From assembly GCA_964016885.1 (NCBI GenBank), contig OZ024748.1:31248001-31312000 (forward strand): a DNA stretch of 64,000 nucleotides. The letters run 5' to 3'. The notes under the pieces were generated by a model. That model made no database searches, was not told where the DNA came from, and was given only the letters and a program-made list of their open reading frames with translations. Made by a program: the position numbers and the translations under genes. Shown piece after piece: positions 1-64,000 of this stretch. Every line of letters starts with the position of its first letter. Position 1 is the stretch's first letter. This DNA is from Eledone cirrhosa (lineage: Eukaryota).

Positions 1-2033
1 AAAGTTTCCTCCGAGCATAAATTGCACGGACGGCGTCCTCCCGTGTAAGAATTGGCTCTGGACAGTAATCTCCAAGTGAGATCATAGGTGATGTTGTTGT
101 CCTTGAGGTCCCATATGTGGCCCGAAAGTGTAGTGGCGTGACGCCGGGCCGGGTTTCGGAAGGTATGTCTATGTTGGTATAGCCGGGTCTTGAAGTCACA
201 TGCGGTAAGTCCTATATAGGCTTTGTTGGAGGTATCCGTCCTCACGTTGCACTGGTAGATCACATTACGGTCTCTGCATCTATTGTCGAGTGGGCAAATA
301 GATCTATCCGGGCAGTTACACCTCCTGGTCGGTTCTCCACTGCTATTTAGGTTATTTCTGCCATCGGGGTTGAGTTTTTTGTTGTTAGAGGAGACGATGT
401 TTTGTGCGAAGTTTGGTGTAGTGCTGTAAGAGAGTTTGATGGTATTTTTGTTAATTATGTTGTGGTAGCGGTGTTGTAATGGGAAGTGTTTTTCAATGAG
501 CCTAAAGAATAGTTTCCCGATGGGAGTAGTCACCTCTGCGTTGTGGGGAGGATTGAACCATGTTACATTGCGTGAGCGGCGGTGTCTCCTGCTGGTTCCG
601 CTAATGGGATCTGGACAGTAGGATATTTCCTCCCGGAAACCACTCCGCTTGAGGGCCTGGTTGTAATAAGGCGCATGTTCATCGAATATCCGCTCATTAG
701 CTGACAAACGGGATATGCGGAGGGAGATGTTTTTGACCAGGTTGTTTGTGATGTTCCTAGGATGGTTTGATCGGCGGTGGATGTAGTGCAGATTGTCATT
801 AGGTTTCCTGTATGGGTAGTACAGGTCGTTTTCGAGGTCGAGGGTTACGTCCAGGAAGTTTGCTAGGGTCAGGGACGTTTGTAGGGTTATTTTAAATCCC
901 CAGTCGCGGAAGAATCTGATTAATTGTTTCCGGACCCGATCTGTACTACTGGGGTTGTACCCTTTAAGGGTAAGGAGCCCATCATCACGGTACAATCCAC
1001 CACCGAATGCAGGAAACATATCAGTGAGTTTGGCTATTAGGAATAATCCTATAAGATCAGTGACCTCCGCCGAATCCGTAGCGCCCATGCTGACGTCGAA
1101 GGGTGAGTCGGGAGCTCTTTTTATCCATTTAGAGTCGTCAAAGAGTAAGACTGTCTTCCTGGCGTGGAGGATGATTTTTCTTTCCTGGTCGGTGATGGGC
1201 ACGAGTGTTTCGGTGAAGTCCAAGGCGGCAGTAAGTAGCGGTAAGGTGATTGAAGCATAGTAGCTCTCTATGTCGAACTGTATGAATTTAGTTTCTCGTT
1301 TATCCTCCATATTGCTGAACCAGGAGATTACTTCCTGGGTGTTGATCCATAGGCTAAGTCGGGTGTGTTGCTTGACTTTTGGTATCACGCGGTCTAGGAT
1401 TTTTTTGCTGATTCTCCCTATGTCGGACTTCGTTGGGTTAATAAGCCTGATGGAGGGTTTACGGTCAAAATCGGATTTATGGTCCTTCAGTGTGAAGTAT
1501 GGTGTCCGTGGGTCTAGAGGTTCCGTGCGGTCGGCGACCCCGAGGCTGGAGGTGATTTGTTGTCCATCTCGATTTATGTCCTCGATGCAAGAGTGGTTGG
1601 CCTTTTTATAGGTGGAGTTTAGGCTGCTCCTGATCAGTGTGTGGTATCTGTCAGGGTTGACAAAGTATAGGTTCCCAGTTTTATCCGAATGCACCATGAT
1701 GTCATTTGTGTTATCATACTCTGTTAAGTTGCTACGGAGTTTTTGTAGGAATCGGTTGTGTCTGGGTTTAAATTTAATGTTCTTGACCAGTTGGAAGAGG
1801 TCATTCTCGAAGGGTGCGAGCAAGGGGTTCAGGGGCGGAGATTTGTAGGTAATAAATCCGAATCTCTCCTTGGTGCCGAAGTCTTGGTTGTCGCAATATC
1901 TGTCATAGAAAAAAGTTCTCCATCTAAGTCTTTTCGCAAATAGATCAATTTTTTGCGTGAGCATCCGAAGGTAAAGTTTTTTCGGTGGGATTGGGATGTT
2001 CTTGGTAGAGAAGTCAATGTTGTGTTTTCGCAT
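1..2033 (-). CDS. Penelope-like retroelement polyprotein (RT + C-terminal GIY-YIG endonuclease); runs off the left edge of the window
   Basis: Manual minus-strand translation from ATG at 2033 gives MRKHNIDFSTKNIPIP...KRLRWRTFF, SDKTGNLY, FDVSMGATDSAEVTDLIGL, GLYRDDG (RT catalytic motif), a CNCPDRSICPLDNRC linker, VIYQC...AYIGLT (GIY-YIG) and CNLC. Start and end are in the same frame and the ORF track lists no stop-terminated ORF in this frame. KNIPIP, DKT and the CxC linker resemble the Hydra-type PLE clade (inference). Confidence 0.9.
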   Translation of the reverse strand, partial: MRKHNIDFSTKNIPIPPKKLYLRMLTQKIDLFAKRLRWRTFFYDRYCDNQDFGTKERFGFITYKSPPLNPLLAPFENDLFQLVKNIKFKPRHNRFLQKLRSNLTEYDNTNDIMVHSDKTGNLYFVNPDRYHTLIRSSLNSTYKKANHSCIEDINRDGQQITSSLGVADRTEPLDPRTPYFTLKDHKSDFDRKPSIRLINPTKSDIGRISKKILDRVIPKVKQHTRLSLWINTQEVISWFSNMEDKRETKFIQFDIESYYASITLPLLTAALDFTETLVPITDQERKIILHARKTVLLFDDSKWIKRAPDSPFDVSMGATDSAEVTDLIGLFLIAKLTDMFPAFGGGLYRDDGLLTLKGYNPSSTDRVRKQLIRFFRDWGFKITLQTSLTLANFLDVTLDLENDLYYPYRKPNDNLHYIHRRSNHPRNITNNLVKNISLRISRLSANERIFDEHAPYYNQALKRSGFREEISYCPDPISGTSRRHRRSRNVTWFNPPHNAEVTTPIGKLFFRLIEKHFPLQHRYHNIINKNTIKLSYSTTPNFAQNIVSSNNKKLNPDGRNNLNSSGEPTRRCNCPDRSICPLDNRCRDRNVIYQCNVRTDTSNKAYIGLTACDFKTRLYQHRHTFRNPARRHATTLSGHIWDLKDNNITYDLTWRLLSRANSYTGGRRPCNLCSEET

Positions 2034-2218
2034 GGTGCGGGTGAAAAGAATTGAGCTTAGCGGAAAAGTCTGGATACGGCGTGGTAGGGTCGGAAAGTGC
2101 TCTACTACGGGAGTAGGAGCTAGATAACGAAGGAAATGTGGTAAGGAACCAGGTGGACCATAACGCACCAAAGTACTCAATACTTGAGGTAGTAGAGTGG
2201 GTAATAGGAACCAGTAAG

Positions 2219-2312
2219 ACCCCGACAGCTGAGCTCAAGCCGTTTCGACGGCTAATTCTGGACTAAATGAACATTTATCCTGGTATTTAAATAGCCGATC
2301 TTCTCAAGGGGT
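2219..2312 (-). ncRNA. Type I hammerhead ribozyme (U3-A8 core variant) in the pLTR upstream of the ORF
   Basis: Reverse-complement copy of the motif at 4791-4884. Confidence 0.8.
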
Positions 2313-3208
2313 AATTCCATATATGGTCAAAGTGATGGTCAAAAATCAGTAGTAATTCTGTGGTTGCAAATTAGTAGGGGAGATGGTGGCTAAACCTGCC
2401 AGTAGGAGAAAGATGGGAGGGGGTGGAGTAGACCCAATCAAGCGTTGGTAGTGCCAGCTACAGCTGGGCATGAGGTCAAAGAAGATACAGGGGAGGGGGA
2501 GGGGGAGGAAGTCGGAACGGTAGGTAGAACAATGGGGGGTAGAAATAGGAAAGAAAAAATACTGAGAGTGAAGGAAAGCAAATAAGTGTAAAGAAAAAAT
2601 TAAATTCTACGACCTAGGTGTCAGGCTATTGTTAGGCGAGAATAAAATAAAGAAAGAAAGAAAGAAGTAAATAAATAAATAAATAAATAAATAAGGAAAT
2701 AAGTATAGAACTAGGTGGGACGAATTAGGCAAGGACCCTTTTAAGAGGTATAAGTACGTAAATGATACGGTGACTGGTCAACAAAAGGGGCCAAAATACT
2801 AAAGAGACTACCACGAAATAAACAATAAAGGTTTCCATCCCGGGCCAGCAACGACCCAGTGCAGCAAAGTGAACTTGTACGACATAATAATTCTGAGTCC
2901 CGAGAAAAATATATACTAATGCTAACTCTAAAAGATCTAAAACAAGCTACATGAAAGTTCGTACGAAATAAAGGTAGAATACGGAGAAATAAGTTCAGAA
3001 TCCACCCCGCCCAGAAGAAAAGCGAAGCAAGAAATACTGAAACGAAAAAAATAAGGCATAAGTGCCACTAAGAAATATAGAGGGCACAGAGAATAGTGGG
3101 AGCGGTCGGAAAAGGGGGGCAAGTATCCGGGGTCTAAGCCAACTGCTATAAAGGGCGGAGTCCGCCAAATCTATCAAAGACTAGGGGAGGGGGGAGTGGG
3201 GGTACTAA

Positions 3209-3691
3209 GGCAGAAATAACCTAAATAGCAGTGGAGAACCGACCAGGAGGTGTAACTGCCCGGATAGATCTATTTGCCCACTCGACAATAGATGCAGAGA
3301 CCGTAATGTGATCTACCAGTGCAACGTGAGGACGGATACCTCCAACAAAGCCTATATAGGACTTACCGCATGTGACTTCAAGACCCGGCTATACCAACAT
3401 AGACATACCTTCCGAAACCCGGCCCGGCGTCACGCCACTACACTTTCGGGCCACATATGGGACCTCAAGGACAACAACATCACCTATGATCTCACTTGGA
3501 GATTACTGTCCAGAGCCAATTCTTACACGGGAGGACGCCGTCCGTGCAATTTATGCTCGGAGGAAACTTTACAAATGCTGTTTTCGACGGACCAACTCCT
3601 AAACAAGAAAGATGAACTGGTTACTGCATGTAAACATAGATTGCGTAGGACTTACCTCGCCCTCAAACCCCATAATGACCCGGGGGGGTAG
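3209..3691 (+). pseudogene. Inverted, 5'-truncated copy of the PLE GIY-YIG C-terminus
   Basis: ORF 3308-3691 reads IYQC...AYIGLT...CNLC...KDELVTACKH and matches the minus-strand ORF end. Confidence 0.85.
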
Positions 3692-4790
3692 ACTAGGGCT
3701 ATAACACCCCAGTTGCCGATTTTGCAATGGGTAACCCCTGCTTGCCAAGGAAGACGTAAGATCTTCTTTGTATTCATTTATCGCATCCTTTATTTCCTTC
3801 CCCCCTCTCTCCTTTGTCCTTCTACCCCAGCTCTTCTCCTTTGTCGGCGTCTTTTCTCGCCCACCCGAGGCTGCCCTTTGGCCCCATGTAGCCTTAGTAC
3901 CCCCACTCCCCCCTCCCCTAGTCTTTGATAGATTTGGCGGACTCCGCCCTTTATAGCAGTTGGCTTAGACCCCGGATACTTGCCCCCCTTTTCCGACCGC
4001 TCCCACTATTCTCTGTGCCCTCTATATTTCTTAGTGGCACTTATGCCTTATTTTTTTCGTTTCAGTATTTCTTGCTTCGCTTTTCTTCTGGGCGGGGTGG
4101 ATTCTGAACTTATTTCTCCGTATTCTACCTTTATTTCGTACGAACTTTCATGTAGCTTGTTTTAGATCTTTTAGAGTTAGCATTAGTATATATTTTTCTC
4201 GGGACTCAGAATTATTATGTCGTACAAGTTCACTTTGCTGCACTGGGTCGTTGCTGGCCCGGGATGGAAACCTTTATTGTTTATTTCGTGGTAGTCTCTT
4301 TAGTATTTTGGCCCCTTTTGTTGACCAGTCACCGTATCATTTACGTACTTATACCTCTTAAAAGGGTCCTTGCCTAATTCGTCCCACCTAGTTCTATACT
4401 TATTTCCTTATTTATTTATTTATTTATTTATTTACTTCTTTCTTTCTTTCTTTATTTTATTCTCGCCTAACAATAGCCTGACACCTAGGTCGTAGAATTT
4501 AATTTTTTCCTTTACACTTATTTGCTTTCCTTCACTCTCAGTATTTTTTCTTTCCTATTTCTACCCCCCATTGTTCTACCTACCGTTCCGACTTCCTCCC
4601 CCTCCCCCTCCCCTGTATCTTCTTTGACCTCATGCCCAGCTGTAGCTGGCACTACCAACGCTTGATTGGGTCTACTCCACCCCCTCCCATCTTTCTCCTA
4701 CTGGCAGGTTTAGCCACCATCTCCCCTACTAATTTGCAACCACAGAATTACTACTGATTTTTGACCATCACTTTGACCATATATGGAATT

Positions 4791-4884
4791 ACCCCTTGAG
4801 AAGATCGGCTATTTAAATACCAGGATAAATGTTCATTTAGTCCAGAATTAGCCGTCGAAACGGCTTGAGCTCAGCTGTCGGGGT
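4791..4884 (+). ncRNA. Type I hammerhead ribozyme (U3-A8 core variant)
   Basis: ACCCC-TTGAGAA-GATCGGCTA...TAGCCGTC-GAAA-CGGC(TTGAGCTCA)GCTG-TC-GGGGT. Stems I, II and III all pair; the GUC cleavage triplet is at 4877-4879. Confidence 0.8.
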
Positions 4885-4894
4885 CTTACTGGTT

Positions 4895-4896
<2 letters not shown>

Positions 4897-4987
<91 letters not shown>
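4897..4987. repeat. (TA)n microsatellite
   Basis: Pure TA run. Confidence 0.98.
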
Positions 4988-4991
<4 letters not shown>

Positions 4992-5246
4992 TAAAATAAC
5001 AGATTAAAGTTTAAGCAAAGAATCGCTGCTTTCACCCTTAACGGGATCTTTCGTTTTTTCCCGTCCTTTGCCAACGAACGTTTCCACGAACCAAAGTATC
5101 GTCTTCCTGTCTTCCTCCGGTTGCAACGTTTTTTGAAATATCCACTTCTGCGTTTACAGATTGACTTTGTTAGTTTCAGAAGATCCCGTGAAGGGTAAAA
5201 GCAGCAATTCTTTGCTTAAACTTTAATCTGTTATTTTAATAAATAT
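4984..5246. mobile_element. Small element with ~65-bp imperfect terminal inverted repeats (MITE-like or inverted pLTR remnant)
   Basis: ATATTTATTAAAATAACAGATTAAAGTTTAAGCAAAGAAT...GGGATCTT at 4984-5049 is the reverse complement of 5179-5246. Confidence 0.55.
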
Positions 5247-5329
5247 TTGCTCTACGGTTCTTGTATATTTGATATATATTTATCCTTATCGAGCCCTCTT
5301 TGGATTTTAGTCTTGAAATTTACTATTAT

Positions 5330-5331
<2 letters not shown>

Positions 5332-5396
<65 letters not shown>

Positions 5397-5419
5397 TATA
5401 TATATATATACCTATATAT

Positions 5420-5468
<49 letters not shown>

Positions 5469-5547
5469 CACATGTATATATATATATATACATATATATA
5501 TAAACATATATATATATACTTATATACATATACGTATATACATATAC

Positions 5548-5579
<32 letters not shown>

Positions 5580-5795
5580 ACATATACATATATATACATA
5601 TACATATACATATATATACATATACATGTACATATATATACATATACATATATATATATACATATATATACATATATATACATATATATATATACATATA
5701 TATATATACATATACATATATATATATACATATATATATTTACATATATATATATACACACATATACATATATATATACATATATATATGTATAC

Positions 5796-5847
<52 letters not shown>

Positions 5848-6031
5848 ATATATATATATATACATATATATACATATATATGTATATATATACATATACA
5901 TATATATATATACATATACATATATATATATGTATATATATACATGTATATATATATATGTATATATATATATATGTATATGTATATATATATGTATATG
6001 TATATATATATATGTATATGTATATGTATAT

Positions 6032-6079
<48 letters not shown>

Positions 6080-6125
6080 GTATATGTATATATATACATA
6101 TATATGTATATATATGTATATATAT

Positions 6126-6177
<52 letters not shown>

Positions 6178-6322
6178 GTATACATATATATATGTATATA
6201 TATATGTATATATATGTGTGTATATATATATATGTATATATATATATGTATATATATATATGTATATGTATATATATATATATGTATATATATATATGTA
6301 TATATATGTATATGTATATATG

Positions 6323-6377
<55 letters not shown>

Positions 6378-6470
6378 ATATATATGTATATGTATATATG
6401 TATATGTATATATGTATATGTATATATATATATGTATATATATATATGTATATATATATATGTATATATA
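5332..6470. repeat. Compound (TA)n/(TATACA)n/(TATATG)n microsatellite
   Basis: Direct reading. Confidence 0.97.
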
Positions 6471-6472
6471 CC

Positions 6473-7458
6473 AGAGCCCTGGTTTTCTGTTGAGCTCTGC
6501 TGATGATTGAAATTCCAACCGTGACCATCTACACTGAAAGTTTTCATGAAATAGTCTTTTAAGACTATACAGAGCATTTGATGTTATTCCAAATTGAAGG
6601 ATAAGTGTTTCGAACTTTATTTTATCATGAGTTAAAGGTCTATAGATTTTCCCTGGATTTTACTAAATTCTGTGGATGAATTTATATCCTGATTCTCTTT
6701 TGAGATGAGTTTGAGTTATTTTTCCTAAATCTTTCGTTAACTACTTTTCCCATCTTGACGTTATAGTCGCATATATGTTATAGAATGCCGTTAGCTTCTT
6801 GCTAAAACAATCTCTATACCTCTCATTTATATTTATACTCGGATTCTTTTCCTAGAGTGCTTAAACTATCTGTGACTAATCCCGGTTTTTTTTCATAAAA
6901 ACTGTGATAATATTGCTATTTTGCTGAACTCCTTTGTAGAGTTTTTTTCAGAATGTATTTGACTGCTATTTCTTGTAAATAAACATTCACTTCCATCCTG
7001 GCGTCACTAGCCCCGTTTTTTCCTCATGTGCTTTTTCATAAATACACATGAAGGCGAACTAGCCAGTTTTAGAATTCCCTTTTTCGGATTATATTACTGT
7101 GAGAGCCCTGGTTTTCTATTGAGCTCTGCTGATGATTGAAATTCCAACCGTGACCATCTCCACTGAAAGTTTTCATGAAATAGTCTTTTAAGACTATACA
7201 GAGCATTTGATGTTATTCCAAATTGAAGGATAAGTGTTTCGAACTTTATTTTATCATGAGTTAAAGGTCTATAGATTTTCCCTGGATTTTACTAAATTCT
7301 GTGGATGAATTTATATCCTGATTCTCTTTTGAGATGAGTTTGAGTTATTTTTCCTAAATCTTTCGTTAACTACTTTTCCCATCTTGACGTTATAGTCGCA
7401 TATATGTTATAGAATGCCGTTAGCTTCTTGCTAAAACAATCTCTATACCTCTCATTTA
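6473..7458. repeat. Partial tandem duplication (~357-bp direct repeats, period 629 bp) between microsatellites
   Basis: AGAGCCCTGGTTTTCT... starts at 6473 and 7102, and both copies end CTCATTTATAT. Confidence 0.85.
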
Positions 7459-7485
7459 TATATATGTATATATATGTATATATAT

Positions 7486-7531
<46 letters not shown>

Positions 7532-7532
7532 G

Positions 7533-7563
<31 letters not shown>

Positions 7564-7754
7564 GTATATATATATATGTGTGTATATATATATATGTATA
7601 TGTATATATATATGTATATATATATGTATATATATATGTATATATATATGTATATATATATGTATATATATATGTATATATATATGTATATATATGTATA
7701 TATATATATGTATATATATGTATATATATGTATATATATGTATATATATGTATA

Positions 7755-7792
<38 letters not shown>
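7459..7792. repeat. (TA)n/(TATG)n microsatellite
   Basis: Direct reading. Confidence 0.97.
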
Positions 7793-7795
<3 letters not shown>

Positions 7796-7996
7796 TTCGT
7801 CTTTTCATTAACTTAATTAATTTCAAATAACCAGAATATACATATATATATATATATATACTCATATTTATATATATACTCTTCTCACTCACACACAAGA
7901 AAAACAAAAAACAAAAATAAATCAAAAATAAATTTAAAACAAATATATATATATATTGAAATACTTAACTAAAACACACACACACTCAAAACTAGA

Positions 7997-9135
7997 ATGG
8001 CTAACCAGCAAAAATCCAAACAGAACTGGTCTGATAATGAAATCGACATTCTAATAAACACATGGCATTGCCTTTCCCAAACAGAAGACATACATGCTTC
8101 ATCTCTGAACGACATTGCTAAACGTACAGTTCAATTTTTGAAAACTCGATCTGAACAACAGATTCAAAATAAATTAAAGCAAATCGAAATTGCTTTTAAA
8201 TTAATCAATAAACTACGGTGTGTTTTCTCTTCGAATGCTGTCCAGCAGCAGCAACAACAACAACAGCAGCTACAACAGCAACAACAACAACAGCTACAAC
8301 AACAACATCAACAACAGCAACAACAACAACAACGACAACAACAGTGTGAACCACTCCTTGATTCATCAACAATGGCCGATCTACTAAATGAAACTATTGA
8401 CCCCCCAGTAGCCTCTGTCTCACAGCATGAAACGCCACATCCTTTCTCTGGCCCAGCAGTCCAATCATCACCACTGCCAACATCTCTGCCTACTACTACT
8501 ACTACTACTACAACATTTTTGTCTACTGCTATGTCAAGGAATTTACCTTCTAATACCAGAACAAGAACTCTCCCTCCCACAGTCCACAAAGGTCGTCAAA
8601 TCCTACCCAAACCATCATCTACACCTCTCACAACACACACACCCACATACCACCCACTCGAAACCCCATCATTTGCCGCTACTCTCTACGCTATAGAATA
8701 TGTACGGATAGTGGCTGCAAATTCACCCATTTACCTAGGACAAAACGATCTATCCCCACAAACAGCCACCACCATAATACATACTCTAATTTAACACCAA
8801 CACAACCACCAATAACTCAAACAAGGAATCCACAAATCTGCCGTTTTTCCCTGCGAGACAGATTGTGTTTAGACCGGGATTGTCCCTTTACCCATCTCCC
8901 GGGGACCCGTCGGACAAATGAAAATAAAATTAAAAATAAAAGCAAAAACAAAAACCATAACCTACATAAAAATAACCACTACCACAGTCACCAACAGTCT
9001 TCTAAACAGGAAACTTCTTCCTCTTTTTTAGCCATAATGAATCTGGCAAAAGAACTGGAAAAAAACATTCGAGCTATCACCCAGCACCACCCTCCACTAT
9101 CACCCCACTGCACAAACTCCCATTGCTGCCATTAA
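7997..9135 (+). pseudogene. LINE ORF1 (Myb/SANT-like N-terminus, poly-Q, two CCCH zinc fingers), one frameshift
   Basis: WSDNEIDILINTW...IAKR...RSEQQIQNKLK at the N-terminus. A second frame, open 8554-9135, encodes ICRYSLRYRICTDSGCKFTHLP and ICRFSLRDRLCLDRDCPFTHLP. Confidence 0.7.
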
Positions 9136-9193
9136 CAAACAAATTAACAACACACCAAAACAATTAAAACCATCCACTCTCGCCTCTACATTT

Positions 9194-12138
9194 TTGCTTA
9201 ACGCCCAAGGCATCAGCCCTTCCACCAATACTCAAAAATGGAAGATCAAATTCCTGGAGGACTGGATTGATGTCCATCCAAACCACATCCCTTTCTTCGT
9301 CCTCACTGAAACCCATCTCAGTAACCTCCACTTGGAAGCCGAGGTGAAAGTGAAAAATTTCAAAGCCATCCGTGCTGATCGCGCTGGCAGAAGAAAGGGC
9401 GGAACTGCCATTTATGTCCATAATTCTTTCTCAACAGAGGCTATGAACATATTCACTAATGGATACTGTGAAGCAGTCACTGTATTCAGTCAAACCAACA
9501 ACCTATTAGTAGTTGGGCTCTATAGGCCACCCCAAACGCCTGTACCATGCTTCAAGGAATGCCTCAACAGCATAAAGTGTTTCATCCAAGAGTGTCACCC
9601 TGACAACATCTTAATGATGGGGGACTTCAACCTCCCCGGAGTTGACTGGTCCACAAACAGCCTGCCACCAGGTTCTTCTGCCTCAACCTCTGACAGGGAA
9701 GCTGTGGAATCGCTTCTTGACTTCATGGATGATTTCTTCCTATCCCACCTGGTGCTCGAACCAACGAGGTGCCACAAAAACGTCCTAGACTTAATTTTCA
9801 GCAATCACACTGACAATATCCACAATATTGCAGTGGAGAAAACTCTACTCTCTGATCATGACATGGTTCTCTGTGATCTGAGATTCCACCGTCCAATATA
9901 CAAACCCAATGTCATCTCTCCTGTCCATCCGTTTGACGCTATGGATTTCCACAATGCAAACTGGGAAGCGATCAGTCATGATCTTGCACATGTCGACTGG
10001 TCCTTCACGTACACTCATACACCCACTAACATCAAAAAGTCCTGGCAGACATTTGTGGACACTGTTACAAACATATGTGCTAAACACACCCCATTAAGAA
10101 ATATAAACAAATCTAAGAGCAGAATCCCTAGAAATAGAAAAACGCTCATCAGAAAAATTAAGAGAACGAACAAAAAAATCAACAAGCTGAAATACTGTCA
10201 GCAGCAACACATCAACTTGACTGCCATTTCATCACTAGAGATTAAAAAACATAACCTCCAAAACAACATAATGTCCCTCATCAACAATCAGAGAAGAGCT
10301 GAAGAGGCCTGGGCCATTGAGAAGATCAAACTCAATCCTAAAGTGTTCTTTTCATTTGCAAAAAAACACAAAATCACTGGCTCTACTGTTGGCCCTCTAA
10401 TTGATGAAAATGGCACTCTTCAAGACAATGCTAAAACCATGGGTGAGATACTGCAGAAACAATACTGCTCTGTTTTCAGCAATCCTGATATGGCCGATCT
10501 GGGCTGTATCGGCGATGTTACTCCCCATTACACCTTATCGGACATAAGTTTGGCGCCACTAATGTCTTGGCGGCAATAAAGGAAATCAAGCATAATTCAG
10601 CAGTAGGTCCCGATAGGTTCCCTGCTTGTGTCTTGAAGGCGTGTCAACACCAACTTGCATCTCCTCTTGCCAATCTGTGGCGGAACTCACTGGATGCTGG
10701 ATATGTGCCAGAAAACCTTCTATCCCAGTCTGTTGTCCCAGTTTTCAAAAAGGGAAACAAATCCCTTGCCGTGAATTACCGTCCAATCTCACTCACCTCT
10801 CATATCATTAAGGTATTTGAGCGAGTGGTGAGATCGCGAATGACCCACTTCCTTGAGAGTAACAATATGCTGAACTCCAACCAGCATGGATTCCGTAATG
10901 GAAGGGATTGCCTGACGCAGCTACTGCATCACTTTGATGACATTTTGAGAGCCTTGGGAGAGGGTTCCAACACTGATGTTATCTACCTTGATTTCAGCAA
11001 GGCCTTTGACAGGGTTGATCATAACATTCTACTGAGAAAGCTGTCCAATATTGGTGTCACTGGAAAGCTGCTGCAGTGGATCAAGAGCTTCCTGTCAAAC
11101 AGAACCCAACATGTTGTAGTTGAGGGAGTCAAATCAAGCCCAGCCAAAGTCAGTAGTGGGGTCCCACAAGGCACTGTGTTGGGCCCACTTCTCTTCATCA
11201 TCTATATTAATGACATCACTGACATCATCAAACACAGCAACATTAAAATTTTCGCTGATGATTCCAAGCTCCAAAAGGTCATCAATGGCGTGGATGACCG
11301 GATAAGCCTTCAGTCAGACCTACTGGCTGTTACCCAATGGGCAGAAAAGAACAACATGTTACTGAACGAAGACAAATTCGAACTGATCCACTTTGGAAAA
11401 GAGGATGCTCTGAAACTCCCGTACTCCCTTCCCTCCGGGGAAACTCTCGTGGCATCTAACAACATCAGAGACTTGGGAGTAACCGTGGACAGCAACATAA
11501 GCTGGACCACGCATATAAGCAGCAAAGTTGACATGGCCCGCAGAATGTGTTCCTGGATCCTCAGAACCTTCCAGTCGAGAGATTCCCGCACCATTATCCT
11601 TCTCTTCTCTACTTTCGCCCGACCACACCTTGAATACTGTTGTCCACTGTGGTCTCCCCACACGAAACAAAGTATCATGAAACTTGAAGCTCCTCAAAGG
11701 GCAATCACGAAAAGGATAGATGGCATGTCAGACCTTGACTACTGGGGTCGATTAGAAAACCTGAAACTTTACTCACTCCAACGTCGCCGTGAGCGTTATA
11801 TTATCTGCATGATGTGGAAAATGTTCCATCATCACTGCCCAAATGATGTTGGCATTGCCTTCAAGATACACCCAAGGCTTGGGCCCCGTGCTATCCGTCC
11901 CATTCAAAAATCTAAATCGCAACTCATAACAACAATACGGCACAATTATTTCACCTCAATCGGCCCTGCTCTCTTCAACATCACACCAGGACACGTCAAA
12001 ACAGAAACTGACCACACAAAATTCAAGAAGTCTTTGGACAAATTCCTCCAAGTAATCCCGGACAAACCACCCACACCCGGATATGTCTCCGCAAACAGTA
12101 ATTCTCTTCTCGAATGGGCCATGGTGCCCAAATCCTGA
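9194..12138 (+). pseudogene. LINE ORF2 (apurinic-like endonuclease + reverse transcriptase), one frameshift near 10548
   Basis: APE motifs LTETHL, YRPP, GDFN, LDL, SDH. RT motifs NYRPISLTS, QHGFR, YLDFSKAFD, SGVPQGTVLGP, FADD, and YSLQRRRERY. Confidence 0.93.
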
Positions 12139-12235
12139 ATTGAAAGACTTCGCCAGGTGGTGCTATTAAGTTAGACATGGCCTGGGCCAATACTGGCCAA
12201 AACATTTCAAAGTTATTCAAAGTTATTCAAAGTTA

Positions 12236-12326
12236 TATGTATATATATGTATATATATGTATATATATGTATATAAATATATGTATATATATGTATATGT
12301 ATATATATATGTATATATATATGTAT

Positions 12327-12358
<32 letters not shown>

Positions 12359-12365
12359 GTATATG

Positions 12366-12414
<49 letters not shown>

Positions 12415-12495
12415 ATATGTATATATATACATATACATATATATACATATATACATATATATATATACATATATATATGTATATATATACATATA
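12236..12495. repeat. TA-based compound microsatellite
   Basis: Direct reading. Confidence 0.95.
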
Positions 12496-12744
12496 AGAGG
12501 AGACTCAGGTTGGCTGGACATGCTCACCGACATCCAGAGTTGACATTGCACTCAGTGCTCCTTTGGGAGCCCCTACATGGACACACTAGAAGAGGAAGAC
12601 CAAGGTTAACATATGTTGATGCCCTAAGGACAGACACTGGTCTGTTGGAGATGCAGGATATGGCAGCGATAATGAGGGACAGAGACCGCTGGAGAGAACT
12701 CGTCCATGGATCTGGGGAATTTTTCCCCCCTTTAGATAGATAGA
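12496..12744 (+). mobile_element. 5'-truncated RTE-clade LINE 3' end with (TAGA)n tail
   Basis: RRLRLAGH...[15 protein letters not shown]...MRDRDRWR; nearly identical to 40044-40343. Confidence 0.8.
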
Positions 12745-12887
12745 TACATATAAATATATATACATATATATATATATATATACATATATATATACATATA
12801 TATATATACATATACATATATATATATTATTATATACATATGTATATACATATATATATCTCTATATATATATATACAAATATACAT

Positions 12888-12921
<34 letters not shown>

Positions 12922-12997
12922 ACATATATATATATACATATGAAAGACGTAAAATAAGAACATTTTAAAAATTAAAAATCAACTTACTAATATTTTC

Positions 12998-13079
12998 ACT
13001 CCAACTAATTAGTTTCTGTAAGGGGATAAATATAGTTACGTAATAAAACTATAGAGAATTCCTTACGTCATCAGGGAGT
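12998..13079 (-). ncRNA. Minimal type I hammerhead ribozyme
   Basis: Reverse-complement copy of 13914-13995. Confidence 0.7.
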
Positions 13080-13913
13080 CTATTCTCAGCTAAGTTCCCA
13101 GGCGATGCGCGGACACTAGGAACCCATATAAAAATAATAATTCAGTGGATGGAATAAAGCTAGCGGGGACTAAATTCCAGAGCATTGAAAAAATTCACTG
13201 CCTCTGGTCAGTGGCAGATTCTAAAGAATCAATCACGTGACATTGAGGTTAATCAGTTAGGAGCGGGGTGGTATTATGACAAGAGCCTACTACTACCATG
13301 AATCAGCAGTAAATTTTGGCAAGTTTTGCTCAACAAATAATTTGGGGCTAAATATAGAGAATTAGTACATCTACCAACATGTGTCTACAGATGTACACCC
13401 ATGCTAGCAAATATATATGTTATGTCTTAGTACCTTTGTGGTTCTATGCAGGGGGATGCAGAACAATTATATGAAAGACGTAAAATAAGAAAATTTTTAA
13501 AATTAAAAATCAACTTACTAAAATTTTCACTCCAACTAATTAGTTTCTGTAAGGGGATAAATATAGTTACGTAATATAACTATAGAGAATTCCTTACGTC
13601 ATCAGTACACACATGTTGGTAGATGTACTAATTCTCTATACTTATCTCCAAATTATTTGTTGAGCAAAACTTGCCAAAATTTACTGCTGATTCATGGTAG
13701 TAGTAGGCTCTTGTCATAATACCACCCCGCTCCTAACTGATTAACCTCAGTGTCACGTGATTGATTCTTTAGAATCTGCCACTGACCAGAGGCAGTGAAT
13801 TTTTACAGTGCTCTGGAATTTAGTCCCCGCTAGCTTTATTCCATCCACTGAATTATTATTTTTATATGGGTTCCTAGTGTCCGCGCATCGCCTGGGAACT
13901 TAGCTGAGAATAG

Positions 13914-13995
13914 ACTCCCTGATGACGTAAGGAATTCTCCCTAGTTATATTACGTAACTATATTTATCCCCTTACAGAAACTAATTAGTTGGAGT
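13914..13995 (+). ncRNA. Minimal type I hammerhead ribozyme
   Basis: ACTCC-CTGATGA-CGTAAGG...CCTTACA-GAAA-CTAATTAG-TT-GGAGT; palindromic stem III, GUU triplet, C-A mismatch at the base of stem II. Confidence 0.72.
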
Positions 13996-14172
13996 GAAAA
14001 TTTTAGTAAGTAAGTTAATTTTTAATTTTTAAAATGTTCTTATTTTACGTCTTTCATATAATTGTTCTGCATCCCCCTGCATAGAACCACAAAGGTACTA
14101 AGACATAACATATATATTTTCTAGCATGGGTGTACATCTGTACACACATGTTGGTAGATGTACTAATTCTCT

Positions 14173-14772
<600 letters not shown>

Positions 14773-14774
<2 letters not shown>

Positions 14775-15140
14775 TAATAAAAGGAATTCCAACTTTGTCT
14801 GATTTACTCGTTTTATTTACAATCCTTTAAAATTTATAATTTTATTATAATGAAATAGTATGATAGAATATTATATGTTAAGTGTTAATTGAACAAGTAC
14901 TCTCATGCTTTCGCAATCATCAGGTTCATAATGTGTGGTGACATTCAGGTTTGCAATTTTCAACTGTTAAAAATTGCAAACTTGACTGTCACCACACATT
15001 ATGAACCTGAAGATTGCAAAAGCATGAAAGTACTTGTTCAATTAACACTTAATATTCTATCATACTATTTCATTATAATACCATTATAAATGTTAAAAGA
15101 TTGTAAATAAAACGAGCAAATCTGAATTCCTTTTATTAAT
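14773..15140. mobile_element. ~370-bp imperfect palindrome carrying a helix-II-less hammerhead-like motif in each arm
   Basis: Arms are symmetric about ~14965. Minus strand 14891-14927 reads GAAC-CTGATGA-TTGC-GAAA-GCATGAGAGTAC-TT-GTTC; the plus arm 15003-15039 has GAAA changed to AAAA. Confidence 0.6.
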
Positions 15141-15170
15141 ATAATCTTCTATACACAATCATACACACCC

Positions 15171-15434
15171 GTGTATATTTATCTATCTATATATCTATAT
15201 ATATATATATATATTTATATATGTATATACATATATATATATACATACATATATATACATATACATATATATATACATACATATATATACATATATATAT
15301 ATACATATACATATATATATACATATAAATATATGTATATACATATATACATATATATATATATACATATATATATATACATATATATATATACACATAT
15401 ACATATATATACATATATATATATATACATATAC

Positions 15435-15468
<34 letters not shown>

Positions 15469-15528
15469 ATATATACATATATACATATATATATACATAT
15501 ATATATATATACATATATACATATATAT

Positions 15529-15575
<47 letters not shown>

Positions 15576-15612
15576 TATATACATATATAGATATATCTAT
15601 ATATATATATAT

Positions 15613-15645
<33 letters not shown>

Positions 15646-15769
15646 TATATACATATATATATATACATATATACATATATATATACATATATATACATAT
15701 ATATATACATATATATATACATATATACATATATACATATATACATATATATATATACATATATATACA

Positions 15770-15801
<32 letters not shown>

Positions 15802-15884
15802 CATATATACATATATATATATACATATATATATACATATATATATGTATATATATATATACATACATATATATATACATATAC

Positions 15885-15923
<39 letters not shown>

Positions 15924-15989
15924 TATTTATATATATACATATATATTTATATATATACATATATATATATATACACATAAATATATACA

Positions 15990-16039
<50 letters not shown>

Positions 16040-16050
16040 CATATATATAT
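15171..16050. repeat. TA-based compound microsatellite
   Basis: Direct reading. Confidence 0.97.
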
Positions 16051-16214
16051 AGTATTAAGGGTACTATTTATGGTTATGTATGCAATAAAACCTTTAATGG
16101 TAATATATTATATATACAAGCCCTAAATAGTGAAAGATAGTCATTAATTAATATCCTATTACCAGTAAGATAAATAGCTCAATGTAATAACATCAGTTGT
16201 TTTACAGAGCAGTT

Positions 16215-17106
16215 ATATAGAGATTACAATAATCAAAGTTCAGTTTAAGTCATTTATTTGCTTACAATTGTTTCCTCCAAACCGAGGTTTGGATTCTTCG
16301 GAGCAACTATTTACTGATCTATAACATACTTGACCTCCTTTTCAACCCAAGAGACACATAAAACATATGCGCATATTGATCAACAGTGGGGTGACATTCA
16401 TCAAAAGATATAGCATGGCAATTTACATATAAAGGTTGCAGGATAAAAATAAAAACAAGAATGAAAATAAAAATGAAAATAAAGATAAACATGAAGCGTT
16501 GGCAGTCTATGAAGATAAAGCAAGAGGAAAGTTTAGAGTAGTCAGTGTATGAAACAATCTCACGTGTAGCATGCACGCGTGTCTTATTTATACATGATTA
16601 GAGTGCGTCAGAATGATATTTGCAGGGTCAGGCAGTTGAAGCAGGCAATCGATCTTATTATGTGGGTTGAATTATCAAGTCATTTATTCTCATACATCTG
16701 TATGATATACAGTCTCGGATGCAGGGGAACACCAAAATATCAAAAACTTTCAACATACTATAAACCTTATTGTATCGTAGGCAAAGCCGTACCACTGTCT
16801 TCACTCACACCTAGACTGTCAACGCTTCATGTTTATCTTTATTTTCATTTTTATTTTCATTCTTGTTTTTATTTTTATCCTACAACCTTTATATGTAAAT
16901 TGCCATGCTATATCTTTTGATGAATGTCACCCGACTGTTGATCAATATGCGCATATGTTTTATGTGTCTCTTGGGTTGAAAAGGAGGTCAAGTATGTTAT
17001 AGATCAGTAAATAGTTGCTCCGAAGAATCCAAACCTCGGTTTGGAGGAAACAATTGTAAGCAAATAAATGACTTAAACTGAACTTTGATTATTGTAATCT
17101 CTATAT
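16215..17106. mobile_element. Element with ~295-bp inverted arms, each with a minimal hammerhead (inverted PLE pLTR remnant)
   Basis: 16215-16509 is the reverse complement of 16812-17106; hammerheads lie at 16258-16306 (-) and 17015-17063 (+). Confidence 0.75.
17015..17063 (+). ncRNA. Minimal type I hammerhead ribozyme (CCGAAGA core)
   Basis: TTGCT-CCGAAGA-ATCCAAACCTCGGTTTGGAG-GAAA-CAATTG-TA-AGCAA. Confidence 0.72.
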
Positions 17107-17517
<411 letters not shown>

Positions 17518-17520
<3 letters not shown>

Positions 17521-19846
17521 CCGGGACGTTATCCAGCCTTAACTTCTACAAGGCTAACTGGAGAAAGATTAAGAGAGAAATCCGGAAGAAAACATGGAGT
17601 GAAAAGACCGCCACACAGGACACTAACACACAATTTCAACACTTCAAGACAACGATATACACTATATGCAAAAGGTTTGTCCTGGAGAAAAAGGCAAGCA
17701 GACACAAAAATCTTATTCCCAGAGATAGGAAAATCCTTATGAGACGTAGAACCAAACTCTCAAACAAGTTGAATAATCAACAAAACAAAAACAAGAAGGA
17801 ATCCTATTTGAAATATTCATTACTTGGCACCGAGATTGCACTCAAGCTTTCCCATGAGAATGAGAGGGCAAAGAAAGAGAACAGGGCCATAGAAAATATT
17901 AAAACAAACCCTAAGGCCTTCTTTAAATTTGCAAAAGAAACTGCCTCAGTACACTGCAAGATTGGGCCACTCTTCCATACGGACGGTTCATTAACCGAAA
18001 ACCCCCAAGAGATATGTGAAATACTGAACGAACAGTATAAAAATGTGTTCACATGTCCACTGAGGCACATGCAAATAACGAAGCCAGAGGAGTTCTTTGA
18101 TGCCACAACATTACATAAAGAAATGGAAACCATCAACCACATAGACATAACGGAGGAGGATGTGGTGTACGCCATTGATGAAATTAGAACAGACTCGGCT
18201 GCTGGACCTGATGGATTCCCAGCAGTTCTCTTAAAAATATGTAAGCGGGCCTTAGCAACTCCACTGAAGATGCTCTTCAGAAGCTCCTTGGCTAGCGGTG
18301 TACTACCCAGGGAGCTGAAATAAGGCACAATATGCCCTATCCATAAAGGAGGTAGCAGAGCGGAGGCCAAAAACTATAGGCCAGTCTCCCTGACGTCGCA
18401 TATCAGTAAAGTCATGGAGCGAGTCTTCAGAAAGAAACTGATCACTTTCCTCGAAGAAAATGACCGCCTGACTAGCACCCAACATGGCTTCCGCCCAGGA
18501 GGAAGCTGCCTTACACAGCTGCTACATCACTACGACTGGGTACTGAAACAACTACTAGACAGCTCACATGTGGACGTGATATATCTTGACATAGCGAAGG
18601 CCTATGACAAGGTCGACCACGGAATATGTCACAAACTACACGGACTCGGCATAACTGGAAAAGTAGGTGAGTGGCTGCATGGCTTCCTAAGGGACAGAAG
18701 CCAGGCAGTCGCAGCAAATGGGGCCCTCTCAAAGGAAACACCAATAACAAGTGGGGTGCCCCAGGGAACAGTCCTGGGACTACTACTGTTTTTGGTGGCT
18801 CTCTTAGACATGCCCTCTGTAGTACATACAACAACATCCCTCACTAGCTATGCTGATGACACTAAGGTAGCACAGGCAATCAAAAACCCGGCTGACGCTG
18901 CCCTTTTACAGCAGGATCTGGATGCCATATACAAATGGGCGGAAGAAAACAACATGCAGTTTAATGCTGGCAAATTCCAAGCCCTACAATGCAAACCTCC
19001 AAACAAACATGCAAACACAAATATAGTACAACACAAATACACAGGACCAGGATGGACCGATATACCCGTGTCAAAATCGATACGAGACCTGGGCATAGAC
19101 ATGAGCGATGATGCATCTTTTTCTTCACACATCATGAAAGTGGCGACAATGTGCAGACGACTCGCTGGCTGGATCTTGAGGACTTTCCGGACAAGAGATC
19201 GAGACACCATGTTGACACTATGGAGGACATTTGTCCTAAGCCGCCTGGTCTACTGCTCCCAGTAGTGGTCACCCCATAGTGTCAAACTAACCACGGAGCT
19301 TGAGGCAATTCAGCGAAGCTACACCAAGAGGATTGCCAAGATGAGGGAGACAAGCTACTGGAAAAGGCTAAAGGAACTGAACCTCTACTCCTTGGAACGA
19401 AGACGGGAGAGATACGCAGTGATCTACATGTGGAAACTCCTGGAGGGACTAGCACCAACCTTTGGCATTGGGAGCTGGACCAACCGTCGAACAGGACGTC
19501 ACTGTGTGGTGCCAAAGGTCCCGTCTTCCACATCTAGAATAAGGAGCAGGTATTGCAATAGCCTGGGATTCAAGGGCCCTCAACTCTTCAACAGGCTGCC
19601 GAGGGATCTGAGAGATTTGCATGACGTGGAGGTGGATGTCTTCAAGAAACATCTCGACACCTTGTTATCCAGGATCCCGGATGAGCCCACAGCAAGACAC
19701 GAGGGAAACCTAAGGGCAGCAGCAATAAACTCCCTCTTACACCAGTGGCCAACCTATACAGGCTGCAGATAAAATGTGTAGCAACAAGGGCGGTGCCCCA
19801 GCATGGCCTCAGCCGGATGGCTGAAACAGGTAAAAGAGTAAAAAGA
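17518..19846 (+). mobile_element. 5'-truncated, decayed CR1-like LINE (RT region), a different family from 7861-12235
   Basis: [48 protein letters not shown]; in-frame stops near 18321 and 19263. Confidence 0.9.
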
Positions 19847-19904
19847 TATATATATATATGTATATATATGTATATATATGTATATATATATATATATATA
19901 TATT

Positions 19905-20620
19905 GTAAGAATATTTTCGAAACAGCGAGTGGGTTTGAAACTATTAGAAATGTAAGCTATCGCCGTATTTGGACTAAAGAAATTAAAGAAATTATTTAGC
20001 CTGATAGTGGGGTTAAGAACCCTCGGAGAAATGGAAAAAGATGAACATTGTCGTACATGAGAGTCGAACCCACATATTTGGTTATCCGGACCACTGTGCT
20101 ACCATTTACACCAACACATCACCCGTCTTTTTCCATTCAAATTAGAAGCTATAAACTTAGCTACTGTAATGTCAAGTAAGAATATTTTCGAAAAAGCGAG
20201 TGAGTTTGAAATTATTAGAAATGTAAGCTATCGCCGTATTTGGACTAAAGAAATTAAAGAAATTATTTAGCCTGATAGTGGGGTTAAGAACCCTCGGAGA
20301 AATTGAATAATTTCTTTAATTCATTTAGTCCAAATACGGCGATAGTTTGCATTTCTAATAATTTCAAACCAACTCGCTGTTTCGAAAATATTCTTATTTA
20401 ACATTACAGTCGCTAAGTTTATAGCTTCTAATTTGAATGGGAAAAGACGGGTGTAAATGGTAGCACAGTGGTCCGAAATACCAAAGATGTGGGTTCGACT
20501 CCTATGTACGTCAATATTCATCTTTTTCCATTTCTCCAAAGGTTCTTAACCCCACTATCAGGCTAAATAATTTCTTTAATTTCTTTTGTCCAAATACGGC
20601 GATAGCTTACATTTCTAATA
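19905..20620. mobile_element. 271-bp tRNA-containing repeat in partial tandem + inverted arrangement
   Basis: GTAAGAATATTTTCGAAA at 19905 and 20176; inverted copy at ~20306-20620. Confidence 0.7.
20049..20120 (-). pseudogene. tRNA-derived sequence (SINE-head-like cloverleaf with Pol III A/B boxes)
   Basis: GATGTGT-TG-GTGTAAATGGTAGCAC-A-GTGGTCCGGATAACCAA-ATAT-GTGGGTTCGACTCTCAT-GTACGAC, followed by TTTTT. The anticodon loop differs in the second, partial copy (20450-20512). Confidence 0.65.
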
Positions 20621-20773
20621 AAGTGTATTGCAAAATAGACTATATATACATTCATATATATATGGCTATTTCAGAGCACCAATTCTAATTTTTAATTTCT
20701 GCTTGACCGGAAACCGCTCTGTATAATCAGTTCCTGATTATTTACTAGAATTCTATAAGAACATAACATCCGT

Positions 20774-20870
20774 AATTTCAGCAGACGGGAGGAGTAGTTA
20801 GCTTTGATAAGCATCAATAAATGCAGAAACAAGGCCTTGTCAGCTTTATCTCCCCCTGTTTGCTGAAATT
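20774..20870 (+). ncRNA. Type I hammerhead ribozyme, U3-A8 variant, extended stem I (monomer 1)
   Basis: AGCT-TTGATAA-GCAT(CAATAA)ATGC-A-GAAA-CAAGGCCTTG-TC-AGCT inside the stem AATTTCAGCAGACGGG/CCTGTTTGCTGAAATT. Confidence 0.78.
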
Positions 20871-21016
20871 AAAGTAAGTGAGTCTGTCACTACTCTAAAG
20901 CATACGGTCTTCAAAATGCTTTTAATTAAGCATAAAGTGTATTGCAAAATACACTATATATACATTCATATATTTACTGATTATTTACTAGATTTCTATA
21001 AGAATATAACATCATT

Positions 21017-21110
21017 GATCTCAGCAGACGGGCGGGGTAGTTGGCCTTGATAAGCTTCAACAAAAGCGAAACATGTCATGTCGGCTTATCTCCTCCTGTT
21101 TGCTGAGATC
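21017..21110 (+). ncRNA. Type I hammerhead ribozyme, U3-A8 variant (monomer 2)
   Basis: GGCC-TTGATAA-GCTT(CAACAA)AAGC-GAAA-CATGTCATG-TC-GGCT inside GATCTCAGCAGACGGG/CCTGTTTGCTGAGATC. Confidence 0.82.
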
Positions 21111-21333
21111 GAAGTGAGTGAATTTGTCACTACTTTAAAAAAATAGCTTACGGTCTTCAAAATGCTTTTAATTAAGCATAAAGTGTATTGCAAAATACAT
21201 TATATTTACATCCATATATATATTGCTATTTCAGAGCTACAATTCTAATTTTTAATTTCTGCCTGACCAACAACCGCTCTGCATAATCAGCTCCTGATTA
21301 TTTACTAGATTTCTATAAGAATATAACATCATT

Positions 21334-21426
21334 GATCTCAGCAGACGGGCGGGTAGTTGGCCTTGATAAGCTTCAACAAAAGCGAAACATGTCATGTCGG
21401 CTTATCTCCTCCTGTTTGCTGAGATC
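21334..21426 (+). ncRNA. Type I hammerhead ribozyme, U3-A8 variant (monomer 3)
   Basis: Same core and stems as monomer 2. Confidence 0.82.
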
Positions 21427-21527
21427 GAAGTGAGTGAATTTGTCACTACTTTAAAACAATAGCTTACGGTCTTCAAAATGCTTTTAATTAAGCATAAAGT
21501 GTATTGCAAAATACATTATATTTACAT

Positions 21528-21577
<50 letters not shown>

Positions 21578-21852
21578 TTCGTTTCTGAATTTGTTTAGCA
21601 AGATTCTTTATCTGAAATCGTGTGTTGAAACCGATATTGCTATACTTTGGGAGGGTCATGTTGCCAATAAGAAACACACGCACCAGTTGCTTTCACTTCA
21701 ATTTATTATATATTTATAAATTTATAAATTTACAAATCTACAAACTTATAAATTTCTGGTTGGTTGGTTGGTTCCACAACCAGATAGTTGTTTATAGTCC
21801 TTTCGTCATAGTCCTTTCGTCACACACTCGTTGTTTATAGTCCTTTCGTCAT

Positions 21853-21897
21853 AGTCATAGTCCTTTCGTCACACACTCTGTGACCTCTTCAGTGACT
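21853..21897 (-). ncRNA. Minimal hammerhead ribozyme in the 3' UTR of the second PLE
   Basis: AGTCA-CTGAAGA-GGTCAC(AGAGTGT)GTGAC-GAAA-GGAC-TA-TGACT; stem III is very short. Confidence 0.62.
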
Positions 21898-22101
21898 GGG
21901 GATTCCTTTCTTTGTTTATGTGCCTTTCCTTTCTTCTGTCCTACGCCATTTTGTTTCTGTGTGTGTGTTGTGTGCTCAGTTTGCGCATGCGCGACATCCG
22001 GGTCTCTGTGTGTGTTTGTGTTCATTTATCTATTTGTTTATTTATTTCCATGTTGTTGGTTGGTTGTTTGTTCTATGTGTGTGTGTGTTTTCATTTTGTC
22101 C

Positions 22102-23040
22102 TTAATTGTAAGTTGTGATGTTGCTGTTCCACTCATATTTTCTATTTAATTTTGGTTGGAGTTCATTTATGTTTATTGCTTCTGTGATTTGTCTAAACAT
22201 TGCCTCTTTTCTGTGTGTAGATTCTATTTATATTTCTATGTTGTCTAATTTACCCTTATGTCCTATTTTAGCATATTGGTAGAGTACAGATGATTTTTTA
22301 CTATCTTGAAGCTCTCGCCAGTGTTCATTTATCCGTTCCCCTATACTACGAGCTGTCTCACCTATGTACTGTATATATTCTTATCTCTACATTGTCCTTC
22401 AGTACATCTTATGCTATATACTACATTTCTAGTTTTACAGTTAATATGAGGGCTTATTTTACAGGTTATACATTTCTTATCTATACATGAGGGTCTTTGG
22501 AACGGGTATGTCTTGCTAATAAGTGTTTTTACGGAGGTACCTGGTCTTTCTACTATCTTAATATTGAGTTTATGTTTATTTAGGGCCCTTCTAAATTTGT
22601 AGGCTAGTTCGCCTCTAGGGGTTGTATTGATGAACATTACACTCTGGTATTTATTGCTATCATACCATGAGTTTATTCTATTGGCTTTGTTCCTAGTTCT
22701 TTCTATTCTATTCCAAAATGTGCTCCTATACAAGGGGCAGGTCCCATTTATGTCATTACTTACCATTTTTTCCCATTTGGTTCTGGCTCCTCTATACACT
22801 CTGATTCTATCTCTCTGATTGTAGCCAGAGAACTGCATACGGTGGATGAAGTGTTGTATGTGTCTCTCTAGTTCTTCGGGGTTGCACATGCGGGACACAT
22901 TTCTCATCACCCGTACCAAATCCGCAATCAGTATGTTGATTTTGGTATGGTCCGAAATGGCCGAGTTTCGGTGGATCAGATGTTTGGAAGTCATGGGTTT
23001 GGCATAATGGGAATGGAGGATTTGTTTTTGGTTGTTAATG
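22102..23040 (-). pseudogene. Decayed PLE C-terminus (RT thumb + Cys linker + GIY-YIG), Nematis-like
   Basis: YAKPMTS...SA...K, FINTTPRGEL, KIVERPG, CxxxxCxxC, NVVYSIRC. After a frameshift near 22370 it continues YIGETARSIGERINEH...RQITEAINI...PKLNRKYEW. The 5' part is cut off by the NUMT array. Confidence 0.85.
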
Positions 23041-24784
23041 ATAATAACCATAAAATAACTTTGAAATATTTTCCTTTCAAAAATATCATTACAATATATC
23101 ATCCCTAAAAATTGAAAATCTTTCGTGCCCATAAGAACCCTATATATTAATTTATAAAGACCAATTATATAGCTTAATTTAACAAAATAAATTAACTACA
23201 AAATTAAATCTATATTATTTTAAAATAATATATAAGTATAAAACAACCAAAAATTAATTATATATATATCTATACCCGATACGAACGAAATTTATAAATT
23301 CCAGTATATATATATTTTTTTTTGATATCTAAATTAACTTAGTATATATTGAAGAAAAAACAAATAATCTAACTAACCTGAGGCAGATCTTGTTATAATA
23401 CCAGAGGCACAAATAAATATTATTATATGATAAATTAAAGTACTTTTATAAGTTATCATAATTAAAATACATTATAACTATATTGATTATAATACGGATT
23501 ATATTACGGATTATATTACGGATTGTATTACGGATTATATTACGGATTTATTTATAAAACAAATAATAATAATTAAATAATAATAAATTTATTAATATCT
23601 TAGTATAGATTTGTTATTTAAAACAATTTTATTTAAAAGCAGGGATACAAATATAGGTTATAACGTATAACATTTATTTATTTAAAAGCAGGGATACAAT
23701 ATAAATTAAAATAATCATATATAATTTAATTAATTAAATAAAATTTAATTTAAAAATAATATTAATTTAGATTTAATGATAATAAAAGAATAGAATTTTA
23801 TTCCACTTTACAAGAAGATTTTCCCAAATTTATATTAAAACCAATTATTAATTATAATTTAATTATAATACACACTCAAATGTCTATATAATAAACTAGC
23901 TACCATAAAAATAGAATAGCATTTCACTACCATTTATTATTAAATATATAACATTACCACGTTAAAAAATCAATATAATAAATAAATCTTCCTATTTCGA
24001 GAACCTAATATATATTTATTAATATTATTAATCTATTATTATTAATCTATTATACATTATTAATCTATTATACAAAAGATACAATCATTAATATTTACTA
24101 TACATTAATTTTTTTAAACACCCTTTTCAGTACAATCAATTTTAACATTCTTCTAACCCTCTTACTAATTCTATTTAAAATTTTTAATCTAAACTATTTA
24201 AATAATAACTATATTATTAACTTTCAAAAATAATTAAATCAATAAATATTTTCTCAACGTAAGTGAGACACATTATACTTATGTTAATTCTTGTAATTTA
24301 TTATCCAGAAACAATTTCCATTACCTCTACTATGTTACGACTTACCTTATCTAAATAACAAGAGTGACGGGCGATATGTACACCCTACAAAACCATTATA
24401 CACACTAATTAAAAATTACTATTAAGTCCAGCTTTCTATAAAAATATATAATTTTAAATCCGGAACAAAATAAAATTAACTATAGTAGCTCATTAAACCT
24501 TTTTTATAAGCTGCATTATGACTTGACATAAAAATTTAAATATTTTCTAGTCTTTTAACATAATTCTTAAAACATAAACTGACGACCGCAATATACAAAC
24601 TGAAATTATATACAATTTCAAAAAAAAGTTAGTTTAAATTGAGGATTATCAAATAAATTAACAAGCTCCCCTAATTGGATATGTAGAACACCAAACTTTT
24701 CAAAAATATCATTACAATATATCATCCCTAAAAATTGAAAATCTTTCGTGCCCATTACACCATAAGAACCCTTAAATAAAATCC

Positions 24785-24839
<55 letters not shown>

Positions 24840-24984
24840 TATTTATTATATAAACATTTACAATTATTATTATTATTATTAATTTTATATACTAAATAAT
24901 CAAAAAAATAATAACCATAATATAACTTTGAAATATTTTCCTTTCAAAAATATCAAACAATATATTAAAACATTTTTTTTTTAA

Positions 24985-26075
24985 ACAATATATATTAATT
25001 TATAAAGACCAATTATATAGCTTAGTTTAACAAAAATAAATTACCTACAAAATTAAATCTATATTATTTTTAAATAATATATAAGTATAAAACAACCAAA
25101 AATTAATTATATATATATCTATACTCGATACGAACGAAATTTATAAATCCCAGTATATATATATTTTTTTTTGATATCTAAATTAACTTAGTATATATTG
25201 AAGAAAAAAACAATTAATCTAACTAACCTGAGGCAGATCTTGTTATAATACCAGAGGCACAGGCCCCAATATTCAATTTATTAAATAAATATTATTATAT
25301 GATAAATTAAAGTACTTTTATAAGTTATCATAATTAAAATACATTATAACTATGTTGATTATAATACTTCAATTACGGATTTATTTATAAAACAAATAAT
25401 AATAATTAAATAATAATAAATTTATTAATATCTTAGTATAAATTTGTTATTTAAAACAATTTTATTTAAAAGCAGGGATACAAATATAGGTTATAACGTA
25501 TAAAATTTATTTATTTAAAAGCAGGCATACAAATATAGGTTATAACGTATAAAATTTATTTATTTATAAGCAGGGATACAATATAAATAAAAATAATCAT
25601 TTATAATTTAATTAATTAAATAAAATTTAATTTAAAAATAATATTAATTTAGATTTAATGATAATAAAAGAATAGAATTTTATTCCACTTTACAAGAAGC
25701 TTTTCCCCCAAATGTATATTAAAACCAATTATTAATTATAATTTAATTATAATACACACTCAAATGTCTATATAATAAACTAGCTACCATAAAAATCGAA
25801 TAGCATTTCACTACCATTTATTATTAAATATATAACTTTACCACGTTAACAAATGAATATAATAAATAAATCTTCCTATTTCGAGAACCTAATATTTATT
25901 TATTAATATTATTAATCTATTATACAAAAGATACAATCATTAATATTTACTATACATTAATTTTTTTAAACACCCTTTTCAGTACAATCAATTTTAACAT
26001 TCTTCTAACCCTCTTACTAATTCTATTTAAAATGTTTAATCTAAACTATTTAAATAATAACTATATTATTAACTT
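24985..26075 (-). pseudogene. rrnL: Mitochondrial 16S rRNA 5' portion (NUMT; representative copy)
   Basis: Lies next to trnV. Minus-strand motifs GTACTGAAAAGG, TTCTCGAAA and AGTGAAATGCTATTCG...GGTAGCTAGTT. The conserved 3' half is absent and the boundary is approximate. Confidence 0.7.
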
Positions 26076-26145
26076 TCAAAAATAATTAAATCAATAAATA
26101 TTTTCTCAACGTAAGTGAGGCACATTATACTTATGTTAATTCTTG
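26076..26145 (-). pseudogene. trnV: Mitochondrial tRNA-Val (TAC) NUMT copy
   Basis: Acceptor stem CAAGAAT/ATTTTTG, anticodon arm CTCAC-TTACG-TTGAG; lies between rrnS and rrnL. Confidence 0.8.
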
Positions 26146-27119
26146 TACTTTATTATATAAATCCAGAAACAATTTCCATTACCTCTACTATTTTAGGACG
26201 TATCTTATCTAAATAACAAGAGTGACGGGCGATATGTACACCCTACAAAACCATTATTCGCATATACACACTAATTAAAAATTACTATTAAGTCCACCTT
26301 TCTATAAAAATATATAATTTTAATTCCGGAACAAAATAAAATTAACTATAGTAGCTCATTAAACCTTTTTTATAAGCTGCATTATGAAATTTAAATATTT
26401 TCTAGTCTTAATTCTTAAAACATAAACTTAATTTTCTAGTCATAATTCTTAAAACATAAACTAACGACAGCAAGATACAAACTGAACTTATATACAATTT
26501 CAAAAAAAAGTTAGTTTAAATTGAGGATTATCAAATAAATTAACAAGCTCCCCTAATTGGATATGTAGAACCGCCTAACTTTTTAAGTTTTAAATAAACA
26601 CGTAATCTTATAAAAGTAAACATAATTCATAATACTCAGGTAAAATAATTTTATTTTTACAAATCAAAATAATAGGGTATCTAATCCTAGTTTATTATTG
26701 AATTTTCAAAGCATAATTTTATATATAAATTTTACCCAAAAACTCATTATAATCTTTTACCTAAAAACTCATTATAATCTTTTACCTAAAAACTCATTAT
26801 AATCTTTCCTCATAAATAATATTATATTAATTTATTTTCAACCAAATCTTTTTAATCTTAATTATTTGTATAACCGCAGATGCTGGCACAAATTTATCCA
26901 ATTACCACATATAATTTCTGTGTAATAATTTCTGTATAAGAATTTATTGTACAAATATATATACTGATAAAAATTATAAAACCTCTATATTAAATCCTAT
27001 TTAATAAGATAATATATTATATTTAAATTATAAATATATTAAATAAATAATCTAAATATATAAATATATAATCAACGTTATATATATATAATTAAAAACA
27101 AACCAAAGTCAAATTTAAA
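26146..27119 (-). pseudogene. rrnS: Mitochondrial 12S rRNA NUMT copy (representative)
   Basis: GTGCCAGCATCTGCGGTTA, AAACTAGGATTAGATACCCTA and GTGTACATATCGCCCGTCACTC on the minus strand; GTCGTAACA is intact in other copies (e.g. ~24335). Confidence 0.92.
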
Positions 27120-27590
27120 TAATAAAGAGATATAAATATATCCATTTTCGAGGTATGAACCCAACAGCTTTTTTAGCTTACTTTATTATAAAGTTTCAAC
27201 AAAAATGTATTTTTAAATTTGCAATTTAATATTTTAATATAAATTATAAAACCATGAGAAAGTTACTACTTATAAATAGATTTACAATCTACCGACTAAA
27301 TTATTTCGACCACCTCATACAGAATTTAAACAACAAATATTTATTTTAAATTTTGAAAATTTACAGTTTATTTTAACTTAAAACTCTTTACAAAAAAAGG
27401 ACTTGAACCTTTCCCTTAAAGATCAAAGCTTTACATGCCCATACACCAAATTATATTATTTTATTTAACATTATATCTAAACCTATTATTTAGAAAATAA
27501 TTATACTATTTAAACTAATAAAATATATTCTCAATAAATTATTAAAATTCATCCCTAAAAATTGAAAATCTTTCGTGCCCATAAGAACCC
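27120..27590 (-). pseudogene. Mitochondrial tRNA cluster M-C-Y-W-Q-G-E (NUMT; ~11 copies in window)
   Basis: trnM(CAT) 27120-27187, trnC(GCA) 27190-27253, trnY(GTA) 27253-27318, trnW(TCA) 27319-27387, trnQ(TTG) 27388-27455. trnG is ~27456-27525 (TCC intact in later copies). trnE(TTC) is complete at 38369-38439. Confidence 0.88.
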
Positions 27591-27823
27591 TTAAATAAAA
27601 TCCATATTTTATATATATATATATACATATATATTATTTATTTACAATTATTATTATTATTAATATATACTTCCTAATTTTATATACTAAATAATCAAAA
27701 AAATAATAACCATAAAATAACTTTGAAATATTTTCCTTTCAAAAATATCATTACAATATATCATCCCTAAAAATTGAAAATCTTTCGTGCCCATTACACG
27801 ATAAGAACCCTTAAATAAAATCA

Positions 27824-27876
<53 letters not shown>

Positions 27877-27901
27877 TATTTATTTATTATATAAACATTT
27901 A

Positions 27902-28010
27902 GTTCAAATCCGACTGAGGTTGACTTTGTCTTTCATCCTTACGGGGTCGATAAAATAAAGTACCAGTAATGCACTGGGTAATTGCTGGCGTTGTGCCTAA
28001 AGTAGAAACA
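27902..28010 (+). mobile_element. 5'-truncated Octopus-type tRNA-derived SINE with 16-bp TSD (duplicated at 32861-32969)
   Basis: B box GTTCAAATCC and body TTTCATCCTTACGGGGTCGATAAAATAAAGTACCAGT; TSD ATTATATAAACATTTA at 27886-27901 and 28011-28026. Confidence 0.8.
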
Positions 28011-29745
28011 ATTATATAAACATTTACAATTATTATTATTATTATTAATTTTATATACTAAATAATCAAAAAAATAATAACCATAAAATAACTTTGAAAT
28101 ATTTTCCTTTCAAAAATATCAAACAATATATTACATTTTTTTTTAAACAATATATATTAATTTATAAAGACCAATTATATAGCTTAATTTAACAAAAATA
28201 AATTAACTACAAAATTAAATCTATATTATTTTTAAATAATATATAAGTATAAAACAAACAAAAATTAATTATATATATATCTATACTCGATACGAACAAA
28301 ATTTATAAATCCCAGTATATATATATATTTTTTTGATACAATTAATCTAACTAATCTGAGGCTGATCTTGTTATAACACCAGAGGCACAGGCCCCAATAT
28401 TTAATTTATTAAATAAATATTATTATATGATAAATTAAAGTACTTTTATAAGTTATCATAATTAAAATACATTATAACTATATTGATTATAATACTTCAA
28501 TTACGGATTTATTTATAAAACAAATAATAATAATTAAATAATAATAAATTTATTAATATCTTAGTATAGATTTGTTATTTAAAACAATTTTATTTAAAAG
28601 CAGGGATACAAATATAGGTTATAACGTATAACATTTATTTATTTAAAAGCAGGGATACAATATAAATTAAAATAATCATATATAATTTAATTAATTAAAT
28701 AAAATTTAATTTAAAAATAATATTAATTTAGATTTAATGATAATAAAAGAATAGAATTTTATTCCACTTTACAAGAAGATTTTCCCAAATTTATATTAAA
28801 ACCAATTATTAATTATAATTTAATTATAATACACACTCAAATGTCTATATAATAAACTAGCTACCATAAAAATAGAATAGCATTTCACTACCATTTATTA
28901 TTAAATATATAACATTACCACGTTAAAAAATCAATATAATAAATAAATCTTCCTATTTCGAGAACCTAATATATATTTATTAATATTATTAATATATTAT
29001 TATTAATCTATTATACATTATTAATCTATTATACAAAAGATACAATCATTAATATTTACTATACATTAATTTTTTTAAACACCCTTTTCAGTACAATCAA
29101 TTTTAACATTCTTCTAACCCTCTTACTAATTCTATTTAAAATTTTTAATCTAAACTATTTAAATAATAACTATATTATTAACTTTCAAAAATAATTAAAT
29201 CAATAAATATTTTCTCAACGTAAGTGAGACACATTATACTTATGTTAATTCTTGTAATTTATTATCCAGAAACAATTTCCATTACCTCTACTATGTTACG
29301 ACTTACCTTATCTAAATAACAAGAGTGACGGGCGATATGTACACCCTACAAAACCATTATACACACTAATTAAAAATTACTATTAAGTCCAGCTTTCTAT
29401 AAAAATATATAATTTTAAATCTGGAACAAAATAAAATTAACTATAGTAGCTCATTAAACCTTTTTTATAAGCTGCATTATGACTTGACATAAAAATTTAA
29501 ATATTTTCTAGTCTTTTAACATAATTCTTAAAACATAAACTGACGACCGCAATATACAAACTGAAATTATATACAATTTCAAAAAAAAGTTAGTTTAAAT
29601 TGAGGATTATCAAATAAATTAACAAGCTCCCCTAATTGGATATGTAGAACACCAAACTTTTCAAAAATATCATTACAATATATCATCCCTAAAAATTGAA
29701 AATCTTTCGTGCCCATTACACCATAAGAACCCTTAAATAAAATCC

Positions 29746-29798
<53 letters not shown>

Positions 29799-32782
29799 TA
29801 TTTATTATATAAACATTTACAATTATTATTATTATTATTAATTTTATATACTAAATAATCAAAAAAATAATAACCATAATATAACTTTGAAATATTTTCC
29901 TTTCAAAAATATCAAACAATATATTAAAACATTTTTTTTTTAAACAATATATATTAATTTATAAAGACCAATTATATAGCTTAGTTTAACAAAAATAAAT
30001 TACCTACAAAATTAAATCTATATTATTTTTAAATAATATATAAGTATAAAACAACCAAAAATTAATTATATATATATCTATACTCGATACGAACGAAATT
30101 TATAAATCCCAGTATATATATATTTTTTTTTGATATCTAAATTAACTTAGTATATATTGAAGAAAAAAACAATTAATCTAACTAACCTGAGGCAGATCTT
30201 GTTATAATACCAGAGGCACAGGCCCCAATATTCAATTTATTAAATAAATATTATTATATGATAAATTAAAGTACTTTTATAAGTTATCATAATTAAAATA
30301 CATTATAACTATGTTGATTATAATACTTCAATTACGGATTTATTTATAAAACAAATAATAATAATTAAATAATAATAAATTTATTAATATCTTAGTATAA
30401 ATTTGTTATTTAAAACAATTTTATTTAAAAGCAGGGATACAAATATAGGTTATAACGTATAAAATTTATTTATTTAAAAGCAGGCATACAAATATAGGTT
30501 ATAACGTATAAAATTTATTTATTTATAAGCAGGGATACAATATAAATAAAAATAATCATTTATAATTTAATTAATTAAATAAAATTTAATTTAAAAATAA
30601 TATTAATTTAGATTTAATGATAATAAAAGAATAGAATTTTATTCCACTTTACAAGAAGCTTTTCCCCCAAATGTATATTAAAACCAATTATTAATTATAA
30701 TTTAATTATAATACACACTCAAATGTCTATATAATAAACTAGCTACCATAAAAATCGAATAGCATTTCACTACCATTTATTATTAAATATATAACTTTAC
30801 CACGTTAACAAATGAATATAATAAATAAATCTTCCTATTTCGAGAACCTAATATTTATTTATTAATATTATTAATCTATTATACAAAAGATACAATCATT
30901 AATATTTACTATACATTAATTTTTTTAAACACCCTTTTCAGTACAATCAATTTTAACATTCTTCTAACCCTCTTACTAATTCTATTTAAAATGTTTAATC
31001 TAAACTATTTAAATAATAACTATATTATTAACTTTCAAAAATAATTAAATCAATAAATATTTTCTCAACGTAAGTGAGGCACATTATACTTATGTTAATT
31101 CTTGTACTTTATTATATAAATCCAGAAACAATTTCCATTACCTCTACTATTTTAGGACGTATCTTATCTAAATAACAAGAGTGACGGGCGATATGTACAC
31201 CCTACAAAACCATTATTCGCATATACACACTAATTAAAAATTACTATTAAGTCCACCTTTCTATAAAAATATATAATTTTAATTCCGGAACAAAATAAAA
31301 TTAACTATAGTAGCTCATTAAACCTTTTTTATAAGCTGCATTATGAAATTTAAATATTTTCTAGTCTTAATTCTTAAAACATAAACTTAATTTTCTAGTC
31401 ATAATTCTTAAAACATAAACTAACGACAGCAAGATACAAACTGAACTTATATACAATTTCAAAAAAAAGTTAGTTTAAATTGAGGATTATCAAATAAATT
31501 AACAAGCTCCCCTAATTGGATATGTAGAACCGCCTAACTTTTTAAGTTTTAAATAAACACGTAATCTTATAAAAGTAAACATAATTCATAATACTCAGGT
31601 AAAATAATTTTATTTTTACAAATCAAAATAATAGGGTATCTAATCCTAGTTTATTATTGAATTTTCAAAGCATAATTTTATATATAAATTTTACCCAAAA
31701 ACTCATTATAATCTTTTACCTAAAAACTCATTATAATCTTTTACCTAAAAACTCATTATAATCTTTCCTCATAAATAATATTATATTAATTTATTTTCAA
31801 CCAAATCTTTTTAATCTTAATTATTTGTATAACCGCAGATGCTGGCACAAATTTATCCAATTACCACATATAATTTCTGTGTAATAATTTCTGTATAAGA
31901 ATTTATTGTACAAATATATATACTGATAAAAATTATAAAACCTCTATATTAAATCCTATTTAATAAGATAATATATTATATTTAAATTATAAATATATTA
32001 AATAAATAATCTAAATATATAAATATATAATCAACGTTATATATATATAATTAAAAACAAACCAAAGTCAAATTTAAATAATAAAGAGATATAAATATAT
32101 CCATTTTCGAGGTATGAACCCAACAGCTTTTTTAGCTTACTTTATTATAAAGTTTCAACAAAAATGTATTTTTAAATTTGCAATTTAATATTTTAATATA
32201 AATTATAAAACCATGAGAAAGTTACTACTTATAAATAGATTTACAATCTACCGACTAAATTATTTCGACCACCTCATACAGAATTTAAACAACAAATATT
32301 TATTTTAAATTTTGAAAATTTACAGTTTATTTTAACTTAAAACTCTTTACAAAAAAAGGACTTGAACCTTTCCCTTAAAGATCAAAGCTTTACATGCCCA
32401 TACACCAAATTATATTATTTTATTTAACATTATATCTAAACCTATTATTTAGAAAATAATTATACTATTTAAACTAATAAAATATATTCTCAATAAATTA
32501 TTAAAATTCATCCCTAAAAATTGAAAATCTTTCGTGCCCATAAGAACCCTTAAATAAAATCCATATTTTATATATATATATATACATATATATTATTTAT
32601 TTACAATTATTATTATTATTAATATATACTTCCTAATTTTATATACTAAATAATCAAAAAAATAATAACCATAAAATAACTTTGAAATATTTTCCTTTCA
32701 AAAATATCATTACAATATATCATCCCTAAAAATTGAAAATCTTTCGTGCCCATTACACGATAAGAACCCTTAAATAAAATCA

Positions 32783-32835
<53 letters not shown>

Positions 32836-35800
32836 TATTTATTTATTATATAAACATTTAGTTCAAATCCGACTGAGGTTGACTTTGTCTTTCATCCTTA
32901 CGGGGTCGATAAAATAAAGTACCAGTAATGCACTGGGTAATTGCTGGCGTTGTGCCTAAAGTAGAAACAATTATATAAACATTTACAATTATTATTATTA
33001 TTATTAATTTTATATACTAAATAATCAAAAAAATAATAACCATAAAATAACTTTGAAATATTTTCCTTTCAAAAATATCAAACAATATATTACATTTTTT
33101 TTTAAACAATATATATTAATTTATAAAGACCAATTATATAGCTTAATTTAACAAAAATAAATTAACTACAAAATTAAATCTATATTATTTTTAAATAATA
33201 TATAAGTATAAAACAAACAAAAATTAATTATATATATATCTATACTCGATACGAACAAAATTTATAAATCCCAGTATATATATATATTTTTTTGATACAA
33301 TTAATCTAACTAATCTGAGGCTGATCTTGTTATAACACCAGAGGCACAGGCCCCAATATTTAATTTATTAAATAAATATTATTATATGATAAATTAAAGT
33401 ACTTTTATAAGTTATCATAATTAAAATACATTATAACTATATTGATTATAATACTTCAATTACGGATTTATTTATAAAACAAATAATAATAATTAAATAA
33501 TAATAAATTTATTAATATCTTAGTATAAATTTGTTATTTAAAACAATTTTATTTAAAAGCAGGGATACAAATATAGGTTATAACGTATAAAATTTATTTA
33601 TTTAAAAGCAGGGATACAAATATAGGTTATAACGTATAAAATTTATTTATTTAAAAGCAGGAATACAAATATAGGTTATAACGTATAAAATTTGTTTATT
33701 TAAAAGCAGGGATACAATATAAATTAAAATAATCATATATAATTTAATTAATTAAATAAAATGTAATTTAAAAATAATATTAATTTAGATTTAATGATAA
33801 TAAAAGAATAGAATTTTATTCCAATTTACAAGAAGCTTTTCGCCCAAATTTATATTAAAACCAATTATTAATTATAATTTAATTATAATACACACTCAAA
33901 TGTCTATATAATAAACTAGCTACCATAAAAATCGATACCATTTATTATTAAATATATAACTTTACCACGTTAACAAATCAATATAATAAATAAATCTTCC
34001 TATTACGAGAACCTAATATTTAATTATTAATATCATTAATCTATTATACAAAAGATACAATCATTAATATTTACTATACATTAATTTTTTTAAACACCCT
34101 TTTCAGTACAATCAATTTTAACATTCTTCTAACCCTCTTACTAATTCTATTTAAAATTTTTAATCTAAACTATTTAAATAATAACTATATTATTAACTTT
34201 CAAAAATAATTAAATCAATAAATATTTTCTCAACGTAAGTGAGACACATTATAATTATGTTAATTCTTGTACTTTATTATATAAATCCAGAAACAATTTC
34301 CATTACCTCTACTATGTTACGACTTATCTTATCTAAATGACAAGAGTGACGGGCGATATGTACACCATACAAAACCATTATTCACATATACACACTAATT
34401 AAAAATTACTATTAAGTCCACCTTTCTATAAAAATATATAATTTTAAATCCGGAACAAAATAAAATTAACTATAGTAGCTCATTAAACCTTTTTTATAAG
34501 CTGCATTATGACTTGACATAAAAATTTAAATATTTTCTAGTCTTTTAACATAATTCTTAAAACATAAACTGACGACAGCAATATACAAACTGAACTTATA
34601 TACAATTTCAAAAAAAAGTTAGTTTAAATTGAGGAATATCAAATAAATTAACAAGCTCCCTTAATTGGATATGTAGAACCGCCAAACTTTTTAATTTTAA
34701 ATAAACACGTAATCTTATAAAAGTAAACATAATTCATAATACTCAGGTAAAATAAATTTATTTTTACAAATCAAAATAATAGGGTATCTAATCCTAGTTT
34801 ATTATTGAATTTTCAAAGCATTTATAATAAAGAAAACAAAAAAAAACAATCAAATTTTATATATGAATTTTACCTAAAAACTCATTATAATCTTTCCTCA
34901 TAAATAATATTATATTACTTTATTTTCAACCAAAACTTTTTAATCTTAATTATTTGTATAACCGCAGATGCTGGCACAAATTTATCCAATTACCACATAT
35001 AATTTCTGTGTAATAATTTCTGTATAAGAATTTATTGTACAAATATATATACTGATAAAAATTATAAAACCTCTATATTAAATCCTATTTAATAAGATAA
35101 TATATTATATTTAAATTATAAATATATTAAATAAATAATCTAAATATATAAATATATAATCAACGTTATATATATATAATAAAAAACAAACCAAAGTCAA
35201 ATTTAAATAATAAAGAGATATAAATATATCCATTTTCGAGGTATGAACCCAACAGCTTTTTTAGCTTACTTTATTATAAAGTTTCAACAAAAATGTATTT
35301 TTAAATTTGCAATTTAATATTTTAATATAAATTATAAAACCATGAGAAAGTTACTACTTATAAATAAATTTACAATCTACCGACTAAATTATTTCGACCA
35401 CCTCATACAGAATTTAAACAACAAATATTTATTTTAAATTTTGAAAATTTACAGTTTATTTTAACTTAAAACTATTTACAAAAAAAGGACTTGAACCTTT
35501 CCCTTAAAGATCAAAACTTTACATGCCCAAACACCAAATTATATTATTTTATTTAACATTATATCTAAACCTATTATTTGGAAAATAATTATACTATTTA
35601 TACTAATAAAATATATTCTCAATAAATTATTAAAATTCATCCCTAAATTTGAAAATCTTTCGTGCCCATAAGAACCCTTAAATAAAATCCATATTTTATA
35701 TATATATATATACATATATATTATTTATTTACAATTATTATTATTATTAATATATACTTCCTAATTTTATATACTAAATAATCAAAAAAATAATAACCAT

Positions 35801-37864
35801 AAAATAACTTTGAAATATTTCCCTTTTAAAAATATCAAACAATATATTAAAACATTTTTTTTTCAACAATATATATTAATTTATTAAGACCAATTATATA
35901 GCTTAATTTAACAAAAATAAATTAACTACAAAATTAAATCTATATTATTTTTAAATAATATATACGTATAAAACAACCAAAAATTAATTATATATATATC
36001 TATACTCGATACGAACGAAATTTATAAATCCCAGTATATATATATTTTTTTTGATATCTAAATTAACTTAGTATATATTGAAGAAAAAAACAATTAATCT
36101 AACTATCCTGAGGCAGATCTTGTTATAATACCAGAGGCACAGGCCCCAATATTCAATTTATTAAATATATATTATTATATGATAAATTAAAGTACTTTTA
36201 TAAGTTATCATAATTAAAATACATTATAACTATATTGATTATAATACTTCAATTACGGATTTATTTATAAAACAAATAATAATAATTAAATAATAATAAA
36301 TTTCTTAATATCTTAGTATAAATTTGTTATTTAAAACAATTTTATTTAAAAGCAGGGATACAAATATAGGTTATAACGTATAAAATTTATTTATTTAAAA
36401 GCAGGCATACAAATATAGGTTATAACGTATAAAATTTATTTATTTAAAAGCAGGGATACAATATAAATTAAAATAATCATATACAATTTAATTAATTAAA
36501 TATAATTTAATTTAAAAATAATATTAATTTAGATTTAATGATAATAAAAGAATAGAATTTTATTCCACTTTACAAGAAGCTTTTCCCCCAAATTTATATT
36601 AAAACCAATTATTAATTATAATTTAATTATAATACACACTCAAATGTCTATATAATAAACTAGCTACCATAAAAATTGAATAGCATTTCACTACCATTTA
36701 TTATTAAATATATAACTTTACCACGTTAACAAATGAATATAATAAATAAATCTTCCTATTTCGAGAACCTAATATTTATTTATTAATATTATTAATCTAT
36801 TATACAAAAGATACAATCATTAATATTTACTATACATTAATTTTTTTAAACACCCTTTTCAGTACAATCAATTTTAACATTCTTCTAACCCTCTATTTAA
36901 AATTTTTAATCTAAACTATTTAAATAATAACTATATTATTAACTTTCAAAAATAATTAAATCAATTTTCTCAACGTAAGTGAGACACATTATACTTATGT
37001 TAATTCTTGTACTTTATTATATAAATCCAGAAACAATTTCTATTTCTTATCTAAATAACAAGAGTGACGGGCGATATGTACACCCTACAAAACCATTATT
37101 CACATATACACACTAAATAAAAAATACTATTAAGTCCACCTTTCTATAATAATATATAATTTTAAATCCGGAACAAAATAAAATTAACTATAATAGCTCA
37201 TTAAACCTTTTTTATAAGCTGCATAAAAATTTAAATATTTTCTAGTCTTTTAACATAATTCTTTAAACATAAACTGACGACAGCAATATACAAACTGAAC
37301 TTATATACAATTTCAAAAAAAATTTAGTTTAAATTGAGGATTATCAAATAAATTAACAAGCTCCCTTAATTGGATATGTAGAACCGCCAAACTTTTTAAG
37401 TTTTAAATAAACACGTAATCTTATAAAAGTAAACATAATTCATAATACTCAGGTAAAATAACTTTATTTTTACAAATCAAAATAATAGGGTATCTAATCC
37501 TAGTTTATTATTGAATTTTCAAAGCATTTATAATAAAGAAAACAAAAAAAACAATCAAATTTTATATATAAATTTTACCTAAAAACTCATTATAATCTTT
37601 CCTCATAAATAATATTATTTTACTTTATTTTCAACCAAATCTTTTTAATCTTAATTATTTGTATAACCGCAGATGCTGGCACAAATTTATCCAATTACCA
37701 CATATAATTTCTGTATAAAACTCCCATTTATTGTACAAATATATATACTGATAAAAAGTATGAAACTCTATTTTAATATAGAGGTTTAATATATTTTAAT
37801 ATATTATATTTAAATTATAAATATATTAAATAAATAATCTAAATATATAAACATATAATCAACG

Positions 37865-37925
<61 letters not shown>

Positions 37926-38454
37926 CTAACATGTATAAAATTACAAAAATTAAATCAAACCAAAGTCAAATTTAAATAATAAAGAGATATAAATATATCC
38001 ATTTTCGAAGCTTTTTTAACTTACTTTATTATAAAGTTTCAACAAAAATGTATTTTTAAAGTTGCAATTTAATATTTTAATATAAATTATAAAACCATGA
38101 GAAAGTTAATACTTATATATAGATTTACAATCTACCGACTAAATTATTTCGACCACCTCATACAGAATTTAAACAACAAATATTTATTTTAAATTCTGAA
38201 AATTTACAGTTTATTTTAACTTAAAACTCTTTACAAAAAAAGGACTTGAACCTTTCCCTTAAAGATCAAAACTTTACATGCCCATACACCAAATCATATT
38301 ATTTTATTTAACATTATATCTAAACCTATTATTTGGAAAATAATTATACTATTTATACTAATAAAATATATTCTCAATAAATTATTAAAATTCATCCCTA
38401 AAAATTGAAAATCTTTCGTGCCCATTACACCATAAGAACCCTTAAATAAAATCC

Positions 38455-38493
<39 letters not shown>

Positions 38494-38879
38494 TATTTAT
38501 TATATAAACATTTACAATTATTATTATTATTATTAATTTTATATACTAAATAATCAAAAAAATAATAACCATAACTTTGAAATAATTTCCTTTCAAAAAT
38601 ATCAAACAATATATTAAAACATTTTTTTTTCAACAATATATATTAATTTATAAAGACCAATTATATAGCTTAATTTAACAAAAATAAATTAACTACAAAA
38701 TTAAATCTATATTATTTTTAAATAATATATACGTATAAAACAACCAAAAATTAATTATATATATATCTATACTCGATACGAACGAAATTTACATCATAAA
38801 ATCACATATAAATCTGTAAATATATATAAATCAACTTAATACTTTAACAAAATAATAAATAATACTTATATATCTATTT

Positions 38880-39601
38880 ATGATCCGAAATCCATTCCAT
38901 CTAGTTGAATTTAGACCATGACCATCTATAAGAGCATTATTTTTAACTACTGGATCATCTTCATGATTTCATAATTACGGAACTTTACTATTAATACTTG
39001 CATTTTCTCTTATAATTTTAACAATTATTCAATGATGACGAGAAATAATTCAATGATCCGTGAAAGCACATTCCAAGGATTTCATACTTCAAAAGTATAT
39101 AACGGAATACGATGAGGAATAATTTTATTTATTGTCTCAGAAATCTGTTTTTTTTTTGCTTTTTTCTGAGCTTATTTCCATAGAAGATTAGCATGTTGAC
39201 CTCCTATTAATATTTAAGACCCCTTCCAAATTCCTCTTCTTAATACTGCAATTCTCCTATCATCCGGAGTTTCCGTAACTTGAGCACATCATTCTCTTAT
39301 AACAAATAACCTTAAATCAGCCATTCAAGCTATAATTATTACCATCTCCTTAGGATTTTATTTCACCGTCCTACAAGCAATAGATAGTATTTACGGCACA
39401 ACCTTTTTTGAAGCTACAGGATTTCACGGACTTCATGATATTATTGGTTCAACCTTTTTATTAATATGTTTAATCCGAATTATTATAAATCACTTCTCAT
39501 CATCCCACCATTTTGGATTTGAAGCAGCTGCATAATATTGACATTTCGTCGATGTTGTTTGATTATTTCTATATACTTTTATTTATTGATGAGGATCATA
39601 A
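38880..39601 (+). pseudogene. cox3: Mitochondrial cytochrome c oxidase III NUMT pseudogene
   Basis: In the invertebrate mitochondrial code: MIRNPFHLVEFSPWP...STFQGFH...PLLNTAILLSSG...TGFHGLH...HHFGFEAA...WHFVDVVWLFLY. Has an internal duplication, deletions and a TAA stop near 39533. Confidence 0.93.
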
Positions 39602-39607
39602 TATAAT

Positions 39608-39947
39608 ATTATTAAGTGGCCGAAAAATTAAGCACTAGACTTTTAATCTAGAAAATGATTATTATAATCCTTAATGGTATTATATTTTACAAAGAAAATT
39701 TAATTTGCACTTAAAAACAAATAGAAAATATCTATTTAATACCACCCTACTCAAGAAATGAACTTTCATATATGGTTTCGACCCATAATTAGGTATTTTA
39801 TTACCCTTGTTTCAACAAAAAGCCAAAATAGAGGCATTTAACTGTTAATTAAAAAACTGAAAATATTTTCTTTGTTGAAAGTATAGCGCCGGAATGAACG
39901 GATTATATTGATGTTATAAAAAATAAGAAAAATTATCTTCTATGCTT
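39608..39947 (+). pseudogene. Mitochondrial tRNA cluster K-A-R-N-I (NUMT)
   Basis: Anticodon arms CTAGA-CTTTTAA-TCTAG (K), TTTGCAC (A), ATGG-TTTCGAC-CCAT (R), CTGTTAA (N), TTGATGT (I). Confidence 0.85.
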
Positions 39948-40470
39948 ATGATATCCACCTTATTATTTTTAATATTTTTATCTTTATTAAATATAATATC
40001 ATTTTTTATCAGTAATATCACTATAATTAAAACTACTAAGGATGAAAAACTCAGAGCTGTATGGGAGCATCCCAAAAGTCAGCTCAAAAGTGACACAGAG
40101 GAGACTGAGGTTGGCTGGACATTCTCACCGACATCCAGAGTTGACATTGCACTCAGTGCTCCTTTGGGAGCCCCTACATGGACACACTAGAAGAGGAAGA
40201 CCAAGGTTAACATATGTTGATGCCCTAAGGACAGACACTGGTCTGTTGGAGATGCAGGATATGGCAGCGATAATGAGGGACAGAGACCGCTGGAGAGAAC
40301 TCGTCCATGGATCTCGGGAATTTTACCCGCCTTAGATAGATAGAAGGATCGAGAAAAAAATTCACCTTTTGAATATGGATTTGATCCATCTTGATATACT
40401 CGCTCCCCCTTTTCTATACGATTTTTTTATTAGCAGTTATCTTCTTAATATTTGATATCGAAATTATCCT
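39948..40470 (+). pseudogene. nad3: nad3 NUMT pseudogene, interrupted by an RTE fragment and 3'-truncated
   Basis: DREKNSPFEYGFDP and FFLLAVIFLIFDIEIILL. Confidence 0.88.
40044..40343 (+). mobile_element. RTE-clade LINE 3' fragment inserted in nad3 with 6-bp TSD
   Basis: AAGGAT at 40038-40043 and 40344-40349; (TAGA)n tail; RRLRLAGH...RGRP. Confidence 0.88.
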
Positions 40471-41279
40471 TTTAAAATATTTTATTATTCAAAGATTTAG
40501 CTCATCAATTTTTATAATATCCATAATTTTTATATATTTATACTCTTTATCTATGTACTCTATATTTAATAATTCTCTATTTTCTTCCATTATAATTGTA
40601 TCACTTCTTATTAAACTAGGAAGTGCACCTTTCCACTTTTTGACTTCCAAGAATATGTAAACAAATAAGATGAATAATATTTTTTATTTTATCATGACAA
40701 ATAAGATGAATAATATTTTTTATATTACAAAAATTAGCACCTTTATTAATTTCAATTACACCATTATTAAGAAGATTTATAGGAAGAATACAAGCAATTA
40801 ATCAAACAAACCTACAATTAATCATAGTATATTATTCTATTTCCCACCTAGGTTGAATATTAGCCTCATGTTCAATTAATAACCTTTTAATAATACTATA
40901 TTTATTAATTTATATACTAATTATTATACCCTTATTTTTATATTTTAATTCAAAATCCAACCTGTTTATATATTTTTTAAGTCACCATAATTATAACTTA
41001 AATAAAGAAAACATCTTTATTATTATATTAATCTTATCTTTAGGTGTAATACCACCAATAATAGGATTCTTATCAAAACTAATAATTTTAAATATATTAT
41101 TATCTACAAACATATTAATGTTATCGATATTATTACTTACCTCCACATTAATTAGATTATACTTTTATCTAAATATACTTATAAGAATATTTATAAAATC
41201 ATTTTATATAATAAAAATTAACAAAATAAAAATAAATCTAAAAACAATTATATGTATTAATATAACAATTACTCCTTTC
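40471..41279 (+). pseudogene. nad2: nad2 NUMT pseudogene (5'-deleted, frameshifted)
   Basis: KYFIIQ, LLIKLGSAPFHF, QKLAP, NQT, YYSISHLGWM and LSLGVMPPMMGF. Confidence 0.85.
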
Positions 41280-42690
41280 AAAAATATCAAACAATATATT
41301 AAAACATTTTTTTTTATACAATATATATTAATTTATAAAGACCAATTATATAGCTTAATTTAACAAAAATAAATTAGCTACAAAATTAAATCTATATTAT
41401 TTTAAAATAATATATAAGTATAAAACAACCAAAAATTAATTATATATATATCTATACTCGATACGAACGAAATTTATAAATCCCAGTATATATATATTTT
41501 TGATATCTAAATTAACTTAGTATATATTGAAGAAAAAAACAATTAATCAAACTAACCTGAGGCATATCTTGTTATAATACCAGAGGCACAGGCCCCAATA
41601 TTCAATTTATTAAATAAATATTATAATATGATAAATTAAAGTACTTTTATAAGCTATCATAATTAAGATACATTATAACTATATGGATTATAATACTTCA
41701 ATTACGGATTTATTTATAAAACAAATAATAATAATTAAATAATAATAAATTTATTAATATCTTAGTATAAATTTGTTATTTAAAACAATTTTATTTAAAA
41801 GCAGGGATACAAATATAGGTTATAACGTATAAAATTAATTTATTTAAAAGCAGGGATACAAATACAGGTTATAACGTATAAAATTTATTTATTTAAAAGC
41901 AGGGATACAATATAAATTAAAATAATCATATATAATTTAATTAATTAAATAAAATTTAATTTAAAAATAATATTAATTTAGATTTAATATTAATAAAAGA
42001 ATAGAATTTTATTCCACTTTACAAGAAGCTTTTCCCCCAAATTTATATTAAAACCAATTATTAATTATAATTTAATTATAATACACACTCAAATGTCTAT
42101 ATAATAAACTAGCTACCATAAAAATCGAATAGCATTTCACTACCATTTATTATTAAATATATAACTTTACCACGTTAACAAATCAATATAATAAATAAAT
42201 CTTCCTATTTCGAGAACCTAATATTTATTTATTAATATTATTAATCTATTATACAAAAGATACAATCATTAATATTTACTATACATTAATTTTTTTAAAC
42301 ACCCTTTTCAGTACAATCAATTTTAACATTCTTCTAACCCTCTATTTAAAATTTTTAATCTAAACTATTTAAATAATAACTATATTATTAACTTTCAAAA
42401 ATAATTAAATCAATAAATATTTTCTTAACGTAAGTGAGACACATTATACTTATGTTAATTCTTGTACTTTATTATATAAATCCAGAAACAATTTCTATTT
42501 CTTATCTAAATAACAAGAGTGACGGGCGATATGTACACCCTACAAAACCATTATTCACATATACACACTAATTAAAAATTACTATTAAGTCCACCTCTAT
42601 ATTAAATCCTATTTAATAACATAATATATTATATTTAAATTATAAATATATTAAATAAATAATCTAAATACATAAATATATAATCAACGT

Positions 42691-42770
<80 letters not shown>

Positions 42771-43282
42771 CTAACATGTATAAAATTACAAAAATTAAAA
42801 ACAAACCAAAGACAAATTTAAATAATAAAGAGATATAAATATATCCATTTTCGAGGTATGAACCCAACAGCTTTTTTAACTTACTTTATTATAAAGTTTC
42901 AACAAAAATGTATTTTTATATTTGCAATTTAATATTTTAATATAAATTATAAAACCATGAGAAAGTTACTACTTATAAATAGATTTACAATCTACCGACT
43001 AAATTATTTCGACCATCTCATACAGAATTTAAACAACAAATATTTATTTTAAATTTTGAAAATTTACAGTTTATTTTAACTTTAAACTCTTTACAAAAAG
43101 ATCAAAATTTTACATGCCCATACACCAAATTATATTATTTTATTTAACATTATATCTAAACCTATTATTTGGAAAATAATTATACTATTTATACAAATAA
43201 AATATATTCTCAATAAACTATTAACATTCATCCCTAAAAATTGAAAATCTTTCGTAAGAACCCTTAAATAAAATCCATATGT

Positions 43283-43313
<31 letters not shown>

Positions 43314-45616
43314 TATTTACAATTATTATTATTATTAATATATAATTCCTAATTTTATATTTTTTTGATTATTTATAATCAAAAAAATAGTAACCATAAA
43401 ATAACTTTGAAATATTTTCCTTTCAAAAATATCATTACAATATATCATCCCTAAAAATTGAAAATCTTTCGTGCCCATTACACCATAAGAACCCTTAAAT
43501 AAAATCCATATTTTATATATATATATATATATATACATATATAATTTATTTATTATATAAACATTTACAATTATTATTATTATTATTAATTTTATATACT
43601 AAATAATAAAAAAAATAATAACCATAAAATAACTTTGAAATATTTTCCTTTCAAAAATATCAAACAATATATTAAAACATTTTTTTTTTAAACAATATAT
43701 ATTAATTTATAAAGACCAATTACAAATTAACTACAAAATTAAATCTATATTATTTTGAAATAATATATAAGTATAAAACAACCAAAAATTAATTATATAT
43801 ATATCTATAATCGATACGAACGAAATTTATAAATCCCAGTATATATATATATTTTTTTATATATGAATTAACTTAGTATATATTGAAAAAAAAACAATTA
43901 ATCTAACTAACCTGAGGCAGATCTTGTTATAATACCAGAGGCACAGGCCCCAATATTCAATTTATTAAATAAATATTATTATATGATAAATTAAAGTACT
44001 TTTATAAGTTATCATAATTAAAATACATTATAACTATATACTTACGGATTTATTTATAAAACAAATAATAATAATTAAATAATAATAAATTTATTAATAT
44101 CTTAGTATAAATTTGTTATTTAAAACAATTTTATTTAAAAGCAGGCATACAAATATAGGTTATAACGTATAAAATTTATTTATTTAAAAGCAGGGATACA
44201 AATATAGGTTATAACGTATAAAATTTATTTATTTAAAAGCAGGGATACAATATAAATTAAAATAATCATATATAATTTAATTAATTAAATAAAATTTAAT
44301 TTAAAAATAATATTAATTTAGATTTAATGATAATAAAAGAATAGAATTTTATTCCACTTTATTCCCGCAAATTTATATTAAAACCAATTATTAATTATAA
44401 TTTAATTATAATACACACTCAAATGTCTATATAATAAAATAGCTACCATAAAAATCGATGCCATTTATTATTAAATATATAACTTTACCACGTTAACAAA
44501 TCAATATAATAAATAAAACTTCCTATTTAGAGAACCTAATATTTATTTATTAATATTATTAATCTATTATACAAAAGATACAATCATTAATATTTACTAT
44601 ACATTAATTTTTTTAAACACCCTTTTCAGTACAATCAATTTTAACATTCTTCTAACCCTCTATTTAAAATTTTTAATCTAAACTATTTAAATAATAACTA
44701 TATTATTAACTTTCAAAAATAATTAAATCAATAAATATTTTCTTAACGTAAGTGAGACACATTATACTTATGTTAATTCTTGTACTTTATTATATAAATC
44801 CAGAAACAATTTCTATTTCTTATCTAAATAACAAGAGTGACGGGCGATATGTACACCCTACAAAACCATTATTCACATATACACACTAATTAAAAATTAC
44901 TATTAAGTCCACCTTTCTATAAAAATATAAAATAAAATTAACTATAGTAGCATATTAAACCTTTTTTATCAGCTGCATAAAAATTTAAATATTTTCTAGT
45001 CTTTTAACATAATTCTTAAAACATAAACTGACGACAGCAATATACAAACTGAACTTATATACAATTTCAAAAAAAAGTTAGTTTAAATTGAGGATTATCA
45101 AATAAATTAAAAAAGCTCCCCTAATTGGATATTTAGAACCGCCAAACTTTTTAAGTTTTAAATAAACACGTAATCTTATAAAAGTAAACATAATTCATAA
45201 TACTGAGGTAAAATAACTTTATTTTTACAAATCAAAATAATAGGGTATCTAATCCTTGTTTATTATTGAATTTTCAAAGCATTTATAATAAAGAAAACAA
45301 AAAAAACAATCAAATTTTATATATAAATTTTACCTAAAAACTCATTATAATCTTTCCTCATAAATAATATTATATTACTTTATTTTCAACCAAATCTTTT
45401 TAATCTTAATTATTTGTATAACCGCAGATGCTGGCACAAATTTATCCAATTACCACATATAATTTCTGTATAAAACTCCCATTTATTGTACAAATATATA
45501 TACTGATAAAAATTATAAAACCTCTATATTAAATCCTATTTAATAACATAATATATTATATTTAAATTATAAATATATTAAATAAATAATCTAAATATAT
45601 AAATATATAATCAACG

Positions 45617-45699
<83 letters not shown>

Positions 45700-46210
45700 C
45701 TAACATGTATAAAATTACAAAAATTAAAAACAAACCAAAGACAAATTTAAATAATAAAGAGATATAAATATATCCATTTTCGAGGTATGAACCCAACAGC
45801 TTTTTTACCTTACTTTATTATAAAGTTTCAACAAAAATGTATTTTTAAATTTGCAATTTAATATTTTAATATAAATTATAAAACCATGAGAAAGTTACTA
45901 CTTATAAATAGATTTACAATCTACCGACTAAATTATTTCGACCATCTCATACAGAATTTAAACAACAAATATTTATTTTAAATTTTGAAAATTTACAGTT
46001 TATTTTAACTTTAAACTCTTTACAAAAAGATCAAAATTTTACATGCCCATACACCAAATTATATTATTTTATTTAACATTATATCTAAACCTATTATTTG
46101 GAAAATAATTATACTATTTATACAAATAAAATATATTCTCAATAAACTATTAACATTCATCCCTAAAAATTGAAAATCTTTCGTAAGAACCCTTAAATAA
46201 AATCCATATG

Positions 46211-46266
<56 letters not shown>

Positions 46267-46460
46267 TATTTACAATTATTATTATTATTAATATATAATT
46301 CCTAATTTTATATTTTTTTGATTATTTATAATCAAAAAAATAGTAACCATAAAATAACTTTGAAATATTTTCCTTTCAAAAATATCATTACAATATATCA
46401 TCCCTAAAAATTGAAAATCTTTCGTGCCCATTACACCATAAGAACCCTTAAATAAAATCC

Positions 46461-46501
<41 letters not shown>

Positions 46502-48519
46502 TATTATATAAACATTTACAATTATTATTATTATTATTAATTTTATATACTAAATAATAAAAAAAATAATAACAATAAAATAACTTTGAAATATTTTCCT
46601 TTCAAAAATATCAAACAATATATTAAAACATTTTTTTTTTAAACAATATATATTAATTTATAAAGACCAATTACAAATTAACTACAAAATTAAATCTATA
46701 TTATTTTGAAATAATATATAAGTATAAAACAACCAAAAATTAATTATATATATATCTATAATCGATACGAACGAAATTTATAAATCCCAGTATATATATA
46801 TATTTTTTTATATATGAATTAACTTAGTATATATTGAAAAAAAAACAATTAATCTAACTAACCTGAGGCAGATCTTGTTATAATACCAGAGGCACAGGCC
46901 CCAATATTCAATTTATTAAATAAATATTATTATATGATAAATTAAAGTACTTTTATAAGTTATCATAATTAAAATACATTATAACTATATACTTACGGAT
47001 TTATTTATAAAACAAATAATAATAATTAAATAATAATAAATTTATTAATATCTTAGTATAAATTTGTTATTTAAAACAATTTTATTTAAAAGCAGGCATA
47101 CAAATATAGGTTATAACGTATAAAATTTATTTATTTAAAAGCAGGGATACAATATAAATTAAAATAATCATATATAATTTAATTAATTAAATAAAATTTA
47201 ATTTAAAAATAATATTAATTTAGATTTAATGATAATAAAAGAATAGAATTTTATTCCACTTTATTCCCGCAAATTTATATTAAAACCAATTATTAATTAT
47301 AATTTAATTATAATACACACTCAAATGTCTATATAATAAAATAGCTACCATAAAAATCGATGCCATTTATTATTAAATATATAACTTTACCACGTTAACA
47401 AATCAATATAATAAATAAAACTTCCTATTTAGAGAACCTAATATTTATTTATTAATATTATTAATCTATTATACAAAAGATACAATCATTAATATTTACT
47501 ATACATTAATTTTTTTAAACACCCTTTTCAGTACAATCAATTTTAACATTCTTCTAACCCTCTATTTAAAATTTTTAATCTAAACTATTTAAATAATAAC
47601 TATATTATTAACTTTCAAAAATAATTAAATCAATAAATATTTTCTTAACGTAAGTGAGACACATTATACTTATGTTAATTCTTGTACTTTATTATATAAA
47701 TCCAGAAACAATTTCTATTTCTTATCTAAATAACAAGAGTGACGGGCGATATGTACACCCTACAAAACCATTATTCACATATACACACTAATTAAAAATT
47801 ACTATTAAGTCCACCTTTCTATAAAAATATAAAATAAAATTAACTATAGTAGCATATTAAACCTTTTTTATAAGCTGCATAAAAATTTAAATATTTTCTA
47901 GTCTTTTAACATAATTCTTAAAACATAAACTGACGACAGCAATATACAAACTGAACTTATATACAATTTCAAAAAAAAGTTAGTTTAAATTGAGGATTAT
48001 CAAATAAATTAAAAAAGCTCCCCTAATTGGATATTTAGAACCGCCAAACTTTTTAAGTTTTAAATAAACACGTAATCTTATAAAAGTAAACATAATTCAT
48101 AATACTGAGGTAAAATAACTTTATTTTTACAAATCAAAATAATAGGGTATCTAATCCTTGTTTATTATTGAATTTTCAAAGCATTTATAATAAAGGAAAA
48201 CAAAAAAAACAATCAAATTTTATATATAAATTTTACCTAAAAACTCATTATAATCTTTCCTCATAAATAATATTATATTACTTTATTTTCAACCAAATCT
48301 TTTTAATCTTAATTATTTGTATAACCGCAGATGCTGGCACAAATTTATCCAATTACCACATATAATTTCTGTATAAAACTCCCATTTATTGTACAAATAT
48401 ATATACTGATAAAAATTATAAAACCTCTATATTAAATCCTATTTAATAACATAATATATTATATTTAAATTATAAATATATTAAATAAATAATCTAAATA
48501 TATAAATATATAATCAACG

Positions 48520-48564
<45 letters not shown>

Positions 48565-49076
48565 CTAACATGTATAAAATTACAAAAATTAAAAACAAAC
48601 CAAAGACAAATTTAAATAATAAAGAGATATAAATATATCCATTTTCGAGGTATGAACCCAACAGCTTTTTTACCTTACTTTATTATAAAGTTTCAACAAA
48701 AATGTATTTTTAAATTTGCAATTTAATATTTTAATATAAATTATAAAACCATGAGAAAGTTACTACTTATAAATAGATTTACAATCTACCGACTAAATTA
48801 TTTCGACCATCTCATACAGAATTTAAACAACAAATATTTATTTTAAATTTTGAAAATTTACAGTTTATTTTAACTTTAAACTCTTTACAAAAAGATCAAA
48901 ATTTTACATGCCCATACACCAAATTATATTATTTTATTTAACATTATATCTAAACCTATTATTTGGAAAATAATTATACTATTTATACAAATAAAATATA
49001 TTCTCAATAAACTATTAACATTCATCCCTAAAAATTGAAAATCTTTCGTAAGAACCCTTAAATAAAATCCATATGT

Positions 49077-49109
<33 letters not shown>

Positions 49110-49303
49110 TATTTACAATTATTATTATTATTAATATATAATTCCTAATTTTATATTTTTTTGATTATTTATAATCAAAAAAATAGTAACCATAAAATAA
49201 CTTTGAAATATTTTCCTTTCAAAAATATCATTACAATATATCATCCCTAAAAATTGAAAATCTTTCGTGCCCATTACACCATAAGAACCCTTAAATAAAA
49301 TCC

Positions 49304-49342
<39 letters not shown>

Positions 49343-52119
49343 TATTTATTATATAAACATTTACAATTATTATTATTATTATTAATTTTATATACTAAAT
49401 AATAAAAAAAATAATAACCATAAAATAACTTTGAAATATTTTCCTTTCAAAAATATCAAACAATATATTAAAACATTTTTTTTTTAAACAATATATATTA
49501 ATTTATAAAGACCAATTACAAATTAACTACAAAATTAAATCTATATTATTTTGAAATAATATATAAGTATAAAACAACCAAAAATTAATTATATATATAT
49601 CTATAATCGATACGAACGAAATTTATAAATCCCAGTATATATATATATTTTTTTATATATGAATTAACTTAGTATATATTGAAAAAAAAACAATTAATCT
49701 AACTAACCTGAGGCAGATCTTGTTATAATACCAGAGGCACAGGCCCCAATATTCAATTTATTAAATAAATATTATTATATGATAAATTAAAGTACTTTTA
49801 TAAGTTATCATAATTAAAATACATTATAACTATATACTTACGGATTTATTTATAAAACAAATAATAATAATTAAATAATAATAAATTTATTAATATCTTA
49901 GTATAAATTTGTTATTTAAAACAATTTTATTTAAAAGCAGGCATACAAATATAGGTTATAACGTATAAAATTTATTTATTTAAAAGCAGGGATACAAATA
50001 TAGGATATAACGTATAAAATTTATTTTTTTAAAAGCAGGGATACAATATAAATTAAAATAATCATATATAATTTAATTAATTAAATAAAATTTAATTTAA
50101 AAATAATATTAATTTAGATTTAATGATAATAAAAGAATAGAATTTTATTCCACTTTACAAGAAGCTTTTCCCCCAAATTTATATTAAAACCAATTATTAA
50201 TTATAATTTAATAATACACACTCAAATGTCTATATAGTAAACTAGCTACCATAAAAATCGATACCATTTATTATTAAATATATAACTTTAACACGTTAAC
50301 AAATCAATATAATAAATAAATCTTCCTATTTCGAGAACCCAATATTTATTTATTAATATTATTAATCTATTATACAAAAGATACAATCATTAATATTTAC
50401 TATACATTAATTTTTTTAAACACCCTTTTCAGTACAATCAATTTTAACATTCTTCTAACCCTCTATTTAAAATTTTTAATCTAATCTATATAAATAATAA
50501 CTATATTATTAACTTTCAAAAATAATTAAATCAATAAATATTTTCTCAACGTAAGTGAGACACATTATACTTATGTTAATTCTTGTACTTATTATATAAA
50601 TCCAGAAACAATTTCTATTTCTTATCTAAATAACAAGAGTGACGGGCGATATGTACACCCTACAAAACCATTATTCACATATACACACTAATTAAAATTA
50701 CTATTAAGTCCACCTTTCTATAAAAATATATAATTTTAAATCCGGAACAAAATAAAATTAACTATAGCTCATTAAACCTTTTTATAAGCTGCATAAAAAT
50801 TTAAATATTTTCTAGTCTTTTAACATAATTCTTTAAACATAAACTGACGACAGCAATATACAAACTGAACTTATATACAATTTCAAAAAAAAAGTTAGTT
50901 TAAATTGAGGATTATCAAATAAATTAACAAGCTCCCCTAATTGGATATGTAGAACCGCCAAACTTTTTAAGTTTTAAATAAACACGTAATCTTATAAAAG
51001 TAAACATAATTCATAATACTCAGGTAAAATAACTTTATTTTTACAAATCAAAATAATAGGGTATCTAATCCTAGTTTATTATCGAATTTTCACAGCATTT
51101 ATAATAAAGAAAACAAAAAAAAACAATCAAATTTTATATATAAATTTTACCTAAAGACTCATTATATTCTTTCCTCATAAATAATATTATATTACTTTAT
51201 TTTCAACCAAATCTTTTTAATCTTAATTATTTGTATAACCGTAGATGCTGGCACAAATTTATCCAACTACCACATATATATACTGATAAAAATTATAAAA
51301 CCACTATATTAAATCCTATTTAATATCATAATATTATATTTAAATTATAAATATATTAAACAAATAATCTAAATATATAAATATATAATCAACTTTATAT
51401 ATATATATATATAATATCCAACATGTATAAAATTACAAAAATTAAAAACAAACCAAAGTCAAATTTAAATAATAAAGAGATATAAATATATCCATTTTCG
51501 AGGTATGAACCCAACAGCTTTTTTAGCTTACTTTATTATAAAGTTTCAACAAAAATGTATTTTTAAATTTGCAATTTAATATTTTAATATAAATTATAAA
51601 ACCATGAGACAGTTACTACTTATAAATAGATTTACAATCTACCGACTAAATTATTTCGACCACCTCATACAGAATTTAAACAACAAATATTTATTTTAAA
51701 TTTTGAAAATTTACAGTTTAAACTCTTTACAAAAAGATCAAAACTTTACATGCCCATACACCAAATTATATTATTTTATTTAACATTATATCTAAACCTA
51801 TTATTTGGAAAATAATTATACTATTTATACTAATAAAATATATTCTCAATAAATTATTAACATTCATCCCTAAAAATTGAAAATCTTTCGTAAGAACCCT
51901 TAAATAAAATCCATATTTTATATATATATATTATTTATTTACAATTATTATTATTATTAATATATACTTCCTAATTTTATATTTTTTTGATTCAAAAAAA
52001 TAATAACCATAAAATAACTTTGAAATATTTTCCTTTCAAAAATATCATTACAATATATCATCCCTAAAAATTGAAAATCTTTCGTGCCCATTACACCATA
52101 AGAAACCTTAAATAAAATC

Positions 52120-52213
<94 letters not shown>

Positions 52214-53260
52214 TATTTATTATATAAACATTTACAATTATTATTATTATTATTAATTTTAAATTTTAATCAAAAAAATAATAACCATAAAATAATTTTA
52301 ATCAAAAAAATAATAACCATAGATTAATATTAAAATCTAAATTTTAATCAAAAAAATAATAACCATAAAATAACTTTGAAATATTTTCCTTTCAAAAATA
52401 TCAAACAATATATTAAAACATTTTTTTTTAAACAATATATATTAATTTATAAAGACCAATTATAAATTAACTACAAAATTAAATCTATATTATATTGAAA
52501 TAATATATAGGTATAAAACAACCAAAAATTAATTATATATATATCTATACTCGATACGAACGAAATTTATAAATCCCAGTATATATATATATTTTTTTAT
52601 ATATACATTAACTTAGTATATATTGAAGAAAAAAACAATTAATCTAATTAACCTGAGGCAGATCTTGTTATAATACCAGAGGCACAGGCCCCAATATTCA
52701 ATTTATTAAATAAATATTATTATATGATAAATTAAAGTACTTTTATAAGTTAACATAATTAAAATACATTATAACTATATACTTACGGATTTATTTATAA
52801 AACAAATAATAATAATTAAATAATAATAAATTTATTAATATCTTAGTATAAATTTGTTATTTAAAACAATTTTATTTAAAAGCAGGGATACAAATATAGG
52901 TTATAACGTATAAAATGTATTTATTTAAAAGCAGAGATACAAATATATTTGTATAATAATCATATATAATTTAATTAATTAAATAAAATTTAATTTAAAA
53001 ATAATATTAATTTAGATTTAATGATAATAAAAGAATAGAATTTTATTCCACTTTACAAGAAGCTTTTCCCCCAAATTTATATTGAAACCAATTATTAATT
53101 ATAATTTAATTATAATACACACCCAAATGTCTATATAATAAACTAGCTACCATAAAAATCGATACCATTTATTATTAAATATATAACTTTACCACGTTAA
53201 CAAATCAATATAATAAATAAATCTTCCTATTTCGAGAACCTAATATTTATTTATTAATAT

Positions 53261-53368
53261 AATTGTTTCTACTTTAGGCACAAGGCCAGCAATTTCCCAG
53301 TACATTACTGGTACTTTATTTTATCTACCCCGTAAGGATGAAAGGCAAAGTTAACCTTGGCGGGATTT
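53261..53368 (-). mobile_element. Second truncated SINE insertion of the same family (duplicated at 59144-59251)
   Basis: Reverse complement resembles 27902-28010; inserted in the rrnL-derived segment; no clear TSD. Confidence 0.78.
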
Positions 53369-54436
53369 ATACAAAAGATACAATCATTAATATTTACTAT
53401 ACATTAATTTTTTTAAACACCCTTTTCAGCACAATCAATTTTAACATTCTTCTAACCCTCTATTTAAAATTTTTAATCTAAACTATATAAATAATAACTA
53501 TATTATTAACTTTCAAAAATAATTAAATCAATAAATATTTTCTCAACGTAAGTGAGACACATTATACTTATGTTAATTCTTGTACTTTATTATATAAATC
53601 CAGAAACAATTTCTATTTCTTATCTAAATAACAAGAGTGACGGGCGATATGTACACCTTACAAAACCATTATTCACATATACACACTAATTAAAAATTAC
53701 TATTAAGTCCACCTTTCTATAAAAATATATAATTTTAATTCCGGAACAAAATAAAATTAACTATAGTAGCTCATTAAACCTTTTTTATAAGCTGCATAAA
53801 AATTTAAATATTTTCTAGTCTTTTAACATAATTCTTAAAACATAAACTGACGACAGCAATATACAAACTGAACTTATATACAATTTCAAAAAAAAGTTAG
53901 TTTAAATTGAGGATTATCAAATAAATTAAAAAAGCTCCCCTAATTGGATATTTAGAACCGCCAAACTTTTTAAGTTTTAAATAAACACGTAATCTTATAA
54001 AAGTAAACATAATTCATAATACTGAGGTAAAATAACTTTATTTTTACAAATCAAAATAATAGGGTATCTAATCCTTGTTTATTATTGAATTTTCAAAGCA
54101 TTTATAATAAAGGAAAACAAAAAAAACAATCAAATTTTATATATAAATTTTACCTAAAAACTCATTATAATCTTTCCTCATAAATAATATTATATTACTT
54201 TATTTTCAACCAAATCTTTTTAATCTTAATTATTTGTATAACCGCAGATGCTGGCACAAATTTATCCAATTACCACATATAATTTCTGTATAAAACTCCC
54301 ATTTATTGTACAAATATATATACTGATAAAAATTATAAAACCTCTATATTAAATCCTATTTAATAACATAATATATTATATTTAAATTATAAATATATTA
54401 AATAAATAATCTAAATATATAAATATATAATCAACG

Positions 54437-54477
<41 letters not shown>

Positions 54478-54989
54478 CTAACATGTATAAAATTACAAAA
54501 ATTAAAAACAAACCAAAGACAAATTTAAATAATAAAGAGATATAAATATATCCATTTTCGAGGTATGAACCCAACAGCTTTTTTACCTTACTTTATTATA
54601 AAGTTTCAACAAAAATGTATTTTTAAATTTGCAATTTAATATTTTAATATAAATTATAAAACCATGAGAAAGTTACTACTTATAAATAGATTTACAATCT
54701 ACCGACTAAATTATTTCGACCATCTCATACAGAATTTAAACAACAAATATTTATTTTAAATTTTGAAAATTTACAGTTTATTTTAACTTTAAACTCTTTA
54801 CAAAAAGATCAAAATTTTACATGCCCATACACCAAATTATATTATTTTATTTAACATTATATCTAAACCTATTATTTGGAAAATAATTATACTATTTATA
54901 CAAATAAAATATATTCTCAATAAACTATTAACATTCATCCCTAAAAATTGAAAATCTTTCGTAAGAACCCTTAAATAAAATCCATATGT

Positions 54990-55022
<33 letters not shown>

Positions 55023-55216
55023 TATTTACAATTATTATTATTATTAATATATAATTCCTAATTTTATATTTTTTTGATTATTTATAATCAAAAAAATAGT
55101 AACCATAAAATAACTTTGAAATATTTTCCTTTCAAAAATATCATTACAATATATCATCCCTAAAAATTGAAAATCTTTCGTGCCCATTACACCATAAGAA
55201 CCCTTAAATAAAATCC

Positions 55217-55255
<39 letters not shown>

Positions 55256-58034
55256 TATTTATTATATAAACATTTACAATTATTATTATTATTATTAATT
55301 TTATATACTAAATAATAAAAAAAATAATAACCATAAAATAACTTTGAAATATTTTCCTTTCAAAAATATCAAACAATATATTAAAACATTTTTTTTTTAA
55401 ACAATATATATTAATTTATAAAGACCAATTACAAATTAACTACAAAATTAAATCTATATTATTTTGAAATAATATATAAGTATAAAACAACCAAAAATTA
55501 ATTATATATATATCTATAATCGATACGAACGAAATTTATAAATCCCAGTATATATATATATTTTTTTATATATGAATTAACTTAGTATATATTGAAAAAA
55601 AAACAATTAATCTAACTAACCTGAGGCAGATCTTGTTATAATACCAGAGGCACAGGCCCCAATATTCAATTTATTAAATAAATATTATTATATGATAAAT
55701 TAAAGTACTTTTATAAGTTATCATAATTAAAATACATTATAACTATATACTTACGGATTTATTTATAAAACAAATAATAATAATTAAATAATAATAAATT
55801 TATTAATATCTTAGTATAAATTTGTTATTTAAAACAATTTTATTTAAAAGCAGGCATACAAATATAGGTTATAACGTATAAAATTTATTTATTTAAAAGC
55901 AGGGATACAAATATAGGATATAACGTATAAAATTTATTTTTTTAAAAGCAGGGATACAATATAAATTAAAATAATCATATATAATTTAATTAATTAAATA
56001 AAATTTAATTTAAAAATAATATTAATTTAGATTTAATGATAATAAAAGAATAGAATTTTATTCCACTTTACAAGAAGCTTTTCCCCCAAATTTATATTAA
56101 AACCAATTATTAATTATAATTTAATAATACACACTCAAATGTCTATATAGTAAACTAGCTACCATAAAAATCGATACCATTTATTATTAAATATATAACT
56201 TTAACACGTTAACAAATCAATATAATAAATAAATCTTCCTATTTCGAGAACCCAATATTTATTTATTAATATTATTAATCTATTATACAAAAGATACAAT
56301 CATTAATATTTACTATACATTAATTTTTTTAAACACCCTTTTCAGTACAATCAATTTTAACATTCTTCTAACCCTCTATTTAAAATTTTTAATCTAATCT
56401 ATATAAATAATAACTATATTATTAACTTTCAAAAATAATTAAATCAATAAATATTTTCTCAACGTAAGTGAGACACATTATACTTATGTTAATTCTTGTA
56501 CTTATTATATAAATCCAGAAACAATTTCTATTTCTTATCTAAATAACAAGAGTGACGGGCGATATGTACACCCTACAAAACCATTATTCACATATACACA
56601 CTAATTAAAATTACTATTAAGTCCACCTTTCTATAAAAATATATAATTTTAATTCCGGAACAAAATAAAATTAACTATAGCTCATTAAACCTTTTTATAA
56701 GCTGCATAAAAATTTAAATATTTTCTAGTCTTTTAACATAATTCTTTAAACATAAACTGACGACAGCAATATACAAACTGAACTTATATACAATTTCAAA
56801 AAAAAAGTTAGTTTAAATTGAGGATTATCAAATAAATTAACAAGCTCCCCTAATTGGATATGTAGAACCGCCAAACTTTTTAAGTTTTAAATAAACACGT
56901 AATCTTATAAAAGTAAACATAATTCATAATACTCAGGTAAAATAACTTTATTTTTACAAATCAAAATAATAGGGTATCTAATCCTAGTTTATTATCGAAT
57001 TTTCACAGCATTTATAATAAAGAAAACAAAAAAAAACAATCAAATTTTATATATAAATTTTACCTAAAGACTCATTATATTCTTTCCTCATAAATAATAT
57101 TATATTACTTTATTTTCAACCAAATCTTTTTAATCTTAATTATTTGTATAACCGTAGATGCTGGCACAAATTTATCCAACTACCACATATATATACTGAT
57201 AAAAATTATAAAACCACTATATTAAATCCTATTTAATATCATAATATATTATATTTAAATTATAAATATATTAAACAAATAATCTAAATATATAAATATA
57301 TAATCAACTTTATATATATATATATATAATATCCAACATGTATAAAATTACAAAAATTAAAAACAAACCAAAGTCAAATTTAAATAATAAAGAGATATAA
57401 ATATATCCATTTTCGAGGTATGAACCCAACAGCTTTTTTAGCTTACTTTATTATAAAGTTTCAACAAAAATGTATTTTTAAATTTGCAATTTAATATTTT
57501 AATATAAATTATAAAACCATGAGACAGTTACTACTTATAAATAGATTTACAATCTACCGACTAAATTATTTCGACCACCTCATACAGAATTTAAACAACA
57601 AATATTTATTTTAAATTTTGAAAATTTACAGTTTAAACTCTTTACAAAAAGATCAAAACTTTACATGCCCATACACCAAATTATATTATTTTATTTAACA
57701 TTATATCTAAACCTATTATTTGGAAAATAATTATACTATTTATACTAATAAAATATATTCTCAATAAATTATTAACATTCATCCCTAAAAATTGAAAATC
57801 TTTCGTAAGAACCCTTAAATAAAATCCATATTTTATATATATATATTATTTATTTACAATTATTATTATTATTAATATATACTTCCTAATTTTATATTTT
57901 TTTGATTCAAAAAAATAATAACCATAAAATAACTTTGAAATATTTTCCTTTCAAAAATATCATTACAATATATCATCCCTAAAAATTGAAAATCTTTCGT
58001 GCCCATTACACCATAAGAAACCTTAAATAAAATC

Positions 58035-58086
<52 letters not shown>

Positions 58087-60137
58087 TATTTATTATATAA
58101 ACATTTACAATTATTATTATTATTATTAATTTTAAATTTTAATCAAAAAAATAATAACCATAAAATAATTTTAATCAAAAAAATAATAACCATAGATTAA
58201 TATTAAAATCTAAATTTTAATCAAAAAAATAATAACCATAAAATAACTTTGAAATATTTTCCTTTCAAAAATATCAAACAATATATTAAAACATTTTTTT
58301 TTAAACAATATATATTAATTTATAAAGACCAATTATAAATTAACTACAAAATTAAATCTATATTATATTGAAATAATATATAGGTATAAAACAACCAAAA
58401 ATTAATTATATATATATCTATACTCGATACGAACGAAATTTATAAATCCCAGTATATATATATATTTTTTTATATATACATTAACTTAGTATATATTGAA
58501 GAAAAAAACAATTAATCTAATTAACCGGAGGCAGATCTTGTTATAATACCAGAGGCACAGGCCCCAATATTCAATTTATTAAATAAATATTATTATATGA
58601 TAAATTAAAGTACTTTTATAAGTTAACATAATTAAAATACATTATAACTATATACTTACGGATTTATTTATAAAACAAATAATAATAATTAAATAATAAT
58701 AAATTTATTAATATCTTAGTATAAATTTGTTATTTAAAACAATTTTATTTAAAAGCAGGGATACAAATATAGGTTATAACGTATAAAATGTATTTATTTA
58801 AAAGCAGAGATACAAATATATTTGTATATATTTGTATAATAATCATATATAATTTAATTAATTAAATAAAATTTAATTTAAAAATAATATTAATTTAGAT
58901 TTAATGATAATAAAAGAATAGAATTTTATTCCACTTTACAAGAAGCTTTTCCCCCAAATTTATATTGAAACCAATTATTAATTATAATTTAATTATAATA
59001 CACACCCAAATGTCTATATAATAAACTAGCTACCATAAAAATCGATACCATTTATTATTAAATATATAACTTTACCACGTTAACAAATCAATATAATAAA
59101 TAAATCTTCCTATTTCGAGAACCTAATATTTATTTATTAATATAATTGTTTCTACTTTAGGCACAAGGCCAGCAATTTCCCAGTACATTACTGGTACTTT
59201 ATTTTATCTACCCCGTAAGGATGAAAGGCAAAGTTAACCTTGGCGGGATTTATACAAAAGATACAATCATTAATATTTACTATACATTAATTTTTTTAAA
59301 CACCCTTTTCAGCACAATCAATTTTAACATTCTTCTAACCCTCTATTTAAAATTTTTAATCTAAACTATATAAATAATAACTATATTATTAACTTTCAAA
59401 AATAATTAAATCAATAAATATTTTCTCAACGTAAGTGAGACACATTATACTTATGTTAATTCTTGTACTTTATTATATAAATCCAGAAACAATTTCTATT
59501 TCTTATCTAAATAACAAGAGTGACGGGCGATATGTACACCTTACAAAACTAATTAAAAATTACTATTAAGTCCACCTTTCTATAAAAATATATAATTTTA
59601 ATTCCGGAACAAAATAAAATTAACTATAATTTAATTATAATACACACCCAAATGTCTATATAATAAACTAGCTACCATAAAAATCGATACCATTTATTAT
59701 TAAATATATAACTTTACCACCTTTTTTATAAGCTGCATAAAAATTTAAATATTTTCTAGTCTTTTAACATAATTCTTAAAACATAAACTAACGACAGCAA
59801 TATACAAACTGAACTTATATACAATTTCAAAAAAAAGTTAGTTTAAATTGAGGATTATCAAATAAATTAACAAGCTCCCTTAATTGGATATGTAGAACCG
59901 CCAAACTTTTTAAGTTTTAAATAAACACGTAATCTTATAAAAGTAAACATAATTCATAATACTCAGGTAAAATAACTTTATTTTTACAAATCAAAATAAT
60001 AGGGTATCTAATCCTAGTTTATTATTGAATTTTCAAAGCATTTATAATAAAGAAAACATATTACCTAAAAACTCATTATAATCTTTCCTCATAAATAATA
60101 TTATATTACTTTATTTTCAACCAAATCTTTTTAATCT

Positions 60138-63100
60138 ATTTACAATTGGATAAAATAAAATAAATTTACAATTTGATTTTTTTTCACCTTAGTAAATATT
60201 TCGAAAAATGTAAAAATATGACTTTTTAACAAAAAACGTAAAAATACAAAAAACGTAATCAATGTATAAACGCATTCATTTTCTGTAAAAGCAGAAGTAA
60301 ATATTTCCCAAAATTTGAAATCAGAAAGTAAATATTTCGAAAGATTTCGAAAGTAATCATTTTGTGTTCAAAAATTGATTTCACCGACTGTAAAAATTTC
60401 GAAATCATTTTCGAAATACTGTGTAAAAAGATCAATTTGTGAAGGAATATTGAATCTTCTTTGAGAGACCTAAAATAATCAATTTTTTTATACTTTGCGA
60501 AATATTTACTAAGGTTATATAACCTTAGTTAATATTTCGAAAAGTATAAAAAAATTTGACATTTTTCGAAATATTTACTAAGGTGTAAAAAAATCAAATT
60601 GTCAGAAAATGAATGCGTTTACACATTGATTACGTTTTTTTAAAAGTCATATTTTTCTAAGGTGTAAAAAAATCAAATGGTCAGAAAATGAATGCGTTTA
60701 TACATTGATTACGTTTTTTGTATTTTTACGTTTTTTTGTTAAAAAGTCATATTTTTCGAAATATCTACTAAGGTGTAAAAAAATCAAATTGTCAGAAAAT
60801 GAATGCGTTTATACATTGATTACGTTTTTTGTATTTTTACTTTTTTTGTTAAAAAGTCATATATTTACATATTTCGAAACTGTGTAAAAAAATCTAATTG
60901 TAAATTTATTTTATTGCATTTTACGATTTACTTCTGCTTTTACTTTTTTACGTTTTTCTGTTAAAAGTCAATCTGTATTCGTTGAAGGCATTTTTGAAGT
61001 AAATGATTTTTGAAGTAAATGATTTCAAAAATGCCTTCAAAAGAAATCAAGAACGCAGATTGACTTTCAACAGAAAAACGTAAAAAAATAAAGGGAAAAG
61101 TAAATCGTAAAATGCAATAAAATAAATTTACAATTTGATTTTTTTTCACCGTAGTAAATATTTCGAAAAATCTAAAAATATGACTTTTTAACAAAAAACG
61201 TAAAAATACAAAAAACGTAATCAATGTATAAACGCATTCATTTTCTATTTCCCAAAATTTGAAATCAGAAAGTAAATATTTCGAAAGATTTCGAAAGTAA
61301 ATTATAAATATATTAAATAAATAATCTAAATATATAAATACATAATCAACTTTATATATATATATATATAATATCTAACATGTATAAAATTACAAAAATT
61401 AAAAACAAACCAGTCAAATTTAAATAATAAAGAGATATAAATATATCCATTTTCGATGTATAAACCCAACAGCTTTTTTAGCTTACTTTATTATAAAGTT
61501 TCAACAAAAATATATTTTTAAATTTGCAATTTAATATTTTAATATAAATTATAAAACTTATAAATAGATTTACAATCTACCGACTAAATTATTTCGACCA
61601 CCTCATACAGAATTTAAACAACAGATATTTATTTTAAATTTTGAAAATTTACAGTTTATTTTAACTTTAAACTCTTTACAAAAAGATCAAAACTTTACAT
61701 GCCCATACACCAAATTATATTATTTTATTTAACATTATATCTAAACCTATTATTTGGAAAATAATTGTACTATTTATACTAATAAAATATATTCTCAATA
61801 AATTATTAAAACTCATCCCTAAAAATTTTTACGTTTTACGTTTATTTGTTAAAAAGTCATATTTATCGAAATATCTACTAAGGTGTAAAAAAATCAAATT
61901 GTCAGAAAATGAATGCGTTTATACATTGATTACGTTTTTTGTATTTTTACGTTTTTTGTTAAAAAGTCAAATATTTACATATTTCGAAATATTTACTGTG
62001 TAAAAAAATCAAATTGTAATTTGATTTTATTGCATTTTGAGATTTACTTCTGCTTTTTTTCTGTTAAAAGTCAATCGTCATTCGTTGAAGGCATTTTTGA
62101 AGTAAATGATTTTTGAAGTAAATGATTTCAAAAATGCCTTCAAAAGAAATCAAGAACGCAGATTGACTTTTAACAGAAAAACGTAAAAAAATAAAGGGAA
62201 AAGTAAATCGTAAAATGCAATGAAATCAATTTACAATTTAATTTTTTATCACCTTAGTAAATATTTCGAAAAATGTAAGAATATGACTTTTTAACAAAAA
62301 ACGTAAAAATACAAAAAACGTAATCAATGTATAAACGCATTCATTTTCTGTAAAAGCAGAAGTAAATATTTCCCAAAATTTGAAATCAGAAAGTAAATAT
62401 TTCGATAGATTTCGAAAGTAATCATGTTGTGTTCAAAAATTGATTTCACCGACTGTAAAAATTTCGAAATCATTTTCGAAATACTGTGTAAAAAGATGAA
62501 TTTGTGAAGGAATATTGAATCTTCTTTGAGAGACCTAAAATAATCAATTTTTTAATACTTTTCGAAATATTTACTAAGGTTATATAACCTTAGTAAATAT
62601 TTCGAAAAGTATAAAAAAATTTGACATTTTTCGAAATATTTACTAAGGTGTAAAAAAAATCAAATTGTTATATTTTTACATTTTTCGAAATATTTATTTA
62701 CTAAGGTGTAAAAAAATCAATTACGTTTTTTGTATACTTTTCGAAATATTTACTAAGGTTATATAACCTTAGTAGATATTTCGAAAAGTATTAAAAAAAT
62801 TTGACATTTTTCGAAATATTTACTAAGGTGTAAAAAAATCAAATTGTCAGAAAATGAATGCGTTTACACATTGATTACTTTTTTTGTATTTTTACGTTTA
62901 TTTTGTTAAAAAGTCATATTTTTAGAAATATCTACTAAGGTGTAAAAAAATCAAATTGTCAGAAAATGAATACGTTTATACATTGATTACGTTTTTTGTA
63001 TTTTTACATATTTCGAAATATTTACTGTGTAAATAAGTCAAATTGTAAATTGATTTTATTGCATTTTACGATTTACTTCTGCTTTTACTTTTTTTAAGTT

Positions 63101-64000
63101 TTTCTGTTAAAAGTCAATCTGCATTCTTTGAAGGCATTTTTGAAGTAAATGATTTTTGAAGTAAATGATTTCAAAAATGCCTTCAAAAGAAATCAAGAAC
63201 GCAGATTTACTTTTAACAGAAAAACGTAAAAAAAAGTAAAGGGAAAACTAAATCGTAAAATGCAATAGAATCAATTTACAATTTGATTTTTTTTCACCTT
63301 AGTAAATATTTCGAAAATGTAAATATATGACTTTTTAACAAAAATCGTAAAAATACAATAAACGCATTCATTTTCTGTAAAAGCAGAAGTAAATATTTCC
63401 CAAAATTTGAAATCAGAAAGTAAATATTTCGAAAGATTTCGAAAGTAATCATTTTGTGTTCAAAAATTGATTTCACCGACTGTAAAAATTTCGAAATCAT
63501 TTTCGAAATACTGTGTAAAAAGATCAATTTGTGAAGGAATATTGAATCTTCTTTGAGAGAGCTAAAATAATCAATTTTTTAATACCTTTTGAAATATTTA
63601 CTAAGGTTATATAACCTTAGTAAATATTTCGAAAAGTATAAAAAAATTTGACATTTTTCGAAATATTTACTAAGGTGTAAAAAAATCAAATTGTTATATT
63701 TTTACATTTATTGAAATATTTACTAAGGTGTAAAAAAATCAAATTGTCAGAAAATGAATGCGTTTATACATTGATTACGTTTTTTGTATTTTTACGTTTT
63801 TTGTTAAAAAGTCATATATTTACATATTTCGAAATATTTACTTAATATTTATTTAAAAAAATCAAATTGTAATTTGATTTTATTGCATTTTACGATTTAC
63901 TTCTGCTTTTTTTTTCTGTTAAAAGTCAATCTTCATTCGTTGAAGGCATTTTTGAAGTAAATGATTTTTTAAGTAAATGATTTCAAAAATGCCTTCAAAA
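60138..64000. repeat. AT-rich ~1.05-kb satellite composed of nested inverted repeats
   Basis: TTGAAGGCATTTTTGAAGTAAATG at ~60982, 62085, 63128 and 63940; palindrome ACTAAGGTTATATAACCTTAGT at ~60508, 62573, 62752 and 63600. Confidence 0.85.
61299..61826 (-). pseudogene. Isolated NUMT fragment (rrnS 5' end + decayed M-C-Y-W-Q-G-E cluster) inside the palindromic satellite
   Basis: Matches array unit sequence such as ~51345-51875. Confidence 0.85.

Follow-up and report, generated by a model that had tools for sequence, protein, structure and literature searches.

A mitochondrial segment of 2.83 kb probably arrayed in tandem in the nuclear genome of Eledone cirrhosa

Tandem arrays of nuclear mitochondrial DNA (NUMTs) are known in few animals. 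A locus on a 60.6 Mb nuclear chromosome (C8) of Eledone cirrhosa makes it testable whether they are inserted as ready-made concatemers or amplified in the nucleus. Part of this locus lies in the 64,000-nucleotide stretch of DNA analysed here (the window). The locus probably consists of a 2.83-kb mitochondrial segment repeated in tandem in nuclear DNA, together with a tail, and derives from one long mtDNA insert whose control-region (CR)-rRNA end was soon multiplied. Since the ancestral sequence is known, the tail has been kept and two single-copy NUMTs in the same genome serve as controls, the steps by which a macrosatellite arose can be put in order.

The array block measures 71,934 bp, of which 61,977 bp are derived from mtDNA, and runs from 23041 to extended position 94974 (C8:31,342,974), extended coordinates being the C8 position minus 31,248,000. 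A sequence-only reading of the window had ended the array at 60137; a satellite interrupts unit 13 there, and the array continues for a further ~35 kb. When the window is compared by BLAST with the mitogenome contig of this assembly (G000:C1796, 16,147 bp), mtDNA in a single orientation covers 36,316 of the 37,097 bases from 23041 to 60137; this search and the self-BLAST were run with masking, unmasked output being dominated by TA repeats.

At the assembly level this mtDNA belongs to a nuclear chromosome: high-copy nuclear elements flank it and insertions lie inside it. The array sits mid-chromosome (31.3 of 60.6 Mb), next to a 310-bp satellite (51.6 copies) and other tandem repeats. The retroelement on the left flank gave 1668 first-look candidates, of which 40 were scored (best 98%), and other copies extend beyond the break. 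It is presumably Penelope-like, judging by a GIY-YIG-like motif. A Pfam search returned no families for this element or for the LINE end within the array, and RVT_1 matched a LINE at 18324-19262; a PDB search gave nothing meaningful. An element split by the NUMT insertion was sought between both flanks and none was found, only a related satellite occurring on both sides, so that no target-site duplication can be assigned to the NUMT. Its original left junction has been lost, and the founder insert is therefore known in part only.

The repeat unit corresponds to mt 8867→6042 (2,826 bp, 17.5% of the 16,147-bp mitogenome) and comprises ~395 bp from the start of rrnL, then V, rrnS, M-C-Y-W-Q-G-E and a control region that lacks its last ~215 bp. 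Genes were annotated from the mitogenome contig, whose order by ARAGORN and table-5 ORFs is rrnL-V-rrnS-M-C-Y-W-Q-G-E-CR-cox3-K-A-R-N-I-nad3-S1-nad2-cox1, and not from tRNA scans; with bacterial or general models, one scan gave 4 trnQ and another 6 tRNAs, and trnQ was found in only 4 of the 13 window units (Rfam, ARAGORN). The octopod-type order suggested earlier agrees with that of an octopod mitogenome in the available portion of PMC13025693. The KARNI and MCYWQGE blocks are found in chitons too.

An exact 28-mer across the CR→rrnL junction has 10 occurrences in the window and 14 assembly-wide, all of them at the array locus; it is absent from mtDNA even with 5 errors, and a reversed control gave 0. 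Four variant junctions bring the count for the window to 13 and that for the whole array to 18, which bears out both the ~13-14 head-to-tail rrnL-V-rrnS-M-C-Y-W-Q-G-E-CR copies and the direct joining of the control region into rrnL that had been read from the window. With one eroded start at extended 82050, there are 19 unit starts across the whole array as assembled. The trnE/CR duplication (mt 6774→7008) noted earlier is real, with 10 matches to its junction probe. Unit spacing is 1.9-3.2 kb in 14 of 18 intervals and longer, through inserts, in the other 4. A kilobase-size unit repeated head-to-tail at a single locus is what is expected of a macrosatellite, and the array would be an additional case of the cat-type tandem NUMT kind. 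It is no mega-NUMT in the strict sense of near-complete mitogenome units, at 2,826 of 16,147 bp; cox1, nad1, nad6 and the 3′ part of rrnL are missing from the whole insert.

Table 1. Features of the array and its left flank (window positions; "extended" as defined in the text).
Feature	Position	Strand	Remark
High-copy retroelement piece	21580..23040	-	Ends abruptly exactly at left edge of array
Leading partial unit, CR mt 6824→6042 with remnant of trnE/CR duplication junction	23041..23803	+	mt-BLAST
Unit 1, short type (1.88 kb)	23804..25685	+	Lacks rrnS 5′ half through trnG
Unit 2, full, with trnE/CR duplication	25686..28764	+	mt-BLAST
SINE-like insert in unit 2	27901-28013		Target-site duplication
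Units 3 and 4	28765..33821	+	Copy of units 1 and 2 from a recent block duplication
Unit 5, without trnE/CR duplication	33822..36565	+	mt-BLAST
Unit 6	36566..38790	+	Enters tail copy through CR deletion mt 6581→5909
Second tail copy, cox3-K-A-R-N-I-nad3-(374-bp deletion)-nad2	38791..41272	+	Back to CR at 41273
LINE-like 3′ end	~40050-40344		Inside second tail copy
CR piece and unit 7 (start 42015)	41273..44354	+	mt 8239→7647 deleted
Units 8 and 9	44355..50150	+	Period 2,902
Units 10-13 (starts 50151, 53049, 56064, 58932)	50151..60136	+	Within 5.9-kb block duplication
Reversed SINE-like piece	53261-53368 and 59144-59251		In region of units 10-13
AT-rich palindromic ~0.8-kb nuclear satellite in rrnS	60137 to extended 64357		Encloses mt piece 61298-61827
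Units past window	Starts extended 66097, 71318, 76596, 79191, 82050 (eroded), 85217		
Last CR continuous with cox3, then tail	Extended 87224-94974		

Turnover by unequal exchange or related copying, as had been proposed, is visible in block duplications and mosaic units. The recent block duplications span 2.9-5.9 kb: units 1 and 2 versus 3 and 4 have a period of 4,959 and are identical over 3,776 bp, and units 8 and 9 differ by 1 substitution in 1,977 aligned sites. The deletion in unit 1 joins into the trnE/CR duplication junction, and unit 5 likely lost the duplication by recombination between both copies. Beyond the window, unit and satellite together form a higher-order repeat of 5.2 kb, and there are two further SINE-like inserts. 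The earlier claim of nuclear insertions likewise stands for the SINE-like pieces, the LINE end and the satellite, some with target-site duplications; the palindromic satellite family recurs on C25 as an array of ~28 kb. The 2.5 kb at 38791-41272, by contrast, are mitochondrial, a second copy of part of the tail and no transposon; the LINE end within them, which we take to be RTE-type, accounts for only ~295 bp.

The last control region runs into cox3 and ~6.7 kb of other mitochondrial genes, 5.1 kb of it single-copy, in the order nad3/nad2 pieces, cox2-D-atp8-atp6-F-nad5-H-nad4, a cox2 piece, nad4-nad4L-T-S2-cob and a cob piece. The cox2 piece (extended 93145-93557) keeps the array orientation, a 53-bp patch at 92276 alone being inverted. 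Deletions of 30, 21 and 7 bp, as well as 20 derived sites, are common to both cox3-nad2 copies, which in 1,299 sites have 6 and 4 changes of their own. A control-region-bearing sub-genomic circle had been suggested as the source; the insert holds more than circle repeats, and because the last unit, without a junction, is continuous with the cox3-cob tail, a bare minicircle is insufficient; a multimer may have arisen at about the time of insertion.

All 21 fixed rRNA/tRNA differences from mtDNA (1,694 sites) and 34 of the 42 in the control region (707 sites) are also present in NUMTs on C2, C7 or C1, so that at most ~15% of the nuclear substitution predates the first copying. A tree of 17 units resolves ~10 lineages on branches of 0.7-1.4%, with near-zero, poorly supported inner branches, and is star-like; the CR tree has mtDNA as its sole outgroup, and its derived percentages were set aside. 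The sharing of fixed differences with independent NUMTs and the shape of the tree together suggest that copying likely began near insertion. Deletions of 10, 22 and 13 bp in the rRNA genes are present in 13/18, 13/18 and 12/17 copies, a 12-bp deletion in 11/18 copies partitions them in conflict with the others, and control-region deletions of 21, 10 and 5 bp occur in 10/20. Neither mtDNA nor C2 nor C7 has the deletions that mark the first or the second trnE/CR copy (21 of 30 anchors aligned).

Decay is of nuclear type, with frameshifting deletions and changes at codon positions 1 and 2 (27/2,692). Array polymorphisms comprise 77 transitions and 159 transversions, mtDNA-private coding changes 71 and 7. 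Microhomology at deletions averages 1.92 versus 1.11 when shuffled, exceeding all 2,000 shuffles (65 events).

From these data the following order may be proposed. A long mtDNA piece would have integrated beside AT-rich satellites and then gained the ~235-bp trnE/CR duplication and a few deletions; a single CR→rrnL join would have been followed by rapid expansion to ~10 copies. Decay by transversion-rich substitution and microhomology-flanked deletion would have ensued, together with SINE, LINE and satellite insertions. Finally, part of the tail would have been duplicated at a distance of ~50 kb, and unequal exchange or break-induced copying would have produced recent block duplications of 2.9-5.9 kb as well as mosaic units, bringing the unit starts to 19. 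We infer this order from features that are shown: where the unit begins and ends, a junction of one type, a single locus, the tail, deletions that are shared and nested, insertions and block duplications. The array likely has no function. The sequencing runs listed as sharing its words include no RNA run, which says nothing about expression.

Compatible with this account, and unlikely without being far-fetched, is a real locus whose copy number or order is partly wrong through false duplication or collapse. The identical blocks of 3,776 and 4,612 bp could be assembler duplications or collapses, and one block pair differs by 1 substitution in 5,144 aligned sites; in the available parts of the reports, cats and Drosophila show a wide gap between assembled and measured counts. 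The remaining block pairs, however, differ by 8-13 substitutions and several gaps, ~10 lineages lying 2-3% apart cannot be assembler copies, and the array contains no N gap (the closest, 200 N, is at extended 122452). Logan contigs of X1 and X4 follow the mitochondrial path only, with a loose end at the junction, and none spans it. Among the RAD reads there (13 and 14 in two runs), one (X8) crosses by ~10 bases, below the 31-letter bar, and reads starting within rrnL are ambiguous between mtDNA and array.

Improbable, in our judgement, is a multimer made in the mitochondrion, by partial tandem duplication or as a rolling-circle minicircle product joined to a longer molecule, and inserted as multiple copies. 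Moritz and Brown reportedly described in 1986 D-loop and rRNA sequence duplicated in tandem inside lizard mtDNA, a segment of the same kind, unlike the Eledone array in that the latter is nuclear and decayed. Concatemer integration has been proposed for the Drosophila paulistorum mega-NUMT, according to the portion of PMC13565137 available. Most of the control region is inside the unit, and the lack of any array-specific fixed substitution in 1,694 rRNA/tRNA sites and the star-like tree also fit a pre-formed multimer. Against it stand the three multi-base rRNA deletions found in 12-13 of 17-18 copies and the control-region deletions found in 10 of 20, which imply serial copying of damaged units, with deletions of the type seen in later decay; the cox3-cob tail, moreover, is beyond the reach of a bare circle.

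There is very little to commend co-option of the array, for instance as a centromere sequence, a nucleator of heterochromatin or a source of small RNA: it would suit a mid-chromosome site adjoined by the 310-bp satellite and other tandem repeats, and the cat and chimpanzee arrays are near centromeres (PMC13629686, as far as its available text goes), but this array spans only 72 kb, its deep lineages are not homogenised and its rRNA and tRNA genes are decaying. Least credible of all is an artefact stitched from mitochondrial reads, for although mtDNA is very deep (word depths of 831 and 6,462 in the contigs) and the junction is not bridged by any contig, such reads cannot supply unit alleles common to other NUMTs and unlike assembled mtDNA, nested deletions, nuclear elements with target-site duplications or a transversion-rich spectrum, and X1-X3, perhaps the source sample, hold 0.27-0.33 of sampled words, a weak excess over what mtDNA (0.188) and the LINE (0.069) explain; the shares of X5-X7 (0.05-0.07) are no evidence either way.

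In array copies, private substitutions amount to ~1.4% and multi-base indels to 3-5 per kb; the two single-copy NUMTs, which come from related donors, show 0.2-0.4% and hardly any indels. The NUMT on C7 (0.2%, no multi-base indels) agrees with the array majority allele at 199 of 199 CR sites and differs at 5 of 1,341 in rRNA/tRNA, and the donors were therefore almost one haplotype. The single-copy tail exceeds the C2 NUMT, which is ~14 kb long and contains cox1, in transversions (20 vs 5) and private multi-base indels (21 vs 1). Derivation of the array from this C2 NUMT within the nucleus was rejected: shared coding differences fall at 64 third versus 15 first or second positions, and there is no large deletion in common. 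We tentatively entertain the array as a natural mutation reporter of a strongly mutagenic nuclear locus. If so, decay would be several-fold faster at tandem NUMT loci than at dispersed ones, and the divergence of NUMTs could not serve as a clock; should the excess be a property of the locus, NUMT dating calls for care.

The comparisons that follow reflect those parts of the cited reports that are available. The domestic cat Numt (Lopez 1994, as described in 10.1101/2023.06.19.545568) is a 7.9-kb tandem macrosatellite on chromosome D2, with 7-15 copies in long-read assemblies (10.1101/2023.06.19.545568, 10.1101/2022.04.04.487049). It resembles the Eledone array in having a unit that covers part of the mitogenome and begins in the control region, and in its head-to-tail order at one locus, variable units, shared deletions, inter-repeat recombination and false mtDNA variants. 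The Eledone unit, unlike that of the cat, is 2.83 kb, without a protein gene and with most of the control region, and the array has a gene tail and higher-order blocks and has acquired SINEs, the end of a LINE and a nuclear satellite. The Dpau Mega-NUMT of Drosophila paulistorum has near-whole mitogenome units, 12 assembled and 30-60 estimated (PMC13565137). It too is an invertebrate multicopy cluster, single and mostly in one orientation, with transposon insertions and an adjoining satellite, and its copies reflect a mitotype other than the resident one; it was checked by depth and FISH, whereas the Eledone unit, as read from the assembly, is 17.5% of the mitogenome. The 76-kb chimpanzee array, with whole-genome-scale copies identical in alignable parts (PMC13629686), and human mega-NUMTs (PMC7897518, PMC7142097, PMC6563850) are of similar total size and consist of tandem mtDNA copies able to mimic heteroplasmy; unlike the chimpanzee copies, those of Eledone are 2-3% diverged and heavily deleted. 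A literature search of titles and abstract openings, with subscription journals mostly outside it, found no cephalopod tandem NUMT array.

The warning that the array would confound 12S barcoding is partly borne out: 14 templates carry both primer sites of what we take to be the classical pair (11 are distinct, 80-98% identical to mtDNA). The classical 16S sites lie outside the unit. The C2 NUMT is a larger barcode risk than the array, and where nuclear DNA dominates a sample its cox1 and the distinct 12S templates could mimic variants.

The window (C8:31,248,001-31,312,000 of the 3.0-Gb Eledone cirrhosa assembly G000) was analysed together with 20 kb to its left and 70 kb to its right, where positions above 64000 are extended coordinates. 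The assembly's own mitogenome contig, C1796 (16,147 bp), to which mt coordinates refer, has the order rrnL-V-rrnS-M-C-Y-W-Q-G-E-control region-cox3-K-A-R-N-I-nad3-S1-nad2-cox1-cox2-D-atp8-atp6-F-nad5 according to ARAGORN and table-5 ORFs; as the sequence-only reading held, this agrees with the order given for most octopods in the available text of PMC13025693. Frames in C1796 are broken in nad3, cob and nad4 (at about 4717, 12016, 12305 and 13555-13619), several of the breaks being homopolymer or TA runs where the C2 NUMT, and at 4717 and 12305 also C8, differs by a small indel; they are therefore likely assembly errors.

In masked BLAST, mtDNA matches tile 23041-94974, all in a single orientation except for one 53-bp patch, and the segment list assigns 61,977 of the 71,934 bp to mtDNA. 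The sequence-only reading had confined the array to 23041..60137, and its mitochondrial origin is borne out for 36,316 of these 37,097 bp, but its right end is not: at 60137 a nuclear palindromic satellite merely breaks rrnS, and mtDNA continues from 64358 to 94974. The unit, mt 8867→6042, joins the control region (CR) to rrnL with at most about one base of exact overlap. A junction 28-mer matches exactly 14 times, always at the C8 locus (reversed control 0), four further junctions carry small changes and one more is eroded by deletion, giving 19 unit starts in all; 13 junctions lie inside the window, in keeping with the 13-14 copies first estimated. The internal duplication of trnE and the CR start, also anticipated, corresponds to a second junction (mt 6774→7008). 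Two units are short, and one has lost mt 8239→7647. At the right end the CR runs on into cox3, followed by a rearranged tail of other mitochondrial genes as far as cob. The tail's cox3-nad2 stretch has a second copy within the array, and both carry cox3 deletions of 30, 21 and 7 bp, a 374-bp nad3-nad2 deletion and 20 derived sites, with 6 and 4 private sites in 1,299; a LINE end is found in the window's copy only, not in the tail copy.

Features of the locus and related sequences in G000 (window or extended coordinates unless a contig is named)
Feature	Position	Remarks
Inverted repeat	1-4899	1,009 bp (2204-3211 / 3891-4899) at 99.9%; another, 362 bp, at 100%
LINE	17500-19770	RVT_1 domain, a few stops
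Inverted repeat, ~630 bp	19942-20620	encloses a non-mitochondrial tRNA-like element (20446-20513)
Tandem repeat, 243/317 bp	20618-21540	left of insert; related to the 310-bp repeat
SINE-like pieces	27901, 53261, 80103, 82336	first two later doubled by block duplications
Second cox3-nad2 copy	38791-41272
Satellite, AT-rich, ~0.8 kb	60137-64000	made up of inverted blocks, with short inverted ends at the insertion here; occurs both dispersed and arrayed; may be of foldback type
Same satellite	C25:19,938,000-19,966,000; C8:31,026,000
Nuclear sequence, ~610 bp	83680-84790	1.8 tandem copies at a TA run of the CR
Tandem repeat, 310 bp	96467-114520	right of insert; 99% homogeneous over 16 kb
NUMT, ~14 kb	C2:345,128,192-345,142,360	single-copy; most of mitogenome including cox1, 95-97%; one 1.6-kb deletion
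NUMT, 3.2 kb	C7:86,772,949-86,776,114	mt 9060-10062 joined to 6621-8601; own SINE-like insert
nad4 matches	C257:9,250-10,125	one ~100-bp stretch has several close hits here; may be a further small tandem NUMT or an AT-rich repeat matching by chance

In the assembly, the array is embedded in nuclear sequence. Its left end adjoins a truncated high-copy retroelement, and its right end TA repeats and a 310-bp satellite of 51.6 copies. The interrupting satellite belongs to a family with 427 first-look candidates, 39 of them scored, and an array of ~28 kb on C25; it is also included in a 5.2-kb higher-order repeat right of 64358. Nuclear element insertions had been proposed, and the SINE-like pieces uphold this, those at 27901 and 82336 with clear target-site duplications.

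An unlikely alternative is assembly from mitochondrial reads. The divergence of array copies from mtDNA is 2.6-5.4% where segments are mainly rRNA/tRNA and 8-12% where they are CR. Outside low-complexity stretches and at sites with at least 8 copies, the NUMTs on C2, C7 or C1 share 21 of 21 fixed array differences among 1,694 rRNA/tRNA sites and 34 of 42 among 707 CR sites; the fixed differences are old mitochondrial alleles. Variation among copies comprises 77 transitions and 159 transversions, against 71 and 7 for mitochondrial change. Neither the shared alleles nor the transversion-rich variation can derive from mitochondrial reads. Read evidence is weak. Runs X1-X3, which may be the source sample, contain 0.33, 0.28 and 0.27 of 501 sampled words, and X4 contains 0.17; mtDNA accounts for a share of 0.188 and the LINE for 0.069. 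The junction check covered 4 of 10 listed runs and one 221-base region, with a filter that removes some records: Logan contigs of X1 and X4, which drop rare variants, yielded only a mitochondrial contig with a loose end, and among 13 and 14 RAD reads (X8, X9) one X8 read passes the junction by about 10 bases and carries the array allele at 36600. Assembly duplication could account for the stretches of 3,776 and 4,612 bp that are identical, although other block pairs are 8-13 substitutions apart, and the copy number is best regarded as an assembly count.

No nuclear substitution is fixed across the array where about 20 would be expected per 1,694 sites; therefore at most ~15% of nuclear change predates the first copying. 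In a rrnL-V-rrnS tree of 17 units (each covering at least 70% of columns) about 10 lineages with branches of 0.7-1.4% radiate from near-zero inner branches of low support. Deletions of 10, 22 and 13 bp are common to 13/18, 13/18 and 12/17 copies, and CR deletions of 21, 10 and 5 bp to 10/20; a 12-bp deletion in 11/18 conflicts with their partition. Each trnE/CR copy has typical deletions not seen in mtDNA, C2 or C7 (21 of 30 anchors aligned, 9 lacking an end anchor), and the duplication is present in the last unit also. Among 65 deletions of at least 5 bp, microhomology is in excess (1.92 vs 1.11). From these patterns we infer that a short phase of damage was followed by formation of one junction, fast expansion and then slow turnover with recombination. 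The minicircle source suggested by the sequence-only reading fails in its bare form because of the tail; what inserted may already have been duplicated in part or a concatemer, as proposed for Drosophila paulistorum in the accessible part of PMC13565137.

The array has changed more than the NUMTs with which it was compared. The donor haplotype of the C7 NUMT nearly equals its own: C7 never departs from the array majority in 199 CR sites and does so at 5 of 1,341 rRNA/tRNA sites, against 6 of 204 and 21 of 1,363 for mtDNA. Over 1,215 sites in common, private changes number 2 in C7 and 5 in C2; the mean distance of 19 array segments from the majority is 1.36%. Indels of at least 3 bp number 3-9 per kb in 14 of 16 long array segments (1.2 and 0 in the remaining two); in the same segments of C7 none occurs outside TA repeats, except one deletion common to all NUMTs. 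Over 1,346 tail codons, private first and second position changes number 27 in C8 and 7 in C2, tail transversions 20 and 5, and multi-base indels 22 and 2, with one shared. A single-lineage mitochondrial clock would allow an estimated age ratio of about 1.55 (third-position transitions), and the observed ratios lie above it (transversions, p 0.035; indels, p 0.0003). The C8 and C2 donors are, however, about 1.6% apart at third positions, so C8 may be older, its mitochondrial lineage having been irregular or replaced. The excess as a property of the locus is a lead, from two comparison NUMTs and no outgroup mitogenomes. Against C1796, the C8 tail, C2 and C7 also have many alleles in common; for C8 and C2 these make up 4.8% at third codon positions. 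The sharing exceeds what the nuclear decay of the NUMTs suggests and might record a replaced mitochondrial lineage.

The array belongs to a known, uncommon kind of tandem NUMT, with an unusually readable history, and adds one lead on locus-specific mutation. The closest known case is the cat Numt, which the sequence-only reading had cited as an example, a variable tandem array of a partial, control-region-linked unit (10.1101/2023.06.19.545568; 10.1101/2022.04.04.487049) that, in the parts of these sources available, has shared deletions and recombination as C8 does. Arrays reported in Drosophila paulistorum (PMC13565137) and chimpanzee (PMC13629686) are, in the portions available, of whole-genome units, unlike the partial unit here. 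Titles and abstract beginnings yielded no cephalopod tandem NUMT, which genome notes could mention.

As for the confounding of 12S barcoding, the multiple templates were found. mtDNA is deep in both runs that gave contigs, with word depths of 831 and 6,462, which do not give a copy number. With classical 12S and 16S primers, the array holds 14 12S templates, 11 of them distinct, 80-98% identical to mtDNA; the 16S sites are absent from it, but the C7 NUMT has both and C2 the forward one.
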